64,000 bases of DNA from Akkermansia sp. (lineage in GTDB: Bacteria > Verrucomicrobiota > Verrucomicrobiia > Verrucomicrobiales > Akkermansiaceae): assembly GCA_045576695.1 (NCBI GenBank), contig JAZNGY010000075.1, positions 46,097 through 110,096 of the forward strand, read 5' to 3'. The translations under genes were made by a program, and so were the position numbers. Each line of letters starts with the position of its first letter. Positions within the stretch are counted from its first letter, which is position 1. The notes below the pieces were generated by a model, which made no database searches, was not told the DNA's origin, and saw only the letters and a program-made list of their open reading frames with translations. Shown here one piece after another: positions 1 through 64,000 of this stretch.

Positions 1-558
1 ATGCTGGCGGCCACCTACAACAAGATTGTGGAGCTCCAACGCCGGGGACGTGAGGAAGCAGAGCGTACCGCTGAAACCGAACGACGCCGGGCGGAGGAAG
101 CTGCCAAGCAGGAACAGGCTCGAGAGAATGCCGCTCGTGACTATGATATGGCCGTGAAGATGCTCCAGGCTGAGATTGCAGGTAATGAACGCCGTCTCGA
201 AGTCCTGAAACAGCAGCAGCGAATCACCCAACTGACGGCTGAATACCAACGTCAGGGGTTATCTGATGCCGAGGCTCGTGCTAAGCGCATGGTGGCTCTC
301 GAAAAGCAGCTCGAAGAAATGCAGGAAAAACAGAAGGAAAAGGAGCAGCGGCAACAGGGGCGTAGCCGCCAGCAAGGTACGCGTATCTCGGATTCCTTTG
401 CAGGTGTCGGCGGTGGCGGGCGTTCCGTTGTCATCGGAGGCCCACTTATCTCGGAAACGAAGAAGCAGACCCGCTTGCTGGAGGGCATTGGCAACAACAC
501 CAAGCGTCCTCCCACGGTTCAGGTTTCCGGCAATGTGGAGGCCGTTATCAGTCGTTGA
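1..558 (+). CDS. Tape measure protein, C-terminal fragment (5' truncated by window)
   Basis: Nearly the same sequence as the C-terminus of 46155-48578 (GGGGRSVVIGGPLISETKKQTRLLEGIGNN). Confidence 0.85.
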   Translation: MLAATYNKIVELQRRGREEAERTAETERRRAEEAAKQEQARENAARDYDMAVKMLQAEIAGNERRLEVLKQQQRITQLTAEYQRQGLSDAEARAKRMVALEKQLEEMQEKQKEKEQRQQGRSRQQGTRISDSFAGVGGGGRSVVIGGPLISETKKQTRLLEGIGNNTKRPPTVQVSGNVEAVISR

Positions 559-581
559 TTTTGACACCGGATTCTGAGTAT

Positions 582-1478
582 ATGGCAACATTACATACAG
601 GATTCGGCAGGAATGGCGATAGGATGGTGTGGTTCGGTAATACGGGCTACACCATCACCGGGCTGACGATTGAGCTCAGCCGAGACCGGGAAACCGGAGA
701 TACCGTAGAGCTTACCTATGAGGTACCGGAGGATGTTGCCATGAGCTCCATTCCGGAGATGGATTCTTCCATTGATGTCCTTTCTTCCGTGGCTCTGAGT
801 AAGGCCGTTGTGACTCCCGGCGTGGCCGGAATGGCCAGCGTAAAGCTGACCTATTCCAAGCCAGTTGTTGAAGAAGAGGAAGAGGACGATGACGATAATA
901 CTGGCGGCTCTGATGACGGCATGTCCGGTTCCGATGAGGAGGACAATGAGGAAGAGGGCTCTTGGACTCTCGGCGGCAATAAGTTTACCACCTCCTTTGA
1001 CGTGACCGTTGTAGACCAGCCTATCCTGACGCACCCTAAGATGGCCAGTATTTCCGGCGGGCAGTTGGAGTATCTCAAAGCCTTTATGGATGGAGCCCGC
1101 CTCTGGGAACTGGTTCCGGAGGTTGATGGCTCGGGTAAGCCGAAGCTGGATAGTGATGGGCTCCCGGTCATGAAGCAGCTCGGTAAGCTGCTCAAAACCG
1201 GGAGCAAGGCCTTTGACCTCATCAATAAGGGAGTTACCGCCTATAAGGATATTATGGCCACCTATACCGTACGCATGACCTCCCGCACGGATAAGTCCGA
1301 CATCAGCTCTGTGGGTAAAATCAACAACCCTCCCAAGGCTCCAAAGTTCCCGAATCGCACTTGGTTGCAGGTATCCTCCAACTGCTCCATGAATGATGAC
1401 GGCAAGACCTATACCATTGAGAACACATGGCTGCTCTCCGGCCTCGGTGGTTGGGACAAAGATTTGTATGGCTCTTAA
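582..1478 (+). CDS. Phage minor tail protein
   Basis: Follows the TMP; homolog of 48603-49496; acidic linker; ATG 582 follows the TTTTGACA motif. Confidence 0.7.
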   Translation: MATLHTGFGRNGDRMVWFGNTGYTITGLTIELSRDRETGDTVELTYEVPEDVAMSSIPEMDSSIDVLSSVALSKAVVTPGVAGMASVKLTYSKPVVEEEEEDDDDNTGGSDDGMSGSDEEDNEEEGSWTLGGNKFTTSFDVTVVDQPILTHPKMASISGGQLEYLKAFMDGARLWELVPEVDGSGKPKLDSDGLPVMKQLGKLLKTGSKAFDLINKGVTAYKDIMATYTVRMTSRTDKSDISSVGKINNPPKAPKFPNRTWLQVSSNCSMNDDGKTYTIENTWLLSGLGGWDKDLYGS

Positions 1479-1481
1479 ACG

Positions 1482-3440
1482 ATGAAGATTCCCGATAAAG
1501 TACGCGTTGGCGAAAAGCTGTCCGCCCGCTGGCTCAATCAGATTATCGACTGCCTGAAGGAGCTGGCCAAGGCTGCCAACATGGCAGGCAACGGAACATC
1601 TACCTCCAGCATTGAATACTCCGGCTCGGATTATCGAGATACCAAGTACCGGGGTACTGGTGGTACCGATTTGCAGGAGTTCCGAGTTGTGCCGTTCCAG
1701 TTGCGGTTGAAGCCTAAGCATCTGTGTGATGTAAGCGCAGATGGCAATTGGCCAAAGATAGCCCAGATTAAAGCTGGGGCTATCATTGACTATATGGGCA
1801 AAACGCGCCCGGTTCCGGAGAACGCCACCATCTACGACTACACGGAGGGCTGGGTTGATATCGGAGCATTTTCGGAGCAATTACACAAGGTCTTTTGCAT
1901 CATTAAGCAGAATTACAAGGGCGAAATCCTCAGCGCGGAAATTAGGAGCTCTGAGGAGAAGTTTGTCCCTTGGGGGAAGACAGAGGAGAATACCAAGGGT
2001 GATGGCGTTCTGTCTGTCTTCATTGGTTCCTACCAGCTCCGCAAGATTAACGAGGTCAACCGCGCCCATATCTATCAGGCGCATTGTGGCACGTTGGATT
2101 TGCAGACCGTGCAGGTGGAGAAAGCCTTTGATGTAAGTGAGGAGGACGGGACGGGTAGCGGTAGTGAAGATGGTAGTGCCTATTACACCGCACCGGAAAG
2201 CGAGGAGTACGAAAGCAAACCCGCCGGGCTGTTCCGCAAGCGGGATGAACACTTGTTCGTATTCAAAAAGCTCATTTGTGGAGAAGGACTGGAGCTGGCA
2301 GACGGTAAGAATCTGAAAATCACGCTACGCCGCGCCAATTCTGAGTGGTCGAATGGCTCCGGGGATGCTTCGTCACAGTCCTCCGATGCTCCTGTCATCA
2401 CGATTGGCGGGGTGGAGGATATTGTGTTCGATAGTGAGATTCTGGAACCGGAGATTGATATGGGGATTATCAGGATTCCCTTTGCAGATACCATCAAGGA
2501 TGTTACGGGAGTCATTTCCGGGCTGGTGGTTAGATACGCTCCGGCAATCCTGAATGATGACGGCACGGTTACGTTCTTGGGTGAGGACGGTTCGCGGCTT
2601 CCTGATACGCCCGCGCCCGTTGATGCCGGTTCTGATTCTGCGTCCGGTTCCGGGGCTGCATCCTACCACAATCAGATTGTTAAGGGCGTTATCTACATCA
2701 CGATTCCGATTTTCCAAGATGGCTCAGGGTCACAATCTTTGTCGGCTTCTGCCAGCGCAAGTGATTCCGCTTCCGGTTCCGGCTCCTATGAGGATACCGA
2801 ATCTGCTTCTGATTCCGCTACCGGGTCTATCTCTGATACGGTGACTGGCTCCGCATCCGGCAGCGGTTCCGGCTCCGGTAGTGGGTCTGCATCTGCCTCG
2901 GATAGTGGTTCCGCTTCCGGTAGCTCCTCGGCATCCGATAGCGGTTCGGTTTCGGCTTCGGCCTCTGTCTCCGGTAGTGAGTCTGTGGCGGGCTCTACGG
3001 TAGAGTCTTCCCCCGATGGCTCGGCTACAGAGGATTCCACCCCGGGAGGTTCAACCCCGGGCGAATCCTTACCGGGAGGCTCTACGCCCAGCGGTTCTGT
3101 TCCGGGTGGTTCCTCTCCCGGCTCTGAGGGTGGCAGTTCCTCCGTTGGATGTGATTGTGCCGTCAAACTGGAGGAGATGGCCGCCAAGATTGCAGCTCTG
3201 GAAGAGCGCATTGCAGAGCTGGAGAAGAAAGAATGCACCTGTAAATGTGGTGACCTGCTGGCTCAGATTCAGGCAGCGGTGGCAGCCGAAGCTCAGGCAA
3301 TCGCAGCAAGCATCAATTACGAGGTATCGGTCAATGGAGCCGTAGTTACCACCACGGAATACGGTACGCTCGTAGCAGACACCACCGGCTCTGTAACCGC
3401 AAACGGAGCTTCTGCTAGCTCAAACATTCACTACGAATAA
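1482..3440 (+). CDS. Ser/Gly-rich tail-associated protein with C-terminal Cys motifs and coiled coil
   Basis: 652 aa; SASASDSASGS-type low-complexity tract at ~2620-3145; CDC...CTCKC; homolog of 49503-51530. Confidence 0.7.
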   Translation: MKIPDKVRVGEKLSARWLNQIIDCLKELAKAANMAGNGTSTSSIEYSGSDYRDTKYRGTGGTDLQEFRVVPFQLRLKPKHLCDVSADGNWPKIAQIKAGAIIDYMGKTRPVPENATIYDYTEGWVDIGAFSEQLHKVFCIIKQNYKGEILSAEIRSSEEKFVPWGKTEENTKGDGVLSVFIGSYQLRKINEVNRAHIYQAHCGTLDLQTVQVEKAFDVSEEDGTGSGSEDGSAYYTAPESEEYESKPAGLFRKRDEHLFVFKKLICGEGLELADGKNLKITLRRANSEWSNGSGDASSQSSDAPVITIGGVEDIVFDSEILEPEIDMGIIRIPFADTIKDVTGVISGLVVRYAPAILNDDGTVTFLGEDGSRLPDTPAPVDAGSDSASGSGAASYHNQIVKGVIYITIPIFQDGSGSQSLSASASASDSASGSGSYEDTESASDSATGSISDTVTGSASGSGSGSGSGSASASDSGSASGSSSASDSGSVSASASVSGSESVAGSTVESSPDGSATEDSTPGGSTPGESLPGGSTPSGSVPGGSSPGSEGGSSSVGCDCAVKLEEMAAKIAALEERIAELEKKECTCKCGDLLAQIQAAVAAEAQAIAASINYEVSVNGAVVTTTEYGTLVADTTGSVTANGASASSNIHYE

Positions 3441-3442
3441 CG

Positions 3443-3685
3443 ATGGCCTGTAACTGTGAAAATATAGACACGAACGCTATCTGCAATGCAGCCCGGCAAC
3501 TCCTGCGCAAAAGGTTTGCCGAGCTGCTGCAGAATATCCCGTGTTCCCATACCAATAGGGATGCCTACTACAGCCCATCTCAGTATTGGTACGACTTAGA
3601 CCGGACTGACCGCCGCACGGTCAGCACCAGCATGAGCGTTGGCCTGCGTGGGACAACCATTGTCATTACTCTCTCTTACGCCTGA
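3443..3685 (+). CDS. Small conserved Cys-containing phage protein (MACNCEN...)
   Basis: Syntenic homolog at 51543-51785. Confidence 0.75.
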   Translation: MACNCENIDTNAICNAARQLLRKRFAELLQNIPCSHTNRDAYYSPSQYWYDLDRTDRRTVSTSMSVGLRGTTIVITLSYA

Positions 3686-3686
3686 T

Positions 3687-4889
3687 ATGAAAATTGACCT
3701 CAACAAGAACACCCGCTGCATCTCGATGTCTCCCTGGAGGCAATGCTTCATGCGCCGCATTTTCCACGAGCGCGGGCTTACCATGCCCCCGGTGACGCAT
3801 CCCATCATCCCGGAGAAGCCTACGCGCCCCAAGGAGCCCAAGGCTTATTCGAGTCTGGCTCTGACCTTTATCCGCCTGATTCTGGAAGCAGAGCGAGACG
3901 GCTTGCCGTATCTGATTATCTACGAGGACGATGCTTATCCCTGTGCAGCCCCTCAGGAAACGCTCGATAAGCTGCTGGCTGAGCACCCGCTCCCGGCTGA
4001 CTGCGGTTTGCTGTGTCTGGGTGATGCTAACGGCGTGAGCCGTTTCCGGGGGAGGCATACCATCCTGCTGGACTCCTGCCAACGGCCTTACACTCCGCTT
4101 GTTCCAAACAGGGCAGAAAACAAGGGGAGCCATGCCTTTGTGGTATTCCGGTCTGCCATGATTCCTTTCGTGCAGGCAATCGCCTCTTTTGGTGTAACGG
4201 ACATGTCGTTCTCCCGCATCCGCAATCATTGCGGCCTCCGGGCGTATGGCATCTTCTTCGACCCTATCTTTACGCAGCACCGCTTCAATGGCGGCAATGC
4301 CCCGGAGCCCGCACACCGATTCCCGGAGTACTTCTTGCATCACAAGGCAGAGCTGGATAAACGATTCCCAAGGCCTACTCAGCAGACGCGCCTATTGGCC
4401 AAATCCTCACCGCGCTTCTGGCTCTTTGCCAATCATCCCAAGGCGAATGCCGCCGCGCTGGGGATTGCTCCGGATGATGTATTGGTATTCCTGAACCGCG
4501 CCAAGCCTTATGAGCACCTGAAGGATTTGCCGAATCGAAAGCTCCTCATTGTTCGCCGCAATGCCCGGGATAAAAACTGGTTCATCCCCTATGGCAAGGA
4601 GAAAGAGATTTTCTCTCTGTTTGAGGATGTGCTGCTCCTGAGTGATAAGGCCTTGGCCAAAGAACGCTCGTGGTTCGATGAATACAAGGCTGCCACCAAC
4701 AATGCTTCACCCACAACAGGCTGGATTGCTTACCACTTGCTGCGGGATGATTTCCCGGATGCCGAGGTAGTGCTGGTCAACTTCAAGCCTGATGGCAACA
4801 ACGGCTCCTATAAGTGGCACAAGCACGATTGGCAATACGAAGCAGAGTATTACCGCAAGCACGAGATACCTATCAAAATCTTATTTTGA
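3687..4889 (+). CDS. Putative two-domain glycosyltransferase (GT25-like N-terminus, GT29/sialyltransferase-like C-terminus)
   Basis: LIIYEDDA (GT25-like DxD region); DDVLVFLN, SPTTG...EVVLVNF and HDWQYE resemble sialylmotifs L, S and VS; homolog at 51790-53001. Confidence 0.65.
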   Translation: MKIDLNKNTRCISMSPWRQCFMRRIFHERGLTMPPVTHPIIPEKPTRPKEPKAYSSLALTFIRLILEAERDGLPYLIIYEDDAYPCAAPQETLDKLLAEHPLPADCGLLCLGDANGVSRFRGRHTILLDSCQRPYTPLVPNRAENKGSHAFVVFRSAMIPFVQAIASFGVTDMSFSRIRNHCGLRAYGIFFDPIFTQHRFNGGNAPEPAHRFPEYFLHHKAELDKRFPRPTQQTRLLAKSSPRFWLFANHPKANAAALGIAPDDVLVFLNRAKPYEHLKDLPNRKLLIVRRNARDKNWFIPYGKEKEIFSLFEDVLLLSDKALAKERSWFDEYKAATNNASPTTGWIAYHLLRDDFPDAEVVLVNFKPDGNNGSYKWHKHDWQYEAEYYRKHEIPIKILF

Positions 4890-4904
4890 CACCTGATTGC
4901 AAGT

Positions 4905-6296
4905 ATGGACATCTTTATCAACACAGACAAGAGCCCGGCTCAATTGCAGGGCAAATCTACGGGTTCCCCGCTTAGCTCTTTCAAGGTGAAGCGCGGAGCC
5001 GTAGTTCCTCTGAGTGTCACGATTCTGGGCTGTTCCTCCGCTTCCGGTCTTCGCATGGGCATCAAGGCAAAGGGCAACTACGAGGGAGATTTGCTTATCT
5101 TTGCTGAAGCAGATTCCGGCACGCAGACAGAACAGGGTACCCGCTTTGATTTGAAGTTGGTTGCTTCCTCTCTTGCGCTGAATGACGCGCTCGATGTAGG
5201 GGAGGGTAAGGAGAGTACTCCGGCCACTTTGGCAGCCATGACCGAGTTTGCTTGGATGGAGGGCGGCGAAACCCGTCTTTCTGATACTCTCCAGACGACT
5301 ATCATCAATGATATTATCCGCCTTGCCACGGATGCCCCGGAGAGTGTTACCGGGGAATATCCCGCGCCGGATTTGGTGGCCACTAAGTCTTGGGTGAACA
5401 GCAAACAGGCTTCCGTTGATACCTCTGGATTCGTTATGCTGGGTACGGATGAAACTATTTCAGGTAAGAACGCTCGCCCGATAGGTAAAACTTCCTCCGG
5501 CAGTCTTGCCGTGGATATTTCCGGTCTTTCTGCATACGATATAGCCAAGGATAACGGCTTTGTCGGCACCGAAGAGGCATGGCTTGCCTCGCTCAAAGGT
5601 GAGCGCGGAGCCAAGGGTGAACAGGGCGAACCGGGGATTCAAGGAGTTCAGGGCGAGCCCGGAGAAGTAGACCCGCTCGTGGTTGCCGATGCAGTACAGG
5701 AGGCTTTGTACGAAGAGCTTTTAGAGGAACACACCTCCGTAGTAGGTACAACCGACATCAATTGCCGTTGGGCACAGCTCAGCCTTGCACATTGCCCACC
5801 CGCCGGGAATCTGAAATCCATCACGATTCCTTGTCGTTCTGCCAGTAATTCTGAAATGACCACGGCCTCTTCCTATCTCGGAGTATTCGAGGAGAACTCT
5901 TCCGGTAACTTCGTCCACGTTGGTACATCCACGAATGCGGTGAATCAGGCAGCCGGAGCCAATAGCATTTGGCTCTTCGATGGTGTATCGTTGAGTGGCA
6001 CCAAAATCCGATTGTCTCTCATGACTAACCGTACGTCCACAGCTCTGAGCACCTCACTCATTCTGGGAGCCAGAGGCGCGTATAACGATACGGACGGCTG
6101 TTATCTGAGCAATTCCAGTGGCGGCACGGAAAAGTACCTCATTGGCGCGGTATTCACAATTGGTACCCCGGGACCTCTGTTTACCCCGGCTTCGCATGAG
6201 GCCGATGCGACCCTCCATCTGACAGCCGATGAACACACGGCTTTATCAGAGCTTCTCGCCAACAAGGATGCCTTGCTGGCTCTTCTCAACCAATAA
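4905..6296 (+). CDS. Tail fibre / receptor-binding protein with short collagen-like segment
   Basis: GERGAKGEQGEPGIQG repeat; N- and C-termini shared with 55055-56452, central domain different. Confidence 0.7.
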   Translation: MDIFINTDKSPAQLQGKSTGSPLSSFKVKRGAVVPLSVTILGCSSASGLRMGIKAKGNYEGDLLIFAEADSGTQTEQGTRFDLKLVASSLALNDALDVGEGKESTPATLAAMTEFAWMEGGETRLSDTLQTTIINDIIRLATDAPESVTGEYPAPDLVATKSWVNSKQASVDTSGFVMLGTDETISGKNARPIGKTSSGSLAVDISGLSAYDIAKDNGFVGTEEAWLASLKGERGAKGEQGEPGIQGVQGEPGEVDPLVVADAVQEALYEELLEEHTSVVGTTDINCRWAQLSLAHCPPAGNLKSITIPCRSASNSEMTTASSYLGVFEENSSGNFVHVGTSTNAVNQAAGANSIWLFDGVSLSGTKIRLSLMTNRTSTALSTSLILGARGAYNDTDGCYLSNSSGGTEKYLIGAVFTIGTPGPLFTPASHEADATLHLTADEHTALSELLANKDALLALLNQ

Positions 6297-6313
6297 CCCC
6301 AAACTGCAACAAT

Positions 6314-6625
6314 ATGACCAACTCAGTTGTAACAGGCGGCATTGTGCTCGCCAATGCTCTGGCCGTGGTTACTATTGCCACCGCTACCGAGCTCAACCCT
6401 ATTCTGGAGTGTATCCAGAACGGGGCATCCGTAGGTGCCATCATGGGTATCTTCCTGTGGCGTGAAGTGAAACGCGCCGAGCGATACGAGACTCTCTACA
6501 ATGAGGAGCGTAGGCTTCGCCATGAAGCAGAGAGCAAGTGCGCTACTTGCCAGTTCGTCCGGCGAGCCAACGAGGAGCTACTCGAACGTATTAAGGACAA
6601 GGACGACAAGCATACGTCTACGTAA
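6314..6625 (+). CDS. Holin-like membrane protein
   Basis: Two hydrophobic segments and a charged C-terminus; homolog at 56477-56788. Confidence 0.5.
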   Translation: MTNSVVTGGIVLANALAVVTIATATELNPILECIQNGASVGAIMGIFLWREVKRAERYETLYNEERRLRHEAESKCATCQFVRRANEELLERIKDKDDKHTST

Positions 6626-7098
6626 GGCTCCGCTAAACGCAACAAAACGACACCTTGCCGGGTAGGAAGGGTATTTCCGGGAGCAACGGCTCCCCAACGG
6701 ACGCAGCCTCCTCTTGGCAAGGTGTTTTTTTGTACCTTGCCGGAGCCGGTTCCAAACACCCAACCGGAAAGCCTTGTCTTACGTTGAGCGAACGGAAGAA
6801 GTGTTTGCTATTAACGAGTTACGCTAAAAATAAGCTACTTCGATACCCCGCCACGTCTACCGCACCACGGAGGGAAGCGAACGCTAAGCTAATCACATTT
6901 GCAATGCTCTAAGAATAAGGATTTTGAGGTTCGTTTGAACAAAGAAAGGTAGCTGTATACTACCGCGTTTAGCGGAGGCGTGCAGAGGCGTTTGGGGTGT
7001 TTAAGCCTCCGGGATTGCATTTAACGGCCTGTTTTAGCCCCAACAGGGATGCAACCGGGTAGCGCGTAACCCGCTAAGCCATAGGCAAAAATGAAACA

Positions 7099-7128
7099 GG
7101 CGGCAGATTCACGAAAAATCTGCCGCCC
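7099..7128 (-). terminator. Hairpin downstream of tRNA-Ala
   Basis: ggcggcagatt-cacgaaa-aatctgccgcc inverted repeat. Confidence 0.7.
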
Positions 7129-7139
7129 GTCTGTAGAAG

Positions 7140-7212
7140 TGGAGCATAGCGGACTCGAACCGCTGACCCCTTCAATGCCATTGAAGTGCTCTACCAGCTG
7201 AGCTAATACCCC
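7140..7212 (-). tRNA. tRNA-Ala(GGC)
   Basis: Reverse complement GGGGTATTAGCTCAGCTGGTAGAGCACTTCAATGGCATTGAAGGGGTCAGCGGTTCGAGTCCGCTATGCTCCA; cloverleaf with anticodon loop ATGGCAT. Confidence 0.97.
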
Positions 7213-7328
7213 GTTGTGTGGTGTTGTCCGTATCGGACGGGCGAATTATACACGGATTTGCGGTGTTTGGCAAGTAAAAAGTGACAAAAAGTTTAAAAAA
7301 GGAGAAAAAAGTGTAAAAAAGCGGTATT

Positions 7329-7952
7329 TTAGGGGGTGATTTGGGGTTGACGGGCGCGGGAGTAGCGGAAAATGGCAGAGGAGAGCGCGGCGTAGAGGAG
7401 CAGTTCACTTACTTCTTCTGTGACGAAGCAGAGGTGAAGTTTCTCTGCTGTGATGCTACTGAGCACGGCTATGCTCATGAGGAGTAGCTCCCAGAAGGGG
7501 ATTTTTGTGTGGAAGACCGTTTTTTTAAGGGCCTTAAAGTTGCCTTTGCGGCACAAAGCGAGTAGGCAGAGTAGGATTACTGTGCCGCATATGCCGGTAC
7601 GTATGGTGGTACCGTGGGGAATTTCTTTCCATTTAAAATAATCTGAGGGCAGGCCGGAGTAAAAGAACTCTCCGTTACGGCTCAAAAAGAGCATGCGGCC
7701 GCAGTTTACTTCTCTGAGTATCATGAAAAAGATTACTGTGGCAAAAAACAGGTAGAGTGATTTGTCTGTCTGTGCGGTGACACAAAAGAGCAGACTGAGC
7801 ATCATGAGTATCATTTGGAGGTTTTCTAGCATGCCGTTTTCGTATGCCCATGTATCGGGCGCGTATGCATACAAGAAGGCACACGCAAGGACCACCAAGA
7901 ATGTCATGCATGTGGTGGGCAATATGGAAAAATCTAGTCTCTTTTTAAACAT
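7329..7952 (-). CDS. Host multi-pass membrane protein
   Basis: 207-aa ORF with several hydrophobic helices. Confidence 0.7.
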   Translation of the reverse strand: MFKKRLDFSILPTTCMTFLVVLACAFLYAYAPDTWAYENGMLENLQMILMMLSLLFCVTAQTDKSLYLFFATVIFFMILREVNCGRMLFLSRNGEFFYSGLPSDYFKWKEIPHGTTIRTGICGTVILLCLLALCRKGNFKALKKTVFHTKIPFWELLLMSIAVLSSITAEKLHLCFVTEEVSELLLYAALSSAIFRYSRARQPQITP

Positions 7953-8096
7953 AATTACATGGCTCTTTAGTATTCTATAATGTTAATTTAAAATTGCAAG
8001 AAAAAAGCGGACAGATTGTAGGGGTTAGGCAAAAAATAACATCGGCTCGTGGCCGAAGCCGCGAGCCGATTCCGGATGGTGATTATTTGTGACGCG

Positions 8097-11000
8097 TTAC
8101 TTGATTTTAACGGTCTTGGTTTCACCCTTCTTGAGCTGAATCTCGGGGATGAGGATGAAATCGTCCGTCAACACGGCGCCTTCCACATTGCAGCCTTTGG
8201 CATCTTGGCCGGTGGCAGCTGTGGGGAACCATACGCCAAGGCGGCCCTTGTGGTCCATATTGGCGGTGATGGTGAACTGCTTGGCGTTCTGCCATTCGAT
8301 GGTGAAGGGGCAGGGTGCCTGAGAGCAGTCCAGCGAGGCGGACCAGGCGGGGTCGCCGTAGAAGGCTACAACGTCGCGGTCATGCACATAGCCGAGGGCG
8401 TCTTTAACGTTCTTTTGTGTGAGCGCTGCGCCGGAGCTGAACACGTCTCTCTGCAGTTTTTGGTCGATTTCTTCGCCGTTGAACCGAACATTGAGCAGAA
8501 TGGGGTCAATCTCTTGCGTGTTGTGCAAGATGAACTGGTTGTTCATGAACCAAGCCTCTGCAAGGGAGGTGCCGTTGGCGGCATCGAAGAAGCAGCTGAG
8601 GGTGCCCCAACCGCCGGCGCCGTACCAAGAGGGTACCGTGTAGCCCACAACTTGGTTGCAGGTGTAGGCAGACAGTGCGGTGACAGCCATGCTGTGTTTG
8701 GTGTGGCAGGCATCGCCGAAGAGGCAGTTGCCGGCGGCCAACCAAATGCGGGTGGTGCCATCGGGCTCAATAGCGGGGGCTTTTACCTGTGTTGCCAGCT
8801 TGCCCATGAGGTTCGTATTACCTTGGCGTGCCTTGGTGAGCGGGCGGAAGAAGTAGCCCATTTGGCGTTTGCCGAGCTGGTAGAAACGGTTACCATGCGG
8901 GAAGATGAGGCCGCGAGAGAAGGGCATCTCGAGGTTGAACTGGGTGGCATGGCTGGAGGTAACTACCATTTGGGGCTTTTTGTTGGCCAAGCAATTAGCA
9001 AAGAGGCTTTGGAAACCGTGCTCGAGCAGGGCTGCGCCTTCTTTGGTGGTGGCATCGTATGTGGTGCTGGTGGGTTCTACACCGCCGGTTTGCTCCAGAA
9101 TGGGGGAGTTGGTCCAGTCTGTAATGCAGTAGCTGTACTCAAAGTGGTGCCAGCCTACATTGGTGGTACCCAGCAGGCGCTTGATAACCAAGGGTTGGTC
9201 ATCTTTGGCAATGCGCATGGCATCGTCTGCGCTGTAGCCGGTTACAATACCCCACATGCAGTCACCCCACACATCGTCATCCACCTTACGGGCGGCGCGG
9301 TGCATGTGGTTGATAGTGTCGCGCCCAACCTCTTCGGGTTTCACCACAATGCCGGCGTAGCGGGCATCTGTGCTGCGCAGTGCCTCGGTGAGGTCTTTTT
9401 CCGTGAGGGCGGGGATGACAACCTTTTGAGCACCCGGGTATTTAGCCACGAGGGCATCTGCCACGGCTACCCAGGCGGGGTCTGCTGCGGTGGTTTTGGT
9501 AATGACTACGGTGTAGTTTTCTACCGTGGGGGCTACTTTGGCAATGGGGGCTTGCTCTGCAGCGGGGGCTGCCGCAGCAGGTTGCTCCTCATCTGCCGGG
9601 GTGTAGTCCTCGGGCACGGTGAAGTAGCAGTTTACGTTGTCGTTGCCGAATACATCCTTAGCCAATTGCACGATTTCTTCGTAGGTAATGGACTTGATGT
9701 CTGCGAGCACCGTGCGAATCTCTTCGAGTTTTTTGGGGTTGCTCTGCAGGTCTGCCAAGGCTCCGCACCAGAAAGCGTTTTGGCGCATGGCTTTTTCTGC
9801 AGATGAAATGATGGGGCGGATGGCGCAATCGAAGTCATCTTGCGTAATCTCGCCACGGCCGATGGAGTCAAGAATCTCCGTCATGGCGTCATTCACCAGC
9901 TTGCGGTTGCGTTTTACACCGGCGCTGGCGGAAACGATGGTGGCGGCATTGTCCAAATCGGGGGCAGCACTGATAGATACGGAGGGGGAGTAGGTCTCTC
10001 CCATCTTGGCGCGGATGCCGTCAAACAGCTTGGCGCGGGCGATGGAGGCCAGTACCCTCAAGCGGCGCACGTGCTTGGCATCTTTACCGTTGCCGGCCGG
10101 GCGTACTTGGGTTACGATGGTCTTGTCCAAGTTGGTCGGGTAGCGGAAGAACTCTTCTTGCCCCCAGGGGCGGAAGTTGACGGTGCTTTGCTCGGGCGTA
10201 AGCTCTGTGAACTCGGGGTTGCGGGCAGGCATGGCACCGAAGGTGCGCTCAAGCACGGGTTGCACTTTCTCTACATCGAAATCACCCACGATGGTTACCT
10301 CAATAGCGCCGTTTTGCATGAAGGGCTCAATGGCGGCTTTTACTTGGTCTGCGGTAATGGCTTTTACCTGTTCTTGCGTGGGTACGGTGAAGCGGATGTC
10401 ATCGCCGTACAATGCCTTAGCGCTCTGCTTAGAGTATGCGCCGGTGGGCGTGGTCTCCAGCTGCTGGTAGGTGGCCGGCAGGCGGCGGTGAATCATGGCG
10501 ATGGCTTCTTGGCGGTAAGCGGGGTGCATAATGCCGGCTACAATCAGCTTGCATTGCAGCTCCAAATCCTCCTCTGTGGTACCGCCGGAGTAGCTCATGC
10601 GTGTGTCGCTCATACCGAAGTTGAGGTCCACATTGTGGCCCATCATAATGCGCTTCAGTTCATCGAGGTCGTGTGCCTCTAAGCCGCTGAGGCTGACAAC
10701 GGAGCCTGCCACCATGTTCAAACCGGGAATCAAGGGCATCTTAAGGCCACCGCCATCTACAGCTGCGCTTACGGTAATGGCACCCTTGCGGTAGTCTGTG
10801 TGCTTAAGGTTGACGCGTACGCCGTTAGAGAGGGTGAGGGTGGTAACATCAAGGTCCTCAATAAGCTCTTTCTTTACAATCTTGCCCGGCTCGCCGATGT
10901 TGTCGTAGGCAAAAGGCTTGGTTGCGCGCAGCTCCGGTTTTTCTACGGCTACTTTGGTAGAGGCATCGAAGGCGGCCTCAAGAGACTCTGACGTGAGGTC

Positions 11001-12461
11001 TGCCGGTATGGTGCCGGTGGCGGTAAGCTTGCTGTTGGCGGCGTTGTAGGCGCGCTCCAAAGCGGCGCGGCAGCAATCCGGGTTTTGTTGGATGAGCATG
11101 ACTGCCATTTGGAACAGGCGCAAATCCTCCATGGGGGTGGTATGCACCTCTTTATTGCCAACGGCTGCTACAAGGTAAGAGGCCATTTTGTCTGCCGGCA
11201 CACTCTCCCAAGTTTCTACACTGTGGGTGAGGGATGCCGCCATGGCAGAAAGCACCTCCGTAAACTCATGCGTTTCAAAACCGTATTGAATGGCTTTGCG
11301 CAGCTCTTGCTCTGCAAGGCTGAGGGCGGGTTGCCATTTGTCGGGCGCGGTAGATACGCTGAGGCTGAAGGTATCTGCCGTGTTGAAGATGACCTCGCTG
11401 CCAATGCCGGCGCTGTTGAAGGGGGAATCCGCCTGCTGGGCAATGCGTCTCAGGCGCTGGTTCACAATAGCGCAAGCAATTTGCAGGGGCATATCTTCAA
11501 GGCGCTTCTCCAGAGAATCGGGGCGGTCCTCATATTGCTTTACCGTGGTAACGGCAATGTTCACATTGGCTTGCTCTTTAACAGGCAGCACGCGTACGCT
11601 GCGGCCGGTGTTGGTAATGGTGCCAAGGGCAGGGTGCTCCGGGTTCTCGGCCTTGGGCATGCTCACAAAGTGATTGCGAATCCATTTCTCTGCCGTGGCA
11701 ACATCTACATCACCCGTCACAATCAGGGTCATGCGCTCCGGCACATAATGCTTCTTGTAGTACTCGCGGAAAGCCTCGTACGGTGCATGTTTAATCACCT
11801 CCTCCAAACCAATAGGCATATACTTGGCTACACGGGTGCCCTCTGCCAGCTGGTCAATCGTGGCTATCATGGCGCGGTACCCCTCAGAGTCGCGGCTCTT
11901 GAGCTCGCTCACAATAATGCCTCGCTCGTGGTCAATGGCTTCATCCTCAAGCGTTGCACCATCCGCAAAGTCGCGCATAATGGTGAAAGCAAAACTTACC
12001 GTCTCAGGGTTAAGGTTCGGCAAATCAAGCATGTACACCGTCTCTTGCAATGAGGTGTAGGCGTTTGCATCGCCACCGAATCCCAAACCCAAACGCTGCA
12101 TGGCCGGTATCAGCTCGCCTCGCTTGAAACTGCGGCTGCCGTTGAACACCATGTGCTCCAAGAAGTGAGAAATACCGCTCGTTGCCTCATTCTCATCCAA
12201 AGACCCTGTCTGCACATGCAAGCGTACACTGGCGCGCCCTGCGGGCTCCTTGGTCGGGCGGATCATGTAGGTTAATCCATTATGCAGCTTGCCCACCACC
12301 AATTGCGGGTCTTGTTGCAGCTGCAATGCCTGCTCCGGGGCTGCGGCCTGTGCCGTTTGGGCTGTTGCCTGCACCTCCTCTGCGGGCGCGGTAGCCTGGG
12401 CATAGGCATATGTTGCCGCCCCGGCCATCACCATCAGCGTTGTCGTTATGGTTCTGTTCAT
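8097..12461 (-). CDS. Secreted M16 (insulinase/PqqL-like) zinc peptidase with extra ~470-aa C-terminal domain
   Basis: Signal peptide MNRTITTTLMVMAGAATYAYA; HFLEH inverted zinc motif; tandem M16 architecture; Ala/Pro linker followed by an additional domain. Confidence 0.9.
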   Translation of the reverse strand: MNRTITTTLMVMAGAATYAYAQATAPAEEVQATAQTAQAAAPEQALQLQQDPQLVVGKLHNGLTYMIRPTKEPAGRASVRLHVQTGSLDENEATSGISHFLEHMVFNGSRSFKRGELIPAMQRLGLGFGGDANAYTSLQETVYMLDLPNLNPETVSFAFTIMRDFADGATLEDEAIDHERGIIVSELKSRDSEGYRAMIATIDQLAEGTRVAKYMPIGLEEVIKHAPYEAFREYYKKHYVPERMTLIVTGDVDVATAEKWIRNHFVSMPKAENPEHPALGTITNTGRSVRVLPVKEQANVNIAVTTVKQYEDRPDSLEKRLEDMPLQIACAIVNQRLRRIAQQADSPFNSAGIGSEVIFNTADTFSLSVSTAPDKWQPALSLAEQELRKAIQYGFETHEFTEVLSAMAASLTHSVETWESVPADKMASYLVAAVGNKEVHTTPMEDLRLFQMAVMLIQQNPDCCRAALERAYNAANSKLTATGTIPADLTSESLEAAFDASTKVAVEKPELRATKPFAYDNIGEPGKIVKKELIEDLDVTTLTLSNGVRVNLKHTDYRKGAITVSAAVDGGGLKMPLIPGLNMVAGSVVSLSGLEAHDLDELKRIMMGHNVDLNFGMSDTRMSYSGGTTEEDLELQCKLIVAGIMHPAYRQEAIAMIHRRLPATYQQLETTPTGAYSKQSAKALYGDDIRFTVPTQEQVKAITADQVKAAIEPFMQNGAIEVTIVGDFDVEKVQPVLERTFGAMPARNPEFTELTPEQSTVNFRPWGQEEFFRYPTNLDKTIVTQVRPAGNGKDAKHVRRLRVLASIARAKLFDGIRAKMGETYSPSVSISAAPDLDNAATIVSASAGVKRNRKLVNDAMTEILDSIGRGEITQDDFDCAIRPIISSAEKAMRQNAFWCGALADLQSNPKKLEEIRTVLADIKSITYEEIVQLAKDVFGNDNVNCYFTVPEDYTPADEEQPAAAAPAAEQAPIAKVAPTVENYTVVITKTTAADPAWVAVADALVAKYPGAQKVVIPALTEKDLTEALRSTDARYAGIVVKPEEVGRDTINHMHRAARKVDDDVWGDCMWGIVTGYSADDAMRIAKDDQPLVIKRLLGTTNVGWHHFEYSYCITDWTNSPILEQTGGVEPTSTTYDATTKEGAALLEHGFQSLFANCLANKKPQMVVTSSHATQFNLEMPFSRGLIFPHGNRFYQLGKRQMGYFFRPLTKARQGNTNLMGKLATQVKAPAIEPDGTTRIWLAAGNCLFGDACHTKHSMAVTALSAYTCNQVVGYTVPSWYGAGGWGTLSCFFDAANGTSLAEAWFMNNQFILHNTQEIDPILLNVRFNGEEIDQKLQRDVFSSGAALTQKNVKDALGYVHDRDVVAFYGDPAWSASLDCSQAPCPFTIEWQNAKQFTITANMDHKGRLGVWFPTAATGQDAKGCNVEGAVLTDDFILIPEIQLKKGETKTVKIK

Positions 12462-12627
12462 AATCAAAAATTGATTTTCCCTACCATACCACAATGATTA
12501 CCCTTTGTCGAATCATCTTTTTGCTGCTGACATCAAAAATACGTTTTTTAGCTGTATGACACCATTCTTTGTCTTCCTTGCTCACTTTTTGCTTGACCTC
12601 TCCCTCGCTCTTTGTTACCATGACCTC

Positions 12628-12700
12628 GGCCCTGTAGCTCAGTGGTTAGAGCAGGCGACTCATAATCGCTTGGTCGCGGGTTCGAGCCCCGCCGGGGCTA
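12628..12700 (+). tRNA. ileX: tRNA-Ile2 (CAT, lysidine-modified type)
   Basis: GGCCCTGTAGCTCAGTGGTTAGAGCAGGCGACTCATAATCGCTTGGTCGCGGGTTCGAGCCCCGCCGGGGCTA; closely resembles bacterial ileX; preceded by TTGACC...TACCAT promoter. Confidence 0.9.
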
Positions 12701-12705
12701 TTGCC

Positions 12706-12746
12706 AAAGGCTGCATTCCTGAAATTGAGGGAATGCAGCCTTTTTC
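12706..12746 (+). terminator. Rho-independent terminator after tRNA-Ile2
   Basis: aaaggctgcattcc...ggaatgcagcc followed by T run. Confidence 0.85.
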
Positions 12747-13154
12747 TGTTTATGTGCTGATATTTAATGAATTGCGGAGTCCTTAATTGTTAAAATGAAT
12801 GTATATTAAAAGGCTCAAAACGCCCTGATTTTGCCCTTTCTTACTCCCCGGGGACTCTAAAGGACTGGGGTTGCGGCATACAATAAACCCCTATTTTGAT
12901 GCAAAGGCTTAATGATGAGTGGATTGGATAAAAGTATATGGTTTACCCCTCTCAAATAAAAGTGGTGTTGATAATGAATGCGTTATGAGCCTGACCCATA
13001 AAAAGACTATACTTTTGCCCCTTTTCCTTCCCGAAAATCGGCAAGCTTTTTAATGATTCAACGGGAGTTAATGATATTGGACTGGCGGCATTTTTTTGTA
13101 AGTGTAAGTTATTGAAAATAAATGCAGAAAAAGCAAAGAAAAAGTAAAAAAAGC

Positions 13155-13182
13155 TAGACATTGGTTGCTCATGTGCTACACT
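13155..13182 (+). promoter_or_regulatory. Sigma70-type promoter (TAGACA-16-TACACT, extended -10)
   Basis: Same architecture at 31101, 37970, 53055, 53854, 56828 and 16727 (minus). Confidence 0.6.
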
Positions 13183-13222
13183 TTACAACGAGATAAAGCC
13201 TTAACGCTAAACGTATTAAATA

Positions 13223-14320
13223 ATGCACAACAAACTCCACATAACCCGCTACAACAAGACCCGCAACTGGGCCATCTGGGCGAATGAGGAACTGCTGGCA
13301 GTAACAGTATACAGAAAAGGCGCACAGGCCGTTCTCGACTACATTTACACATTAACCCAAAACACAATAAATACTATGTCCAAGACTAAGACAACCGCCG
13401 CCGCTACCACCGCCACCAACAACAACGCCGACTTCGACCCGACCATCATCAAGGCCGTCAACGGCGAGGGCAAGACCATCCGCATCAAGTTCGACCCGCT
13501 GGGCGTAAGCGTCTGCTACAACCTGAAGGGTAAGTGGTGCGCCCATGAAATCTACAACCAGCCGCTGCCTGAGCTGATTGCCGAGGGCGTATTCACCATC
13601 GAGGACGAGGATTCACAAAAGACCTACGCCAAGTATTTCAACGCTGGCAAGAAAGACAAGCGTTCCAAGGCCAAGCGCAGCAAGGCCAAGAAGCAGAAGA
13701 AGAACGCCGAGCCCCAGGAACAAGAACAGGAAGCCGCCATCGCAGCGATTGAGGAAGCCCCGCACATGGAAGCCGCAGAAATCAACGAAGAGATGGAAGC
13801 CGCCCTCTGGCAGGAGATTGAGGAAGCCCGCGAGGCTGAGCAGCTGGCAGAGGTAACGATGGAAGCTCAGGACGAGGAAGCCGCAGAAGCCGATGAAGAA
13901 AGCGTTGAGCCCGCAGCAGAGGAACCCGCCACTAACGAGCCTGAATCGAATGAAGCCGAATCTAACGAGCCCGTGACGGACGTGGAGCCGACCGCCGAAG
14001 CCCCGGCACAGGAATCCGCCGCTGAGGCCGCTCAGCCCGAAGAAGCCCCGAGCAAGCTCAGTACCTACAACCTGAAAAAAACTGGACAAGCCCCTATGAG
14101 TCTCACCCCCGGTAGCGATGATATCAAGCTGGAGCCCGGTGACCAGTTAATCCGAATCTACAAGCGCAGAATGATTGAAGTAGAGGTGACCGAGAATGGC
14201 TACAAATGGAACGGCGAGGTTTATCCTACCCTCACCCACATCAGCTGGAAAGCAGCCGGATACCAGATCAGCGGCAACACATTCTTCGGCCTCCCCAGCA
14301 AGCCCCGCAGTAAGGCTTAA
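13223..14320 (+). CDS. Acidic protein with C-terminal DUF2924-like domain
   Basis: C-terminus LIRIYK...VEVTENGYKWNGEVYPTLTHISWKAAGYQISGNTFFGL parallels the C-terminus of 16113-16652; long Glu/Ala-rich linker; alternative start at 13376. Confidence 0.75.
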   Translation: MHNKLHITRYNKTRNWAIWANEELLAVTVYRKGAQAVLDYIYTLTQNTINTMSKTKTTAAATTATNNNADFDPTIIKAVNGEGKTIRIKFDPLGVSVCYNLKGKWCAHEIYNQPLPELIAEGVFTIEDEDSQKTYAKYFNAGKKDKRSKAKRSKAKKQKKNAEPQEQEQEAAIAAIEEAPHMEAAEINEEMEAALWQEIEEAREAEQLAEVTMEAQDEEAAEADEESVEPAAEEPATNEPESNEAESNEPVTDVEPTAEAPAQESAAEAAQPEEAPSKLSTYNLKKTGQAPMSLTPGSDDIKLEPGDQLIRIYKRRMIEVEVTENGYKWNGEVYPTLTHISWKAAGYQISGNTFFGLPSKPRSKA

Positions 14321-14397
14321 TCCTCAGCCTCGAACTAAAATTGAGAACCCCAGCGTGGATGCCGGGGCTTCTCCTTGGTGCGCGATATTGCGCTTGT

Positions 14398-14838
14398 CTA
14401 ATGCGTTTCAAAGAGGATGCGCTCAATCTCATCTGGCGGTAGGTTAAGCATGTTGAGCATCCCTGTAACTGTAGGCTGTGATACGCCCAGCATTTCCGCA
14501 CATTTCGAGGCTGAGCCGTATTTCCCGGTGGTCAGGTATTCCTCAAGAATGATGGCGTTGGCCATTTTGATTGCCCTGTTTGTCGGGACTCGCATTGTCT
14601 TGCGTTGGGCAATATAGTCATCCATCTTGGTGCGCAGCCGTACAATCCTAACATTCTCCTCATTGCGTTCGAAGATGATGGGGATGGAAAAATCGCAATT
14701 TGCCTGGGGAACCACCATACCCGGCGCTGATTTTGCATGAATGTTTGGTAGTTCCACCTGAACCTGCGGCTCGGGTTCCTTTCTGGTGCGCCGGAGCTTG
14801 TTCAGCGATATCGTGTCTTGTCTTGATTCTTGTTTCAT
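14398..14838 (-). CDS. HTH protein typical of DUF2924-recombinase modules
   Basis: YGSASKCAEMLGVSQPTVTGMLNMLNLPPDEIERIL HTH; directly downstream of the recombinase. Confidence 0.7.
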   Translation of the reverse strand: MKQESRQDTISLNKLRRTRKEPEPQVQVELPNIHAKSAPGMVVPQANCDFSIPIIFERNEENVRIVRLRTKMDDYIAQRKTMRVPTNRAIKMANAIILEEYLTTGKYGSASKCAEMLGVSQPTVTGMLNMLNLPPDEIERILFETH

Positions 14839-14839
14839 C

Positions 14840-16129
14840 TTATTCGAGTCCTTTCTTGAGGGTCACGTCCAACTGCTCTCCATTGTCGTTGATAACGATG
14901 CTTTCAAATGCGGCTTGGAATACTTTTTGCAATTCTCGCGGGGTAGAATCACCTAATGCCGTGTCGATGCTGTAGAGCGCGTCTGCGATTCGCCCAGCGT
15001 CTTCATCGGGCAGCTGCCGGATAAGAGCTGCCAGTACCTGGGGGCTGTCCCTGAATCGCAGGATATAGCCTTTCAACAATTCCTCAATCTGGTCTGCTCC
15101 GAAGTGAGGGGAGGCGCAGCCCTGCAAATAGTCGTGCCTGTTGGCTGCACAGGTGTAATAGCGGCGCATTACTCCACGTTTGATGGTGTATGTGCCAAGA
15201 TATAGCCTTCCGCATTTGCCGCATTTCAGAATCCCTTTGAGCGGGTAGATAACCTTGTGTTCTTTCTGATCCAGCCCGCTGCGCAGCTCTCGTGCTTCAT
15301 TATTTCTCTGGCACGTTTTTTCGTACGTCTCTTGGTCAATGATTGGCTGGTGGATGCCTTGAATGAGTCCAGAATCCGTCTTCACATAGCCAGCGTAGAC
15401 GTAGTGAGTGAGGATACGCTTAATCGTCTGGCTGTTCCAAGGTATACGCTCGCCACTATCCTTGTTCTTGCGGTACAGCCGTTTCTCTTTATTGAGTTGC
15501 CGGGCAATGACTACTGGGCCTTTGCCTCCTATATAAAGCTCGTGGATGTAGCGGACAGTAGCAGATTCCAGCCTATCGACCACGAGCTTCTTTTCATGCC
15601 ATTTGTATCCGTAGGGCGCACTACCACATACCCAACGGCCTTGTGCTTTACAGGCGTTGATTTTATCCCTGAGTCGGGAACGGATGATTGCGGCTTCGTA
15701 GTCGGCAACTACGGCCATCATGTTCATGGAAAGCTTACCCTCCGGCGTGTGCGTTTCAATGGACTGGGTGGCGCTGACAAATGCCACATTGTGGTCACTA
15801 AACTCCTTCATCAGCGTGGTGAAGTCACCTAAGTCTCGGCTCAGTCGGTCGAGCTTGTACACCACTACACAATCAATCTCGCCCGCTCTAACCTGATGTC
15901 GGAGCATGTTGAGCTGGTCGCGGTGTACGGTGGTGCCACTCACCGCCGCATCTACGAATGAAGCTACGAACACCCATCCGTCTTTTTCATGGCGGCGTAT
16001 GCAATCCATGCACATGTCGAATTGGGCATCAAGAGAGTTGTATTCTTGGTCGAGACCTTTGGCAATGGATTTGCGGGTGTAGATAGCACACCGCTTTGTT
16101 GGCATTACTGGATTACTTGTTGTCATCAT
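14840..16129 (-). CDS. Large serine recombinase (integrase candidate)
   Basis: CAIYTRKS catalytic Ser, VVVYKLDRLSR, recombinase domain, CGKCG zinc ribbon. Confidence 0.92.
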   Translation of the reverse strand: MMTTSNPVMPTKRCAIYTRKSIAKGLDQEYNSLDAQFDMCMDCIRRHEKDGWVFVASFVDAAVSGTTVHRDQLNMLRHQVRAGEIDCVVVYKLDRLSRDLGDFTTLMKEFSDHNVAFVSATQSIETHTPEGKLSMNMMAVVADYEAAIIRSRLRDKINACKAQGRWVCGSAPYGYKWHEKKLVVDRLESATVRYIHELYIGGKGPVVIARQLNKEKRLYRKNKDSGERIPWNSQTIKRILTHYVYAGYVKTDSGLIQGIHQPIIDQETYEKTCQRNNEARELRSGLDQKEHKVIYPLKGILKCGKCGRLYLGTYTIKRGVMRRYYTCAANRHDYLQGCASPHFGADQIEELLKGYILRFRDSPQVLAALIRQLPDEDAGRIADALYSIDTALGDSTPRELQKVFQAAFESIVINDNGEQLDVTLKKGLE

Positions 16130-16652
16130 TTCTGGGAGTCATGGGGAGGTTAAAGAAGTAGTTGCCGCTTTTGGCGTAGCCGCAGATTTTCCAAGCAATC
16201 GCGGTCAGGTTGTCGTACTTCACGCCATCGTATGCGAACATGTTTTTGCCGATGACTGTGACCTCGTGGTACTTGCCTTTGTACAGGCGGCGTATGATTG
16301 TGCCGACAGGTAGATTGGTTGCGGGCGTATTGGCGTGGTTATTCTCAGGATGACTGGTATCGACTATCTCCATCGGCTTTACATTGAATCGGCGAGGCTT
16401 CAGCCGGATGAGAGTCTCATCTGCAATCTCGTGGGCTCGTTTCATTGCTCGCTCGGATATCCCTCCGTTGATGAGGGTATTGATTCTCCACGTCAGCCTC
16501 TTGATGAGGAACTGGCGATTTCTGGTTGTATAGGGTTGATTCCCGAATAGGAGTACCCACTCGCGCCGGAGTTCGCGGACTTTCATATCCTGCAAAGCGG
16601 CTATGCGGGCAGCTCCTTCCTCTGGTGTCAGTTTTGTGATGGTTTGACTCAT
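16113..16652 (-). CDS. DUF2924 domain protein
   Basis: ELRREWVLLFG...; PVGTIIRRLYKGKYHEVTV...LTAIAWKICG...SGNYFFNL; overlaps recombinase start. Confidence 0.8.
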   Translation of the reverse strand: MSQTITKLTPEEGAARIAALQDMKVRELRREWVLLFGNQPYTTRNRQFLIKRLTWRINTLINGGISERAMKRAHEIADETLIRLKPRRFNVKPMEIVDTSHPENNHANTPATNLPVGTIIRRLYKGKYHEVTVIGKNMFAYDGVKYDNLTAIAWKICGYAKSGNYFFNLPMTPRNDDNK

Positions 16653-16978
16653 GCTTGTTGTTGTAAAGGCTTAATAATAAATATTTAGTGTACCCTATAC
16701 TTTAGCACAGATTGAGCTATTTGTCTATATTTTTCTTGTATTTAACTCGCTGATTTTTAATGAGGTGGGGACTTTGTGCCTATCGGTCGCACAAACACAA
16801 TATTGGGATTTTTCAGCATGCGCAGAATCAGCGGGGCAAGAGCTTTTGCCAGCTTGTCGTGAGCCTTGGTGTGACCAAGGGGCGTGATACCAATTTGCTT
16901 CATGAGTTGAGCTAAAGTAAGGGGATTGCAGGGAGCGGGCAGACACGCGCCTACCCGCCCCCAGGGTTCCTGTTTCTA

Positions 16979-17695
16979 TCAGCCGATCGTGCGGAGGTAG
17001 TTCACGAAGTCAGGCGTATTGCGTCCAACATTTCGCAGTACCGGCACAAACACGCTGTTGCGACCGAACTTCTCGCGCTTGCTCGTAAGCTCCCACTTGC
17101 CATTGAACAGGCCATCACGCAGAGCGAACTTAGCTGCGGTCAGGATGTTCTTACCAGCGCGTGTATAAGCTACGCCACGCAGCGTCCAGACGGCCAGCCC
17201 GTATGCCTCGCCGTTGTACTCAAGCGGCAGCGCATAATCGAGCCCGGAGGGTGCTTTGAACACGAGGTTCACGTGCAGCACCGGGGTGAAGCTGGGCTTC
17301 TGGTTGCCCACCCACTCAATCGTGCCGCCAGCGGCATGCACTTCCTCAAGCGTGTTGTACACCTGGGGCTTCTCGTCAGAATCGAAGTCGAGATTCTGCA
17401 CGAACTGCTTGCGGGCTGACAGGATGGTGAGTTCCAAGGGAGCGGGCAGCACCACTTCCTTATTGAGCACCAGATCGCCGCCATTGAACAACTCAGCGAG
17501 GCTGCCTACGTTCTGCACAAGATTGAGACGAGGGATGACGATATCGTCACTCTCAATCTCCCCGGCAATGGTGCCAAGGGTGGCAGACTGGGGAGCGGCA
17601 AGCTCGGTGGTGGTTGCGGTGGTGGTAGCGGAGCTGATAACCTCCGAGGACTGACCCTCAGAGCCATTGATGTCGTATGCTTTGATTTTAGCCAT
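16979..17695 (-). CDS. Putative phage single-stranded DNA-binding protein
   Basis: IVIPRLNLVQ motif and position in the replication/recombination operon. Confidence 0.5.
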   Translation of the reverse strand: MAKIKAYDINGSEGQSSEVISSATTTATTTELAAPQSATLGTIAGEIESDDIVIPRLNLVQNVGSLAELFNGGDLVLNKEVVLPAPLELTILSARKQFVQNLDFDSDEKPQVYNTLEEVHAAGGTIEWVGNQKPSFTPVLHVNLVFKAPSGLDYALPLEYNGEAYGLAVWTLRGVAYTRAGKNILTAAKFALRDGLFNGKWELTSKREKFGRNSVFVPVLRNVGRNTPDFVNYLRTIG

Positions 17696-17739
17696 AATGA
17701 TTACTTGATTTGGGTTGATTGTGTTTGATTGTCTTGGGG

Positions 17740-18795
17740 TTAAATGCGCTTGAGGTACTTGCTCGGCGCACCTGTCGTGATGATTCCGTCCTCCGTGAGC
17801 TGAGAGACGAGTTCATCCTTGCTTTTCTGCTTCTGCCCGCGAGGAGCAATAGCGGAAATCTTGTTGCCGAGGGCATCGATGCTCACGCTGCCGCAGCATT
17901 CGATAAACGTCTCGGGTGAAATCTTGTCCTTTACCGCGCCAAAGGCGGCGAGTGCATCGGAGATGGTGCGGCGACCAGCACGATTGGCGAGCTTGTAGCC
18001 GGGGATCTCAGCACCATTGAGAGCCATGTCGATGGCGTGGTAGTTGACAGAGTCAATCCATTCCTTGAGCACCTTGGCACAGTCGAGGCATTGAGCCATC
18101 ATGCGCGGGTCTGAGATGTTGGAGGGGTGAAGCTCCTCGGGGATAGCGAGCCCAGAGTAGCGGCTGGCGATGGGCAGCGCGAGGTTGCGGAGTGCCTTGC
18201 AGGTAGCTTGCTTGCGGCAGTAGCAGCATTGCTGCCCCGGTTGCTCCTCCTTGTTCTTGGCATTGGCTCTGCGGACAATGGTGTCAATGCGGAGTCTCAT
18301 GCGCTCGGTGTCCTCGCGGGTGTAGGTGTGAGTGCTGATGTACTGGCGGCGGGGCTGAACGAAGTGAACGCTAAGCTCCTGCAGCTCCGGGAACTTCTCG
18401 AACACGCCGAGCGCATAGGCACAGCCCTGTGCATTCGATTCTGCAGGTTCGATGGCACCATAGCCGAACTTCCAGTCCATCAACACGCCCACCTTTTCGG
18501 CCACCGCAACAAAGTCGGCTGTACCGTAGGTGAGGCCGTCAGCGATGGTAAGGCGAAGTTCGCGATACTGGGCAGCGTCAGGCAGCTTAGCCAGCTCGCC
18601 ATCGCGGTAGTCTCGGCAGAGCCCGCAGAGGAACGCTTGCTCCTCATTGAGCTTCGAGTAGTCATCTGTCTCCAGAGCCTCGTGCATGAGCGTACCCTCT
18701 TCGGCGGCGGCGTTGGTGCCGCTCTTGCCGTAAAAGGCCGGGCATATTTCCTTGTAGCCGAGTGAGGACGGAGAGTGTCTTGCGTGCTTAGCCAT
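17740..18795 (-). CDS. PD-(D/E)XK (Cas4-like/DUF2800-like) exonuclease
   Basis: HSPSS, GTLMH, YGTADF, MDWKFG and CCYC...C Fe-S-type cysteines; start taken at MAKHARHS. Confidence 0.8.
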   Translation of the reverse strand: MAKHARHSPSSLGYKEICPAFYGKSGTNAAAEEGTLMHEALETDDYSKLNEEQAFLCGLCRDYRDGELAKLPDAAQYRELRLTIADGLTYGTADFVAVAEKVGVLMDWKFGYGAIEPAESNAQGCAYALGVFEKFPELQELSVHFVQPRRQYISTHTYTREDTERMRLRIDTIVRRANAKNKEEQPGQQCCYCRKQATCKALRNLALPIASRYSGLAIPEELHPSNISDPRMMAQCLDCAKVLKEWIDSVNYHAIDMALNGAEIPGYKLANRAGRRTISDALAAFGAVKDKISPETFIECCGSVSIDALGNKISAIAPRGQKQKSKDELVSQLTEDGIITTGAPSKYLKRI

Positions 18796-19018
18796 TGGGG
18801 AACAGCTCCTCTCTATCAGGCTCGTTACCGATGCTTTCGATGCGTGACTGCAAGCGCAGCACCACATCCTCGCACATGTCTTTCAGTTCGGAGTAAAAGC
18901 TACGCATCTCGTAGTTGCGTGCGTTGTTGCTCTTGGTCTCCATCACTCCCTCCATGTAGGCCAAGTGGCGTATCACATGGCCGAGGGCTTTCATCTTCTC
19001 AATGTCGGTTGTATCCAT
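18788..19018 (-). CDS. Hypothetical phage protein
   Basis: Coupled between helicase and nuclease; start taken at MDTTDIEK. Confidence 0.55.
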   Translation of the reverse strand: MDTTDIEKMKALGHVIRHLAYMEGVMETKSNNARNYEMRSFYSELKDMCEDVVLRLQSRIESIGNEPDREELFPNG

Positions 19019-19053
19019 ATTGATTGATTCTTGGGTTAAGGGGAAAATCGTTA

Positions 19054-20373
19054 TCATTGAATGGGAAAGGGTTGCATATCGCCATCGTTAAGCAGGTCAA
19101 TGTGGGCGAGCTTGGAAGCGCAGACCTGAGCCGTGTGTTCCTCACAGGTTCCGGCGGCGAAGCAAATCTTCTGGATGCTGGCAGCACCACCGGCACGATG
19201 CACTCGGCCAAGTGCCTGGCGCAGATCAGCAGCGGAGAATGTGGGCGATATGATGCTCAGGCGGGGACGCTGGCCGCTCGGGTCGTGCAGACTCACGCCC
19301 ACGCCGCCAGCCTGAATGTTGGCAATGACGACCGGAATCTCGTTGCGCTGGAAGCGGTCGATAACGGACTGGCGTTCTTCCGCAGACTGGCCACCACAGA
19401 TGATGTCGGAGCAGTTGAGCTTCGCCGCCAGAGCGCATATGGTTTCGGTGAAGTTCACCAACAGGACCACGCTCTGCCCCTCTTCGATAGCGGTCTTGGT
19501 CATTTCCACCATAGCCGGTACTTTGTGCAGCTCGATGGCTTGGCGGGCGCGGAGGACAAGTGTCAGGTGGCTGGCTTTCTTCGAGCCCAGGGCTTCGGCG
19601 ATCTCATCGAGCTTGTTGCCATCAGCTTCACGTTCTGCCTTGCGCAGCTCGTACTTCAGGTTGTCGTACTCGTCCTGAATCGCCTTGGCCTTACCTGTCT
19701 CAACGATAGCGGGCTCGATGATGGTTTCCGGGAAGTCCGGGATATCGGCGATACGGAGGCGGCTACCACGCAGCGGGAAGATAGCGTTGTGCAGTTGGCG
19801 CAAGCACTCTTCATCGCCGCTGAACTCCATGCCGAAGAAGCCCTCACGCACGCCATTCCGCTTAGCCCAGTACCAGTAGTTGTACAGGTTGTGGAGGCCA
19901 AGAGCGAAGCCGAGGGCTCGCATTTCAAGCGGGTTGCTGGCGGCGGTGGCTGAGCACAGGAGGATGCGGCAATGACGAGCGCGGGCTCCGATGAGTAAGC
20001 GAGCGTTGAGGGAGTCACGACCCTTACACTTCTGGCACTCGTCAAAGATGATAAGTGTCTCGTGCGGGACGTGCCACTCATAGCCGGTATCGGTCTTACG
20101 GCAGATATCCAGCTTGCCCCTGCGGATGTTCTCGTAGTTGGTGACAAGGAGCGGCTTGATTTCGGCAAGCTTGCATACCTTTTCCCAGCTCGGCACAGTT
20201 GCCTTGGGCGTGAGGATGATGGTGGGGATACCGAGGCGGGCAGCTACTTCGCAGCCGATATAGGTCTTGCCTGTGCCGGGGTCGCTGGCATCGAGTGCCA
20301 CTCGGTTCGGGCTGAGGAGAGCGCGTTCGATGCTCTCGGCGTGGTCTTTCTGATAGTCTAGGAGTGTTAGCAT
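19054..20373 (-). CDS. SF2 (SNF2-like) helicase
   Basis: DPGTGKT Walker A, IFDECQ, SAT, QAGGVGVSL, QALGRVHR. Confidence 0.9.
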   Translation of the reverse strand: MLTLLDYQKDHAESIERALLSPNRVALDASDPGTGKTYIGCEVAARLGIPTIILTPKATVPSWEKVCKLAEIKPLLVTNYENIRRGKLDICRKTDTGYEWHVPHETLIIFDECQKCKGRDSLNARLLIGARARHCRILLCSATAASNPLEMRALGFALGLHNLYNYWYWAKRNGVREGFFGMEFSGDEECLRQLHNAIFPLRGSRLRIADIPDFPETIIEPAIVETGKAKAIQDEYDNLKYELRKAEREADGNKLDEIAEALGSKKASHLTLVLRARQAIELHKVPAMVEMTKTAIEEGQSVVLLVNFTETICALAAKLNCSDIICGGQSAEERQSVIDRFQRNEIPVVIANIQAGGVGVSLHDPSGQRPRLSIISPTFSAADLRQALGRVHRAGGAASIQKICFAAGTCEEHTAQVCASKLAHIDLLNDGDMQPFPIQ

Positions 20374-20387
20374 GATTTTTGGCTTTC

Positions 20388-20437
20388 ACTCCTTTCAGCA
20401 GGTCGACTTCAAAAAATCGGACTACTTTTTGCAAAAA
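20388..20437 (-). repeat. 50-bp inverted repeat, left copy
   Basis: Reverse complement matches 23798-23848 at about 44 of 50 positions. Confidence 0.9.
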
Positions 20438-20545
20438 AAAATTATTGGCAGTGGAAAATGCTCTATTTTTGCAACAAAAACCACAATATGTAGTACAAAA
20501 GCAGAAAATCCTGTGCCATAATTGCGTATGCACCCTGTGCGCACC

Positions 20546-20574
20546 TTGACATCACCCTTGGTAAGGCATAAAAT
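20546..20574 (+). promoter_or_regulatory. Canonical sigma70 promoter TTGACA-17-TAAAAT
   Basis: Upstream of GTG 20597, which has an AAGGAG RBS. Confidence 0.7.
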
Positions 20575-20596
20575 ATGGCAAAGGAGTAAACACTAA

Positions 20597-22975
20597 GTGA
20601 GTAAGGAAAGTATTATAAATCATTTTTCAGACGTCGGACTCGTATACCGACTCGACAAGGCCTGTAAGGTCTTGTTCACCCCATACACAGCCCTTTTCAA
20701 GGAAAGAGGATTGGAGTTCAATTTTGAACTTGAGGGCGCAGAAAAGACGGCCCATCTTGACCGCATTCGCGACATTCTGCTCAGCTTGAGTACAGACACG
20801 GAAGCCGGGCGTAGGCTTGCAAACGTGCTTGATGAAATTGTGCTGGTAGATAAGAACTACAGCAAGGTGAGCACATACATAGAAGACATCACTCAGAAAT
20901 GGGGCGATGGCCTACGCGCATCGGGGTACAACATTGGCGAACAGCTGGAGCTTGTCGCAGCATTGTGTACAGATGAGCGCAAGGAAGTGAGCGATGCTAT
21001 GGCAATCATAGTGTCGCGCATACACTCCTTGGATTCTGCCACCAATCGTGACTACCATTGGTTTGGTGACTTTGCGGAAGAGAAAGAGGACGGCTCTGTT
21101 AAGCTGCCTGTTTTCAAAGTGCCTGATGATAAGGATTTGGCTGCTAAAAAAGAAGACCTTGAGGCACAACTTAACGCAGGATTCGAAAAGAATCACTACA
21201 CTACCGATTGCCATGTTGTGCTTCAGCCGAAATCCGCTGATGGCGAAATCTGGGCTCTGGTTGAACACAGCGGCCGCATTGTGGTTAGGGAGAAAATGGA
21301 AGATGGTAAGGCCAGTACCATCAAATATCCACCATTGACGCGAAGCATCGTTGTCTTAGATACTGAGCGCAGAATGCTACGTATCAAGTCTGGTGCTGAA
21401 TGGATGTATAATCTACTGTCCAAGAAATTCTCAAATTTCTTCTGCGGCCATGAGGAGCTATTCCAACAAGGCCAGATGTATTGGTTTGACCCTATCAGCC
21501 GACATGGCTTGGCAAAGGCTTTCAGTATTGCCGATTATAGCACCATTATCAACAAAGCGTATATCGTCTCCATTAAGTGCGATGTCATGGATGGCGCGGA
21601 GGGTGACCAGCTCACCTTAAACAATACGAAAGACAGGGATATCTGTGCCACTTGGGAGAAGTTTAGCAAAGACCATATTCTTTGGATCAGGTCTATTACC
21701 CTGCGCCTGAGAATAAAGGGGTGCAAGAACAGGGTAACTGTAAAGATTGACAAAGAGAAAGGCCTGTTTGTAAGCATGCTTAGTAAGATGGGGCTGGTAA
21801 GAAGCTGGCTGCGCAGACGTGGCTTTGAGAAGCATTACCCCATCAAGGAGTATTGCAGCAAGGAGAGTAAGGCTGCAATACCTGCTGCGTTCTGGCCCAT
21901 TGTAAGGACTCTGCTTGAAACAGGAGAAGTCAGCAAAGCGAACCTGTATAACGTGTTTGACTCGCTTGCCCCAGGTGTCGGCGACTTCGTGAATCCTCGC
22001 ATACTGAAAGAAGTTGCTTCTCCTAAATATGAGAAGAAGTGGACGGATGCGTATGGCCGCGAGTGGGACGTGAAGTATAATGAGGCTACAGACAGCTACT
22101 ATGGCAGCAACATCAATGTTGAACTCGGCATAGAAGCTGGGCCTGACATCGACCCGTCAGAAGTCGAGATTCAGCCCATTAACAAAGATGCCTTGCTGAA
22201 AGACATTCAGACCGCACTCATGAAAAACTCCAGACTCAATATGGATGACATGGGTGACGGCGTCCATCGTCTGGGGCAGCTGAATGCCCTCGGTGTCACA
22301 GCATTCTTGGCAACTGGTACGAACTGGCACCCCGCATTTAAGGGCAACAATGTGACCAACTCTTCGATTGCCGTGGTGACGTTTACCGAATCCCCTCCCG
22401 ATTTGTACAAAGAACAAATTGAGGAGTCCTATATTCAGCACGCATGGCTCGGTAAATTACTGCGCTGGGATATTGCGGAAAAGCGTCTTGTTGAGATCGC
22501 GCCGGTAGAAAGTGAAATCAATGAGAACAATACGCTCATGTTCCAGTCTAACGATACACCGCCTTGGCACAGGTGGCCGCTCGGGTTACCTGAAGAGAGA
22601 TATCGCCATTTATCGCAGGTGGAGTTTATCTTGGGTTGTGATTACGCAACCATTCGCTACGCTGGCGTTGAGAAGCGCTTCACACTTGACGAGCTTGTGA
22701 TGCTTCAGCCAAAACGGCCAAAGCGAAATCCCAATAAGGTGAAAGACCACCCCAATTTCGCCACGCTATTACGATTTATCTGGGCGAATGAGCGTAGCGG
22801 GGATATGGGCTTCGAGTTGAAAGAAACGGGGTCCTCTGGCTCTCGTAAAAATCTGAATGATGATATCGGATTGTTCTTCGGCACAAATGATTGTGTCTGG
22901 GAAGAGATACCAGAGAACCCCGGCAGGTACAGATTAGCGTTTGCTAGTTGTACCACTACTGTGGATGACGATTAA
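20597..22975 (+). CDS. Large hypothetical protein (792 aa)
   Basis: Long ORF with own promoter and RBS; no motif recognised. Confidence 0.8.
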   Translation: MSKESIINHFSDVGLVYRLDKACKVLFTPYTALFKERGLEFNFELEGAEKTAHLDRIRDILLSLSTDTEAGRRLANVLDEIVLVDKNYSKVSTYIEDITQKWGDGLRASGYNIGEQLELVAALCTDERKEVSDAMAIIVSRIHSLDSATNRDYHWFGDFAEEKEDGSVKLPVFKVPDDKDLAAKKEDLEAQLNAGFEKNHYTTDCHVVLQPKSADGEIWALVEHSGRIVVREKMEDGKASTIKYPPLTRSIVVLDTERRMLRIKSGAEWMYNLLSKKFSNFFCGHEELFQQGQMYWFDPISRHGLAKAFSIADYSTIINKAYIVSIKCDVMDGAEGDQLTLNNTKDRDICATWEKFSKDHILWIRSITLRLRIKGCKNRVTVKIDKEKGLFVSMLSKMGLVRSWLRRRGFEKHYPIKEYCSKESKAAIPAAFWPIVRTLLETGEVSKANLYNVFDSLAPGVGDFVNPRILKEVASPKYEKKWTDAYGREWDVKYNEATDSYYGSNINVELGIEAGPDIDPSEVEIQPINKDALLKDIQTALMKNSRLNMDDMGDGVHRLGQLNALGVTAFLATGTNWHPAFKGNNVTNSSIAVVTFTESPPDLYKEQIEESYIQHAWLGKLLRWDIAEKRLVEIAPVESEINENNTLMFQSNDTPPWHRWPLGLPEERYRHLSQVEFILGCDYATIRYAGVEKRFTLDELVMLQPKRPKRNPNKVKDHPNFATLLRFIWANERSGDMGFELKETGSSGSRKNLNDDIGLFFGTNDCVWEEIPENPGRYRLAFASCTTTVDDD

Positions 22976-23640
22976 GCCTTAGCCAATTCAGCTTTCAATA
23001 GCGCAGCAGTAGACTTGTTTAACTTACGGACATAGGATTCATCTACGCCAAGTAGTTGAGCTATGTCCGTATTTTTCATGCCCTCTGCGTGCCAGATAAA
23101 GCACATCTGGGTTCTTTCATCGAGTTTACTCAGATACTGCATCGCTATGGCTGCATCGTTTTTGATGCTAACTGCATTATCGGGGGCGTGTACGCTTTCA
23201 TCGTATAGCACATCACCCCATCTTGTAAACTCAGCGCCGGGCTTATCCCAAGCATCATCGGTAAAGTCATCGAACTGGCAGAAGTTCTCGCTGCCCGATG
23301 CCATTGCCGATGACTTTTTCCCTGTCCCCCGGCGGGATGCCTCACCGTAGTCACCAAGGCGTTTCATGATGAGGCCTTGCATGACAGGTTCAAAGACATC
23401 CATCTCGCAACGGAAACAAGCCAAGCTGCACAAGCTCATCCAAAGTTCTATGCCAAAATCATAGGCCGTTTGGTTGTTCATGAGCCACTTGTCCGTTCCG
23501 TGCCTACGACTGTTGATAGTCTTGGCAAGCATCTGCAAAAGAAGATACTGCCTGTACTCAAGGTCGTAGTTCTTGCTGTTTGTGTCTAATTTGGCGAGGA
23601 TTCTTTCGCCACCCAATGTTATATCGAATGTAAATACCAT
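22972..23640 (-). CDS. Sigma70 region-4-like HTH regulator
   Basis: C-terminal LSKLDERTQMCFIWHAEGMKNTDIAQLLGVDESYVRK. Confidence 0.7.
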   Translation of the reverse strand: MVFTFDITLGGERILAKLDTNSKNYDLEYRQYLLLQMLAKTINSRRHGTDKWLMNNQTAYDFGIELWMSLCSLACFRCEMDVFEPVMQGLIMKRLGDYGEASRRGTGKKSSAMASGSENFCQFDDFTDDAWDKPGAEFTRWGDVLYDESVHAPDNAVSIKNDAAIAMQYLSKLDERTQMCFIWHAEGMKNTDIAQLLGVDESYVRKLNKSTAALLKAELAKA

Positions 23641-23797
23641 AGAATCCTCGGTATACAGGATTCCAAAGTATTGTGATAAAATCCGAGGTTGAGCAGCGCC
23701 ACTTGTCCTTGAGTATCAATAATCAAAAAGTTCGCCATCCCATTTACGACCTCCATTTCCTGAACAAGCAAATCGCCAAATAGCAGTCGCAAAACAC

Positions 23798-23848
23798 TTT
23801 TTTGCAGAAAGTAGTCCGATTTTTTCATTTGCACCTGCTGAAAGGAGT
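23798..23848 (+). repeat. 50-bp inverted repeat, right copy
   Basis: ttttttgcagaaagtagtccgattttttcatttgcacctgctgaaaggagt; partner at 20388-20437. Confidence 0.9.
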
Positions 23849-23876
23849 AGCCCAAGGAACAAAGGGCTACTCAACA

Positions 23877-24242
23877 ATGGATATTAAGAACCTTACTAAA
23901 ATAGCTGAGGAAGTAGGTGCTGAGGCCGTAGCCAAGGCAAATCGTGTAAAAGGCTGGAATCTTATCTGCTGCCTGTACTCTGAACCTCGTACTGCCGAGG
24001 ATGACCTCGCCCATGCCTACGCTACCGAAGCTCGCTCGTTAAGTCTCCTGAGCCTGCGCTTAACCTGCGCCAAAGCCGAAGCCGGGCTGCGTGGTAACAC
24101 GAAGAAGTATGAACGTCTGACCAAGGCCATCGAGGAAGTTACCAAGCGCGAGATGCGCCTGTCTGCCCTCTGCCACGAAGCCATCAAGGCTGCACGTGAA
24201 GCCGATGAAAAGGCAAAGATTGATAGAAAGGAGAACGCCTGA
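23877..24242 (+). CDS. Hypothetical phage protein
   Basis: First gene of the rightward replication operon. Confidence 0.65.
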   Translation: MDIKNLTKIAEEVGAEAVAKANRVKGWNLICCLYSEPRTAEDDLAHAYATEARSLSLLSLRLTCAKAEAGLRGNTKKYERLTKAIEEVTKREMRLSALCHEAIKAAREADEKAKIDRKENA

Positions 24243-24243
24243 G

Positions 24244-24456
24244 ATGAGCTACTACCCGAAGCACCAGCTTTCTATCGCTGGCAATCGGGACGAGTTCAGC
24301 ATCCCCCATTCTGATTTGGGGGATGCCATTTGCTCGTTCCATCTTGTCTGGGGCAAAGTGAATGGCCAGATTCAGCCCTGTATCCTGCATCCGGGCGTCT
24401 ACTACCCTGGCTTTCAACCTGTAACAGCAAAGGAGGTGTACGAATATGAAGCCTGA
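24244..24456 (+). CDS. Hypothetical phage protein
   Basis: MSYYPKH...; overlaps polymerase start. Confidence 0.55.
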   Translation: MSYYPKHQLSIAGNRDEFSIPHSDLGDAICSFHLVWGKVNGQIQPCILHPGVYYPGFQPVTAKEVYEYEA

Positions 24457-26233
24457 ACCTGAAGCGAAGAAAGGCAAGGTCTTTGCGATAGACTTCGAGA
24501 CTTACTACGGCAAGGAGCTGAGCATCGACACCCACGGCCTGTACCACTACCTGCGCGATCCTGCGGCTTCTATCTACCTCGTCTCTATCTATTCTCCTGA
24601 ATCAGATGGTGAGTTTGCGTATGTAGGTAAGCCGGAAGATTTCGACTGGCAGATGCTTGATGGCAGCACGCTCTGCGCCCACAACGCCCGCTTTGACCGC
24701 GCATGCTTCGAGAGGCTGCGCGAGCTCGGTATCGTCCCGGCAGAGCTGCAGGTGGACTGGGTATGCACCGCCGATATGGCAAGTGCGCTCAGCTACGGCC
24801 GCTCTCTGAAGGCATCTGTGGAGGGAGCCTTTGGCATCAGCATCAGCAAGGAAACCCGCACCGACATGAAAGACAAGACGTGGGCAGACGCTGTGCGCTT
24901 GGGCATGGCCAAGGAACTTGGCGAGTATTGCCTGAAAGACTCTTGGTACTGCTACCACCTGTACTCCAAGCTCGGCTCACTTTGGAGCGACAAGGAACGC
25001 AGGCTGTCAGCCTTAACCCGCGACATGTGCGACTACGGCGTGTACGTGGATCAGAAGCTACTGGCCGAGGGTAAGCAGAAGCTCCTGCGCGTGATGGATG
25101 AAGCTGTCAGCAAGATTCCGTGGGCTGATGGCAGCAAGCCTATCCTGTCGCTGAAGAATCTGAAATTGGAATGCGCCAAAGCCGGCATATCAGCACCTGA
25201 TTCACTCGCTCAGGACTCTGACAGCTGTACTGCCTGGGAGGAGAAATACGGCGAGCAGTTTCCTTGGGTGGGGGCAATGCGAGACTATCGCAAGGCCAAC
25301 ACGCTGTACAAGAAATTGGAAACGCTTGAGAGCCGCATTCGCCCGGACGGCACATTCTCCTACGGGCTCAAATACTTCGGCGCTCACACAGGCCGCTGGA
25401 GCGGCGATGGCGGCTTCAACATCCAGAACTTGCCGCGCGTAGCTCAATTCGGCGTAGATCTGCGCAAGATGATTGTACCACGCCCCGGCCATACGTTCAT
25501 CATTAGCGACCTTGGCCAGATTGAGCAACGGGTCTTGTCTTGGCTGGCGGGTGACAACGCCATGATGGAGGAGCTGGAGAAAGGCATCTCGGTTTATGAA
25601 GCCCACGCCCGCGCCACTATGGGATATACAGGCAGCGAGCCCTTGAAGCACGCTAACCCTGACCTGTACCGACTGGCTAAGGCTCGTGTGCTGGGGCTGG
25701 GCTATGGCGCCGGTGCTAAGGTGTTCGTCAGGATTGCCAAGACGATGGCGGGGCTGGATATCTCGGAGCGCGAAGCTGAGCGCATCGTGAGAGACTTCCG
25801 TAACAGCAACCGCCTTATCACTAAGCTCTGGGCTAAGCTGGACCATGCCTTTAATGTGAACAAGGGCAAGGCTTGCTTCGCTCTGCCGCTGCCCTCTGGC
25901 CGCTCTCTTTACTACCGCAATCTTGCCATGACCCCCAAAGGCATAAGCGCAGAAGTACAAGGCAAGCGCTGCGCCTTTTTTGATGGCAAGCTGGCAGAGA
26001 ACCTGACATCGGCCACCGCTCGCGATGTACTGGGCGAGATCCTGCTGAATCTGGATGCCGCCGGGTATCGAGTTGTGATGCACATCCATGACGAGGTGGT
26101 AGTGGAAGTGCCGACCGAAAAAGTTGACACCGCGCTAAAGGATGTGCAGCGCATCATGACCACTGCACCAGAGTGGCTGGAGGGGCTACCCCTCGCAGCT
26201 GAAACCACCTCATCAACCTTTTACACCAAATGA
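24446..26233 (+). CDS. Phage family A DNA polymerase with 3'-5' exonuclease
   Basis: IDFET exo I, HTGRWSG, DLGQIEQRV motif A, KARVLGLGYG motif B, IHDEVV motif C. Confidence 0.95.
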   Translation: MKPEPEAKKGKVFAIDFETYYGKELSIDTHGLYHYLRDPAASIYLVSIYSPESDGEFAYVGKPEDFDWQMLDGSTLCAHNARFDRACFERLRELGIVPAELQVDWVCTADMASALSYGRSLKASVEGAFGISISKETRTDMKDKTWADAVRLGMAKELGEYCLKDSWYCYHLYSKLGSLWSDKERRLSALTRDMCDYGVYVDQKLLAEGKQKLLRVMDEAVSKIPWADGSKPILSLKNLKLECAKAGISAPDSLAQDSDSCTAWEEKYGEQFPWVGAMRDYRKANTLYKKLETLESRIRPDGTFSYGLKYFGAHTGRWSGDGGFNIQNLPRVAQFGVDLRKMIVPRPGHTFIISDLGQIEQRVLSWLAGDNAMMEELEKGISVYEAHARATMGYTGSEPLKHANPDLYRLAKARVLGLGYGAGAKVFVRIAKTMAGLDISEREAERIVRDFRNSNRLITKLWAKLDHAFNVNKGKACFALPLPSGRSLYYRNLAMTPKGISAEVQGKRCAFFDGKLAENLTSATARDVLGEILLNLDAAGYRVVMHIHDEVVVEVPTEKVDTALKDVQRIMTTAPEWLEGLPLAAETTSSTFYTK

Positions 26234-28710
26234 CCACAATGGACTCAAATCCTTCCAACAGCAACAACGCCCAGGCTCAGTCTACGGACTGGGCTTTGGT
26301 GCGTGAATTCTACCTCACTTGCCGCAGCTACAAGCAGACTGCCGAGCATTTTGGGCTCAACCCCGACACGATAAAGACACGCTGCCGCCGCGAGGACTGG
26401 AAAAACATGAACCATGAACCCTCACAGGAGGTTCAAATGGGCAATTCTGAACCCTCAGTTGAACCTTTTGGCGTGAACCCTGAACCCTCTGCTGATGCCT
26501 TTGCCGGCTTCCCGGCCTTGCCTATGCGCCCGAACCTGATGGCCGCTGCGATTTCCTTCGGCCAGCCTTGGCAGCAGCGCGTGATCGCCCACGACAAGCT
26601 CCGTGATAAAGCCGCCTACCGCTCCTACATCTGCAACCCGGCTACGAAAGATTGCCTGTTCAGCGGCATCCGCGGCATGAACAAGCATGAGATGGTGAGC
26701 CGCGAGAATCCGGCCGTCAGCATGATAGCCGTGGTAGCGGATTATGATATGGTGATGAGTGATGAGGAAAGAAAGAAAAAGACCGCAAAACTCACCATCA
26801 AGCCCAACTTCATCAGCTCCTCCTACTCCGGCGGCACACATGCGGTCTGGTTCTTGCAAGCCCCGCTGCCGCTGATGCCTAACGCCGAAATGGTACAGGC
26901 TTTGCTTGAGACGATTGTACGTAAACTCAAGCTCAAGAACGCCTACGGCCAGCTAGACGGCAAGGCTTTCTACAACACTTCGCAATACTACCACGCTGGC
27001 TGGAACTGGCAGCAGATCAGCACGGAGCCCATCGCAGAGTCCATGTCCTTACTCTGGCTGGACGAGGCTCTGAAGAAAAGCAAATTCACGACCACTGGCA
27101 CCCAGATTCCTCTCGCGCGTATATGGGAGGAAATGCAAAAGCGCGGCTGGGACAAGAAGTGGGGCGGCGATAAAGCATTTGAGCTGGGTGCGCGAGGTGT
27201 GCGCTTTTGGGATCCGCTGGCTGATTGCCCCACCGCCGCGATAGTGAAAGAAAATGGCATGATTTGCTTCACAGGCCCATTCCCGTTCCAATCGTGGGCA
27301 GACATCTTCGGCTCTGACTTCATTGACGCTTTCCGCGCCGACACGTTCGGTAAGGCCTTGAGCGAGTGCTATATGGTCAATAACACCTTCTACGTCTGCA
27401 ACGAGCTGAGAAGCGAAAATGGCAGCTACAAGCCTTGCCTACTCACCTATAACCGCCAGAACTTCGAATCCCTAGCTACAGAGAAGTACGGCCTTAACAG
27501 CAAGCCTGAACAGGAGGGTGAGGACAGCCCGGTGAAGCAGTTGGTAGCGAAAATCGCCACCTACAACACGCTTCCGGCAGCCTGTCCATTCATTTACCGC
27601 AAGGAGCGCATCATTCATATTCAGGGTGAAGCACGACTCAATACCAGCTTCCTGCGCGTACATGAGCCTGATTTGAGCAAGGGTCAGGAGTGGGGCGATG
27701 GCTTCCCTTGGATTGCTTCATTCATGGAACGCCTGTTCCCTGATATCATCCAGCGCGACCGATTTATGGCCGCTTGGGCATACGCCTACCGAAACGCTTA
27801 CAAGGGCGAGCCGAAGAACGGCCACACTATTTTCATTGCTGGATCTGTGGGCAGCGGTAAAAACTTCCTAAGTGAATGCCTGTATGGTGCAAGTATGGGT
27901 GGAGCGGTTGATGCCAGCGAGTACGTCCTCGGGCAGACTCGTTTCAATGACCACCTCATGGGCAGCGGCGTGTGGACGCTAAACGATACTGTGTCCAAGG
28001 GCGACTACCGCGAGCGTGCCATTTTCGCCAAGAGCTTAAAGAAGATGGCCGCAAACCACTTTCATTCCTGCGAAGGCAAATACAAGAGCGCCACCGGGAT
28101 TTATTGGAGTGGCCGCATCATTGTCACGCTCAACACCGACCCTGATTCCCTCCAGCTTCTTCCGGACATCGAACTATCCAACCGCGATAAGCTCAGCCTG
28201 TTCAAGACTACTGACGAGCCGATGAATGATGCCGATGGCGCTGCTAAAGCTAAAGCGGAGATGGGGGCGCTTTGCTCATTCCTGCTCAACTGGGAGATAC
28301 CTGAACATTGCGTAGGCGATGCAAGATGGGGAGTGCGCAATTATTTGCACCCTGAGCTGCTTGCAGAGGCTTCAGATTCCAGCCCTACAGCCTCGTTCCG
28401 CGAGATATTGACGCTGTTTGTAAAGGACTGCTTTGATGCGGATAAGAGCTTGCAAGAGCTGAAAGGCTCGTCTACGTGGTTCATGCAACAAATGCTGCTG
28501 CAGGACGGATTGAAAGACATGATACGAGGGGCTGTAACGCCCACGAGCATCGGCAGGCGTATCAGCAAGCTCGCCAGCGCCGGGGACTTCCCCTTGGTCT
28601 ATGATCGCCAGTCTAAAGCACGTGAGTGGGCTATCGACCGCAATGCTTTCATGGAATACCTTAACAGCCCTAATCAGGAAGGAGAACTCGATGAGCTTTG
28701 CCCATTCTAA
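26230..28710 (+). CDS. Primase-helicase (SF3/D5-like C-terminus) with N-terminal HTH
   Basis: GSVGSGKN Walker A, WTLND Walker B region; overlaps polymerase stop. Confidence 0.75.
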   Translation: MTTMDSNPSNSNNAQAQSTDWALVREFYLTCRSYKQTAEHFGLNPDTIKTRCRREDWKNMNHEPSQEVQMGNSEPSVEPFGVNPEPSADAFAGFPALPMRPNLMAAAISFGQPWQQRVIAHDKLRDKAAYRSYICNPATKDCLFSGIRGMNKHEMVSRENPAVSMIAVVADYDMVMSDEERKKKTAKLTIKPNFISSSYSGGTHAVWFLQAPLPLMPNAEMVQALLETIVRKLKLKNAYGQLDGKAFYNTSQYYHAGWNWQQISTEPIAESMSLLWLDEALKKSKFTTTGTQIPLARIWEEMQKRGWDKKWGGDKAFELGARGVRFWDPLADCPTAAIVKENGMICFTGPFPFQSWADIFGSDFIDAFRADTFGKALSECYMVNNTFYVCNELRSENGSYKPCLLTYNRQNFESLATEKYGLNSKPEQEGEDSPVKQLVAKIATYNTLPAACPFIYRKERIIHIQGEARLNTSFLRVHEPDLSKGQEWGDGFPWIASFMERLFPDIIQRDRFMAAWAYAYRNAYKGEPKNGHTIFIAGSVGSGKNFLSECLYGASMGGAVDASEYVLGQTRFNDHLMGSGVWTLNDTVSKGDYRERAIFAKSLKKMAANHFHSCEGKYKSATGIYWSGRIIVTLNTDPDSLQLLPDIELSNRDKLSLFKTTDEPMNDADGAAKAKAEMGALCSFLLNWEIPEHCVGDARWGVRNYLHPELLAEASDSSPTASFREILTLFVKDCFDADKSLQELKGSSTWFMQQMLLQDGLKDMIRGAVTPTSIGRRISKLASAGDFPLVYDRQSKAREWAIDRNAFMEYLNSPNQEGELDELCPF

Positions 28711-28723
28711 GGCTCTTTGGCTC

Positions 28724-28955
28724 GTGACACTTAACGAAGCTGTGACACTGGAGAAATCTAGTGTCACAGCAAAGTGTCATTCTGCTAAGCTGTTGCCTAT
28801 TAAGCTGTTTCTCTCCTTAATGACACTTGTGACACTTTATTGTACAGATAAAGTATATAGGGGAGAAAAGAATAATGAGAAGTGTATACGTGTGAAATTT
28901 ATATATACGTGTATAGGACTCGTTAAAAACGAAAGTGTCATCTGTCATGTGTCAC
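28724..28955. repeat. Eight RTGACAC repeats in both orientations (candidate origin)
   Basis: Forward at 28724, 28742, 28820, 28829; reverse at 28761, 28774, 28935, 28949; AT-rich core between. Confidence 0.7.
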
Positions 28956-28998
28956 AACTCGCCGCCGCACCCTACAACCTTTGACACCATACCCCCTT

Positions 28999-29562
28999 AT
29001 GTCTAAGAACGATTTATACGCCATCAAGGAAGCCTATCGGCGAAAGCTGTACGAAGAAGCCTACGAGAGTGCCGAGGCAAAAGCTTGGCGCGAGTCTCTC
29101 TCCCCGGCTGAACGCGAACGCGCCGAAGCCCTAGGACTTCTACAGGCCTTGCCTGATACGGACGTTAGCAGCCGAAGCCTTGACACCATCCCCCTCAAGA
29201 TGCAGCCCCAGGAAATCATGGAAATAGAAAGCGAAGAACAGTCGGTAGCAGCACCGCTCCGCAACAAGCTCAGTAAGAATCGCGCCGAGATTCTTACCAC
29301 GCTTGGTATGCAGGATGTACAGGAGCTGCAAGCCTTTCTGACTCAGGGCGGCAACCCGAAGCTTCGCGCCGCCTGTCTCAACTACCTACTCGACCAAGGA
29401 AGCACCACCATCGAGGAATGTGCGAAGAAGATGGGGATGAGCAAGCAAGCTTTACACTACCACGTCCGGCAGATTGAGAAGCAGCTGGGCTTGCCACCTA
29501 TGGGCAACCAGCGCAAGCAATCCTCTCGTGAATCCTATCGTCTCAGCAATCGCCGCCGCTAA
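28999..29562 (+). CDS. HTH DNA-binding protein
   Basis: TIEECAKKMGMSKQALHYHVRQIEKQLG; ATG follows the TTTGACA motif. Confidence 0.75.
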   Translation: MSKNDLYAIKEAYRRKLYEEAYESAEAKAWRESLSPAERERAEALGLLQALPDTDVSSRSLDTIPLKMQPQEIMEIESEEQSVAAPLRNKLSKNRAEILTTLGMQDVQELQAFLTQGGNPKLRAACLNYLLDQGSTTIEECAKKMGMSKQALHYHVRQIEKQLGLPPMGNQRKQSSRESYRLSNRRR

Positions 29563-29584
29563 TTTTGACAACTATTCAGAATAT

Positions 29585-30364
29585 ATGGAAACAAACACTT
29601 CTGAAATTGCAATCGAAGAAAGTGGTTGTAGTGTTAACACTACAAGCAAAATGTTACCCGGCATTGTTGAGTCCGGTGTGATAGGTATTCAAATGAGTGG
29701 CAATGGACTCATTATCAGCAAGGAGGATATTACAGCCGAGGATTACAATGCCGTATTCCGTACTGTGCTGTCCATCAACAAATCGAGCTGCTGGCTGCTG
29801 GGTGACATTCTTCTGCTCGGTGACCGCCGCTGGGGCAACCAGTACACCACAGGCAAGTACGAGGAGGCCATGCAAGCTACTGGCTTGTCACGAAATACGC
29901 TCCGCGATATCGTGCGAACGTGCAAGAAGTTCCCGGTAGACAAGCGACATCCCGGCCTGTCCTTTACGCACCACCAAGAGATTGCCCGCACCGATGCCGA
30001 CCCTGACCAGCGCGAAGAAGTCTTACAGAAAGCTGCCGAGGATAAGCTGACATGTACAGCCCTCCGCAAGCAACTGCATCAGACCAAGTTTAAGCCTGAG
30101 CCTGAGGTAGACATGAGCCACCCGCCTGTAGGCGAAGAACCTGACCGCCTGGGGATTCTCGACCTGCCGGAGCGAGTGAGCCCTGATGCCCCGCCTAAGT
30201 GGGATGCTCTCAACTTCGGCCGATGGGCAGCAAAGCAAGAGCCCTGCGAATATACTCGCGAACAATGCGATGCCGCGCTTGAGCTACTGAAGCCTTTGCT
30301 GGAATACCATGAAGAAATCATGTTCCGCCTGAAGGAGCTTGACGAAGCCGTAACCACCGCCTGA
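29585..30364 (+). CDS. LmbU-like DNA-binding protein
   Basis: WLLGD...YEEAMQATGLSRNTLR...RHPGLSFTHHQEIA resembles the LmbU-family core. Confidence 0.6.
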   Translation: METNTSEIAIEESGCSVNTTSKMLPGIVESGVIGIQMSGNGLIISKEDITAEDYNAVFRTVLSINKSSCWLLGDILLLGDRRWGNQYTTGKYEEAMQATGLSRNTLRDIVRTCKKFPVDKRHPGLSFTHHQEIARTDADPDQREEVLQKAAEDKLTCTALRKQLHQTKFKPEPEVDMSHPPVGEEPDRLGILDLPERVSPDAPPKWDALNFGRWAAKQEPCEYTREQCDAALELLKPLLEYHEEIMFRLKELDEAVTTA

Positions 30365-30824
30365 CACCAGCTAAACCTGCCTATGGGGAACACGAAAAAG
30401 CCAGTTCAGCGGGCGCTCAGCCGCCGCAAAAGCCGAATTACGGGGCTTTTGGCCTCAAAAAATCGGATTCATGGTGGCCATCGTCATCTAAGGAATCTAT
30501 TGACTGTCAATCACTAGACTTGCCCCGGCTTGTGCGAGCGCACTTCTCGCGCGAAACACTTTTTATGCTTTCCCACTTTGCAACGCCTTGTAGGGCGCGT
30601 CAGCGCCCCTCATGGCAAGCTGAGAAAAGTTCATCTAACTCTCGTAAAATCAGATGCTAAACCTCGCCTCAGTAAAGAGCGTCTCGGATGGCTTGCCAAG
30701 AGCGCAAATGAGCATAGGGTCGTTGCTCAACGGCTGCACTCCTTTCGGTGGAAGCTTTATGCGCTCCACGGCTCCCTCCAGCCCCTCATTTTTCCCATTT
30801 CCTCAACACTAAACACAACACATC

Positions 30825-31091
30825 ATGACCAAAAATACAGATAAAGACAACACCGCCGCCCGCAAGAGCAACTTGCTTGACTACATCCTTACAGCCGTTG
30901 GCTGCACGCTTATTCTGTACTGCTGCGTAGATTGGCACTTCACGTCTAAGCGCTTGAGAGCTGAGCTTGACGCCTGTCACCAGCAGCTCATGGAAAACAT
31001 GGAGGAAAGCACACGCAGAATACAGGAGGACACGGAAAGGCTGAAAGCCTTAAACGCAGAAAATCAAGCAATTACTGCCGAAGAAAAATAA
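30825..31091 (+). CDS. Small membrane-anchored coiled-coil protein
   Basis: One hydrophobic helix followed by a coiled coil. Confidence 0.55.
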   Translation: MTKNTDKDNTAARKSNLLDYILTAVGCTLILYCCVDWHFTSKRLRAELDACHQQLMENMEESTRRIQEDTERLKALNAENQAITAEEK

Positions 31092-31158
31092 AAAAACTGC
31101 TGGACTTGTACGCTCAATATGCTACAGTATAGAAAGCGATAAACCGCTAACTATAAAT

Positions 31159-31494
31159 ATGCAAGAGCTAATCAAAACAGCGTGGCCCGGAGCCTTGGTA
31201 GATGCAGAAACCCTGCAATACGAACTCTGGGGAGAATCCAAGCAACCGAAAGAGAGTCAGGTTATCGTTCACGAGCCTGACTCTTTTAATCGCGGGGGTA
31301 TCACAGTAACCTTCGGTAGCATCCAGACTCACAACGGCGCCAACATGGCAAGGGTGATAGCCCTGCCGGATGGGCTTCGCAAGCTGGAATGGTACAGAGT
31401 CACCAAGGACTTCGATATACAGCCTATCTCCACCATCATTCACCACTTCCCGGAGAACATGAAAGAGGAGTGGCTTTCCAATTTCCCCGAATAA
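31159..31494 (+). CDS. Hypothetical protein in promoter-led cassette
   Basis: Preceded by TGGACT-16-TACAGT promoter; shares an RxxAxxDGxRKLEW motif with the next gene. Confidence 0.65.
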   Translation: MQELIKTAWPGALVDAETLQYELWGESKQPKESQVIVHEPDSFNRGGITVTFGSIQTHNGANMARVIALPDGLRKLEWYRVTKDFDIQPISTIIHHFPENMKEEWLSNFPE

Positions 31495-31513
31495 CCAACA
31501 CAACACAGAATCC

Positions 31514-32170
31514 ATGAGCAACGAATACACACCTGAACAGGAAGCACAAGCCCAGAAAATCGCACTCCAGATAGCTGAGGAGCTGGCGGGCGGTCTACAG
31601 AACATCATCGTCTGCACCGGCTGCAAGGATTTCCTTGCCCTGACAGCGAATGAAGAGAAGAAGCAGCTCGGCGGGCTGGTATTCCGATACCCGCGCCGCT
31701 TTGCCAGCAACCACTCCAACGAGGTACGCATCTTCGCGATGCAGGATGGAACCCGCAAGCTGGAATGGGGCTATGTATCCAAGAAAGGATATCTGCTCCT
31801 TGAAACGGAAGAGGGCGTAAGCCCTGACAAGCTGGAGGAAGTCTGGTGGGAACACACCGCCTGTACAGTACGCCCGCCGTGGTTCATAGAAGCCTGCCGG
31901 ATTAAGGTGAAGCTGGGGCAAACAGTCGTAACTATGGGAGCCGATGAAGCCTTTACGAAAGAAGAGATAGCCAAGTGCATGAAGCGCCACTCCTACGGAG
32001 ACTGGGGCGATTGCTGCGAGGAGGACAAAAAGACCAACGATGCCGCCATCGACCCGAAAGACCCCGGAAGAGTCATGAGCGTATACAAGTTCGAAGATGG
32101 TCGCGTCCTCTGGGTTATCACGGAGTGGGACAGAAGCCGAACCACCGCGCTACTGCCGGAAGAATACTAA
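31514..32170 (+). CDS. Hypothetical protein with C-terminal HxxGDWG plasmid/phage domain
   Basis: RHSYGDWGDCCEEDKKTN...LWVITEWDRSRTTALLPEEY. Confidence 0.7.
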   Translation: MSNEYTPEQEAQAQKIALQIAEELAGGLQNIIVCTGCKDFLALTANEEKKQLGGLVFRYPRRFASNHSNEVRIFAMQDGTRKLEWGYVSKKGYLLLETEEGVSPDKLEEVWWEHTACTVRPPWFIEACRIKVKLGQTVVTMGADEAFTKEEIAKCMKRHSYGDWGDCCEEDKKTNDAAIDPKDPGRVMSVYKFEDGRVLWVITEWDRSRTTALLPEEY

Positions 32171-32220
32171 ACAGCAACAACATTAACCTTTAACCCCGCC
32201 CCGCAAGGGGCATCCCCTTT

Positions 32221-32874
32221 ATGTCGAATATCGTTACACCAGCCCAAGCCGATACAGTTCTTGAAGTCAACCGCGCCAATGCTATCAAGCAAGCTATTTC
32301 CAAGGTGAAGTCCAAGAAAACACTCACCAAGGCCGAAGTAGATTTGTTGCAATCCATCGCCTACAGTCCCGGCCAAAAGGGTGACCTGACCATTACCGAA
32401 GCCAAGACCGTTGTTGATTTGGCAGCGGCTCTGGGTGTATGCCGGAGAACGATAGGCAACTGGCGTAAGCTGGAGGGTGCGCCGGAGCCGAAACCGAATG
32501 GCACGCACGATGTCATTGCATGGCGTAAGTTTATGCACGAGAAACGGCTGGATGGTACAGAGCCCGGCGATGAAGAGGGCTTGAAAGTCCGCAAGCTCAT
32601 GGCTGAAATCCATGAAAAAGAGTTCCGCTTGGCTATCCGCAAGGGTGAGTACATCCGCAAAGACCTTGTGCGTGAAGCATGGCTGAGCCGTTGCGGGCGC
32701 GTGGTGAATCTGCTGCGTTCCAAGTTTGAAAAAGAGATGCCACCTGTCTTGGCCGGGAAAGATGCGCCGAGCATACAGGAGGCTCTGGCTCAGGCGATAG
32801 ACGAAGTGTTGACGGCTCTGCACGATGGCACAGGTGCGGACTCCGGCGGCAACAAGGAGAGCTTAACGCCCTGA
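32221..32874 (+). CDS. Terminase small subunit (Nu1-like)
   Basis: HTH DLAAALGVCRRTIGNW, coiled coil; lies before the GpA-type large subunit. Confidence 0.7.
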   Translation: MSNIVTPAQADTVLEVNRANAIKQAISKVKSKKTLTKAEVDLLQSIAYSPGQKGDLTITEAKTVVDLAAALGVCRRTIGNWRKLEGAPEPKPNGTHDVIAWRKFMHEKRLDGTEPGDEEGLKVRKLMAEIHEKEFRLAIRKGEYIRKDLVREAWLSRCGRVVNLLRSKFEKEMPPVLAGKDAPSIQEALAQAIDEVLTALHDGTGADSGGNKESLTP

Positions 32875-32897
32875 CTTTTGACAACCCGCCAGAGCAT

Positions 32898-33254
32898 GTG
32901 CCACCTAAAGCAAAACAAAAGACCTCGGTATTGGAAGAACGCTTCGCCCGCATGTGGGATGCGCTCGGTGGCCCTGTGCTGAAACGCGAGTATCAATTTG
33001 TACCGACCCGCCGCTGGCGTGCGGACTTTGCTTGGGAAGATGCCCACATACTCGTTGAGATTGAGGGCGGCGTTTGGAGTGGAGGTCGGCATCTGACACC
33101 CCGAGGCTTCCTCAATGATGCCGAGAAATACCTCACGGCCACGCTCCAAGGTTGGACTGTCATTCGCCTGACAGCCCCGCAGATTAACCCCGCCACCCTC
33201 AAACAGATTCTTGATTATGCCCGAGAACGAATATCTGGAAGCCCTGTGGCGTGA
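32898..33254 (+). CDS. PD-(D/E)XK endonuclease (DUF559/Vsr-like)
   Basis: RRWRADFAW...LVEIEGG...GRH...KY...GWTVIR. Confidence 0.75.
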   Translation: MPPKAKQKTSVLEERFARMWDALGGPVLKREYQFVPTRRWRADFAWEDAHILVEIEGGVWSGGRHLTPRGFLNDAEKYLTATLQGWTVIRLTAPQINPATLKQILDYARERISGSPVA

Positions 33255-34971
33255 AGCATGGACTCCACCCGACCGCCAAGATGTATGGGCTTGGGCTGAA
33301 CACCATATTGAAAGCATCCCATATTCGCCTATCCCGGGCAGATTCCGAGTCCTCCATTCTCCTATGCTCAAGGAAGTAATGCAGGAAATGGTGAATCCGC
33401 GTACCCGCCTTGTTTCAATCATTGCAGCTGTGCAGAGTTCCAAGTCCACCGCGATTGAGGTGGCTCTCTGCTATATCATATCCAACCTGCCTGGGCCTAC
33501 ACTCTGGCTGGATCAGAACGATGATGACGCCAAAGACCAAGCAGAGGGACGCTTGCGTAAGCTCTTTGATAGCTGCCAGCCAGTCAAAGCCCTGTACCCG
33601 GCAGACAAGTACAAGATGCGCAATACCACCATCCACTTTGCCAACGGCATGACTCTATGGGTGGAGGGCGCATACAACAAGAGCAACCTGCAGCGCCGCT
33701 CTATCCGCTGGCTGATTGGTGACGAAACATGGCGTTGGCCGCAAGGCCACATGGCTGAAGCTGAAGCTCGTACCACCGCTTTCGGCTGGCTGGGCAAGTG
33801 TATCTTCTGCTCACAGGGCGGCTTCGATGGTGACGATACGCACACCAAGTTCGGTACGACCGACCAAAGAGAGTGGATGTTCACCTGTCCGCATTGTGGT
33901 AAGGAACAGGCCTTTTCGTGGACTTGCGTTGAATGGGCAAAGGATTGCAAGGATGCTGATGGTAACTATGACTTCCGCAAGGTACGCGCTACCACTTACA
34001 TGCGCTGCGTCCATTGCCAAGCGCACTTTGAGGACAGAGACGATGTCCGGCGTGATCTCAACGCTTCAGGTCGATTTGTAGTTCAGAATCCTAATGCAGC
34101 TTCCGAATACGTGGGCTTTCATTGGAATGCGCTGGCCACCATGAGCTGGGGCATGCTGGCTGAGCTGTACCTCCGCGCCAAGGCTGCGGCGCGTAAAAGC
34201 GACTATACCCAGCTGCAGCAGTTTTACCAGAAGCGCCTCGCATTGCCTTGGAACGATGTGCAGGAGGATTACCATATCGAAACCACGCCATCTGATTACC
34301 GCATCGGTGAGCCCTGGGAGAATGAGGGTAATATCGGCGGTATATCGTTACGCTTCCTGACTGTAGACGTGCAGCGAGAAAGTTTTTATGTGGTTGTACG
34401 CTCATGGGCGTTGGATGGCAGCTCGCGCATGATGGACTGCGCGCATGTGCAGACGTGGGAGGATATTGTCTCTATGCAGGAGAAGTATGGGGTACGCGCG
34501 AATCTTGTCTTTGTGGATGCCGGCTATTCAACGTACGAGGTGTATGCCCATTGTGCGGAGCATGGATGGACTGCCCTGATGGGTGATAAGCGCAACACGT
34601 TCACACATCGCCCCAGCGGCGGGCAGACTGTTGAGCGATTCTACTCGCCTAAGCGTAGCATCAACCTCGGCTACAACAAAGGCGGTCAGAGTTTCTGCGA
34701 TATGTACTTCTGGAGTAACCTGAACGTAAAGGATGCACTCTTCCGCTTGCGAAAGAATGTTACCGCGCCCCTGTGGGAAGTACCATCCAACGCGCCTACC
34801 GAATATCTCGACATGTTGGACTCCGAAAGCCGTACCTACGATAAAGGACGTTGGATATGGAAGCAGATTGGTGAACGCCCGAACCACTATCTCGACTGTG
34901 AGGCCATGCAGGTCTGCGCAGCTATCATGCTCAAGCTTGTAGGCTCAGAGAGCGTGAGTTCGAGCGAATAA
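33217..34971 (+). CDS. Terminase large subunit, lambda GpA family
   Basis: AAVQSSKS Walker A variant, LIGDE, CPHCG, NHYLDCE nuclease motif. Confidence 0.92.
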   Translation: MPENEYLEALWREAWTPPDRQDVWAWAEHHIESIPYSPIPGRFRVLHSPMLKEVMQEMVNPRTRLVSIIAAVQSSKSTAIEVALCYIISNLPGPTLWLDQNDDDAKDQAEGRLRKLFDSCQPVKALYPADKYKMRNTTIHFANGMTLWVEGAYNKSNLQRRSIRWLIGDETWRWPQGHMAEAEARTTAFGWLGKCIFCSQGGFDGDDTHTKFGTTDQREWMFTCPHCGKEQAFSWTCVEWAKDCKDADGNYDFRKVRATTYMRCVHCQAHFEDRDDVRRDLNASGRFVVQNPNAASEYVGFHWNALATMSWGMLAELYLRAKAAARKSDYTQLQQFYQKRLALPWNDVQEDYHIETTPSDYRIGEPWENEGNIGGISLRFLTVDVQRESFYVVVRSWALDGSSRMMDCAHVQTWEDIVSMQEKYGVRANLVFVDAGYSTYEVYAHCAEHGWTALMGDKRNTFTHRPSGGQTVERFYSPKRSINLGYNKGGQSFCDMYFWSNLNVKDALFRLRKNVTAPLWEVPSNAPTEYLDMLDSESRTYDKGRWIWKQIGERPNHYLDCEAMQVCAAIMLKLVGSESVSSSE

Positions 34972-34979
34972 ACAGAGAC

Positions 34980-35286
34980 TTTAACCCCTGATTTAACCGG
35001 ATTCTTCGAGTTAAATTGAGGTCAAATCGGGGTTAAAGCGGGGTTAGATAGGAGTCAAATTAAGGTCAAATCGCTATCAAACACCTGTCAAATTAAGGTC
35101 AAATTAAGCTCAAATTAAGGTCAAACTGCGGTTAAAGCGGTCAAAAAGCGGTTAAACTGCCCGATTTTAGGTTAAACAGCTGTTAAAGAGCTGTCGAATG
35201 CAGGTCAAATCGAGGTTAGATTGAGGTCAAACTCCTGACAAATCACGGTCAAATCGGGGTCAAATCGGGGTCAAACTCCTGTTGAA
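34980..35286. repeat. Degenerate 11-bp tandem array (~25 units, core GGT(C/T)AAA)
   Basis: Cores every 11 bp at 35010-35131 (12 units) and 35171-35281 (11 units), plus 35140 and 35151; two inverted units at 34980-34999. Confidence 0.9.
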
Positions 35287-35321
35287 GTGCTATCGTCTTT
35301 GACGTGTGTGTGGCTGCGCAC

Positions 35322-35795
35322 TTAATCGTCTTGCTCGTCCTCTATTTTCTTGAGCACAATGTAACTTGCAACGCAACCTACAACCAGACCAATTAACGCA
35401 CCAAGTGCAGGATTGGCGTGTTTGAACAAACAACCAATACCAGCACCAATACCGCTTACAAGAGCTATAACATGGCATGCGATAACGAAACGGCAGACAA
35501 CTCGAACGAGCCGACACGTAGCCGGAAGATTCGCCAGATTGAGTAGCTCAGGGACGGGAAGATTCTCCTTTTCCTCATCGTCATCTTCCTCTTCAGCCTC
35601 AAGTTTAGCTGCTTTTCTTCTTGTCTTGGAGCGTGCAGCAATGACCTCTCCAAGAGGAAGCCATTTTGATTCGCCTTTTTTGCAAACTTGCGTATCATCG
35701 AAGATTTTACCTTCTTGCCGCAATATCATGATATGTTCAAAGGAATAAGTCCCTTTGACCTGATTATTATCATCCGTGTAGTAGTATTCGGCCAT
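35322..35795 (-). CDS. GYF_2 (DUF4339)-like domain membrane protein
   Basis: YYY...QVKGTYS...G.I..DTQVCKKGESKWLPLGEV followed by two TM helices; antisense to late genes. Confidence 0.7.
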   Translation of the reverse strand: MAEYYYTDDNNQVKGTYSFEHIMILRQEGKIFDDTQVCKKGESKWLPLGEVIAARSKTRRKAAKLEAEEEDDDEEKENLPVPELLNLANLPATCRLVRVVCRFVIACHVIALVSGIGAGIGCLFKHANPALGALIGLVVGCVASYIVLKKIEDEQDD

Positions 35796-35873
35796 GGCAT
35801 CCATCATAGTGACAATAGTATTATATATTTGATGGCGAGTCAAGTATGCTTTTTTGACAAGCCGCCGGAGTGC

Positions 35874-36548
35874 ATGGACACTCCACAGATTTATTGCTCC
35901 CACACCGATATCGTTGCAACAGACTCCCTGATTGAGAATCCCCGCAACCCGAACCGCCACCCGGAAGACCAGATTATCGCTCTGGCAAAAATCATACGCC
36001 ACCAAGGCTGGCGCAATCCGATTGTCGTAAGCCGCCGCTCCGGCTTCGTGGTAAAAGGCCATGGCCGCTTGCTTGCTGCCAGAATGCTGGGACTCGACTC
36101 TGTACCTGTCGATTATCAGGAGTATGAGAACGAGGCAGCAGAGTGGGCCGACATGATCGCCGACAACAAGATTGCCGAACTCTCCAACATGGATGAGCAG
36201 ATGCTTAACACCCTCATGCAGGAATTGGAGGGGGAGATTGACTTGGCACTTACAGGCTTTGACGATGCAGCTATCAGCACGATGCTGGCTCAGGCAGAGG
36301 ATATCGAGGACATTCCTGAAGCTGTACCCTTGGATGCTGACAACGACATCACAGTCACCACCATGCCGTTCATTGCGTACGGAGCCAAGAAAGCCTACAT
36401 GCAGCCGGATGAAGTAGAACGCTTTGAGCGTATGCTGAAAAACTACAGCGCAGAACATGGCAACTACAACGGCCTTGTGCTGGAGCTTCTGGAGTACGGC
36501 GATTCTCGCTTCCGTAACACCACCACTCAGAACACCCATGAAAGCTGA
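35874..36548 (+). CDS. ParB/Srx N-terminal domain protein
   Basis: ENPRNPNRHP, GWRNPIVV, GHGRLLAA, IADNK. Confidence 0.85.
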   Translation: MDTPQIYCSHTDIVATDSLIENPRNPNRHPEDQIIALAKIIRHQGWRNPIVVSRRSGFVVKGHGRLLAARMLGLDSVPVDYQEYENEAAEWADMIADNKIAELSNMDEQMLNTLMQELEGEIDLALTGFDDAAISTMLAQAEDIEDIPEAVPLDADNDITVTTMPFIAYGAKKAYMQPDEVERFERMLKNYSAEHGNYNGLVLELLEYGDSRFRNTTTQNTHES

Positions 36549-37962
36549 AAACAGTAAGAAAGCGGAGTTCATACCCTCCTATCCGCTGTCGGCCTTAGCC
36601 CCGGCAGACTACAACCCTCGTAAGCTGGATGAGGACAAGTTCATCAAGCTGCAGGAGAGTCTGCGGAAGTTCGGCGTAATTAAGCCTGTCATTATCAATG
36701 GCGAGAACGGCATCTTGACTGCTGGTCACCAGCGCACCCGAGCCATGAAAGCCATAGGCATCACCCATTGCCCGGCTATCCGACTGCAAGACATCACACG
36801 CACCGATGAAATCCGATTCAACCTCTTCCACAACAGCATCGAAACCAACAAGACTCCGGTCACGCTGAATCTGGAGGGTAGCGAGCTGGAGCCTGAAACG
36901 TACTGCTACATCGAGCCTGAGCGCATCCAGTTCAAACGCAACAACAATGCGCTTATCATTAACGGCATGAGCGGGCTTATCATGCGCTATGGCAGCTGGG
37001 GCAGCGTTGTATGTTCCGAAGATGGGCGCGTGTTGCTCAACTCTGACTACGCTGTAGCTTGCAAACAGCTGCGCGTGTCCTGTCTCTGCTACATGATTCC
37101 CCAGGAACAGGAGGCCGAGATGCTTCGTTACCTGAGTCTCGACTACGGCCAATACTTCTACGATGCCCTGGGCGTGAAGTCCTACAACCAGCTGCATTGC
37201 CAGATGCACCGATTGCAGGGACGCAAGAAGCGACTCATCGTCTCCACCCTTTACGAGAACCACGTTATCCCCACGCTGAAAAAGACCGAGCGTACTGTAG
37301 ACTTCGGTGCCGGGCGATGTGCCTACGCCAAGATGCTTTCCGAGCGCGGTTACAACCTACTTGCCTACGAGCCCCACTTTCAGGACAAGGGCGTGCTGAA
37401 TGTCCGCGAAGTCGTGAAGCAAATCAATGGACTGCATGCCGACCTGAGTCGCAATGGCCTGTATGATGCCGTGGTGCTGGACAGCGTACTCAATTCCGTG
37501 GTGAACAGCCGCTTTGAACATGCCGTGTTGACTACCTGTAACGCGCTACTGAAGCAGGACGGCCGCATCTACATCGGTACTCGCTCGCTCAATTTTACCG
37601 AGCGTCTCAAGACGTTCAAGACCTACAACAGCCACGGCCGCGATATCCAGTTCCTCGATAAAGAAAACTTCGGCGCGACCTACCGCAGCGGCGTCTGGAC
37701 AATGCAGCACTTCCATACCCACGAAAGCCTCCGGGAGTTGCTGCTTCAATACTTCGAGAAAGTCGAGTTCTTCGGTTCTGACTCGCTACCCCAGCTCTAC
37801 GCCATAGCCTACCACCCGAAGAAGCTCAGCCGGGAGAAGATTGAGGAAGCCATCAACACCGAGTTCAACATGGAATACCCCGGTAACTACCGCCACAATA
37901 AGCATGAAAAGCTGACCGCTGAACTTATGCAAAGGATTGAAAGTGAACGTGGATTTATGTAA
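36538..37962 (+). CDS. ParB-like domain fused to class I SAM-dependent methyltransferase
   Basis: PADYNPRK, AGHQR; C-terminal VDFGAGR and LDSVLNSV. Confidence 0.8.
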   Translation: MKAENSKKAEFIPSYPLSALAPADYNPRKLDEDKFIKLQESLRKFGVIKPVIINGENGILTAGHQRTRAMKAIGITHCPAIRLQDITRTDEIRFNLFHNSIETNKTPVTLNLEGSELEPETYCYIEPERIQFKRNNNALIINGMSGLIMRYGSWGSVVCSEDGRVLLNSDYAVACKQLRVSCLCYMIPQEQEAEMLRYLSLDYGQYFYDALGVKSYNQLHCQMHRLQGRKKRLIVSTLYENHVIPTLKKTERTVDFGAGRCAYAKMLSERGYNLLAYEPHFQDKGVLNVREVVKQINGLHADLSRNGLYDAVVLDSVLNSVVNSRFEHAVLTTCNALLKQDGRIYIGTRSLNFTERLKTFKTYNSHGRDIQFLDKENFGATYRSGVWTMQHFHTHESLRELLLQYFEKVEFFGSDSLPQLYAIAYHPKKLSREKIEEAINTEFNMEYPGNYRHNKHEKLTAELMQRIESERGFM

Positions 37963-38013
37963 AAAGAGTTTGAAAATTGTCCGAGATTGTGCTATACTAG
38001 ACGCTGAACCAAT

Positions 38014-38433
38014 ATGATTATCATCCGAACAATTCAGGTATCAGGCCGCTTTTCCTATCTCTGGCTCAAACACGTTCACGGAGTGAACCTGCGTGAGCAT
38101 TGTGCGCATAGCCTTATCGGAGACTACAACGCCTCTATCCGGCCAAGCATACAGGAGCTGCACAATGTGCCATTGCCGGATGCCCCATACCATTACCTGT
38201 GCGGAGTGAGTTCACCCTACGTCTGGAGCCGGAACTTCCATCTGGCATTCCGGGAGAAAGAGGGTAGCATGCTGCGAGTCTCACGTCATGGTATTGAGAT
38301 TGAAATCGAGAACGCCGAGGAGATTCCATTCAGCGAAGAGGACATCGACCCGGCAGACCCGCACATCGGGCATAAGAGTTACCGAACCTGCCGCAACTGG
38401 CAATTTGCCCACAAGATAGCCAAGTGGCTGTAA
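38014..38433 (+). CDS. Hypothetical protein with own promoter
   Basis: TTGAAA-17-TATACT at 37970-37998; terminator downstream. Confidence 0.65.
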   Translation: MIIIRTIQVSGRFSYLWLKHVHGVNLREHCAHSLIGDYNASIRPSIQELHNVPLPDAPYHYLCGVSSPYVWSRNFHLAFREKEGSMLRVSRHGIEIEIENAEEIPFSEEDIDPADPHIGHKSYRTCRNWQFAHKIAKWL

Positions 38434-38437
38434 TTGA

Positions 38438-38480
38438 AAGAGGACGTATCCACCTGAGCAGATACGTCCTCTTCTTTTTG
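38438..38480. terminator. Bidirectional terminator
   Basis: aagaggacgtatc-N10-gatacgtcctctt between convergent genes. Confidence 0.8.
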
Positions 38481-38495
38481 TGTGGTAAAGTATTC

Positions 38496-38798
38496 TTACT
38501 TGGAAAGCTTGGCCACAGCGTCCTTCAGGTTCTTACCGACCTTGAACTTCACAACTGTGCGGGCGGGGATAGCCACGTCCTTGCCGGGGTCCTTGGGGTT
38601 GCGACCGACCTTAGCTTTCACCTCCTTGGGGCAGAACGTACCGAAGTTGCGGAACACCACAGTATCGCCGTTGCTGACAGCTTCCGTGATGGAATCCACC
38701 ATCTTCTGCACAACCTCCAGTACATCTGCCTGAGTGCAGCCGTTGTCCAGCTGAGCGCAGACCATATTCACGAGTTCTCTCTTGGTGATAGTAGCCAT
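38496..38798 (-). CDS. HU/IHF-family DNA-binding protein
   Basis: TKRELV...VVFRNFGTF...KVGRNPK...IPARTVVKFKVGKNLK. Confidence 0.93.
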   Translation of the reverse strand: MATITKRELVNMVCAQLDNGCTQADVLEVVQKMVDSITEAVSNGDTVVFRNFGTFCPKEVKAKVGRNPKDPGKDVAIPARTVVKFKVGKNLKDAVAKLSK

Positions 38799-38897
38799 AA
38801 GTGTAAAAGTTTGTGACGGTTATTATAGTTCGCTCTGCCGTCTCGGTCAAGCTCTTTCGGCTTAGATTGTGTCTGTTTTTGACACGCCCGCAAGGGT

Positions 38898-39083
38898 ATG
38901 TTCAAGTACATTTTCAATCGACTGAAGGAGCGCTCTACGTGGCTTGGCCTTATCGGCCTTGTAACCGCTTGCGGAGCTACCATTTCCGCAGAGCTTGCAG
39001 AGCAGATTATCGCAGCTGGCATCGCCATTGCCGGTGCTATCGGCATTGTAACCAAAGACAAGGAGGACAATACCAATGGCTGA
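38898..39083 (+). CDS. Holin
   Basis: RLKERSTWLGL, two TM helices; overlaps endolysin start. Confidence 0.7.
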   Translation: MFKYIFNRLKERSTWLGLIGLVTACGATISAELAEQIIAAGIAIAGAIGIVTKDKEDNTNG

Positions 39084-39663
39084 TACTCTGGCACAAGTGC
39101 AAAAGGACGTGCAGTTCTGGCAGCGCTTACTGACCTTTGCCGGATACAAGCCCGGCAAGATAGATGGCGTCAATGGCCGCAAGACCAAGGCTGCAACCCA
39201 TGAATGGCTCAACGATGCGGCCCACCTGAAAACGGAGTACGGCAGCTTCGATGACCGCTCCGAGCGCAACATAGCCACGCTTACCCCGGAAGCGCAGCGA
39301 GCCGCCCGCATCTGGCTCAAAGCAGCCAAGGCTGTAGCTGAAGCCGAGGGGTACGATGTCCGCATCATCTGCGGTACTCGCACCTACAAGGAACAGGACG
39401 CCCTCTATCGTAAGCGCCCGCGCGTCACCAAAGCCCGTGGTGGCCAGAGCATGCACAACTTCGGCATTGCTTGGGACATCGGCATCTTCAAGGGTAAGGA
39501 ATACTTCGGTGACCATCCCCTGTATGCAAAAGTAGGCAAGCTCTACACTCAGATTCCGGGCATTACCTGGGGTGGAACGTGGACGAGTTTTGTTGACCAG
39601 CCCCATTACCAGCTCAGCCTGTACGCCACCAGTACATCAGCCCGAACCGAGTTTGAGAAATGA
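39076..39663 (+). CDS. Endolysin, M15 peptidase with short N-terminal PG-binding-like segment
   Basis: RTYKEQDALY, SMHNFGIAWDI, WGGTW...DQPHYQ. Confidence 0.88.
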   Translation: MADTLAQVQKDVQFWQRLLTFAGYKPGKIDGVNGRKTKAATHEWLNDAAHLKTEYGSFDDRSERNIATLTPEAQRAARIWLKAAKAVAEAEGYDVRIICGTRTYKEQDALYRKRPRVTKARGGQSMHNFGIAWDIGIFKGKEYFGDHPLYAKVGKLYTQIPGITWGGTWTSFVDQPHYQLSLYATSTSARTEFEK

Positions 39664-39926
39664 GTGCAAAAGGACTCTTCATCAAAGGCTTCACCGAGCA
39701 GGAAGTAAAGCAGATACAGGCCAATGCCAAGAAGCTGCTCATGGAGGGTAAGACCATCATGAGCTGGAATGATGGCAGCACGTCTGTTTCCAAGCAATTC
39801 ACCATGCCCATCACCGACATCTTGGAGGAATGCGCCTACGCTCTGACTCACTTCGAGCGCCAAGCCGATGACGAGTCCCATGCCTCCAGCTCATTATCCC
39901 ACGCCCCCTACCGCTTCCCCTTATGA
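39660..39926 (+). CDS. Head-tail joining protein (gpW-like position)
   Basis: Immediately before the portal, as in lambda gene order. Confidence 0.5.
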   Translation: MSAKGLFIKGFTEQEVKQIQANAKKLLMEGKTIMSWNDGSTSVSKQFTMPITDILEECAYALTHFERQADDESHASSSLSHAPYRFPL

Positions 39927-41314
39927 ACTTCATCCAACGACTTGCAGCTCGTGTATTCTTTGGCACCACCTCAGTCTTTGAGGGGGCTAATCGTTCGCCG
40001 CGCCGGGCAAGCGTGCCGGGCAGCGCTCCGCAGGATGCAACGCTCGACCTTTCCCCCGGTATCCGCTCCGAGCTGGTACGCCGCAGCCGCTACCTCGTAA
40101 AGAACAGCGGGTTCCTGCGCGAGATTGTAGGCAGCATGGCTCTGTACTCCATCGGAGACGGCATTCTGCCGCAGCCTGCATCCAAGGATGCCGCTTGGAA
40201 CGAGAAAGCCTTGGACTACTTCACCCGCTGGGCAAGGCATGCCGACATCTCCGGCCGTTTCAACCTGATACAATGCGAACACCTTGCCTGTAAGGCCTTG
40301 GACGTGGATGGGGAAATCTTCATCCTCAAAACGCTGGAAAACGGCGAGCCTAAGATACAGCTCATCGAAAGCCATCGCATCGGCTCAACCGACATCGACA
40401 ACTCCGAGTCTCCTTTCATTGATGGTGTAAAGCTTTCCGGCGTAGGCAAGCCCGTAGCCTATCGCTTGCTCAAGGACGATGGCGGCTTTACGGATCTGGC
40501 AGCTCACGATGTCCTGCACATCTTCGACCCGGATGCCGTTTCCCAGCTACGCGGATTCCCCACCTTGCAGCACAGTATCAACCACATGCTGGATGTCATG
40601 GAGCTGCTGGCCTTGGAGAAGCATGCTGTAAAGGACAACGCCGATGTGGCTCGCGTCCTCAAGACCAACAAGGTGAATGTGGATGACCGCGACTTCCGCA
40701 TTGATACGCCACGCACGCCCAGCGGCAGCGATGCCGGCTTCCTACAGACCATCCTCGGCGGCAAGCTGGTAAAGCTTCAACCGGATGAAGCTCTGGAGAG
40801 TTTTCAGAGCAACAGGCCCAGCCCCACGTTCCAAGGCTTCCTCGATTACCTGCAACGCGACAGCGCATTGGGCTTGTTACCTTACGAGTTCTCCAGCGAT
40901 TCTTCCAAAGTGGGAGGAGCCGGAGTTCGTCTTATTGTTGCGAAAGCCGACCGCCGTTTCAGTTACCGACAGAATGTGCTCATCGACCGGATGCTTCGCC
41001 CGATATGGCTCTTTGTCATCGGGCATGCCATCTCGGCGGGCAAACTGCCACCCGCAGAAAACTGGACGGAGGTCGATTTCGTGACTCCCCGCAGAGTCAC
41101 AGTCGATGCCGGGCGTGAAAGCCAGCAGAATCGCGAGGATATCAAGGCGGGGTTGAAAACGCTTACCGACCACTTTGCCGAGCTGGGCTGTGACATCAAC
41201 CATGAGCTGGAGACACGAGCCCGGGAGATGGCACTTATCCGAGAAACCGCAGCCAAGTATGGCCTCGCTCCGCAGGACTTATTTCAATCCTTTACACAAT
41301 CCTCACCGCAATGA
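39923..41314 (+). CDS. Portal protein, lambda family
   Basis: RSRYLVKN, VDGEIF, RGFP...; 463 aa. Confidence 0.9.
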   Translation: MNFIQRLAARVFFGTTSVFEGANRSPRRASVPGSAPQDATLDLSPGIRSELVRRSRYLVKNSGFLREIVGSMALYSIGDGILPQPASKDAAWNEKALDYFTRWARHADISGRFNLIQCEHLACKALDVDGEIFILKTLENGEPKIQLIESHRIGSTDIDNSESPFIDGVKLSGVGKPVAYRLLKDDGGFTDLAAHDVLHIFDPDAVSQLRGFPTLQHSINHMLDVMELLALEKHAVKDNADVARVLKTNKVNVDDRDFRIDTPRTPSGSDAGFLQTILGGKLVKLQPDEALESFQSNRPSPTFQGFLDYLQRDSALGLLPYEFSSDSSKVGGAGVRLIVAKADRRFSYRQNVLIDRMLRPIWLFVIGHAISAGKLPPAENWTEVDFVTPRRVTVDAGRESQQNREDIKAGLKTLTDHFAELGCDINHELETRAREMALIRETAAKYGLAPQDLFQSFTQSSPQ

Positions 41315-42126
41315 ACATCGTAACCGCATCCCCCACGCAGCCCTGGCTGATTACGCTGGAAGCCTACCGGAATCTCGCTGCCGCCCTCGGCACGGCTCTT
41401 CCTGTTCAGACAGGCAAAGAAGAAGCTCCTACCGCGCCCTATGCAGCCAAGAACGGAGTTGCCGTAATCCCGATTCACGGAACCATGATGCGTCAGGTTC
41501 GCCCTCAGTTGAAAGCTAGGGCTGAAGTCTGGGGCATTCGTCTGTGTGATATGCAGCAGACCTCGGACACACTACGCCAAGCTGCCGCCGATGATACCAT
41601 CCACACAGTTATCCTCGACATAGATTCCCCAGGCGGTACAGTCAACGGAACGCCGGAGCTGGCTCATGCCGTAGCCACCTTATCCGATAGCAAGCATGTG
41701 TACGCTTTCACCTCCGGGCAATGTTGCTCCGCTGCCTACTGGATTGCCAGTCAGACAGATGGCATCTACGCCAGCCCATCTGCCATCGTTGGCTCCATCG
41801 GCGTGATACTTCCCATTCTGGATGCTACCGCCCGCTACGAAAAGGAGGGCTTTAAGGTGGAAGTGTTCTCTGCGGGTAAATACAAGAGCACCGGGGTCGA
41901 GGGCACCAGCCTCACCGATGAGCAGAGAGCACGCCTTACCCAGCAGGTGCATGCGACTTGGGAGACATTCAAGCAAGCTGTTACCCGCCGCCGCAACATT
42001 GATGCTGCCGACATGGAAGGACAGACTTTTTACGGATCAGAAGCGCGGGAGCATTCATTGGTGGATGCTCTTGCCTACAACCTTGATTCCCTACAGGCGA
42101 AGCTCGCCATACGCCACCAATTTTGA
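41311..42126 (+). CDS. Head maturation protease, S49 family
   Basis: LDIDSPGG, CSAAYWIAS, VGSIGV, GKYKS. Confidence 0.92.
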   Translation: MNIVTASPTQPWLITLEAYRNLAAALGTALPVQTGKEEAPTAPYAAKNGVAVIPIHGTMMRQVRPQLKARAEVWGIRLCDMQQTSDTLRQAAADDTIHTVILDIDSPGGTVNGTPELAHAVATLSDSKHVYAFTSGQCCSAAYWIASQTDGIYASPSAIVGSIGVILPILDATARYEKEGFKVEVFSAGKYKSTGVEGTSLTDEQRARLTQQVHATWETFKQAVTRRRNIDAADMEGQTFYGSEAREHSLVDALAYNLDSLQAKLAIRHQF

Positions 42127-42142
42127 CACCCACCACACTAAT

Positions 42143-42547
42143 ATGGACACAATAGACGAACAACTCGATGCTGCCAATGCACAGGTGGCTGAGCTTACCG
42201 CCCAGCTGACTGCGCTGCAGCAGGAAAATGCCACACTACAGGCCGCCAACGAGGAACTGACCGAGAACCTGACTCATACCCGCGAACAGCTTGCAGGGAT
42301 GGAGGGCGCTCACCGCCAGGCACTCGAAGATGTACAGCGACTCAAAGCCGAAGCCAAGACCGCCGAGGAACGAGCTGCCGAGTATTACGGAGCAGCTGCC
42401 GCCCCTCAGCAGGTAACGACTAAGGGTGACCCTGATGCCGTATCGCTTCACGAGCGCTTTGCTGCCATCAAGACTCCCGGTGAGCAGACTGTATTCCTGC
42501 GCTCTCTGACTGATGCTCAGCGTGCCGAACTTTACTCCAACATCTAA
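42143..42547 (+). CDS. Scaffold-like coiled-coil protein
   Basis: Coiled coil between protease and capsid genes. Confidence 0.55.
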   Translation: MDTIDEQLDAANAQVAELTAQLTALQQENATLQAANEELTENLTHTREQLAGMEGAHRQALEDVQRLKAEAKTAEERAAEYYGAAAAPQQVTTKGDPDAVSLHERFAAIKTPGEQTVFLRSLTDAQRAELYSNI

Positions 42548-42567
42548 CCCCACACTCATACACGATT

Positions 42568-43461
42568 ATGGCTAATACACTCACAGACCTCAAAGACGTA
42601 CGTATCGCACAGGCGGCACTCCTGCCGTGGATGACCGAGTTGATGCCCCTGAGTATCTTCTCTACCAACTTCGGTCCCGATTCTGCCGACAAGGGCGATA
42701 CTGTAAAAGTCCCCATCGTTGGCGCTCCCTCGCCGTCCTCGGACTTTGCCGGTGACTATACCGCCAACGCTGACAGTCAGGCCAGCTCCATTCCGATTGT
42801 GCTCAATAAGCACAAGTTCAAGACTGTACACATGACTGCCAAGGAAGCTGCCACTACGGCAGTACCCCTCCTTGAAAAGCTCGTATCTACAGCCGCACAG
42901 CAGCTGGCTATTGATGTTCTGACCGACATCTTCAGCTGCGTTACCAAGTCCAACTTCGCCGCCGCTCTGGAGGGCGTTTCTGCGGATGAGTTCGACTACA
43001 AGGCTATTCTGGGCATCCGCGAAGCCTGCAACCTTGCCAAGATGCCTAAAGGCCAGCGTTCCCTTGTGCTCAATACCAGCCTCAATACCGCATTGCTTGC
43101 AGACGATATCGTCTCTCGCAGCTTCATTACCAATCTGGCTCAGCCCGGTGTCGTGGAAGCTCGCGTGAATCGAATCGCCGGGTTCAATGTGCATGAGACG
43201 GACTGCGTACCGAGCAACAACGAGAATCTGGCTGGTTTCGTAGCACATCCCTCTGCCGTTGCCGTAGCCATGCGCTACCTCCAGCCCATCGCCAACTACG
43301 ATGAAGCCGGGGCTGTTACGGATCCTGTAACCGGGTTGACCTTCGGCTACCTCCGCTATACGGACACCACTTCCAACAAGGTGTATATCACCCTTGAGGC
43401 TCTGTATGGTTACAAGGTTATCCGACCGGAAGCCCTGAAGCGCATTACCACCGCAGCCTGA
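42568..43461 (+). CDS. Major capsid protein
   Basis: Position, size and C-terminal LEALYGYKVIRPE (HK97-fold type). Confidence 0.8.
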   Translation: MANTLTDLKDVRIAQAALLPWMTELMPLSIFSTNFGPDSADKGDTVKVPIVGAPSPSSDFAGDYTANADSQASSIPIVLNKHKFKTVHMTAKEAATTAVPLLEKLVSTAAQQLAIDVLTDIFSCVTKSNFAAALEGVSADEFDYKAILGIREACNLAKMPKGQRSLVLNTSLNTALLADDIVSRSFITNLAQPGVVEARVNRIAGFNVHETDCVPSNNENLAGFVAHPSAVAVAMRYLQPIANYDEAGAVTDPVTGLTFGYLRYTDTTSNKVYITLEALYGYKVIRPEALKRITTAA

Positions 43462-43474
43462 GCCGATTAACACC

Positions 43475-43777
43475 ATGAGCCTCGCCGATGAAATGATTGC
43501 GGACTTTGCCGAAATCCACGCGGATTTACCATCCTACGTGGTCATTGGCGGGGCTCATATTCCGGCTTTAGTCAGTCAGGGCAGTACAGCGGAGGAGCTT
43601 GACTTAGGTGGCTTTGCCAATCAGGACTCCTTGACGATTAAGGCTAGGAAAGCCGACTGGCCAGCTGATGTAAAGGTCGGCGATATCCTCAGCTATGACC
43701 GCAGGAACTACCGCATTAACAGCATCAGCATCAAAACTTCCATTCCCCTGATTGAAATCCAATGTCTGCAAAGGTAA
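43475..43777 (+). CDS. Head-tail adaptor (FII-like)
   Basis: VKVGDILSYDRRNYRI; synteny. Confidence 0.6.
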   Translation: MSLADEMIADFAEIHADLPSYVVIGGAHIPALVSQGSTAEELDLGGFANQDSLTIKARKADWPADVKVGDILSYDRRNYRINSISIKTSIPLIEIQCLQR

Positions 43778-44316
43778 TCATCAATTCATCTTCCTTGGAC
43801 AAGAAGCTCGCCAAGATGGCTATCCTCGGGCAGAAAGGTATGGAGGAGGCTATACGAGACGGAGCCAAGCGATTTGTTTCAAACGCAATCCGTAACACCA
43901 TGCCCATGATTCTGACAAGCTCGCCCGGCACAGCTAAGACCAACTGGACAAATCGCGTGACGCATCACTACAACACGCACCGCATCACCAAGAAAGGATG
44001 GCGAAAGGATGCTGAACTTCGCAAGTTGCTTGCAGCCAAGAAGAAAAAGCTGGGCCGTGAAGCCGCTGGCTGGAATGCCGCCGCTCAGGAACTCAAGGCA
44101 ACCCGCATCCCTGCATGGGTGAAGCGACATGGTGGAGCTGAGGGTCGCTGTGTTATCCGACACCGAGGCCACTTCATTACCATCTCCGTCACGAACTCTG
44201 TTCCCTATAACGAGGACATGACCATGAGGCGTGCGGCTTTCGCCCTGCACAAAACTGAACGAGGCTTCGAGGGCAACCTCCGAGCCCTGAAACGTAAGAT
44301 TATCCGGGAAGTATAA
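43762..44316 (+). CDS. Neck / tail completion protein
   Basis: Basic protein at the lambda Z position. Confidence 0.5.
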   Translation: MSAKVIINSSSLDKKLAKMAILGQKGMEEAIRDGAKRFVSNAIRNTMPMILTSSPGTAKTNWTNRVTHHYNTHRITKKGWRKDAELRKLLAAKKKKLGREAAGWNAAAQELKATRIPAWVKRHGGAEGRCVIRHRGHFITISVTNSVPYNEDMTMRRAAFALHKTERGFEGNLRALKRKIIREV

Positions 44317-44717
44317 TGAACCCACACTCATTTTCAGAAACGCTGCGACAGGTTCTTGCTGAACGCCATCCTGAGCTTCAGCTGTATCTCCCGGTTGAGG
44401 ATGGCGAGCGTCTCTATCCCTACGTCCTTGTGACTGTAACGGCTGATGAGGAAATCATACTCATGAATCATACATGGGAATGCAGCTTGGAGATTCAGTT
44501 TCACAGCAACGCTTACGAGCTTGCCGGAGTGAGTTCCCGGCGTTATTTCTCGCAACTCTGCGCGGAGATGGAAAAGCCTGAGCTTCGCCTCTTGCTCAAT
44601 GACATAGCTCCAGACTTCTACCTTTACCGCATCGCTCTGCTTGCTGTGGATGAACCGCAGGTGCAGGACGAGTCATTTATTCAATCTGCCCGATACCGGG
44701 TTACTATCCAATTTTGA
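44316..44717 (+). CDS. Tail terminator-like protein
   Basis: Synteny (lambda U position); YPYVLV motif. Confidence 0.5.
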   Translation: MNPHSFSETLRQVLAERHPELQLYLPVEDGERLYPYVLVTVTADEEIILMNHTWECSLEIQFHSNAYELAGVSSRRYFSQLCAEMEKPELRLLLNDIAPDFYLYRIALLAVDEPQVQDESFIQSARYRVTIQF

Positions 44718-44732
44718 CACCCACACAAAGAT

Positions 44733-45095
44733 ATGGCTACTATTATCGGAACAGTTGGCGTATTCGGTTTTGATGAAGACCAGCAAGGCATCCTGCTGGA
44801 GTCTCAGGATATCGACTACAAGCCTGACAGCAAAGTACAGCGTGACTATCGCGGCAAGAAGGTCGGCATTATCTTTTACGATGACCAGACCGATGTTTCC
44901 ATGAAAGGCTACATTCCTCGCGATAACCCCACGGATATTAAGGTTGCTCAGACTCTGGTGCTGGCTAATACCGCACCTGACCATGGGCTGACCTCCGTCT
45001 CTACCGGCACCAATGTGGTGACCGGGATTAAGATTGGTTTGAAAAATGAAGACCTTGCATCGTTCGAGGTTACTTCCACCATCTACGACTTCTGA
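44733..45095 (+). CDS. Putative major tail tube protein
   Basis: Synteny; beta-rich 120 aa. Confidence 0.5.
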   Translation: MATIIGTVGVFGFDEDQQGILLESQDIDYKPDSKVQRDYRGKKVGIIFYDDQTDVSMKGYIPRDNPTDIKVAQTLVLANTAPDHGLTSVSTGTNVVTGIKIGLKNEDLASFEVTSTIYDF

Positions 45096-45529
45096 TGCTG
45101 AAGAAACCCTCAACTGATGCGTTGAACTTCATCCGCTCGCGTGATGGAGAACTCGAATCCCTGATGCTGGCAGCATGCCTGACAGCCTTGGGGATTCCGT
45201 TCTCTGAGCGTCCGGCTTTTACTGTCTCCGGCGATGCGGAGCCTGTAGTAAACTGGCTCTTTGACGAGCAATCACTTGATGGCAAATTCAAAGCTTCCGA
45301 GATGATTGCCAAGTGGCAGGATAAAGGCTGGATTACACGCACCGACAATGACCACCCGCTTGCCTACATGGCCGCAGCTATGCGCAACCTCTGCACGCTC
45401 ATTAACCACCATATCGGCCAAGCCCCCAGGGTGGAGCTGGTGAAGCGTGGCAACAAGACCCTCGTTATCCCCGAGGGGACACCTGAGTCCCAGCTGGGGA
45501 TTCTTATCAACAAGTTCACTCATTCTTAA
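45095..45529 (+). CDS. Hypothetical tail-region protein
   Basis: Translationally coupled ORF. Confidence 0.6.
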   Translation: MLKKPSTDALNFIRSRDGELESLMLAACLTALGIPFSERPAFTVSGDAEPVVNWLFDEQSLDGKFKASEMIAKWQDKGWITRTDNDHPLAYMAAAMRNLCTLINHHIGQAPRVELVKRGNKTLVIPEGTPESQLGILINKFTHS

Positions 45530-45533
45530 TCAC

Positions 45534-45953
45534 ATGCCTACAATCTCTATTTCCACCCGCGAAGACGAAAACAATCGTTCCATGGTACAGCCCTCGACTC
45601 GCACAGAGTCCGGGCTTTCTCTGCGTCCTATCTCCCTCGGTTCGCTTGAAATCCTGCGCCAGCTGGGCAACCCGCTGGCTTCCGGCGATGCCGATATGAG
45701 CAACATCGACACCCATACGCTTACCGAGTTTATCTGGGTTCACGCTGCGCCGCTTGATGAAGTTGTGGAGACTGTCTACAATGCTCCCGGTCAGGTGAAT
45801 CGTAAAGCTGCACTCTTTGCCATGAATATCAGCCCGGCTGAGTTGCGTACCATCACCTCGTCCTTGTCTGCGGATCAGGCTGCGGTACAAGCTGCATCCG
45901 CTATCCCTCAGCCGGAAGAACATGACTCCCCAAACGAGCTTGCCCCGCGCTGA
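45534..45953 (+). CDS. Tail assembly chaperone (G-like)
   Basis: Precedes the TMP; in-frame slippery C CCA AAC near the 3' end. Confidence 0.7.
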   Translation: MPTISISTREDENNRSMVQPSTRTESGLSLRPISLGSLEILRQLGNPLASGDADMSNIDTHTLTEFIWVHAAPLDEVVETVYNAPGQVNRKAALFAMNISPAELRTITSSLSADQAAVQAASAIPQPEEHDSPNELAPR

Positions 45954-46162
45954 ACGCAACTGTGATTTTCACGATTGCTAAAGCGACGGGGTGGACGGAA
46001 GAATACATCATGTGGCTTCCGCTGCGTAAGACGCTCCAATATCTTCATGCAGCTTGGGTTAGCGAGGGCGTTGAAACAGAGTGGCGCAGCGTCTCCGAGG
46101 AAGAAGCCGCCGAAGCTGCGAGCCTGTTTAACCGATTAAGATACCTGACAAAACATGCCTGA
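45929..46162 (+). CDS. Tail assembly chaperone T segment reached by -1 frameshift
   Basis: The -1 frame from 45929-45935 is open through IFTIAKATGWTEEYIMWLP to 46162. Confidence 0.7.
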   Translation, partial: PKRACPALNATVIFTIAKATGWTEEYIMWLPLRKTLQYLHAAWVSEGVETEWRSVSEEEAAEAASLFNRLRYLTKHA

Positions 46163-48578
46163 CGTTACATTCACATTCTCTGGTGACTCCACTTCCTTAC
46201 AGAATGCTCTCAACGAGATTAAGGGGGAAGTAGGTAAGACCAAGGAATCTGTACAAGGACTAGCCGGGCAATTCGTTGCCTCCTTTGCCGCTATTGGTGC
46301 TGCCATCGCTGCGGTTAAGGGGGCTTTTGCCACTCTGGGTGGTATTTCTGCGGAAGCCGCCCGCATGGAGCAGACCGGGCTTGCGTTCAAAGTCATGATG
46401 GGTGATGCCGCTGCAGCTGCGGAGTATGTTGCAAAACTCCGCGAATATGCCGCCGAAACGCCCTTTGAGTTCGGGGATATTTCCGATGCTGGCAAGACCT
46501 TGCTCTCAATGGGTACGGCTGCGGATAAAAGTATTGAGGTTATTCGTAAGCTGGGCGATATCGCTTCGGTTTCCGGCAAGCCGCTCAAAGAGCTTGCGTT
46601 CCTTTATGCCAAGGTGCAGAACTCTGGCCTGAGTAACGAAGTAGCCGAGTCCTTGGAAATGCAAGGCGTGCCGATCCGTAAGTTGATTGCCGAGATGAAA
46701 GGCATTTCTTTTGAGGACGTGTTCAAAGGCATTTCCAAGCGCCAGTTTAATCTTGATGACCTTGATGCAGCCCTCGACAAGCTGACTGGTCCCGGTGGTC
46801 TGTTGGAAAACATGACCAAGCTTCAATCGCAGACTTTCTCCGGCGCATTAAGCACTCTTACAGATGGATTCTCCGCGCTGGCCGTGGAAATGGGTACGCC
46901 TATCAATGCCGCCATTCTTCCGGTGTTAGGAGAGCTGACGGCCTATGTGGATTCATTAACTCCCACAGTTCAGCAATTTGCACAAACTCTGGCTACTGTA
47001 TTTGAGGGAGCAGTAGCAGTCATCACGCCTATTGTCTCCGGCATCGGCGAGCTTGTTTCGATTCTGGGGGGTGCGGAGACTGTCATTGCGTCTGCAGCTG
47101 CTGCCATGCTCTTGTATGTCGGCAATACCAAGACCGCAGTCACCAGCACAGTTTCATTCCGAGCGCAGCTTACAGCCCTTGGTAATACCATCAAAGGATT
47201 GTCGTTCTCTTCCTTTGTGACGGCCTATCGTACAGCTCTTTCCGGCTTACGCACGGCCATGTCCTCCACGCTTGCCGGGCTCAAGGTAACGTGGTCGATT
47301 GCTTGGTCAACAATGGCTACTGTAACCCGAGCTGCCATGGTAGCGGTAAAGGCTGCAATCGTCAGCACCGGCATCGGCCTGATTATTGTCGGCATTGGCG
47401 AAGCCCTGGGCGCTCTCTATTCTTGGTTCATGGGCAACAGCGAGGCCGCAGAGAAAGCTGCTGAATCCACGCGCCAGTTCGAGAAATCACTTCGCAACCT
47501 GAATAAGCAAGCGGATAAGGTGAAAACGTATGAGCAATACGATTCCTTTATGGAGCAACTAGACGAACGCATGGATGACCTGCGTGAGGAGCGCAGCATG
47601 GCCGTAGCCAAGGATGAGGACGAGGAGGTTATCGAGCTCTTAGACCAGCAGCTTGCACGTCTGCGGCAACGGAAACGCCATTACGAAGAAACGCTGCCGA
47701 TTCAGATTGAGGAAGCCATTGCTGCCGAGCGTGCTGCAGAAGCGATGCGCCGCCAACAGGAGGAGGCCGCAGAGCTGGAGCGTAAGCTGGCCGCAGCCCG
47801 CGATAAGCTCAACGACCTGTACCGCCGCCAGCGTGAAACGGAACGAGAGCAGTATCTGTCCGGGCTTGCCCCCGAGGTGCAGATTCAGCTTCGCCTTTCC
47901 GATGCTACAGCTTATGGCCAAGCCCGCCACACGATTGAGTCTCTGCGACAGGAGATGAAGGATATCTCCAATAAATCGATTGTGACGGATGAGGATGTGG
48001 CTCGTTACCAACTGCTGTCCTCCACCTACAATAAAATCGTGGAGCTGCAACGCCGTGGGCGAGAGGAAGCCGAGCGCACGGCTGAAGCTGAACGTCGCAG
48101 GGCTGAGGAAGCCGCCAGACAGGAGCAGGCTCGACAGCGAGCTGCCAGCGACTACGATATGGCCGTGAAGATGTTGCAAGCTGAGATTGCCGGAAATGAG
48201 AAGCGTCTTGCCGTGCTGAAACAACAGCAGCGCATTACTCAGCTTACTGCTGAATATCAGCGCCAGGGATTAGAAGATGCCGAGGCTCGTGCCAAACGCA
48301 TGGTGGCCTTGGAGAAGCAACTCGAACGCCAGCAGGAGAAGCAGCGGGAGCAAGAAGAGAGGCGCCAGCAGCAACAGGGTCGAGGTCGCCCACAGGGCTC
48401 GCGTACATCTGATTCTTTTGCAAGCGTAGGTGGTGGCGGTCGCTCCGTTGTCATTGGTGGGCCACTTATCTCGGAGACGAAGAAGCAGACCCGCTTGCTG
48501 GAGGGCATAGGCAACAACACGAGACGGCCTCCCACGATTAAGGTGTCGGGTAATGTGGAAGCTGTCATCAGCCGTTGA
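46155..48578 (+). CDS. Tape measure protein
   Basis: 807 aa; FAASFAAIG..., ETPFEFGDI tape-measure domain; helical. Confidence 0.9.
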   Translation: MPDVTFTFSGDSTSLQNALNEIKGEVGKTKESVQGLAGQFVASFAAIGAAIAAVKGAFATLGGISAEAARMEQTGLAFKVMMGDAAAAAEYVAKLREYAAETPFEFGDISDAGKTLLSMGTAADKSIEVIRKLGDIASVSGKPLKELAFLYAKVQNSGLSNEVAESLEMQGVPIRKLIAEMKGISFEDVFKGISKRQFNLDDLDAALDKLTGPGGLLENMTKLQSQTFSGALSTLTDGFSALAVEMGTPINAAILPVLGELTAYVDSLTPTVQQFAQTLATVFEGAVAVITPIVSGIGELVSILGGAETVIASAAAAMLLYVGNTKTAVTSTVSFRAQLTALGNTIKGLSFSSFVTAYRTALSGLRTAMSSTLAGLKVTWSIAWSTMATVTRAAMVAVKAAIVSTGIGLIIVGIGEALGALYSWFMGNSEAAEKAAESTRQFEKSLRNLNKQADKVKTYEQYDSFMEQLDERMDDLREERSMAVAKDEDEEVIELLDQQLARLRQRKRHYEETLPIQIEEAIAAERAAEAMRRQQEEAAELERKLAAARDKLNDLYRRQRETEREQYLSGLAPEVQIQLRLSDATAYGQARHTIESLRQEMKDISNKSIVTDEDVARYQLLSSTYNKIVELQRRGREEAERTAEAERRRAEEAARQEQARQRAASDYDMAVKMLQAEIAGNEKRLAVLKQQQRITQLTAEYQRQGLEDAEARAKRMVALEKQLERQQEKQREQEERRQQQQGRGRPQGSRTSDSFASVGGGGRSVVIGGPLISETKKQTRLLEGIGNNTRRPPTIKVSGNVEAVISR

Positions 48579-48602
48579 TTTTGACATCCTGTTCCGTTGT
48601 AT

Positions 48603-49496
48603 ATGGCAACATTACGAACAGGATTCGGCTCTGGTGGTGACAGGCTCGTGTGGTTCGGTAACACGGGCTACATTATCACCGGGCTGACGATTGAACTGAG
48701 CCGCGACCGCGAGACAGGCGATACTGTAGAATTAACCTATGAAGTGCCGGAGGCCAGCGCGATGAGTTCCGTGCCGGAGATGGATTCCGGCATTGACGTG
48801 CTTTCTTCTGTGTCTCTCAGCAAGGCTGTTATCACGCCCGGTGTGGCTGGTGTGGCCAGCGTGAAGCTGACTTACACCAAGCCCAAGGTGGAGGCCGAGG
48901 AAAGCGAGGAGGATGACGATTTGGATGGCTCTGGTGAAGAAGAAGGCTCTGATGAGGGCGGCGGCGGCGAGGAGGGTTCATGGTCTATGGGCGGTGGCTC
49001 GTTCACTACTTCCTTTGACGTGACTGTGGTTGACCAGCCTATTCTGACTCACCCTAAGATGGCCAGTATCTCCGGCGGGCAGCTGGAATACCTCAAGGCG
49101 TTTATGGATGGAGCCCGCCTGTGGGAGCTTGTGCCGGAAGTGGATGGCAGCGGCAAGCCTAAGCTGGATAGTGATGGGCTTCCGGTCATGAAGCAACTCG
49201 GCAAGCTTCTCAGGACTGGCAGTAAAGCCTTTGACCTCATTAACAAGGGGGTGACTTCCTACAAGGATATCATGGCCACTTACACAGTCAGACAGACATC
49301 CCGCTCGGATAAGTCTGATATTTCATCGGTGGGCAAAATCAACAATCCTCCCAAGGCTCCGAAGTTCCCTAATCGTACGTGGTTGCAGGTGTCCTCCAAC
49401 TGCTCCATGAATGATGATGGTAAGACCTATACCATCGAAAACACTTGGCTGCTCTCCGGCCTTGGCGGCTGGGATAAAGACTTGTACGGCTCTTAA
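48603..49496 (+). CDS. Phage minor tail protein
   Basis: Homolog of 582-1478. Confidence 0.7.
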   Translation: MATLRTGFGSGGDRLVWFGNTGYIITGLTIELSRDRETGDTVELTYEVPEASAMSSVPEMDSGIDVLSSVSLSKAVITPGVAGVASVKLTYTKPKVEAEESEEDDDLDGSGEEEGSDEGGGGEEGSWSMGGGSFTTSFDVTVVDQPILTHPKMASISGGQLEYLKAFMDGARLWELVPEVDGSGKPKLDSDGLPVMKQLGKLLRTGSKAFDLINKGVTSYKDIMATYTVRQTSRSDKSDISSVGKINNPPKAPKFPNRTWLQVSSNCSMNDDGKTYTIENTWLLSGLGGWDKDLYGS

Positions 49497-49502
49497 TCTG
49501 CT

Positions 49503-51530
49503 ATGAAACTCCCCGAAAAAGTACGTGTAGGTGAAAAGCTCTCGGCGCGTTGGCTAAATCAGGTGGTGGATTGCTTGAAAGAGCTGGGTAAGGCTTCCAA
49601 TGTGGGCAACGGCTCTTCTACCTCCAGCATTGAGTATTCCGGCTCTGATTATCGTGATACCAAGTATCGTGGTACAGGTGGTACGGATTTGCAGGAATTT
49701 CACGTGGTGCCGTTCCAGCTGCGATTGAAGCCTAAGCATCTGTGTGATGTAAGCCCTGATGGCAACTGGCCGAAGATTGCCCAGATTAAAGCCGGAGCTA
49801 TCATTGACTATATGGGCAAAACGCGCCCGGTTCCCGAGAATGCCACCATCTACGACTACACGGAGGGCTGGATTGATATCGGGGCTTTTTCGGAGCAATT
49901 ACACAAGGTCTTTTGCATCATTAAGCAGAATTACAAGGGCGAAATCATCAGCGCGGAAATCAGGAGCTCTGAGGAGAAGTTCGTTCCCTGGGGCAAGACT
50001 GAGGAGAATACCAAGGGTGATGGCGTTCTGTCTGTTTTCATTGGCTCATACCAGCTTAAACGAGTGGAGGAGGTCAACCGAGCCCATATCTATCAGGCTC
50101 ACTCGGGTACGCTGGACTTGCAGACTGTACAGGTTGAAAAGCTCTTTGATGCAGACGAAGAAGCAAAGGATGCCCCCTCTGGCAGCGGCTCGGGTGCAGG
50201 CTCGGCAGCTGGGTCTGATAATTACTACACGGCTGGGGAAAGCGAAGAATATGAGAGCAAGCCCGCCGGGTTATTCCGTAAGCGGGACGAGCATCTTTTC
50301 ATCTTCAAGAAACTTATCTGCTGTGAGGGGCTGAGCCTTGAGGATGGCAAGAATCTGAAAATCAAGCTTCGCAGAGCCAATTCCGTATGGCCTGATGGCA
50401 GCGGATCACAAGAATCCCTGGCTGATGATGAGCCTGTCATTACCCTTGGCGGTGTCGAGGATATCGTGTTCAACAAGGAGATTCTGATTCCTTTGATTGA
50501 GTCCGGCATCATTAAGGTTCCCTATGCCGATACGCTCAAGGAAACAACTGGTGTCATTTCCGGGCTGGAAGTTCGATATGCTCCGGCTGTTCGTGAGGAT
50601 GATGGCTCTGTTACCTTTCTGGGCGAAGACGGCTCACGGCTTCCACATGGCGGGGCAAATAATCCGGCTGGTGGCTCGGGTTCCGGTTCAGCTGATGGGC
50701 CTTATATCAATCAGATTGTGGAGGGTGTCATCCACCTGACTATCCCGATATTCGTGGATGAGCTTTCGGCTTCTTTGTCACAGTCTGCATCGGAAAGCAA
50801 CTCTGCTTCAAACTCAGCTTCTGAGCCGGGCTATGATACGGAAAGCGATAGCGATTCCTATTTCCCCTCAATCGGGGAATCCGAATCAGCTTCAGCAAGC
50901 GCCTCCAATTCAGCCAGCGCTTCTGCGAGTGAGTCCGCTAGTGGTTCTTCTTCCGGCTCAGCCAGCGCATCCGCTTCTGCTTCTTCTTCCGGCTCTGATA
51001 TCGCTTCTGCTTCTGACATTGCTTCCGGCTCTGATGTTCCCTCGGATTCTGTAGCAGGTTCTTCTTCCTCTGGCTCAACTGGTGGTTCATCTTCTTCCGG
51101 CGAGGGTTCGACCGGGGGAGGCTCTGTTCCCGGCGAGGGGTCTGTACCGGGTGGTGGCTCTATCCCCGGAGGCGGTTCAATTCCTGGGGGCAGCAGTTCT
51201 TCGGGGTCATCCGGCGGTAGTGGGTGTTGTGGTTGCGACTGCGCCACGAAGCTGGCAGACATGCAGGCCAAGATTGATGCCTTGGAGACTCGCATCGCTG
51301 AACTGGAGAAGAACAAGACCGAATGCAACTGCAAGTGTGGAGACTTGCTCGCCCAGATTCAGGCGGCTGTAGCAGCTGAAGCTCAGACCATCGCCAACAG
51401 CATCAATTACGAAGTCTCGGTCAATGGTGCGGTCGTGACTACCACGGAATACGGCACGATTGTTGCTGATACAACAGGCTCAGTTACAGCTAACGGAGCA
51501 AGCGCTTCTTCCAACATTCACTACCAATGA
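49503..51530 (+). CDS. Ser/Gly-rich tail-associated protein
   Basis: Homolog of 1482-3440; SASASASESASGSSSGSAS tract at ~50670-51240; CCGCDC...CNCKC. Confidence 0.7.
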   Translation: MKLPEKVRVGEKLSARWLNQVVDCLKELGKASNVGNGSSTSSIEYSGSDYRDTKYRGTGGTDLQEFHVVPFQLRLKPKHLCDVSPDGNWPKIAQIKAGAIIDYMGKTRPVPENATIYDYTEGWIDIGAFSEQLHKVFCIIKQNYKGEIISAEIRSSEEKFVPWGKTEENTKGDGVLSVFIGSYQLKRVEEVNRAHIYQAHSGTLDLQTVQVEKLFDADEEAKDAPSGSGSGAGSAAGSDNYYTAGESEEYESKPAGLFRKRDEHLFIFKKLICCEGLSLEDGKNLKIKLRRANSVWPDGSGSQESLADDEPVITLGGVEDIVFNKEILIPLIESGIIKVPYADTLKETTGVISGLEVRYAPAVREDDGSVTFLGEDGSRLPHGGANNPAGGSGSGSADGPYINQIVEGVIHLTIPIFVDELSASLSQSASESNSASNSASEPGYDTESDSDSYFPSIGESESASASASNSASASASESASGSSSGSASASASASSSGSDIASASDIASGSDVPSDSVAGSSSSGSTGGSSSSGEGSTGGGSVPGEGSVPGGGSIPGGGSIPGGSSSSGSSGGSGCCGCDCATKLADMQAKIDALETRIAELEKNKTECNCKCGDLLAQIQAAVAAEAQTIANSINYEVSVNGAVVTTTEYGTIVADTTGSVTANGASASSNIHYQ

Positions 51531-51542
51531 TTTCTCCCCGCC

Positions 51543-51785
51543 ATGGCTTGCAACTGTGAAAACATCGACATGAACAGCATCCGCGCCGCTGTCCGACAAC
51601 TCCTCTGGCAGCGGGTTGCGGAGATTGTTCAGAATATCTCCTGCACACACACCAATACCGATGGCCACTACAGCCCCTCGCAATACTGGTATGACCTCGA
51701 CCGCACCGACCGCCGTTCTGTCAGCACCAGTATGAGCGTGGGGCTGCGTGGCAATACCATTGTCATCACTCTTTCCTACGCCTAA
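51543..51785 (+). CDS. Small conserved Cys-containing phage protein
   Basis: Homolog of 3443-3685. Confidence 0.75.
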   Translation: MACNCENIDMNSIRAAVRQLLWQRVAEIVQNISCTHTNTDGHYSPSQYWYDLDRTDRRSVSTSMSVGLRGNTIVITLSYA

Positions 51786-51789
51786 CCCA

Positions 51790-53001
51790 ATGCCTGATAT
51801 GAAAATTGACCTCAACAAGAACACACGCTGCATTTCGATGTCTCCTTGGAGGCAAAGCTTTATGCGCCGCATCTTCCTTGAGCGGGGATTGCAAATGCCA
51901 CCTGTAACGTACCCCATCATTCCCGAGAAGCCTACACGACCCAAGGAGCCCAAGGCTTATTCGAGCCTCGCCCTTACGTTTATGCGGCTAGTTCTGGATG
52001 CAGAGAAAGAGGGCTTGCCGTATCTGATTATCTACGAGGACGATGCTTATCCCTGCAATGCCCCACAGGCTACGCTCGACAAGCTACTTGCCGACCATCC
52101 TCTTCCATCTGACTGTGGGCTTCTGTGCCTGGGGGACAGGAATGGCAACAGTCGGTATCGTGGTCGGCATACGCTCTTGCTGGAGGACTGCCAAGCTCCG
52201 TACACGCCCCTCGTGCCGAATCGTGCCGAGAACAAGGGCAGTCATGCTTTCGTGGTATTCCGACCTGCCTATATCCCATTCGTGCAAGCTATTGCCAGCT
52301 TCGGAGTGACTGATATGTCGTTCTCGCGCATCAGGAATCATTGTGACCTGCAAGCCTATGGTATCTTCTTCGACCCCATATTCAGCCAGCATCGCTACAA
52401 TGGCGGCAATGACCCGGAGCCCGCCCACCTGTACCCTGAGTATTTCATGCACCACAGGCGGGAGCTGGATAAAAGATTCCCTCGGCCTACGCAGCAGACT
52501 CGGTTGCTGGCGAAGCCCGCTCCCCGCTTCTGGTTGTTTGCCAACAATCCCAAGGTGGATGCTGAGGCGTTAGGCATTGCCCCCGATGATGTGCTGGTAT
52601 TTCTCAACCGGGCAAAGCCTTTCGAGCATCTGCGGGACTTACCTAATCGCCGCATCCTCATTGTTCGCCGTAACGCCAGAGACAAAAACTGGTTCACTCC
52701 CTACGGCAAGGACAAGGAACTCTTTTCTCTATTCGAGGACGTGCTGCTTCTGAGTGACAAGGCTTTGGCAAAGGAACGCAGATGGTTTGCTGAATACAAG
52801 TCTGCTACGAAGAACGCTTCTCCTACTACCGGCTGGATCGCGTACCAACTCTTGCGTGAGCATTACCCGGATGCGGAGGTGGTGCTGGTGAACTTTGTGC
52901 CGGATGGCAACAACGGCTCATACAAATGGCAGAAGCATGACTGGCAATATGAGGCTGAGTATTACCGGAAACACGATGTCCCTTGCCGAGTTTTGCTGTG
53001 A
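51790..53001 (+). CDS. Putative two-domain glycosyltransferase (GT25-like + GT29-like)
   Basis: Homolog of 3687-4889 with all motifs retained. Confidence 0.65.
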   Translation: MPDMKIDLNKNTRCISMSPWRQSFMRRIFLERGLQMPPVTYPIIPEKPTRPKEPKAYSSLALTFMRLVLDAEKEGLPYLIIYEDDAYPCNAPQATLDKLLADHPLPSDCGLLCLGDRNGNSRYRGRHTLLLEDCQAPYTPLVPNRAENKGSHAFVVFRPAYIPFVQAIASFGVTDMSFSRIRNHCDLQAYGIFFDPIFSQHRYNGGNDPEPAHLYPEYFMHHRRELDKRFPRPTQQTRLLAKPAPRFWLFANNPKVDAEALGIAPDDVLVFLNRAKPFEHLRDLPNRRILIVRRNARDKNWFTPYGKDKELFSLFEDVLLLSDKALAKERRWFAEYKSATKNASPTTGWIAYQLLREHYPDAEVVLVNFVPDGNNGSYKWQKHDWQYEAEYYRKHDVPCRVLL

Positions 53002-53022
53002 TGTAAAGCGTTGAAAATAAGT

Positions 53023-53162
53023 GCAAAAAGGTGAAAGAAAAAGTAAAAAAGTCCTTGCATCTTGTTCGCAATCTGCTATACTTTCACCATAGACAAAAGG
53101 CTAACGCTTAATACATTACAACACGCAATACGACCATGAGCACCACCACCAAGACCGCCGCC
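53023..53162 (+). repeat. 140-bp direct repeat copy 1 (UP element, promoter, leader, first 9 codons)
   Basis: Matches 53822-53961 with about 3 mismatches. Confidence 0.92.
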
Positions 53163-53528
53163 GACAACGCCGCCCTGAACGAGCTGAAGCGTAACAGCAT
53201 CGCCCGCGAGTACAAATACCAGCTCCTGAGCTTCATGACCGAGTACGAGACTCTGGAACAGCACGAGCATCAGAAAGCCGCCCTCCTGCGCCGAGCTGAA
53301 TACAGCACAGAACTCCTCCACATCCTCGATACGCGCAGCGCCGTAGAAGTGATGGAGGATTTCAAATCTGAGAATGAGCGTATCAAAGACCGCATCAAGG
53401 AGCAGAAGCGAATCGTTACGTACAAGGCAAACAAGCTGATGGAAGCCGTAGCCCTCATGAATAACGAGCTTGGCATCCAAGTCGCCAGCCCCGCATTGGA
53501 AATCGCTAAGCAGTTCATTAACGCCTAA
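53136..53528 (+). CDS. Small helical protein, paralog family member 1
   Basis: MSTTTKTAA start; C-terminal ELGIQV...IAKQFINA. Confidence 0.75.
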   Translation: MSTTTKTAADNAALNELKRNSIAREYKYQLLSFMTEYETLEQHEHQKAALLRRAEYSTELLHILDTRSAVEVMEDFKSENERIKDRIKEQKRIVTYKANKLMEAVALMNNELGIQVASPALEIAKQFINA

Positions 53529-53542
53529 CCTGATATCGACCC

Positions 53543-53809
53543 ATGAGCGCAACTATCAAGACCGTATACTACAGCAAGGCTGGTGAAATCGTCAGCAGCT
53601 GGGATGAAGCTGAGAGCGTGACCTACCACACCATCTGTACCAACGAGCAAGCAGACGCAGCCGAGGCCAAGTTGGTAGCTCTGGCCCACGAGTTTGCCGA
53701 GAAGCACTACAAGGAGGTACAGAAAGAGAACTACAGCATTCGCGGAGCCAAGCTCAACGATGGCACCTACTACATGCAGACGAAGGTGTGGAAGCAAAGC
53801 TGTAAGTGA
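53543..53809 (+). CDS. Small hypothetical protein
   Basis: 88-aa ORF within the cassette. Confidence 0.7.
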   Translation: MSATIKTVYYSKAGEIVSSWDEAESVTYHTICTNEQADAAEAKLVALAHEFAEKHYKEVQKENYSIRGAKLNDGTYYMQTKVWKQSCK

Positions 53810-53821
53810 TTGGAAATAAAC

Positions 53822-53961
53822 GCAAAAAGGCGAAAGAAAAAGTAAAAAAGTCCTTGCATCTTGTTCGCAATCTGCTATACTTTCACCATAGACAAAAGGC
53901 TAACGCTTAATACATTACAACACACAATACAACCATGAGCACCACCACCAAGACCGCCGCC
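53822..53961 (+). repeat. 140-bp direct repeat copy 2
   Basis: See 53023-53162. Confidence 0.92.
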
Positions 53962-54303
53962 GCCCTGAAGTACAACGTCCTGTCCTACTACAAGTACCAC
54001 TTCGTGAAGTTCCTGAAGGAGATGGACAAGCTGGATGAATACCAGCGCCAGCTGGAAGCCCTCGACCGCCGTGAGGCTCTGACCAAGAGCCTGATGGAGC
54101 AGATGGATAAGGGAAGCGCCGAGCATCTTGCTAAGGATTTCCAGTTTGAACGTGAGTGCATCGAACAGAACATCGCAGATACTGGGTACTACTTGGAAGG
54201 CAAATCAGAAAAGCTGATTGCCGCCGCAGAGAAGATGGCTGAGCTTGGCCTCCCGGTAGAGGAAAGCGTCATCACTATGGCCAAGGTTTACATTAACGCC
54301 TAA
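53935..54303 (+). CDS. Small helical protein, paralog family member 2
   Basis: MSTTTKTAA; C-terminal ELGLPV...MAKVYINA. Confidence 0.75.
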   Translation: MSTTTKTAAALKYNVLSYYKYHFVKFLKEMDKLDEYQRQLEALDRREALTKSLMEQMDKGSAEHLAKDFQFERECIEQNIADTGYYLEGKSEKLIAAAEKMAELGLPVEESVITMAKVYINA

Positions 54304-54316
54304 TCCCTTAACTACA

Positions 54317-54625
54317 ATGACCGAGTTATACGACATCGAGAGCGACACCGCCCAGATTTACGAAGAGCGAGCAACCGCATTGAAAGCGACCTTGAGCGAA
54401 ATCGACAAGTGGCTGGATTTCTACGATAAGGCAGTCGAGTCTGAGGACAACCTAGAAAAGTATGAATCCGCTCTGGCTCAATACACTTGGAACATGACCA
54501 AGCTCGAAGAGAAAGCTATCTGGCAGAGTAAGGACTTTTGGCGAATCGCCGGGCTCGCCATGTCCCACGGTCTGGAGGTAGACATTGAGCTACTGGGTAA
54601 AGCCGCTTCCTATAGAAGCCTCTGA
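54317..54625 (+). CDS. Small acidic helical protein, paralog member 3
   Basis: YEERATALK...IAGLAMSHGLEVD. Confidence 0.75.
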   Translation: MTELYDIESDTAQIYEERATALKATLSEIDKWLDFYDKAVESEDNLEKYESALAQYTWNMTKLEEKAIWQSKDFWRIAGLAMSHGLEVDIELLGKAASYRSL

Positions 54626-54666
54626 TAACACTAACAAATTTCCCCAACAACAAACACAATACAACA

Positions 54667-54981
54667 ATGATACACGCAACAAAAGAAGAAATCGGAAAGG
54701 CCTACGAGGCCAAGGCAACGGAACTCCGCAACGCCCTCGAAATGACGATGGAAATCATGGACAACTACGAAGCCGCCGTCATTGAGGACACCGACAAGGA
54801 GACGTACGACAAGGCCAAGGCTGCCTACTGCAACAACATCGTACAGTACGCAGAGAACAATGACCGCCTGAGTCTGGAGTTCAGCAAGATTGCCGGGCTT
54901 GCCTTATATTACGAGCTGGAGGTAGACATGAAGCTGTTGAAAATAGCCATGAACTACGTAGACCAGCATCGGCCGGAATAA
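54667..54981 (+). CDS. Small acidic helical protein, paralog member 4
   Basis: YEAKATELR...IAGLALYYELEVD. Confidence 0.75.
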   Translation: MIHATKEEIGKAYEAKATELRNALEMTMEIMDNYEAAVIEDTDKETYDKAKAAYCNNIVQYAENNDRLSLEFSKIAGLALYYELEVDMKLLKIAMNYVDQHRPE

Positions 54982-55001
54982 CGAGAAATCCTAGCGATTT
55001 C

Positions 55002-55036
55002 CCCGGGAGCAGACACCACGCTGCCCCGGCTTTTTT
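55002..55036 (+). terminator. Terminator closing the small-gene cassette
   Basis: ccgggagcag...ctgccccgg followed by T6. Confidence 0.7.
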
Positions 55037-55054
55037 GACGTGCCGCCCCTTGGT

Positions 55055-56452
55055 ATGGATATCTACATCAATCCCGACAAGTCTCCGGCAGCTGTACAGG
55101 CAAGAACCAGCGGTACGCCTATCTCTTCGCTTCGCCTCAAGCGCGGAGCCAATCTCAACTTTTCCGTGGTTATCATTGGCAGCAAAGCTGCAAGCAATCT
55201 ACGTTTCGGCATCAAGGCCAAGGGCGATTACGAGGGCTCACTCCTCGCGTATGCGGAAGCCACTACCGGGCAAGCTACTGACGAGGGGATGAAGTTCGAC
55301 CTGAGCCTTACTGTGGCAAGCATGGCTCTGAATGAAGCCCTTGATGTTGGCTCTGGTAATGCGGTCGCTGCGGCCTCTCTTTCCGCAGTAGCCGAGTTTG
55401 CTTGGCAAGACGATGGTGCAGAACGAATTTCCGATACCATCAATACCACGCTCCTCAATGATATTATCCGCTTGGCTACGGAAGCCCCCGAGGCTGCGGC
55501 TGGTGAATATCCGGCTCCTGACCTCGTGGCCACCAAGTCTTGGGTGAACAACAAGCAAGCAACGGCTGATGCTTCCGGCTTCGTGAAGCTGGGAACTGAT
55601 GAAAAGCTTTCCGGCAAGAATATTCGCCCTGTAGGCAAGACGGATGCAGGAGGCTTGGCGGTGGATGTCTCCGGGCTCTCCGCTTACGAGATTGCCAAGG
55701 CTCAGGGCTTCGTTGGTACTGAGGAAGCATGGCTTGCTTCCCTAAAGGGTGAGCGCGGTTCTAAAGGGGAAAAGGGCGAGCCCGGCATCCAAGGTGAGAG
55801 CGGAGCATCTGCCTATGATGTATGGCTGACTGAGGGTAACACAGGCGACAAGACTGCCTTCTTTGCTGACTTAGGCACGTCTGCCTTGGCAACGCTGTAT
55901 GAGTCGCCCGCCGGAGTAGCCACCGATAATGCCAACATCTATGGCTTCGGCATGGTGATGAAAAACAGGGGACAAGTACGCGCTCTCTCCACTCAATGCC
56001 GAACTGGCGGTAACGCTGCTCCTGCCAACACGGATATTTTGGCCAAGGTATGGAAAAAGGACAGCAGCGGCAACAAGACTCTCCTTGCTACCAGCACGAA
56101 CTATCAGCAGCATAGTGTAGGCGAGACTCTCCGTTGGAAGTTTGACCCGTTTGAGGTGGAAGCCGGGGATATGCTTCTGGTTACGTTCCATACCAGCGAC
56201 TATGAGGATGGTACTCAGTATGCAGCTGGGCATCAATGTTGCTTCGCAGTCACCAGCACCAGCGAACCAGAAACCGGGTGCATTGGTGGCGATGGCCAAT
56301 GGCAGTATACCAATCTTATTCCACTCTACACTTGGGAACTTCAGGTACGGCATGCTTACGACACAATCTCACACTTAACCCCCGATGAACACACCGGGCT
56401 TGCGCAGCTCCTCGCAAGGAAAGACGCTCTGCTCGCTCTCCTTAACTCTTAA
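55055..56452 (+). CDS. Tail fibre / receptor-binding protein
   Basis: Homolog of 4905-6296; collagen-like segment; different central domain. Confidence 0.7.
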   Translation: MDIYINPDKSPAAVQARTSGTPISSLRLKRGANLNFSVVIIGSKAASNLRFGIKAKGDYEGSLLAYAEATTGQATDEGMKFDLSLTVASMALNEALDVGSGNAVAAASLSAVAEFAWQDDGAERISDTINTTLLNDIIRLATEAPEAAAGEYPAPDLVATKSWVNNKQATADASGFVKLGTDEKLSGKNIRPVGKTDAGGLAVDVSGLSAYEIAKAQGFVGTEEAWLASLKGERGSKGEKGEPGIQGESGASAYDVWLTEGNTGDKTAFFADLGTSALATLYESPAGVATDNANIYGFGMVMKNRGQVRALSTQCRTGGNAAPANTDILAKVWKKDSSGNKTLLATSTNYQQHSVGETLRWKFDPFEVEAGDMLLVTFHTSDYEDGTQYAAGHQCCFAVTSTSEPETGCIGGDGQWQYTNLIPLYTWELQVRHAYDTISHLTPDEHTGLAQLLARKDALLALLNS

Positions 56453-56476
56453 CCCTCTCATTTATCCATTTTTCTT

Positions 56477-56788
56477 ATGACCAATTCAGCAGTAACAGGC
56501 GGTATCGTTATCGCAAATGCTCTGGCCGTGGTTTCCATTGCTACGGCTACAGAGCTTAACCCTATACTTGAGTGCATCCAGAATGGTGCATCAGTCGGCG
56601 CGATCATGGGCATCTTTCTTTGGCGTGAGGTAAAGCGAGCTGAACGCTACGAGCATCTTTACGACCAAGAGCGCAAGCTCAGGCTGGAGGCCGAGAACAA
56701 ATGCAAGAGTTGTCCTTTCGTGCAGCGTGCCAACGAGGAGTTTATCGACAGGCGCATTGATGAAGAAAGACAAGATGCAAAGCATTGA
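56477..56788 (+). CDS. Holin-like membrane protein
   Basis: Homolog of 6314-6625. Confidence 0.5.
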   Translation: MTNSAVTGGIVIANALAVVSIATATELNPILECIQNGASVGAIMGIFLWREVKRAERYEHLYDQERKLRLEAENKCKSCPFVQRANEEFIDRRIDEERQDAKH

Positions 56789-56884
56789 GTATTAAGAAGA
56801 AAAAGAAAAGAAAAATGCAAAAAGTTCTGGACTCTTGTGCCTGATGTGCTATACTGTGATAATAGATAAAAGCACTAAGTAGCA

Positions 56885-57172
56885 ATGAATAACGATAATA
56901 TAGACAAGCTGAAAGCCTACGGCATCGACCCCGCCAAGTATGATGAATACGAGATGGAGGAAATCGCCAACACTCTGAACACCTACGAGGAAAACAAGGC
57001 ATACGCCGACAGCTACCGCAAGGAGCTGGAAGCCGGGGATGAATCCGACAACGGCTACCACGAGTTCTTGCAGGGGATGGCCGACCGCGAAATCATCAGC
57101 CTGTATGAAAATTACGGCATCGTTACCAACATCAAAATCGAGGGCTGGGAACCCACTAAGAACGAGCATTAA
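56885..57172 (+). CDS. Small acidic protein in promoter-led cassette
   Basis: TGGACT-16-TATACT promoter at 56828-56855. Confidence 0.7.
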   Translation: MNNDNIDKLKAYGIDPAKYDEYEMEEIANTLNTYEENKAYADSYRKELEAGDESDNGYHEFLQGMADREIISLYENYGIVTNIKIEGWEPTKNEH

Positions 57173-57184
57173 CCTTTTACAACC

Positions 57185-57598
57185 ATGAGCAGTACATCAA
57201 TCGAAAGAGGAGACATAGTCCGAATCAAGTCGGAATGGCTTGACGCAGGAGAGAACGCAGAGCTGAAGTATGTGGTGTTGCAGGATAACGGCAACAATCG
57301 CGTACTTATCCGAGCCCTCGACACAGGTCTGCCATTACCCCCGGTAAATGAAGCCGATAAAGATTGGCTCGTGTACTGCGGACGAGCTTACCCCAAATAT
57401 GAACCCGAACAAATACCATCAGGCATGAACGTATACATCGAAGCAAGCTTCACCATCCAAAGCACAGGTGAGCATAAAAGGATAGAAGTCAAGATTAACG
57501 AAGACCTCATCCCCTGGGGCGTGGCGAAGTTCCTTGAACGCCGCTACGGCGAAATCACGGGGCTGTGCTTCCACTTCACACGAGAAGCCAACGACTAA
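57185..57598 (+). CDS. Hypothetical protein
   Basis: Second gene of the cassette; followed by agccgcc...ggcggct-T terminator. Confidence 0.7.
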   Translation: MSSTSIERGDIVRIKSEWLDAGENAELKYVVLQDNGNNRVLIRALDTGLPLPPVNEADKDWLVYCGRAYPKYEPEQIPSGMNVYIEASFTIQSTGEHKRIEVKINEDLIPWGVAKFLERRYGEITGLCFHFTREAND

Positions 57599-57655
57599 AG
57601 GCCCAGCCGCCCACAAGGCGGCTTTTTCTTTGCCTTTTGACAAGTGTCCTCAAGT

Positions 57656-58858
57656 ATGGACACTCACTTTCATTCCAATACTTCCGTTCGGTCTTTCTTC
57701 AAATCCATCACGTCCGAGTCAATGGGCTGCGGCCACCCGGACAAAGTTGCAGACGCTATCTCTGACGCTATCCTTGATGCTTGCTTAGCGCAGGATCCAG
57801 AAAGCCGTGTTGGCTGCGAGACTCTGGTAAAGGGCAATCAGGTTATCCTTGCCGGGGAAATTACCACCAAGGCAAAGCTGGACTACGAGCGGATTGTCCG
57901 CGATACAGTTCACCGCATTGGCTACCGCACAGCTCAGGATGACCCAGTATTCAATTCAGAATCCCTCAACGTGACGAACCTAATCTGCGAGCAAAGCCCT
58001 GACATCGCGCTCGGCGTTGATGAAAACAAGGGAGAGGGCAAAGAGCAAGGAGCTGGTGACCAAGGTATGATGTTCGGCTACGCTTGCAATGAAACGCCGG
58101 AGCTGATGCCAGCCCCTATTATGTTCGCCCACCGCATCATGAGAAAACTGGAGGAGGTCAGGAAGAGTAGGGCGGTTGCTTGGCTTCGACCGGATGCCAA
58201 ATGCCAAGTGACAGTTGAATATGGTTACGAAAATGGTTATGCGGGCAAGCCTTGCCATATAAGCGCGGTCGTGCTCAGCACCCAGCATTCCCCAGACGCA
58301 ACAAGGGAAGAGATTGAGAAGCTATGTCTCGAAGTCATCAAATCCAGCCTCCCGGCATCACTTGTATCACCCGCAACTCAATTCCATATCAACCCCACCG
58401 GACGCTTCGTTACAGGTGGCCCACAGGCCGATTGCGGTCTGACAGGCCGTAAGATTATCGCCGACACCTACGGCGGCGTAGGGCGGCATGGCGGGGGCGC
58501 TTTCTCGGGAAAAGACGCCAGCAAGGTTGACCGCAGCGCAGCTTACATGTGCAGATGGGTTGCCAAGCACATCGTGGCTTCTGGGCTGGCCAAGCATTGC
58601 GAGGTTCAGGTGAGCTATGCTATCGGCAAGGCTGAGCCTGTTTCCGTGGAGGTGCTGAGCGATTGCAGCTTCCTGACCTCTGATGAATTGGCAAGGCGAG
58701 TAAAGGAAACATTCTCATTCAAGCCCGCTGATATTATCGAAGCCCTGGGGCTGAAGAATCCGATATTCTCGGCTACTACGAATTACGGCCACTTTGGCAA
58801 AGCCGACCTGCCTTGGGAAAAGCTGGATCAGAAGAAGCTCGATAAGTTGAAATCATAA
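57656..58858 (+). CDS. metK: S-adenosylmethionine synthetase
   Basis: SES...[33 protein letters not shown]. Confidence 0.95.
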
Positions 58859-59056
58859 ACGAAGCGGGGCAGTCCAGTCTCTCTCTCTTAAACAAAGCGT
58901 AAGAAGATGAATGATTCTTCTTACGCTTTGCCTTATGCCTGATAGCAAGGGGAGGGCAGAAAAATGAAACATTGACTACGCCGAGTTCTGCGCGTACTTG
59001 GCCGAGCGCGAGGCCATGGACGAGGAGGAGCTGGACGAAGAGGGCTACTTCATGGA

Positions 59057-59449
59057 CTAAGCCCAAAGCTCGTCCTCATCCTCATCGTTTGGGAAAAGCT
59101 CGTCTAATCGCTGTCGGATTGAATCGACTTGCTGAGGATGATTCCTCTGTAGCTCGTCAGCGATATCATACGCAATCTGGGCAAGCATAAACACCTTGTC
59201 ATCGAAGCGGTCGGCATCCTCGTTGGTGATTCTTTCGAGTAGCTCCAGCTCAAACCTTACGACATCGGCTGTCACGAGAAGTTGGCATAATGATTCCAGT
59301 TCCGATATAGCCACTTTGCCCTTATACTGCCCTGCAAGCTCAGTCTTGAACCAGATGCCATCTCTAGCCATAACTCGGTCAATAAGGGCATCCATCATGC
59401 GCTCTGTCTCGTTAAATGACTTCATCAACACGTTTACGTCCGTATTCAT
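59057..59449 (-). CDS. Acidic hypothetical protein
   Basis: Start taken at MNTDVNVLM. Confidence 0.6.
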   Translation of the reverse strand: MNTDVNVLMKSFNETERMMDALIDRVMARDGIWFKTELAGQYKGKVAISELESLCQLLVTADVVRFELELLERITNEDADRFDDKVFMLAQIAYDIADELQRNHPQQVDSIRQRLDELFPNDEDEDELWA

Positions 59450-59616
59450 GGAGCCTATTTTATCAGGCAGCGCAGCATGAGTAAAAAGAAAATGACCTTC
59501 CGCAGGCACTTTTCACAAATTAGTATACAAGATTGCCCCGGAGCTACGTACAACGCTATCGTTCACTTGCAGAGTTTGTAGCTTCGGGGTGTGTTGCTTG
59601 AATACACTATGTCAAC

Positions 59617-60366
59617 TTATAGGGTAATTCGTTTTACCCCAGTCCTCTTTTCTATCATCTGTATGTATTCTTCTTCCTTGTCACAGACAATACACTTTCT
59701 GTTGTTTTTAAGAGCACATGCTGCTGTTGTTCCTGAGCCAGCCATTGGATCAAAAACAGTCTCCCCCTCACACGTTGCCATCAGTATCAACTTGTTGTAT
59801 ACCGCTTCAGGTTTTTGAGAAGGGTGACCGGTTCTTTCTTTTTTTCCAACGAAGCCAACAATGAGAGGCTCTTCTATAACGCTAGACGGCCCAGGAATGA
59901 AACGCATCTTACCTGTCTCTAATCTTTCTTTTTGTTCGGGCGTCAGAAAATGTTCAGGGTGCATGTGATAACCCTGCCTCGTGTACTGAATACATGCGTT
60001 CTGGCTAGATCTCCAGCCTCGTATTACTGATGGACAATTTTTATAATACCAAGTGAGCCACGCGCTCACTGAAAATCCCTTGGGCGCATTTCTTACATAA
60101 GGTCCGATAATCTCAGGGAATCCCCATAAATAAACGACATGCGACATCTTGCCAGCATTTTCCAAAAGATTGATTATGAAATTATCATATTCAACCAAAG
60201 GTAATTCTCCGCCAAAACCTTTATTGTACCACGGGTCAAGCATCACGCAAGAAGCATTGACATGGTTCGAAAGCAGAAGATTGAAGGACTCGAAAACATC
60301 CATCGGCGGAAGAATAGCTACTCCATATTCTTCCAACGCCTTATTGATTTTATCTTTAATAGACAT
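59617..60366 (-). CDS. Amino (N6A/N4C) DNA methyltransferase, beta class
   Basis: Motif IV variant DPWY, HPSQKP, motif I FDPMAGSGTT. Confidence 0.85.
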   Translation of the reverse strand: MSIKDKINKALEEYGVAILPPMDVFESFNLLLSNHVNASCVMLDPWYNKGFGGELPLVEYDNFIINLLENAGKMSHVVYLWGFPEIIGPYVRNAPKGFSVSAWLTWYYKNCPSVIRGWRSSQNACIQYTRQGYHMHPEHFLTPEQKERLETGKMRFIPGPSSVIEEPLIVGFVGKKERTGHPSQKPEAVYNKLILMATCEGETVFDPMAGSGTTAACALKNNRKCIVCDKEEEYIQMIEKRTGVKRITL

Positions 60367-60367
60367 A

Positions 60368-61885
60368 TTAAAAATTCTTTACAAAGCCTTTTTCGATTAA
60401 CCACTGAATATCATCAACAGCATCTTGGGGAGTTACCCATAACGTATTGGCTTGTTCTATAGAAAGCGCCTTCTTAGTAATGGCACTCATCATAGAGCCA
60501 TAATATTGAGAATACCCCGGAATCAGTAGTACACCTCGATTGCGATTACTACTATGTTGTAGCTCGCCGATGTTAGCAATCATATCCAACATACAATACC
60601 GCCGAATGAGAACCTTGCGCTCTTCCTGAACTGTGAGGACATCTCCAATACAAGCAAGTTTGCCGTCCCTGACAAAAGCTTCTATTGTTGAGTTCACTGT
60701 CTCCTCGCTATAGTTTTCGTTCGTTAATAAACACCTGACGGATTCCTTTTTACCGTCCGTACTTACTATGGCATGCTCAACTTCCAGAAGAGTGAGGAAC
60801 TGTATAGATTGCAACTCTCTCCTTAATTTGATGGGAGCAGTTTTGATTTGAAAGAAGTTCTTTGTAGTTGACTTTAACAGCATCTTTTTCAAATCACCAT
60901 TCAACGATGCGTAGTATCCAGCTCCATCTAAATATTCGACAAAGACTGCATTGGGAAACTTCTGTAGCGTAACATTGCGAGAGCTATCTGTTTGGTCAAC
61001 TACTTTATGAGATACACTACCGGAGTCTCCTGCATAAAACTGGCATTGAACGAATATCCTAGAACCCTCAAAGTCAGTATTGAATGGCAATATGAAATCA
61101 TACTTCCTTTTCTTTTTCCCTGTATCATGAGGAATCGAATCTAGCAATTCTTCAAAATCGACATCATTGGCGTTGTAGTCAATCTCTGCAACCATTCCCC
61201 AGTCGTTCATATACTCTCGTAATATAGCTTCTGGTATATGTCCCTGCGTCGCTGTTATTGACCCGCGCGAATGGAATATTGCAAAAGTGCAGAGTAAGGC
61301 AGACGCTCGTCCTTCATTTTTCGCAGTAAGATAAGCCAACCCTATGCTATATAATTGGAGAGAATATTGTGCGTCAGATACAACAAGTTCTAAATATGCT
61401 TTAAGGAGATTTCTCTGCGTTGTTTGATTTCCCTTCAACAATGCAATGTATTTAGTCGCTTTTGATAGCTCAAAAGTGCGAGGTAACTTAACCAGTCTGA
61501 CATTACCATTCTTTACTATCTGGATTGAGTCTAGATCATACTCAGAAACAAGTTTCTTGTGAAATTGACATTTGAGATTGTTGTCGGTTTTACCCGTGGT
61601 AAGTAACAATGCCTCGAAAACTACATTCAAAAAAGCCTCTGTTTCATCTACAGTCAACGACTCAATATGTTTAATGGCAGCGGAAGTTAAACACTCTGCA
61701 GAACAAGAATTTGAAGATGCAAAATTATCGGTCAAAGAAGCTAAAGCATCAAGTCCGGAGACAAGCCGATTCATAACATTGGTAAACTCATCGGTTTCGC
61801 GGATATCTCCTAAAGACGGGGTTACCCAGAGGTCGAACTCTGCCATTTTTTCGTCTATTGTCGCTGAATATTGCTTCAATTTCAT
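60368..61885 (-). CDS. Putative type II restriction endonuclease (DpnII/MboI-like catalytic core)
   Basis: RKYDFIL...VQCQFYAGDSGS...FVEYLDGAGY resembles DpnII KRFDF...EVNFYSGSGS...WITDGQGW; directly upstream of the MTase. Confidence 0.6.
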   Translation of the reverse strand: MKLKQYSATIDEKMAEFDLWVTPSLGDIRETDEFTNVMNRLVSGLDALASLTDNFASSNSCSAECLTSAAIKHIESLTVDETEAFLNVVFEALLLTTGKTDNNLKCQFHKKLVSEYDLDSIQIVKNGNVRLVKLPRTFELSKATKYIALLKGNQTTQRNLLKAYLELVVSDAQYSLQLYSIGLAYLTAKNEGRASALLCTFAIFHSRGSITATQGHIPEAILREYMNDWGMVAEIDYNANDVDFEELLDSIPHDTGKKKRKYDFILPFNTDFEGSRIFVQCQFYAGDSGSVSHKVVDQTDSSRNVTLQKFPNAVFVEYLDGAGYYASLNGDLKKMLLKSTTKNFFQIKTAPIKLRRELQSIQFLTLLEVEHAIVSTDGKKESVRCLLTNENYSEETVNSTIEAFVRDGKLACIGDVLTVQEERKVLIRRYCMLDMIANIGELQHSSNRNRGVLLIPGYSQYYGSMMSAITKKALSIEQANTLWVTPQDAVDDIQWLIEKGFVKNF

Positions 61886-61943
61886 TATACCGTTTATTCT
61901 ACCCAAAATTATTCTGAAGGTCAATCTATAATACCATGATGAC

Positions 61944-62378
61944 TTACTTTGTGGCGGACTGCCGGACATCCACAACGTCCTCAACCTTAATCCTCGTACC
62001 ATCCTCCATGATAATCAAGCTCTCATGCGGTACGAGCTTCTTTATACGCCCATAGACCTCGGCAAAGCTTCCCCCGGTCTTACGGGCGTCAGGGACGAAG
62101 TAAACGATATTTAAGGCTATACTAGGAGCAGCGGCTGCAGCTTGTAATCGGTCGGATATTTCCAGCTTCACAGACTCATCGAGGATAGGTCTTTCGTCTG
62201 TGAGTCGGGCAGCTTCGGCAATAGCTGCATCGTGGCCAGTCAGCGCAGCAAAGGGTGAGAACTGTGCAGCCCGGTCGGCCATGCTCATTGGCGCATGCTG
62301 CCTAGAAACGTGATGCGGCAGGTTGATGATATCCGCGTAAATATCTTCGGCTTCCTTGTTCATTCGTTCTCTGCTCAT
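61944..62378 (-). CDS. YolD-like protein
   Basis: YADIINLPHHVSRQHAPMSMADRAAQFSPFAALTG; coupled to the Y-family polymerase. Confidence 0.8.
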   Translation of the reverse strand: MSRERMNKEAEDIYADIINLPHHVSRQHAPMSMADRAAQFSPFAALTGHDAAIAEAARLTDERPILDESVKLEISDRLQAAAAAPSIALNIVYFVPDARKTGGSFAEVYGRIKKLVPHESLIIMEDGTRIKVEDVVDVRQSATK

Positions 62379-63877
62379 GCCTTGTGACCTCCTATCTGCG
62401 AATTGCGGTCGCGGGTGGTTGCGCCCTCTTCCAAGTTCATCCCCCTAAGAATTGCATTCTTGCCGAACTTCCCTCTGATGCTGAGCAATGCCTGTTGCAT
62501 TTTGCGCTCCTTGGCCAGCTGAGTCTCTTCCTCTTGTTTCCTTACTTCCTCAGCCTCATAGTCAGTAAAGAGGTCGAGTTGTTGAACAGATTGCTCTTGC
62601 CTGGGGGCTTTGTCCTCCGGCACAACGTGATTAGCAACGATGTTCAGTCTACGCACCAGCAGATTCATATCCACCAGCCTGTCTGCCAGTTCATTCACGG
62701 CTTGCAGGATAAGCTTGGTTGAGGACGTGTAGCGGCCAAGATTGTGAGTGCCATGCGAATGAGCCGGAACCTCGCGACCATACGCATCGGTATGGATGGC
62801 GCCCCGGTAATTTCTACGCCGCTCAGGATTCGTAAGGTTCTCGATGTCGTAGCCTACAGTAATGACGATTTGGTCGGTCATGAGGCCTTTCTCTACCAGA
62901 TCCAGCACGAGGAGGTCGGCCATTTCACGCAGCACCAGCTTGGCTTTCTCTGGCGAGTATGGCTCATGCAGCACTTGCCCTGAGCCTAGGCTCTTGCTCT
63001 CCGGGTGGTAAGCTTTGATGGCTTCTACAGTACAGGGCTCCCAGCCCCAGGCATGGTCGATAAGCAACTCCGCATTCTTGCCGAACATGCGGTACAGGGA
63101 TTCTTCATTCTGCACAGACCGCCGGGCAATATCGCCCATAGTGTAGAGCCCGTGTTGTTCCAGCTTGCGGACGTAGCCCTTGCCTACGCGCCAGAAGTCT
63201 GTGAGTGGTCGGTGAGTCCACAGCTGGCGGCGGTAGCTCATCTCGTCCAGCTCTGCGATTCTCACGCCATCAGCATCAGCCGGAATGTGCTTGGCTACAA
63301 TATCCATAGCCACCTTGGCCAGATACAAGTTGGTGCCGATGCCAGCGGTCGCAGTAATGCCGGTGGTAGCCAATACGTCTCTTATGATTCTGCGAGCGAG
63401 TTCATGAGCCGAGCATTGGTAAGTCGCAAGGTAAGGAGTCGCATCAATGAACACCTCGTCAATCGAGTAGACCACGATATGCTCAGCCGAGACATACTTC
63501 GTGTACACGTTGTAGATGCGGGTGCTGTACTCCATGTAGTGAGCCATGCGTGGTGGCGCAATCAGGAAATCAAGGGCGAGCTTATGATTCTGCTGCAGCT
63601 CGGAATGGAAATGTGATGCGCCGTTGAGGCCGCGAGCCTTGTACTGCCGTTCCCTATTTACTTCATCCACCTTCTGCCTGACCTCAAATAATCGCGGTCT
63701 GCCGGGAATGCCGTAGGACTTGAGAGCCGGAGTAACGGCCAAGCAAATTGTCTTGTCGGTACGGGATTCATCTGCCACCACCAGATTCGTGTCGAGCGGG
63801 TCGAGCCCTCGCTCAATGCATTCAACTGATGCATAGAACGATTTGAGGTCGATGGCTATGTACGATTTACCCGGCAT
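62375..63877 (-). CDS. Y-family (UmuC/ImpB-like) error-prone DNA polymerase
   Basis: YIAIDLKSFYASVE, YSIDEVFID, TAGIGTNLYLAKVA, DFWRVG. Confidence 0.93.
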   Translation of the reverse strand: MPGKSYIAIDLKSFYASVECIERGLDPLDTNLVVADESRTDKTICLAVTPALKSYGIPGRPRLFEVRQKVDEVNRERQYKARGLNGASHFHSELQQNHKLALDFLIAPPRMAHYMEYSTRIYNVYTKYVSAEHIVVYSIDEVFIDATPYLATYQCSAHELARRIIRDVLATTGITATAGIGTNLYLAKVAMDIVAKHIPADADGVRIAELDEMSYRRQLWTHRPLTDFWRVGKGYVRKLEQHGLYTMGDIARRSVQNEESLYRMFGKNAELLIDHAWGWEPCTVEAIKAYHPESKSLGSGQVLHEPYSPEKAKLVLREMADLLVLDLVEKGLMTDQIVITVGYDIENLTNPERRRNYRGAIHTDAYGREVPAHSHGTHNLGRYTSSTKLILQAVNELADRLVDMNLLVRRLNIVANHVVPEDKAPRQEQSVQQLDLFTDYEAEEVRKQEEETQLAKERKMQQALLSIRGKFGKNAILRGMNLEEGATTRDRNSQIGGHKA

Positions 63878-64000
63878 GTCTTGGGCAAATAGTCTACACC
63901 AGATGCGGCTTTCATGCAAGACAGGAGGGGCATAATCAGGAGTGCTGACGCAGCAAAATTCGTTTGGATGTACATACAATCCGCTTGCCAAGGTGAAGAG

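Follow-up and report, generated by a model that had tools for sequence, protein, structure and literature searches.

A start-linked TTGACA box as a probable late-type promoter in a prophage family of Verrucomicrobiota

In the Thermus phages phiYS40 and Lalka27a, many phage-specific promoters are found directly before late genes, and most transcripts are leaderless, beginning with the start codon itself, at its A or G; a phage factor presumably redirects the host RNA polymerase to these promoters, whose basis is a -10 element, TAGGGT, located 6 nt before the transcription start site (TSS) (bioRxiv 10.64898/2026.04.20.719267). Cluster K mycobacteriophages carry the SAS/ESAS elements, short asymmetric repeats in one orientation just upstream of the starts of a subset of genes, which do not occur in the host, are conserved by gene family, in some cases overlap the upstream stop codon, and have no known reader; SAS itself is a 13-mer, GGGATAGGAGCCC, with a Shine-Dalgarno (SD) core, lies 3–7 nt from the start of non-structural genes, and belongs to one phage cluster (PMC3203893). 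In the leaderless genes of Deinococcus-Thermus and Actinobacteria, as well as in lambda PRM-cI, there is no 5' UTR or SD, the ATG or GTG supplies the first transcribed base, and the distance between a promoter element and the start codon is fixed (PMC4007540, PMC12340547, PMC4633059). In bacterial leaderless promoters this element is the -10 box TANNNT, locked 6–8 nt upstream and itself preceded by a normal -35. In T7-type promoters, a single phage-specific sequence precedes about a dozen operons and takes over from host-type early promoters, but it is read by a phage single-subunit RNA polymerase, comprises ~20 conserved bp, and yields leadered mRNAs. The stoperators of mycobacteriophage L5 (Cluster A) are many asymmetric sites in one orientation, found in short intergenic gaps near stops and having TTGACA on one strand; they bind a repressor and keep no fixed spacing to a start codon.

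The TTGACA boxes described here resemble each of these systems in part. Dense late promoters, leaderless transcripts, and a host enzyme re-specified by a phage factor, for which the Thermus phages are the precedent, are also proposed here, in another host phylum; however, there is no -10, and the sole strong element, TTGACA, ends 13–14 nt before the presumed TSS. The boxes share with SAS/ESAS the single orientation, absence from the host, conservation by gene family, occasional overlap with an upstream stop, and lack of a known reader, but they are SD-less 6-mers, 13–14 nt away from the start, heading structural, lysis, and regulatory operons. As for the host, Akkermansia is SD-poor (PMC10783764), and leaderless TSSs make up ~10% of those mapped in it (PMC4782308).

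The window, a stretch of 64,000 nt of Akkermansia sp. DNA, contains 10 copies of TTTTGACA, on the + strand only, against a mean of 2.34 (sd 1.48, maximum 7) in dinucleotide-preserving shuffles of the window, none of 100 of which reached at least 10. These copies and two variants, also on the + strand (sites 3 and 11), each have a start codon 12–16 nt downstream, and the twelve hexamer positions, start codons, and spacer lengths listed in the first-pass annotation were all correct on recheck. Site 1 (559–584; hexamer 561, 15 nt, ATG 582) lies in a partial second prophage and opens a distal-tail-like gene, a paralogue of the gene at 48603. Site 2 (4884–4907; hexamer 4886, 13 nt, ATG 4905) precedes a tail-fibre-like gene that contains a collagen repeat, the stop of the preceding gene being the TGA of the motif. 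Site 3 (28981–29001; TTGACA, 12 nt, ATG 28999) opens the gene of an HTH protein, within which an extra, 13th copy (29180–29202, +; TTGACA, 14 nt) faces an in-frame internal ATG at 29200, and site 4 (29563–29587; hexamer 29565, 14 nt, ATG 29585) opens that of a LmbU-family homologue. Site 5 (32876–32900; hexamer 32878, 14 nt, GTG 32898) belongs to a phrog_503 gene immediately ahead of TerL, whereas site 6 (35852–35876; hexamer 35854, 14 nt, ATG 35874), which comes after a non-coding stretch of ~880 nt containing 11-bp repeats, leads into a ParB-like nuclease/methylase block. Site 7 (38877–38900; hexamer 38879, 13 nt, ATG 38898) opens a 61-aa holin-like gene, behind which lie M15 endolysin, portal, and protease; site 8 (42121–42145; hexamer 42123, 14 nt, ATG 42143), where the stop of the protease gene is again the motif TGA, precedes a coiled-coil scaffold-like gene and then coat. 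Site 9 (44712–44735; hexamer 44714, 13 nt, ATG 44733) marks the head of the tail operon, and site 10 (48579–48605; hexamer 48581, 16 nt, ATG 48603) the gene that follows the tape-measure gene. Site 11 (55035–55057; TTGACG, 14 nt, ATG 55055), with a hairpin and T-run upstream, precedes a tail-fibre-like gene, and site 12 (57635–57658; hexamer 57637, 13 nt, ATG 57656) a phage-borne MetK (SAM synthetase); an intrinsic-terminator-like hairpin, AGCCGCC...GGCGGCT, with a T-run (57605–57623, +) ends 12 nt ahead of site 12.

No credible SD is present at any of these 12 sites, as had been claimed, with one GGAG found within the spacer at 35854; AGGAG(G) precedes only 3 of ~50 + strand phage genes. In contrast to the start-linked boxes, the canonical early promoter TTGACA-17-TAAAAT (20546–20574, +), whose layout is shared by relatives, is followed by a leader with AGGAG and then by GTG 20597.

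The comparison was extended to 80 related prophage loci from Verrucomicrobiota, whose motif-bearing members come from hosts of several families and orders. A site was taken as start-linked if an ORF of 60 aa or more began with ATG or GTG 12–16 nt downstream. In these loci and the window, 276 of 424 + strand TTGACA hexamers (65%) are start-linked, many of the counted sites being orthologues and thus not independent, whereas start-linkage of 11 control hexamers is 2–19%. The spacer peaks at 13 nt (153 sites) and 14 nt (84 sites), the two lengths accounting for 85% of start-linked sites; at these lengths ATG or GTG is found 234 times and TTG never, and a pyrimidine occupies position -1 in 96% of sites. 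In this comparison TTTTGACA occurs 108 times on the + strand and once on the - strand. The conserved core is TTGACA; the T-run, previously included in the element, is confined to the Akkermansia clade. Comparison of phage and host DNA gives 12 of 14 start-linked TTGACA in the late regions of the window versus 0 of 22 in ~100 kb of Akkermansia chromosomal DNA (Fisher p = 7e-8). The earlier claim that the motif is phage-specific and tied to starts is supported, and the observation of start-linked TTGACA is confirmed as real and stronger than originally described.

Since the hexamer is an exact -35 consensus, ordinary sigma-70 promoters have to be considered. With a 13-nt spacer, the TG of the start codon would fall at -15/-14, so that RTG takes the place of the extended -10 TRTG expected at a spacer length of 17 bp, and the TSS would be ~17 nt within the coding sequence. 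TAAGAT is indeed found at 18 nt in one gene family. However, a -10-like TAnnnT at 16–18 nt is present in only 9 of 238 sites, all from one gene family, leaving 229 without it, which bears out the initial view that the spacing excludes a normal -35/17/-10 promoter. Among orthologues, codons 2–6 vary synonymously at the third position, which requires the ATG to be part of the mRNA, and none of the host TTGACA hexamers with real -10 boxes is start-linked. This explanation is very improbable.

The box precedes 12 of ~50 phage genes, all of them operon heads, rather than forming the per-gene promoter regulon originally envisaged. Among orthologues, it is found before holin in 17 of 17, scaffold in 27 of 34, the head of the tail operon in 17 of 18, the gene corresponding to 48603 in 5 of 5, and that corresponding to 35874 in 14 of 20, but before coat in 0 of 51, portal in 1 of 51, and TerL in 1 of 38. 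The box thus does not track protein abundance. The same operon-leading genes (holin, scaffold, major tail) are marked in distant relatives. In all HTH-anchored relatives, the early region holds only canonical -35/-10 promoters or unlinked hexamers, and the first start-linked boxes appear at or after the HTH gene.

Three upstream genes had been reported to end in Phe-stop (ILF*, HQF*, IQF*) at the TGA of the motif, suggesting selection on the DNA. These endings are correct, and a fourth gene (28601–28984), whose homologue is called as a gene in relative L085, likewise stops at the motif TGA of site 3. Across relatives, the hexamer TGA is the upstream stop in 88 of 283 sites (31%), close to the one frame in three expected for genes abutting the motif, so that compaction explains the overlaps and they are not independent evidence of selection.

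Such overlaps, with most other upstream stops within a few nt, are reminiscent of translational coupling, and UUGACA located 13–14 nt before AUG in a polycistronic mRNA could recruit ribosomes or promote reinitiation without an SD, or bind a translational activator or repressor. The tight spacing agrees with this, as do assembled contigs from public RNA runs, which are continuous through motif sites with no pile-up of ends there, and invariance of the hexamer across the phylum would suit a ribosomal reader. SD sequences are scarce in host and phage (PMC10783764), and the start-linked SAS repeats, thought to be translational, offer a precedent (PMC3203893). On the other hand, most genes lack the motif, including that of the most abundant product, coat, and 22% of sites have no same-strand upstream gene within 200 nt. 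No pairing covariation indicative of a hairpin was found in the spacer, and UUGACA is not known to have a complementary stretch at the 3' end of the E. coli 16S rRNA, which may differ from that of the host. A signal at the RNA level is, on balance, rather unlikely.

Several features point instead to a promoter. A strong hairpin with a T-run lies immediately upstream of 15 of 285 motif sites, including that at 57605–57623 in the window, compared to 9 of 1287 gene starts without the motif (p = 1.5e-6). A box is also found ahead of the gene for an initiator-like, phage-borne tRNA-Met in four relatives, where GGC|R is kept at +13 but there is no start codon; these are orthologous copies of one locus, and in one relative host-like genes follow the tRNA. 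Of 49 sites with the start codon 15–17 nt away, 23 retain GY|R at +13/14 from the hexamer and only 3 have it next to the ATG, so that the G-rich/Y|R feature tracks the hexamer and not the ATG. In non-start-linked TTGACA, GGY-R occupies this position in 12 of 79 + strand copies, as against 1 of 59 - strand copies. Upstream terminators, the tRNA-linked box, the hexamer-anchored G-rich/Y|R feature, and the absence of TTG starts favour the first of the two alternatives raised in the first-pass annotation, a promoter for leaderless mRNAs, over the second, a UUUUGACA translation signal. We estimate at roughly 60% the probability that the TTGACA boxes are a phage late-type promoter yielding leaderless or near-leaderless mRNAs. 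Counting against a promoter, the hexamer is an exact -35 consensus centred near -16.5, with a GC-rich stretch where the DNA must melt, a geometry that fits no known sigma-70, sigma-54, or single-subunit polymerase; the RNA-derived contigs that run through the sites, with no excess of ends, also speak against it.

The boxes could also serve as asymmetric operators, TTGACA(C) in one orientation, through which a repressor or regulator silences or times operons in a stoperator-like manner, the box itself being no promoter. The many intergenic sites in a single orientation, often overlapping stop codons, and the HTH and LmbU-like regulators encoded beside the first sites are in keeping with this. 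The L5 stoperator GGTGGCTGTCAAG reads CTTGACAGCCACC on the opposite strand, which we take to be similar to TTTTGACACCCACC at 42121. Stoperators, however, have no fixed distance to a start codon, the Y|R and G-rich features and the missing TTG starts are left unexplained, a site of 6–8 bp is short for specific binding, and TTGACA remains constant from host to host despite divergence of the candidate proteins that would bind it. An operator role is quite improbable.

A role as recombination linkers, mainly short homologies for module exchange between related phages, is suggested by variant contigs in public runs that switch at motif sites (joints 35074/35272/35286 to 35849–35852, and 38800 to 38876), by loose contig ends at 38876, 44732, and 45534, and by the box with its leader duplicated around a 1-kb insert in relative L037. 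Mosaic joints are to be expected as a by-product wherever regulatory sequences are conserved, and fixed spacing, strand bias, and Y|R are left unexplained; a linker role is hardly credible.

If the boxes are promoters, three encoded proteins come into question as their reader. The divergent sigma-70/ECF-like protein (22972–23640, - strand), proposed earlier, is unlikely to be the common factor, because it is absent, together with its 792-aa neighbour, from several relatives that keep the motif. The 187-aa HTH protein (28999–29562, +), with a C-terminal sigma-region-4/HTH_10-like helix-turn-helix, is the product of the first motif-bearing gene and still a candidate, as proposed, but in distant relatives its recognition helix has changed and TTGACA has not. 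The LmbU-family transcriptional regulator homologue (29585–30364, +), previously missed, is another candidate; its gene adjoins the HTH gene in 15 of 15 HTH-anchored relatives. No phage RNA polymerase was found, and the 792-aa early protein has no polymerase fold. We infer from sequence both the start of transcription at the box and the candidates for its reader.

We propose that the early genes are expressed from the canonical TTGACA-17-TAAAAT promoter with a leader and SD, whereas from the HTH/LmbU-like pair onward about a dozen operons would open with (T/G)TTGACA, a C-rich and then G-rich spacer of 13–14 nt, and Y|R. RNA polymerase would initiate at R, which in most cases is the first base (A or G) of the start codon and in some lies 2–6 nt ahead of it, so that the first gene of each operon would be translated from a leaderless or near-leaderless mRNA, while the genes downstream would have the CA-rich, SD-less leaders typical of an SD-poor host. 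As the hexamer would then occupy -19 to -14 with no -10 box, the enzyme would have to be the host RNA polymerase reprogrammed by a phage factor, possibly the HTH or the LmbU-like protein. On this reading, the boxes are probably promoters specific to the phage, from which a family of temperate siphoviruses of Verrucomicrobiota expresses a middle/late regulon.

Related loci from public genomes assign the window to an Akkermansia species of the Verrucomicrobiota. The window starts within a second prophage or remnant, the tail end of which (1 to ~6900) adjoins a tRNA-Ala, and includes a host M16 peptidase gene (8097–12461, − strand), a tRNA-Met (12628–12700), and a complete siphovirus-type prophage (~12.7–59 kb). 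The latter comprises a leftward lysogeny and replication module (serine recombinase, DUF2924, DUF2800, helicase), an early rightward module (792-aa protein, PolA, primase-helicase), a regulator module consisting of an HTH protein (28999–29562) and an LmbU-family regulator (29585–30364), and modules for packaging (terS, TerL), DNA modification (ParB-methylase genes), lysis (holin-like gene and M15 endolysin), head (portal, S49 protease, scaffold, coat), and tail (tail genes, tail fibre), as well as a gene for S-adenosylmethionine synthetase (MetK), probably carried as cargo. A search of INPHARED with a 12-kb stretch of the late region (36000–48000) returned no near-identical phage at the DNA level. 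The ~880-nt non-coding gap downstream of TerL contains, at 35020–35281, arrays of 11-bp (and 20–22-bp) GGTCAAA/GGTTAAAGCGG-like repeats, the number of which differs among related phages in public runs by 11- and 22-nt indels; this region may be the terminase recognition (cos/pac) region or an origin. Past the prophage end, the G+C content falls to 0.40 (59600–62400), and a DNA methylase (59617–60366), a 544-aa protein with no family match, and an ImpB/UmuC-type polymerase gene follow in what is possibly another mobile or defence island.

Twelve copies of a TTGACA box are found in the window 12–16 nt upstream of start codons, exactly at the coordinates listed in the first-pass annotation; ten have the form TTTTGACA, and the remaining two are CCTTTGACA (28981) and TTTTTGACG (55035). 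The ten copies of TTTTGACA are without exception on the + strand, compared with 2.3 ± 1.5 in shuffled sequences, none of which (0/100) reached ten. The spacers lack a Shine-Dalgarno (SD)-like core in 11 of the 12 cases, as had been claimed, with a chance GGAG at 35854 as the sole exception. An AGGAG-type SD precedes just 3 of the ~50 + strand phage genes, the rest having CA-rich leaders, which fits a host reported to be SD-scarce (PMC10783764). The motif-linked ATGs are real starts, since the codons that follow them vary synonymously among orthologues (the scaffold gene, for instance, alternates between GAA/GAC/GAT and between GAT/GAC). The paralogous tail genes of 1–6900 and of 46155–56800 in the main prophage share the motif at the same two positions; their tail-fibre-like proteins (4905–6296 and 55055–56452) are 47% identical, with a common collagen-like GEPGIQG stretch and a divergent C-terminal third. 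A thirteenth TTGACA box (29180–29202), kept in close relatives, lies 14 nt upstream of an in-frame internal ATG (Met-68) of the HTH gene and could yield a leaderless mRNA for a 120-aa, C-terminal HTH-only isoform. In addition, unrelated motif-bearing genes of the Akkermansia clade (e.g., 35874, 42143, 57656, and 4905) open with ATGGA(C/A/T)AC(A/T), encoding M-D/E-T, and this A/C-rich start may be under selection at the nucleotide level. CA-rich sequence downstream of the AUG aids leaderless translation in E. coli.

The same arrangement recurs in 80 loci (992 kb) anchored on portal homologues with 55–100% identity, from Akkermansia, Chthoniobacter, Puniceicoccales, and others, in which genes were called with a simple ORF rule. 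In these loci, TTTTGACA is found 108 times on the gene strand and once on the other, and TTGACA 406 and 93 times, respectively. On the + strand, with the window included, 276 of 424 TTGACA hexamers have the ATG or GTG of an ORF of at least 60 aa 12–16 nt downstream, although many of the counted sites are orthologous and hence not independent. The spacing is 13 nt at 153 sites and 14 nt at 84, with 15, 22, and 13 sites at 15, 16, and 17 nt. Variants of the hexamer differing at one position are start-linked at 2–6%, except for TTGACG (19%, 47/251) and TTGACT (17%, 19/111), so that change is tolerated at position 6 only. In the logo, (G/T)TTGACA is followed by a C-rich and then a G-rich block, by Y (96%), and by RTG, with at most 0.2 bit of information upstream of the hexamer; the T-run originally included in the element is confined to the lower-GC Akkermansia clade.

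The motif is found in 17 of 17 orthologues of the holin-like gene, 27 of 34 of the scaffold gene, 17 of 18 of the head of the tail operon (44733), 5 of 5 of 48603, and 14 of 20 of 35874, but in none of 51 of the coat gene, 1 of 51 of the portal gene, and 1 of 38 of TerL. A per-gene regulon, as first proposed, does not agree with these counts, which identify the motif as a mark of operon heads, neither of every gene nor of the most abundant products. In public runs, related phages have contigs that change over to unrelated sequence precisely at motif sites (35849–35852, 38876, 44732, and 45534), so that the boxes coincide with the boundaries of mosaic modules. The proposal that the boxes serve as recombination linkers is very improbable, as it does not account for their locked distance to start codons.

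The comparison with the host, suggested in the first-pass annotation, separated the two clearly. When the window's M16 peptidase, recombinase, and MetK were looked up as exact proteins to reach host DNA, no match was obtained, and a metagenome scan gave four loci only; the host sample, ~100 kb of Akkermansia chromosomal DNA in all, came from three different neighbourhoods reached via MetK homologues and from the window flanks. Start-linked TTGACA hexamers make up 0 of 22 in the host sample and 12 of 14 in the late regions of the window (p = 7e-8), and several of the host hexamers have a proper −10 box at 17 nt. The early and lysogeny part of the complete prophage has none that are start-linked. 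The motif is a real and highly non-random feature, specific to the phages and conserved in hosts of several families and orders of Verrucomicrobiota. The last motif-bearing gene (57656–58858) encodes a full-length MetK, ~66% identical to the chromosomal Akkermansia MetK and carrying a variable N-terminal extension that begins with MDT. A 93% identical copy follows ankyrin-repeat genes at the end of a related prophage (loci L090/L091). The box is present upstream of phage MetK and of its homologue in L090, and is absent at host metK. Phage MetK is possibly tied to phage methyltransferases or to counter-defence.

The hexamer is exactly the −35 consensus of sigma-70 promoters, yet the remainder of a canonical promoter is missing. 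TAnnnT is found 16–18 bp downstream at 9 of 238 sites, all in one gene family, a frequency equal to the background at other offsets, which bears out the early remark on the absence of normal −35/−10 spacing. A transcription start site (TSS) ~30 nt after the −35 box would land within coding sequence, since the start codon lies at 13–14 nt and codons 2–6 of motif-linked genes evolve, by comparison of orthologues, as coding sequence. A canonical sigma-70 promoter is therefore hardly credible. Neither do the sites resemble ordinary leaderless promoters: SD and room for a leader before the ATG or GTG are both lacking, but the −10 box expected 6–8 nt upstream of the start is lacking too, with positions −13 to −1 being C-rich and then G-rich, without TANNNT. 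A purine-rich GGAGG-like core 5–10 nt upstream of the start is absent from 11 of the 12 window sites. A sigma-54 promoter (GG at −24, TGC at −12) was rejected because there is no conserved GG 10–11 bp upstream of the hexamer, and none of the sigma-54, ECF, sigma-B, and sigma-28-like geometries fits when logos are compared by eye. Some sites are palindrome-like (e.g., CATGCC...GGCATG), and the spacers fold mildly below shuffles (z about −0.7); nevertheless, a conserved hairpin of the N4-promoter or RNA-operator type was rejected, since pair frequencies equal the expectation from column composition and positional covariation is absent, so that a spacer hairpin is not a general feature. The hexamer, though identical to a −35 box, would lie at −19 to −14, ahead of GC-rich DNA that has to be melted and without a −10 box, a geometry that fits no known reader. 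Separately, near-identical extended −10 promoter-like sequences (TGTGCTATACT) are located at 37970–37998 and 56828–56855, upstream of genes 38014 and 56885, and an identical TAGACA-16-TACATT pair at 53090–53117 and 53889–53916, upstream of the duplicated small genes 53136 and 53935; both look like host-type promoters of accessory genes inserted in the late region.

Several observations bear on whether the box acts in DNA or in RNA. Strong intrinsic terminators are found directly upstream of 15 of 285 motif sites, compared with 9 of 1287 other gene starts (p = 1.5e-6), as at 57605–57623 in the window, and with a terminator immediately before the box a further promoter could not fit in between. 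Four Chthoniobacter-type relatives have the box, in its usual context, 45–50 nt upstream of a phage-borne initiator-like tRNA-Met, where GGC|R is kept 13 nt downstream in the absence of a start codon; in one of these relatives, the box and leader are duplicated around an inserted gene. All four tRNAs are on the + strand (L037:10034–10108, L049:13718–13792, L080:17837–17911, and L044:16918–16995) and lie within the structural region or at its edge, the one in L049 possibly at the prophage edge since a LysR gene follows it; the one in L044 has an 8-nt anticodon loop. These tRNAs carry the initiator hallmarks C1xA72 mismatch and A11:U24, but not the three anticodon-stem G-C pairs, and their presence fits a phage relying on leaderless translation. 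Where the start lies at 15–17 nt, the GY|R junction stays at +13/14 from the hexamer in 23 of 49 cases and abuts the ATG in 3, the extra 2–4 nt being A/C-rich, and unlinked TTGACA hexamers have GGY-R at +13/14 in 12 of 79 cases on the + strand and 1 of 59 on the − strand. The G-rich/Y|R feature is thus tied to the hexamer rather than to the ATG. Codons at 13/14 nt are ATG or GTG in 234 cases and TTG in none, as would follow if initiation required a purine as the first base.

Terminators, tRNAs, the hexamer-anchored Y|R junction, and the absence of TTG together favour a fixed distance from hexamer to TSS. A signal recognized in RNA to initiate translation, the other proposal of the first-pass annotation, would account for SD-less starts and their tight spacing; against the boxes that precede a tRNA, this signal is a distinctly less probable explanation. 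Public RNA runs (assembled contigs only, several of them DNA-like with flat depth) have no pile-up of ends at motif sites and are uninformative on TSSs. In turn, the early regions of all relatives rely on canonical promoters followed by leaders, the first start-linked boxes being those at the HTH/LmbU-like gene pair; this, together with the ~10% of mapped Akkermansia muciniphila TSSs that are leaderless (PMC4782308), fits promoters. We therefore regard the boxes, with a probability of about 0.6, as a phage-specific regulon of middle and late promoters of unusual architecture that would give leaderless or near-leaderless mRNAs, the mechanism beyond the sequence statistics being inferred.

Regarding the candidate readers, the invariance of TTGACA across host families and orders points to a conserved one, for example a phage protein common to the family or, within a remodelled holoenzyme, the host sigma region 4. 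No RNA_pol family match was present among 28 proteins of prophage B in a Pfam scan, and the 792-aa early protein (20597–22975) was rejected as a hidden RNA polymerase, with no Pfam, PHROG, or NCBIfam match and no polymerase fold; its AF2 model (pLDDT 72) gives weak RdgC/YejK-like matches only, and about 10 homologues are found. Its gene is always paired with the convergent, overlapping sigma-70/ECF-like gene 22972–23640, and the pair, present in some relatives only, is an accessory early module. The sigma-like protein, one of the two readers originally put forward, is thus unlikely as the common one, because some relatives have the motif but neither this gene nor its partner. The other, the HTH protein, remains a candidate: it always lies beside the first boxes, but the most distant relatives have a divergent recognition helix. 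Its model (pLDDT 71) has no significant PDB match, and a profile search against PDB sequences gave weak HTH matches only. The LmbU-family regulator likewise always adjoins the first boxes, and in Streptomyces LmbU acts as an activator that binds DNA (PMC6510168).

Literature searches returned no description of a TTGACA-N13/14-RTG motif, and stoperators, T7-type promoters, and ordinary leaderless promoters all differ from the boxes in at least one defining property. Stoperators are bound by a repressor and are not locked in position to starts, whereas the box is locked at 13–14 nt; operator-type sites are accordingly improbable. A T7-like regulon needs a phage-encoded RNA polymerase, for which there is no match among the 28 proteins scanned. 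The mycobacteriophage start-associated sequence (SAS), a 13-bp GGGATAGGAGCCC located 3–7 nt before the start, resembles the box in its single orientation, restriction to a subset of genes, absence from the host, and conservation by gene family, but differs in sequence, in distance, and in the presumed level of action (PMC3203893). Functionally, the boxes come closest to the late promoters of Thermus phages, which are dense and phage-specific and give leaderless transcripts (bioRxiv 10.64898/2026.04.20.719267) but, unlike the TTGACA boxes, rest on a −10 box. We can speculate that a conserved phage factor would redirect the host RNA polymerase so that leaderless mRNAs begin at the start codon. 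The full proposal, of an undescribed architecture with a −35-like hexamer at −19 to −14, no −10 box, a GC-tolerant spacer, reprogrammed host polymerase, and leaderless starts, shared family-wide by temperate phages of Verrucomicrobiota, some with an initiator-like tRNA, is tentative.

If the boxes are promoters, RNA polymerase would be positioned on them outside all textbook geometries, and it would be worthwhile to identify their reader, be it a remodelled sigma or a factor of the phage; if the signal is instead read in RNA, the boxes would represent a new, non-SD type of translation signal and be equally important. TTGACA-N13/14-RTG is a strong marker of gene starts and operon boundaries for annotating phages and prophages of Verrucomicrobia, including those of the gut genus Akkermansia. 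The boxes would also provide organisms for which few genetic tools exist with compact expression signals under phage control, and they would link leaderless translation in an SD-poor phylum to the timing of phage genes.

Follow-up and report, generated by a model that had tools for sequence, protein, structure and literature searches.

An exchangeable prophage cassette encoding a sigma-like protein is bracketed by two outward-facing, promoter-like motifs

In the 64-kb stretch of DNA that was analysed (the window), which carries an integrated prophage and is linked through one MAG to an uncultured Verrucomicrobiales bacterium of the ruminant gut, two copies of a 51-nt motif lie in opposite orientations around a gene for a 792-aa protein and a gene for a 222-aa sigma-factor-like protein. 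The best explanation is that the two copies are a pair of outward promoters read by the ECF-like sigma factor encoded between them, and that sigma factor and promoters are exchanged among phages as a module, in the manner of the lambdoid immunity region; a probability of roughly 0.6 is assigned to this reading, which was built from sequence comparison. One copy would start the helicase-nuclease-integrase operon and the other the 121aa-PolA-primase operon. The host primary sigma factor fits neither copy, RNA polymerase carrying the 222-aa sigma-like protein would most likely read both, and a single phage factor could in this way switch on both replication arms simultaneously. Among related phages whose arms are near-identical, the cassettes differ greatly, and each is accompanied by a matching pair of putative promoters of its own. 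Of the readings that a first-pass annotation of this DNA had offered, twin promoters served by the enclosed sigma is the best supported, by the geometry of the motif, its mismatch to sigma-70, the presence of exactly two copies and co-variation with the cassette. The sequences themselves show the anatomy, the number of copies, the co-variation and the exchange of the module; that the motif is a promoter, that the sigma-like protein is its reader and where transcription begins, we infer.

The inverted repeat of about 50 bp described in that annotation is real. A repeat search recovered arms of 51 nt that are 88% complementary and 3359 nt apart, and direct comparison found 45 of 51 positions to be identical, whereas the best 51-nt inverted match in shuffled sequence was 27-33 (40 shuffles of the 5.3-kb region). 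The differences are concentrated where they had been reported, five of the six mismatches falling within a 7-bp core (CATTTGC versus GAAGTCG). For each of the 16-mers AGTAGTCCGATTTTTT and ACCTGCTGAAAGGAGT, the 64 kb contain exactly two occurrences. In a two-block scan of the window, both copies scored 28/28 and everything else 18 or less, which is the noise level. The window thus holds exactly two copies, as does each relative locus, and the copies face outwards every time. The same scan found no third copy ahead of the sigma-like gene, and the autoregulation usual for ECF sigma factors would therefore be missing. The gene context is also as claimed, with the repeat bracketing the two genes and each copy heading an outward operon (Table 1); the 'SSB' label given to a member of the leftward operon was not upheld, as the 238-aa ORF concerned has no family match.

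Table 1. Features of the cassette, the two motif copies and the flanking operons (positions in the window)
Feature	Position	Strand	Remarks
Leftward operon	14398-20373	-	headed by left copy; helicase, 89-aa ORF, DUF2800 nuclease, 238-aa ORF, DUF2924, large serine recombinase, 146-aa ORF
Large serine recombinase	14840-16129	-	4.2 kb from cassette, end of leftward operon
Helicase	19054-20373	-	
Left motif copy	20388-20438	-	same motif on minus strand
Left copy, -10-like block	20394-20403	-	
Left copy, variable core	20404-20410	-	GAAGTCG
Left copy, -35-like block	20417-20426	-	
Sigma-70-type promoter of 792-aa gene	20546-20574	+	TTGACA-17-TAAAAT, 11/12 consensus
792-aa protein	20597-22975	+	converges on sigma-like gene, 4-nt overlap
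222-aa sigma-factor-like protein	22972-23640	-	proposed motif reader
Right motif copy	23798-23848	+	UP-like, -35-like, 17-nt spacer, -10-like, 6 nt
Right copy, UP-like T-run/GCA/A-run	23798-23809	+	
Right copy, -35-like block	23810-23819	+	AGTAGTCCGA; hexamer GTCCGA 23814-23819
Right copy, 17-nt spacer	23820-23836	+	contains T6 tract and variable core CATTTGC
Right copy, -10-like block	23833-23842	+	ACCTGCTGAA; hexamer GCTGAA 23837-23842
Right copy, terminal 6 nt	23843-23848	+	AGGAGT
Stem-loop	23845-23872	+	5' end of rightward leader; 9 bp, 10-nt loop AAGGAACAAA
Rightward operon	23877-29562	+	headed by right copy; 121-aa ORF, small ORF, PolA, DUF5906 primase-like, 127-aa ORF, 193-aa HTH protein
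PolA	24446-26233	+	
DUF5906 primase-like protein	26230-28710	+	

The anatomy of the motif is that of a bipartite element. In nine tabulated types (18 copies), a -35-like hexamer is followed by a spacer, a -10-like hexamer and a further 6 nt; the spacer is 17 nt long in eight of these types and 18 in L042, and the twin motifs of the relatives L055 and L056 are likewise built of two blocks. Within each phage, the identity between the left and right copies stops exactly after the -10-like hexamer and its 6 nt, and in the tabulated types the blocks end 14-29 nt before start codons. The 'central core' of the first-pass annotation is, as judged from sequence, the unconstrained spacer of a putative promoter. 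The upstream T-run/GCA/A-run is common to most types, as would be expected if the host alpha subunit reads this element. Transcription is predicted to start at about 23845-23849 (+) from the right copy and at about 20387-20391 (-) from the left copy, the latter 14-18 nt upstream of the helicase ATG (20373).

The twin motif mismatches the host sigma-70 consensus, and its blocks are unlike the usual ECF AAC/CGT consensus, save for the -35 of L056. A scan of positions 20200-24100 found a sole strong sigma-70-type promoter, that of the 792-aa gene (11/12), and none in either outward upstream region. The promoter of the 792-aa gene is an example of a host-type promoter in this phage, and was recognised by eye in seven relatives (L027, L031, L039, L013, L041, L042 and L055). 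Readings of the motif as a sigma-54 promoter, as a Bacteroidetes-type promoter (TTTG/TAnnTTTG) or as a sigma-70 promoter with TTGCA as its -35 were dropped by eye, the matching second element in each case not being conserved between copies or types. The SD-like sequence AAAGGAG inside the motif was rejected as a ribosome-binding site; its distance from the start codons is 14 and 29 nt, and other types have GGAATAAAT or ATGGTTGC in its place. Among contigs assembled from RNA runs, one begins at 23835 and one of the L027 type ends 37 nt before the helicase ATG, and these ends were rejected as start sites because coverage is flat or DNA-like and the contigs break where cassette types diverge.

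The hairpin reported after the right copy (gagtagccc/gggctactc) was found at its position, with a folding energy of -16.8 kcal/mol (z = -5.8). It follows the right copy only, with 4 nt between its end and the start codon (ATG) of the 121-aa gene. Compensatory changes were observed in seven of ten hairpin pairs across nine lineages, and 87% of cells are paired compared with 26-49% when the partners are slid, a result equalled by none of 500 shuffles. No Rfam family was found at the hairpin or in the leaders. The best explanation is a conserved RNA stem-loop, which would lie at or near the 5' end of the rightward transcript. As the outer pairs of the hairpin co-vary, transcription would need to start at or before 23845. 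Given the -10 register that was chosen, the textbook start would lie a few nucleotides further downstream.

The repeat was also sought in related prophages, as had been proposed. An exact 16-mer search of IMG/VR returned ten chance matches and one true relative, a motif pattern scan of metagenome contigs returned seven chance matches and three true ones, and blastn of positions 19000-25000 against 50,697 phage records gave no match. There are 11 related cassette lineages, and each has its own twin motif. The sigma4 recognition helix ESYVRK(L/M)NK(S/A)TA, which is shared by the window, L021, L041 and L013, goes with the blocks AG(T/C)AGTCCGA..CCTGCTGA; the prediction that the same helix would come with the same blocks was tested on L041, and held. 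Other helices go with other blocks: CTGGTCAAG in L027, TCCAC in L034, TGTCCAC in L037, GTTTCCAAG in L042, TGGTCGG..ATGG in L039 and L055, CCGGAAAC in L056 and TTTTGCG..GATGTAG in L053. Because the sigma-like protein and the 792-aa protein always travel together, co-variation does not separate them as candidate readers.

The flanking arms of the four nearest relatives, L039, L027, L034 and L031, are 92-97% identical to the window while their cassette proteins are 19-45% identical, and mosaic breakpoints lie at or inside the motif (window positions 20365/23876, 20402/23832 and 20438/23799), which argues for a reader encoded by the cassette itself. Cores are conserved between orthologous copies (GAAGTCG in the left copies of the window, L011 and L021) and differ between paralogous ones, so the shared blocks are maintained by selection and not by gene conversion. 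The cassette, comprising the 792-aa gene, the sigma-like gene, both intergenic regions and both putative promoters, behaves as one exchangeable specificity module. All relatives found carry a cassette, and no empty site was seen among them. The same motif heads an unrelated gene in L044 and L013, which, read by eye, resembles a GT11-type fucosyltransferase gene; L044 has three motif copies. In L013, the sequence between two directly oriented copies appears to have been deleted.

The 222-aa protein consists of an N-terminal beta-hairpin, a helical sigma2-like domain, a disordered linker (105-155) and a sigma4 HTH, the last of which matches Pfam Sigma70_r4_2 (PF08281) at 27.3 bits against a cut-off of 25.7. 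Its PDB profile matches are FliA, SigF and ECF sigma4. Sigma factors or sigma-containing complexes make up all of the best 50 Foldseek matches listed, over about 200-250 columns and with probabilities of 0.63-0.99 (0.99 for the best two); these alignments reach full-length sigma factors, and with a best E of 3e-3 and a TM of about 0.3 the match is marginal. Pfam gave no Sigma70_r2 match in this protein, and sigma4 alone aligned with RpoE in hhalign. The 792-aa gene partners the sigma-like gene in every relative found. The central part of its product has a weak RdgC/YejK-like fold, and searches of Pfam, PHROGs and PADLOC gave no match for it or for its relatives of about 390 aa, nor any anti-sigma domain. 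In the remote neighbourhood L054, homologues of about 390 aa adjoin a protein with a Sigma70_r2 domain (Pfam, 1.4e-6), in the order LexA-like / 389 aa / 390 aa / sigma.

In the lambdoid immunity region, OL/PL and OR/PR flank cI-rex, and heteroimmune phages arise by imm434/imm21 exchanges. As in that region, two related inverted cis elements here flank regulatory gene(s) and each heads an outward early operon, and the regulator and both sites are swapped as a unit between otherwise near-identical phages. The same layout would be expected if the two copies were twin operators, at which a cassette-encoded regulator represses or activates promoters read by host RNA polymerase, as CI does at OL/OR. 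The regulator could be the sigma4-HTH protein (of which sigma4 alone is secure at the sequence level) in the role of an ordinary transcription factor, or the 792-aa protein, whose weak RdgC/YejK-like fold is of a DNA-binding type and whose strong host-type promoter is as expected of a maintenance gene. Co-variation fits any cassette-encoded reader equally well, and exchange of cassette and sites together also agrees with operators. However, there is no sigma-70-like -35/-10 pair in or near the motif for the host polymerase to use, the sites are without the dyad or tandem-repeat symmetry typical for dimeric regulators, and the rigid two-block geometry around 17 nt, ending exactly where the copies diverge, is promoter-like. 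Operators are consequently considered unlikely. The region also departs from the lambdoid plan in that no CI/Cro-type, HTH_3 or S24 repressor was found among the ORFs scanned, and the sites have no sigma-70 promoter or dyad operators; as the proposed reader is a sigma-type activator, control would be positive.

Twin promoters read by the cassette sigma would have their closest parallels in ECF (group 4) and sigma-28-like (group 3) sigma factors, to which the 222-aa protein, as modelled, would correspond as a small two-domain protein with a sigma4 HTH. Those systems likewise have a bipartite promoter with a fixed 17-nt spacer and blocks that change with the sigma factor. As leads only, the -10-like block GCTGA(A/T)A(G/A) recalls what we take to be the sigma-28 -10 element, GCCGATAA, and the L056 -35 (GGAAAC) recalls what is presumably the ECF GGAAC. 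Unlike in ECF and sigma-28-like systems, there is here no Sigma70_r2 sequence match, no autoregulated copy before the sigma's own gene and no recognisable anti-sigma domain, the partner being the convergent 792-aa protein. Phage specificity factors with co-varying promoters include the T7, T3 and SP6 RNA polymerases, SPO1 gp28 and phiEco32 gp36, and by analogy with these the sigma-like protein may redirect transcription to phage-specific, co-evolving promoters. Those phages are lytic and have many promoter copies, whereas the present phage is a temperate prophage with only two (three in L044), placed on either side of the gene for the factor itself and swapped horizontally with it as a cassette.

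It may further be speculated, although we regard this joint reading as doubtful, that the cassette is the immunity determinant of a switch without a CI-type repressor. The RdgC-like 792-aa protein, made from its strong host-type promoter, would restrain the orthogonal phage sigma, either directly or via convergent transcription across the overlapping sigma gene, and the sigma, once released, would activate both replication arms from the twin promoters. Differing cassettes would be mutually orthogonal, and so 'heteroimmune' by promoter rather than repressor specificity, and the gene order of L054, with its LexA-like member, would tie the module to the SOS response.

A literature search found no description of such a module. 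If the twin-promoter reading is correct, a gut prophage family runs both of its replication arms by a private sigma/promoter pair that is swapped as a unit, and the logic of lambdoid immunity has been built on promoter specificity and not on a repressor. The dozen natural cassettes would be ready-made sigma/promoter pairs that may be mutually orthogonal, and would provide a testable model for the start of replication in temperate phages of uncultured Verrucomicrobia-like hosts. A putative working role can also be assigned to two unannotated families, that of the 792-aa protein with its relatives of about 390 aa and that of its sigma-like partner.

It is improbable that the repeat itself plays no part in regulation and is instead a recombination 'linker' at module borders, the terminal inverted repeats of a mobile cassette or a set of initiator-binding sites at an origin. 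Breakpoints between phages do cluster at or inside the motif, L013 has the appearance of a deletion between directly oriented copies, and the repeats adjoin replication genes. However, the sequence of the motif changes with the cassette, which is incompatible with a universal linker; the ends show no target-site duplication (tggctttc versus agcccaag), the cassette contains no transposase, and the relatives include no empty site. Phages whose motifs differ completely have arm replication proteins that are about 95% identical, so these proteins are not the readers, and the motif also heads the glycosyltransferase-like gene.

The other proposal of the first-pass annotation, that the serine recombinase inverts the segment by using the copies as recombination sites, found no support, and programmed inversion by this or any other invertase is highly implausible. 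As in Hin/hix, Gin/gix, fimS and the Bacteroides invertible promoters, inverted repeats (here of 51 bp) flank a regulatory segment of a few kilobases (here 3.4 kb), and the gene for a serine recombinase lies 4.2 kb away; but that enzyme, with Resolvase, Recombinase and Zn ribbon domains, is of the large-serine-integrase type in an integrated prophage, no invertase lies in or beside the cassette, and, unlike the sites of those switches, with their dyads and common crossover core, the arms lack internal dyad symmetry and their 7-bp centres differ at five positions. When both orientations were sought in assembled contigs, which drop rare variants, a single one was found: in runs X2 and X3 the cassette is crossed by long DNA contigs that show it one way round, the contigs that cover it piecewise in X1 and X4 agree, and no strand-switch joints were seen. 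All close relatives are collinear, and the orientation is the same in nine of ten lineages with readable flanks. In the distant L053, the sigma side is the one next to the helicase orthologue (64% aa identity), and the cassette is thus flipped relative to the arms; because the 792-aa proteins across the flip are only 22% identical, this looks like a rare evolutionary rearrangement, which plausibly arose by homologous recombination between the twin promoters.

The two arms of the inverted repeat bounding the cassette (the 792-aa gene and the gene for a 222-aa sigma-like protein) span 51 nt each and were returned by a repeat search as 88% complementary. Compared base by base they are identical at 45/51 positions, and five of the six mismatches sit within a 7-bp core (CATTTGC versus GAAGTCG). 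The best 51-nt inverted match in 40 shuffles of the 5.3-kb region was 27-33, both 16-nt motif halves are each present exactly twice in the 64 kb, and a two-block scan gave 28/28 for both copies and 18 or less, the shuffle level, for all other sites. The repeat with a variable core described in the first-pass annotation is real and well above chance expectation. Both copies are intergenic, lie between divergent genes and face outwards: the left one separates the helicase gene (-) from the 792-aa gene, and the right one the sigma-like gene from a 121-aa gene (+), downstream of which lie PolA and a DUF5906 primase-like protein. On the left the motif's last base is 14 nt, and on the right 28 nt, before the start codon of the gene it faces.

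Positions of the cassette and prophage features in the window
Feature	Position	Strand	Remark
Left motif copy	20388-20438	-	
Right motif copy	23798-23848	+	
792-aa gene	20597-22975	+	
Promoter of 792-aa gene	20546-20574		TTGACA-17-TAAAAT, 11/12
Conserved stretch TGTGCCATAATTG	20512-20524		just 5' of the -35 of this promoter
Sigma-like gene (222 aa)	22972-23640	-	
Overlap of cassette genes	22972-22975		4 nt, convergent 3' ends
Upstream region of sigma-like gene	23641-23797	-	
Stem GGAATCCT/AGGATTCT	23640-23665		over SD region of sigma-like gene
Hairpin	23845-23872		rightward leader
M16 peptidase	8097-12494		probable host gene flanking prophage
Second DUF2924 protein	13223-14320	+	beside integrase end
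Large serine recombinase adjoining DUF2924	14840-16652		phage gene
Terminase	33211		phage gene
ParB-N/methyltransferase fusion	36457-37962		other prophage cargo
HU-family DNA-binding protein	38499-38850	-	within structural/late region
Promoter of HU-family gene	38850		TTGACC-17-TATAAT, 11/12
M15 peptidase	39076		counted among phage genes
Portal	39923		phage gene
P22-like coat protein	42568		phage gene
S-adenosylmethionine synthetase	57644-58858		near prophage right end
N6/N4 DNA methylase	59617-60366		near prophage right end
DinB-like gene	62375		probable host gene flanking prophage

Eighteen motif copies from nine cassette types were aligned on a GTCC-like block, and one scheme fits them all: a T-run, GCA, an A-run, a -35-like hexamer (GTCCGA, GTCAAG, (T/G)TCCAC, GTCCAC, TTCCAA or GTCGGA), 17 nt (18 nt in the L042 type), a -10-like hexamer (GCTGAA, GCTGAT, GCTGTA, TGCTGG, ATGTTT or ATGGTT) and 6 nt. 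In every phage aligned, the identity between left and right copies ends directly after these last 6 nt; a short leader with an SD-like GAAAGG follows the left copies and a stem-loop the right ones. The variable core is part of the spacer, a segment whose sequence is free to vary in sigma-70-family promoters. The upstream T/A block, common to most types, is UP-element-like and would fit reading by the host alpha subunit, not by the variable factor. The motif does not match the host promoter consensus, and no sigma-70-type site was found upstream of either outward operon. The promoter of the 792-aa gene shows the host-type consensus, with a score reached by only three sites in the 64 kb, and the same kind of promoter was recognized by eye before its homologues in seven relatives (L027, L031, L039, L013, L041, L042 and L055). 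The conserved stretch beside it, resembled by stretches in L031 and L027, may be its operator.

Searches with the sigma-like and 792-aa proteins gathered a small family, in whose longer loci one gene order is found repeatedly: helicase (-), ~800 aa (+), sigma-like (-), 111-155 aa (+), PolA, primase. Four relatives have arm DNA 92-97% identical to that of the window, and their large and sigma-like proteins are 24-45% and 19-42% identical to the window's. Similarity to the window breaks off at or inside the motif (at window positions 20365/23876 in L039, 20402/23832 in L027 and 20438/23799 in L034). In both outward regions every cassette type carries a twin motif of its own, present in exactly two copies at each locus, and the factor recognizing the motif is therefore encoded by the cassette rather than by the conserved arms. 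Relatives sharing the window's sigma4 recognition helix, ESYVRK(L/M)NK(S/A)TA, retain the blocks AG(T/C)AGTCCGA and CCTGCTGA (L021, 82% identical; L041, 60%; L013, 59%); L041 was retrieved as a test of this pairing and conformed to expectation. Other sigma4 helices pair with other blocks. The left-copy spacer core GAAGTCG is conserved among the window, L011 and L021, unlike the two cores inside one phage, which differ; the shared blocks are thus preserved by selection on each copy and not by gene conversion.

In these sequence comparisons, the anatomy, the two copies and the co-variation with the sigma4 helix favour, with a probability of about 0.6, the twin-promoter reading of the first-pass annotation, in which the arms would be a cognate promoter pair for the sigma-like protein. 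Promoters and protein together would form an exchangeable specificity module; it is like the lambdoid immunity region in layout and population behaviour, but would use positive, sigma-type control. That the same sites are instead operators for a cassette-encoded regulator is the main rival, and is rather improbable.

The 222-aa protein passes Pfam Sigma70_r4_2, and its profile matches sigma4 regions in the PDB (FliA, SigF, WhiG and ECF sigmas). Its AlphaFold model (pLDDT 70) found sigma factors or sigma-containing complexes in 50/50 matches listed, over ~200-250 aligned columns and with marginal scores (best E 3e-3, TM about 0.3). Against RpoE, hhalign aligned sigma4 alone; a sigma2 domain is probable rather than established. 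No family in Pfam, PHROG or PADLOC matched the 792-aa protein. Its predicted structure (pLDDT 72) bears a weak resemblance to RdgC, YejK and phage 'recombination-associated' proteins, and each half of the protein is related to a ~390-aa protein family. A remote locus (L054, 1-4290) encodes a LexA-like protein (LexA_DNA_bind and Peptidase_S24), proteins of 389 and 390 aa, a 215-aa sigma factor (Pfam Sigma70_r2) and a 105-aa protein, a gene order implying that the pairing of this family with a sigma factor is old and conserved. The 19-bp palindrome TTCAGCGAAATTCGCTGAA occurs twice upstream of the L054 sigma gene.

The convergent cassette genes overlap by 20-26 nt in seven relative types (L027, at 10474-10496, L031, L032/L037, L034, L042 and L056). 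This 3' overlap leaves no space for a terminator, and transcripts initiated at the strong sigma-70 promoter of the 792-aa gene would be expected to extend antisense across the sigma-like gene. The upstream region of the sigma-like gene yielded no sigma-70-type promoter, and alignment with relatives revealed conserved boxes there: TTCTTCAG, present twice in most relatives, and the -10-like TTGATAAT, without a -35 partner.

The 9-bp hairpin reported after the right copy is present (dG -16.8 kcal/mol, z = -5.8). Across nine right-hand leaders, 7/10 stem pairs show compensatory changes and 87% of cells are paired, compared with 26-49% when partners are slid; 0/500 shuffles reach the observed values. 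Judged from this covariation, the hairpin is a genuine RNA fold, located at or close to the 5' end of the rightward transcript. Between its end and the start codon there are 3-9 nt, and it could plausibly act as a stabilising 5' stem-loop or bring an upstream purine-rich stretch near the AUG. Its outer pairs require transcription to start at or before 23845, a little 5' of the textbook +1 in the chosen register, and the register of the -10 block is provisional.

Programmed inversion of the cassette by the serine recombinase, also proposed in the first-pass annotation, is unlikely. That enzyme is a large serine integrase encoded at the distal end of the leftward operon, and the arms show neither the dyad symmetry nor the common central core typical of serine or tyrosine recombinase sites. 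Long DNA contigs from two public runs (X2 and X3) span the whole cassette in the window orientation, at a contig level that rare inversions could escape; the shorter X1 and X4 pieces show the same orientation, and no strand-switch joints were seen in contigs of X1-X4. The window orientation is common to 9/10 lineages with readable flanks. In the exception (L053; GCA_964370425.1, 174-4792) the helicase orthologue (64% identical) lies on the sigma side, the large protein is 22% identical to the window's, and the locus's own twin motif, AAATTTTGCGnTTTAT..GATGTAG, is retained on both sides. This represents one ancient flip rather than a sign of switching; it plausibly arose through homologous exchange between the twin promoters, an event that would keep a promoter on both arms.

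L044 has a third copy of the window-type motif, situated past the integrase at the end of the prophage; it heads a gene (190-1245, -) judged by eye to be GT11-type fucosyltransferase-like. In L013 the same gene (8698-9760, +), broken into four ORFs, abuts the cassette next to a host PGI gene, and the locus looks like a prophage deletion remnant from recombination between two directly oriented motif copies. Given these copies, the motif tracks the cassette and not the replication genes. A mobile-element origin of the repeat and a replication-origin role are both unlikely.

Public assemblies break at the cassette borders (loose ends at window 20373, 20397, 20346 and 23930), several cassette types occur on the same arms within single samples (X4, X27), and the X4 loose end at 20397 carries a further motif type absent from the sampled set. 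Many Logan contigs of 3.4-3.9 kb consist of the cassette alone.

The window carries an integrated prophage. A MAG labelled uncultured Verrucomicrobiales has a near-identical copy on one of its contigs, and the sequence is widespread in gut metagenomes, ruminant and other. The HU-family gene, whose promoter is among the three sigma-70-type 11/12 sites, may be expressed in the lysogen.

Follow-up and report, generated by a model that had tools for sequence, protein, structure and literature searches.

A helically phased 11-bp repeat array between terL and a ParB-like gene of an Akkermansia prophage: a putative protein docking platform and swappable non-coding cargo

What purpose might an array of short, helically phased repeats serve between the large terminase gene and a ParB-like gene of an Akkermansia prophage? 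In the 64-kb window (the whole stretch of DNA analysed here), an integrated temperate Akkermansia phage spans roughly 13-58.9 kb, with cellular genes on its flanks. A second tail module, 77% identical, is found at 1-6600. The prophage comprises a serine recombinase gene (14840-16129) and other lysogeny and replication genes, which code for a DUF2800 nuclease, a helicase, a family-A polymerase and a primase. It also comprises a divergent ECF-type sigma factor (22972-23640, minus strand), which exhibits a Sigma70_r4_2 domain and matches TIGR02937 over residues 55-218 with an E-value of 1.1e-6, below the curated cut-off, an LmbU-like regulator (29474-30364), and the terminase genes terS (32221-32874) and terL (33211-34971, plus strand). 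The product of terL is a large terminase of the lambda gpA type with ATPase and nuclease domains (PF05876, 4.8e-33; PF20454, 2.4e-21; phrog_15), and the array starts 6 nt past its stop codon.

On the other side of the array, a moron gene of 161 aa is convergent with terL (35322-35807, minus strand). It exhibits a GYF_2 domain and a hydrophobic C-terminal region, which by eye resembles two transmembrane segments, and has its own sigma-70-like promoter at 35843-35815. The 416-aa ORF listed at 35322-36572 is, beyond the moron, an antisense shadow of the following gene, ParB#1 (35874-36548, plus strand), which comprises a ParB_N domain of the CTP-binding type and a small C-terminal domain (a beta-hairpin and two helices). 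ParB#1 is the first of two ParB-domain genes that the initial annotation had placed about 600 bp from the array, and it does start 588 bp past it; the second encodes a ParB_N-methyltransferase fusion (36538-37962, plus strand, start approximate). An IHF/HU-like gene (38496-38798, minus strand) is followed downstream by endolysin, lambda-type portal and protease genes. Relatives of the prophage were found in Akkermansia genome bins and gut viromes, some of them within contigs of Akkermansia that reach 210 kb. Searches against cultured phages gave no DNA match and a best terL match of 25% identity, so there are no annotated relatives, and we found no account in the literature of the array or of repeats in Akkermansia phages.

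With regard to its layout, the array comprises 27 units of 11 bp, two inverted and 25 direct, at 34977-35289 of the window, with the consensus nGGTYAAAnnnn. In the region of the direct units (35008-35289), a GTYAAA core preceded by G recurs with a period of 11 bp. When a core was counted at a match of at least 5/6 to GTYAAA on the plus strand, cores ran from 35010 to 35281 with core-to-core steps of 11 (eleven times), 9, 11, 20 and 11 (ten times). The direct units thus form blocks of 12, 2 and 11, with two phase shifts of -2 bp between them. Block 1 contains 12 direct 11-bp nGGTYAAAnnnn units (35008-35139, plus strand), and block 3, the most variable in copy number, contains 11 (35169-35289, plus strand). 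The junction between them (35138-35168, plus strand) consists of two units shifted by -2 bp after a 9-bp step (35138-35159), followed by a 20-bp step with CCCGATTTTAG. The array of about 25 phased GT(C/T)AAA units in two blocks of 12 and 11 that had been described is therefore real, and its junction contains two units of its own. The two inverted units reported ahead of the direct ones are also present (GACTTTAACCCCT and GATTTAACCGG; 34977-34999, minus strand); their TTTAAC cores, at 34980 and 34992, lie 12 bp apart at the left edge, and their position-weight-matrix scores on the minus strand are 10.7 and 13.0. A solitary TTTGAC is found at 35298, past the last direct unit. Exact GGTCAAAT sites number six in the 64-kb window, and every one of them falls inside the array; a position-weight-matrix scan revealed no second cluster of the motif in the window.

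The 11-bp periodicity far exceeds chance. Autocorrelation, the check that had been named for the period, upheld it, with values of 0.62, 0.50 and 0.54 at lags of 11, 22 and 33; across 2000 shuffles, the highest value at any lag was 0.32 +/- 0.013 on average and in no case above 0.38. The program TRF returned only fragments of the array because the spacers differ. The stretch at 34972-35321 is non-coding, without any ORF of at least 40 aa across the array, and its GC content is 0.39-0.43 in the array region versus 0.53 in the whole window. CRISPR arrays have repeats of 23-50 bp parted by unique spacers of similar length. A CRISPR array was ruled out here, as the 11-bp units are contiguous and have no unique spacers, so the earlier statement that the array is neither a coding repeat nor a CRISPR holds. 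When the units were compared by eye with the IHF consensus, the Pho box and -35/-10 promoter elements, none was a full match.

Is such an array constrained, or is it a by-product of replication? One answer is that it is a neutral or selfish minisatellite, a junction sequence without function that slippage has multiplied. The units of the window argue against this, as the core is almost invariant although 23 of the 25 units are distinct, which also means that the array is no recent product of slippage. Mismatches affect 7 of 150 bases at the six core positions and 57 of 125 in the spacer (Fisher p 2e-16). A similar bias is observed between lineages. In locus L109, whose ParB#1 is 92% identical, a diverged array of about 27 slots is present, and substitutions between orthologous units of the two arrays spare the core (14/113 core bases changed, including four C/T changes at the Y, versus 37/94 in the spacer; p 9e-6), although this contrast is somewhat inflated because the aligner anchors on the cores. 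The 9/11/20 step pattern of the junction is kept in L109 as well as in L003, L013, L016 and L017, and the inverted units at the left edge are identical in L001, L003, L016 and L017 and conserved in L109.

A second architecture is found in four loci with 82% terL identity (L004, L006, L014 and L018), which exhibit 7-12 copies of a 43-bp repeat at the position of the array. This unit reads GATTTAACCGG GATTTATGCC GATTTGACCGT GTTAAACTCCT, i.e. 11+10+11+11 bp, with three inverted cores and one direct core, and CCTGATTTAACCGG at the left edge of the window shares 14 of its 14 bases with the 43-bp unit of L004. Core and period (about 10.75-11 bp) are thus common to both architectures, whereas the orientation of the core flips. 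Taken together, these patterns show selection on the core and suggest that the array is functional. The core bias, the conserved junction and the two architectures argue for a function that would be read base-specifically on double-stranded DNA, with one site per helical turn, rather than for a neutral minisatellite.

The number of units, in contrast, changes rapidly, and this is an argument in favour of the minisatellite. We compared about 36 related loci with sequence downstream of terL, of which roughly a dozen carry the array and about 25, i.e. roughly two thirds, do not. Within the lineage with 99% terL identity, the same array is present with about 8 to about 31 units: about 8 in L001, L002, L100 and runs X25/X26, 25 in the window, about 26-28 in L017 and L016, and about 31 in L003 and L013, where block 3 is a nearly homogeneous run. 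Array variants coexist within single samples, one of which contains variants both with and without the GYF gene, and the assembled contigs of public runs exhibit contig breaks and indels of 11 and 22 bp in block 3. Conservation and copy number in related prophages had been singled out as informative, and both turned out to be uneven, with this wide range among near-identical phages and no array in most relatives. Absence from relatives, combined with a lack of binding by any phage protein, had been named as grounds for rejecting a function; the array is indeed absent from most of them, but three lineages keep it under purifying selection. Although the dispensability of the array and its extremely variable copy number would fit a minisatellite, the retention of core, junction and phasing makes this explanation unlikely.

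What the array-less relatives carry at this site is informative as to the nature of the locus. In four loci (L022, L023, L101 and L108) the slot is empty: the terL stop codon is followed after about 10-30 nt by TTTTGACA of ParB#1, an element discussed below. The remaining array-less loci contain genes of low GC content that have sigma-70-like promoters of their own and start almost without a leader, and their products include Lit/Peptidase_U49, PDC-S15/FRG, an NYN nuclease, YefM-YoeB and an 8xMP membrane protein. Leaderless transcripts account for about 10% of the transcription start sites in A. muciniphila (PMC4782308). Some of these slot genes of sister phages have known or candidate defence functions, and the GYF moron is a cargo gene found only in the window, L003 and L013. 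As relatives carry the array, defence-type genes or nothing there, the gap between terL and ParB#1 is a cargo hot spot with a defence flavour, of which the array is one alternative content. The range of 8 to about 31 units in near-identical phages, together with the empty slots or defence genes at this position in most relatives, suggests that the array is dispensable.

Two ParB_N genes lie directly downstream, and a possible purpose of the array is therefore that of a centromere-like or ParB-loading site, in its 11-bp form or in the form of twelve 43-bp repeats, which would segregate or organise the phage DNA or load the ParB-methyltransferase. The closest precedent for the 11-bp form is parC of plasmid R1, in which 11-bp direct iterons form two blocks and are bound co-operatively unit by unit (PMC4949242). 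The array resembles it in having tandem 11-bp iterons in blocks, on one helical face and in a non-coding locus. However, parC has two sets of five iterons that flank the parMR promoter and need ParR, a ribbon-helix-helix protein, and ParM, whereas the array has 12 + 2 + 11 units, exhibits another motif, lies in an integrated prophage and is missing in most relatives. No actin-like or ribbon-helix-helix family match was obtained among the genes flanking the array. A ParMRC centromere was rejected, given that the flanks encode terL, the GYF membrane moron and ParB_N proteins and that the element is not an autonomous low-copy replicon.

With regard to the 43-bp form, sopC of plasmid F consists of a 43-bp unit repeated directly 12 times, every copy of which contains an inverted-repeat binding site (PMC3177203). 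The same layout is seen in L006 and L014, with 12.1 copies of 43 bp, an inverted core pair in each and ParB-family genes beside them, and the array abuts the start of ParB#1 in L016 and L004. The sequences are unrelated, however, and SopB has an HTH and a SopA partner, whereas ParB#1 has neither. The shared 12 x 43 bp may be a coincidence because 43 bp corresponds to about four helical turns. In the F plasmid, moreover, a single sopC repeat suffices.

The ParB_N domain of ParB#1 has the CTP-type ParB fold, with Foldseek matches to ParB, Noc and KorB, which is in favour of a centromere-like role. In contrast, no HTH was recognisable in the protein, and its C-terminal domain matches no DNA-binding fold, with no significant fold match (best Foldseek E about 5) and no relevant sequence match in the PDB. 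That this domain might read the repeats as a ribbon-helix-helix was rejected, since its AlphaFold model (pLDDT 80) consists of a beta-hairpin and two helices and has no significant PDB match. None of the ORFs scanned codes for ParA, ParM, ParR or TubZ, the phage DNA is integrated and encodes a serine recombinase, and relatives without the array retain the ParB genes at about 78-80% identity. A ParABS/sopC-type centromere was rejected on these grounds, and a centromere-like role in general appears improbable.

The same pattern of absence bears on two further roles, a pac/cosB packaging site for TerS and a set of replication-origin iterons. The array adjoins terL and is an iteron-like repeat cluster, which speaks for these roles. 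However, it is absent from about 25 relatives whose terS and terL are 73-79% and 75-83% identical, and relatives with a related primase and polymerase likewise lack it. Neither an initiator gene nor an AT-rich unwinding stretch is found nearby, and the genes of the polymerase, the primase and the helicase are 6-15 kb away. Better candidates for a core cis site are other repeat clusters upstream of terS, at a conserved position on the early/late boundary: nine RTGACAC copies at 28720-28960 in the lineage of the window and in several array-less relatives, and TGGGAA-type clusters in others. A packaging or origin role is therefore very unlikely. The centromere, packaging and origin roles that the initial annotation had offered for the array are each disfavoured, then, by its absence from most relatives that keep terS, terL and ParB, and by the presence of a serine recombinase and the lack of ParA, ParM and ParR among the scanned ORFs.

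Could the array act as RNA instead? Within the 3' UTR of terL or the 5' UTR of ParB#1, its GGUYAAA(U) repeats might be a sponge for an RNA-binding protein or an RNase, in a mimicry of the pseudo-ToxI type that counters abortive infection, or a source of small RNAs. A metatranscriptome contig runs from terL through the array into ParB#1, so the array is probably transcribed, although the RNA data are contigs that may include DNA. The array also sits in a defence/counter-defence slot, and every variant has at least one sense-strand GUYAAA per repeat. Phage pseudo-ToxI repeats reportedly expand to escape ToxIN. In type III toxin-antitoxin systems, the antitoxin locus comprises a promoter, tandem RNA repeats of about 36-45 nt and a terminator, followed by the gene of an endoribonuclease toxin. 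Repeats of 43 nt are present in one lineage, whereas the units of the window are 11 nt long and have the opposite orientation, and no framing promoter, terminator or toxin gene of this kind was found at the array. Neither a sigma-70 promoter nor a terminator framing the array rose above background. A search of Rfam with the array and the neighbouring non-coding piece gave no match, and when both strands and the 43-nt repeats were folded as RNA, the result was only weakly better than for shuffles (z -2.2 to -2.7), the ensemble was diffuse and no defined structure emerged. The cores are mostly reversed in the 43-bp lineage while the helical phase is kept, which points to double-stranded DNA rather than RNA. 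We thus regard an RNA-level element as distinctly unlikely.

Phasing may also matter through the shape of the DNA. AAA and GG alternate at each half turn with the 11-bp period, and selection on the shape of the DNA alone could account for this phased A3/GG pattern. The array would then be a curved-DNA element, an upstream activator or insulator, whose phased A-tracts stimulate or insulate the operon of ParB#1, the methyltransferase, lysis and portal genes or block read-through between terL and the cargo. In favour of this, the array is placed immediately ahead of TTTTGACA of ParB#1 in L016, L004 and X25, but a gene of 500 bp intervenes between the array and ParB#1 in the window, L003 and L013. 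In addition, the G, T and Y of the core are as conserved as the A-tract, which suggests that they are read base-specifically. This explanation is, in our opinion, quite unlikely.

The element TTTTGACA offers a possible connection between the array and late gene expression. It occurs in ten copies, all on the plus strand, versus 2.3 expected on both strands together, and in each case the ATG of a late gene follows 12-16 nt further on. The element often embeds or abuts the upstream stop codon, with tATGG after it. TTTTGACA is therefore a real late-gene signal. The copy of ParB#1 (35852-35859, plus strand), 14 nt before the ATG, is conserved in relatives and forms the right border of the variable slot. 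TTGACAcc variants precede two more ORFs, at about 28977 and 29183. The element also precedes metK at 57635, with a ATGGACACTC start as at ParB#1, and the junction there may thus be phage-derived. By analogy with T4 late promoters, TTTTGACA could be a -10-like element for the phage sigma factor, with very short leaders; a repressor or the ribosome may also be what binds it. The units of the array have only TTTGAC in common with this signal, and the flanks differ consistently, with GATTTGACC in the array (minus strand) versus TTTTGACA(a/c) in the signal. The decoy for a TTTGACA-binding regulator that had been suggested would thus be a speculative role. In mycobacteriophage L5, stoperators are short asymmetric sites that occur in one orientation at gene junctions. 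They resemble the dispersed TTTTGACA signals; however, they are dispersed single repressor sites, whereas the array is tandem and phased.

A parallel to the units themselves is provided by the sites of OmpR/PhoB-family regulators, such as Pho boxes and the direct repeats of ArcA and PhoP, which consist of 7-bp direct repeats and 4-bp spacers and are bound head to tail (PMC4832192, PMC4415409, PMC4173790). The information of the array likewise resides in GGTYAAA, with a spacer of about 4 bp that is free to vary, and the OmpR/PhoB core CTGTCAT resembles the (C)TGTCAAA and GGTTAAA of the array. TTAA-type cores, akin to GGTTAAA, also occur among OmpR/PhoB-family sites. Nevertheless, OmpR/PhoB regulons have 2-6 repeats at promoters, whereas the array has 25 or more in a gap at the end of a gene. 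A core of about 7 bp with a free 4-bp spacer, in direct repeats with occasional inverted units, is typical of head-to-tail binders on one helical face, such as winged-helix regulators of the OmpR/PhoB type and ribbon-helix-helix centromere binders of the ParR kind (PMC4949242). The motif as such is not diagnostic, as GGTCAAA-like 11-bp arrays are present in numerous viral contigs that are unrelated and differ in context. When viral contigs were scanned for three phased GGTYAAA units, 64 matches were obtained, of which about 25 were true 11-bp arrays, in giant viruses and unrelated phages and near primase, Xre regulator, integrase or capsid genes; as they have no common context, they were dropped as a guide to function. 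The array follows an iteron- or centromere-like theme, yet it is a member of no family tested.

Based on these observations, we tentatively favour the view that the array is a putative DNA-level docking platform with multiple sites for a protein, carried as swappable non-coding cargo and most likely acting as a sink or scaffold. Each 11-bp unit would present one GGTYAAA core, with all cores on one face of the helix. A sequence-specific protein would probably bind each unit, head to tail, so that a co-operative filament would cover about 280 bp. The general idea of a site on which a protein is loaded as a filament, which had been put forward along with the roles rejected above, is thus retained, in keeping with the conserved core, the free spacer, the tolerance of either orientation and the 11- and 43-bp phasing. 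The array would stand outside the core machinery of the phage, as exchangeable content of the slot between terL and ParB#1, and its length would shift quickly by replication slippage or unequal recombination. Its most likely role would be that of a high-capacity sink or scaffold, which holds or titrates a DNA-binding factor; this role fits best because the array is dispensable, lies among defence genes and changes quickly in copy number. The factor could stem from the phage itself, as its ECF-like sigma factor or a late regulator, from related phages that compete with it, or from the host, as a regulator of the OmpR/PhoB type. The phasing, the selection on the core, the variability and dispensability of the array and its position in a defence slot are observed here; from these patterns we infer the binding of a protein, its identity and titration as the purpose, and a sink or decoy role is likewise presumed.

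Among the proteins that might bind the array, the ECF-type sigma factor is a candidate because it may recognise TTGAC-like motifs. Further candidates are the LmbU-like regulator, TerS, the IHF/HU-like protein and a host regulator. A tblastn search of the window with the DNA-binding domains of E. coli PhoB and OmpR, a weak test, revealed no winged-helix regulator. No gene co-occurs cleanly with the array within 6 kb on either side or in the early region. The genes of the sigma factor and a neighbouring 792-aa protein are 98-99% identical in L110, which has a long array, and 43-49% identical in L112 and L113, which have 43-bp arrays. In L111, which has a short array, the module is replaced by a very different allele, the sigma factor of which belongs to the same family and has a similar recognition helix. 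The two genes were not detected in L115 and L116, whose contigs cover the terL-ParB#1 gap and have no array, nor in L117, where the gap lies outside the contig. The sigma/792-aa module is only a lead as a candidate partner of the array, owing to the small sample of three or four contigs and to the similar recognition helices across alleles.

Titration by clusters of binding sites has precedents. Iteron sinks, phage-encoded resistance ("Per") and P1 incA are clusters of sites that titrate a DNA-binding protein, are dispensable and depend on copy number. Per and P1 incA, however, are copies of a known origin that bind a known initiator, whereas the array was matched to neither. In a more specific form of the docking platform, which is possible but rather doubtful, the array would act as a non-coding "defence or regulatory moron", in which about 25-30 pseudo-sites serve as a decoy and a quickly evolving copy number as a dosage knob. 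Its targets, if this is true, would be the holoenzyme of the late ECF-like sigma factor, another essential protein of the phage family or a host response regulator, and the decoy would either adjust the late switch of its own phage or weaken relatives that superinfect.

The accessory hot spots of prophages are usually read as lists of proteins, and here such a slot holds a constrained non-coding array. If the array is merely structural or neutral, it would still help, as a hypervariable marker, to tell apart strains of this phage family. If it is a site of titration or a scaffold, it would offer a handle on a DNA-binding protein and on late-gene control in the phages that infect Akkermansia, a medically interesting gut bacterium. 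Non-coding DNA "sponges" would then join the repertoire of phage-phage and phage-host conflict, and defence finders centred on genes would overlook such elements.

The gap between terL and the ParB_N gene ParB#1 (window 34972-35851, with its counterparts in the compared loci L007-L030 and L102-L105) is a cargo hot spot. In relatives, the cargo consists of low-GC genes, each of which has its own promoters, and includes a Lit-like Peptidase_U49 in L024, a PDC-S15/FRG gene in L008, an NYN nuclease in L009, YefM-YoeB in L029, and an 8xMP membrane protein in L011, together with several further genes that are unknowns. The gap is empty in L022, L023, L101, and L108. Variants that do not carry the GYF gene exhibit a conserved non-coding piece of ~160-215 nt between the 11-bp array and ParB#1 (L001:4925-5085, L017:8070-8250, and L109:1100-1262). 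The 3' end of this piece comprises a GC-rich hairpin and a T-run (GGGTCGCTCGGTAGCTTCGGTTGCCGAGCGAAC TTCCTTTTTT), and the piece has no match in Rfam. It is a candidate small RNA or terminator.

Tandem arrays with an 11-bp period, built of 5-11 units whose cores resemble GGTCAAA or GGTTAAA, are also observed between genes, as raw occurrences, in unrelated viral contigs, including giant viruses (L038, L041, L042, L044, L049, L050, L053, L054, L060, L066, L075, L090, L096, and L099). Their genomic contexts vary, and in L041 two such arrays flank a VapE-type primase region. A repeat of another kind is found in the distant relative L029, where three repeats of ~30 bp (L029:1810-1930), each containing the palindrome GTCGTGTTAACACGAC, are located inside the 5' part of a LmbU-like regulator gene. 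These repeats may be a binding site embedded within the gene.

Ahead of the late genes, the window exhibits ten copies of TTTTGACA, all on the plus strand (559, 4884, 29563, 32876, 35852, 38877, 42121, 44712, 48579, and 57635), with variants near 28977 and 29183. The ATG of a late or structural gene lies 12-16 nt downstream of each copy, which is followed by tATGG(A/C) and often overlaps the stop codon of the preceding gene. No clear Shine-Dalgarno sequence is present, and relatives keep TTTTGACA ahead of ParB#1. TTTTGACA may serve either as a translation signal or as a late promoter; in the latter case, it would be a -10-like element for the phage sigma factor, and the leader would be very short. 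The last copy belongs to metK, the S-adenosylmethionine synthetase gene at the prophage end (57635-58858, a span that includes the upstream TTTTGACA). Upstream of metK are found a terminator, this late-type TTTTGACA, and the start context ATGGACACTC, which is identical to that of ParB#1, and the protein extends ~18 residues N-terminally of the point at which the Pfam domain begins. It may be that the prophage end has taken the place of the 5' end of metK, or that metK is phage-carried alongside the phage methyltransferase.

As the window contains two tail/late modules (1-6600 and 48013-56750) that are ~72-78% identical across aligned blocks, the terminal part of another, related prophage adjoins the complete one, the two being separated by an M16 peptidase gene (1465 aa). 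Within the late region, an IHF/HU-like gene on the minus strand (38496-38798) is masked by a longer plus-strand ORF (38424-38816). The lineage with 99%-identical terL carries this IHF/HU-like gene, L009 and L011 carry more diverged versions, and the 43-bp-array lineage lacks it. The module formed by a 792-aa ORF (20597-22975, plus strand) and an ECF-like sigma gene (22972-23640, minus strand) is bracketed by an inverted repeat of 51 bp with 88% identity (20388-20438 and 23798-23848). In contig L111, this whole module is swapped for a very divergent allele, the rest being 98-99% identical. The inverted repeat may be a duplicated divergent promoter or operator, or its two arms may mark the borders of an exchange cassette.

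Upstream of terS, where the early genes give way to the late ones, short-repeat clusters are located in the window and in relatives. RTGACAC occurs nine times within 300 bp in the window (28720-28960), around an AT-rich centre, and forms a cluster at the equivalent position in L008, L013, L016, L017, L020, L021, L030, L107, and L108. L009, L011, L023 (L023:1836-1940), L025, and L103-L105 exhibit a TGGGAA-type cluster (TCATTCCCACTT) instead of or besides RTGACAC. For a core cis-acting site (pac/cos, an origin, or a late control element, for example), these boundary clusters are stronger contenders than the 11-bp array.
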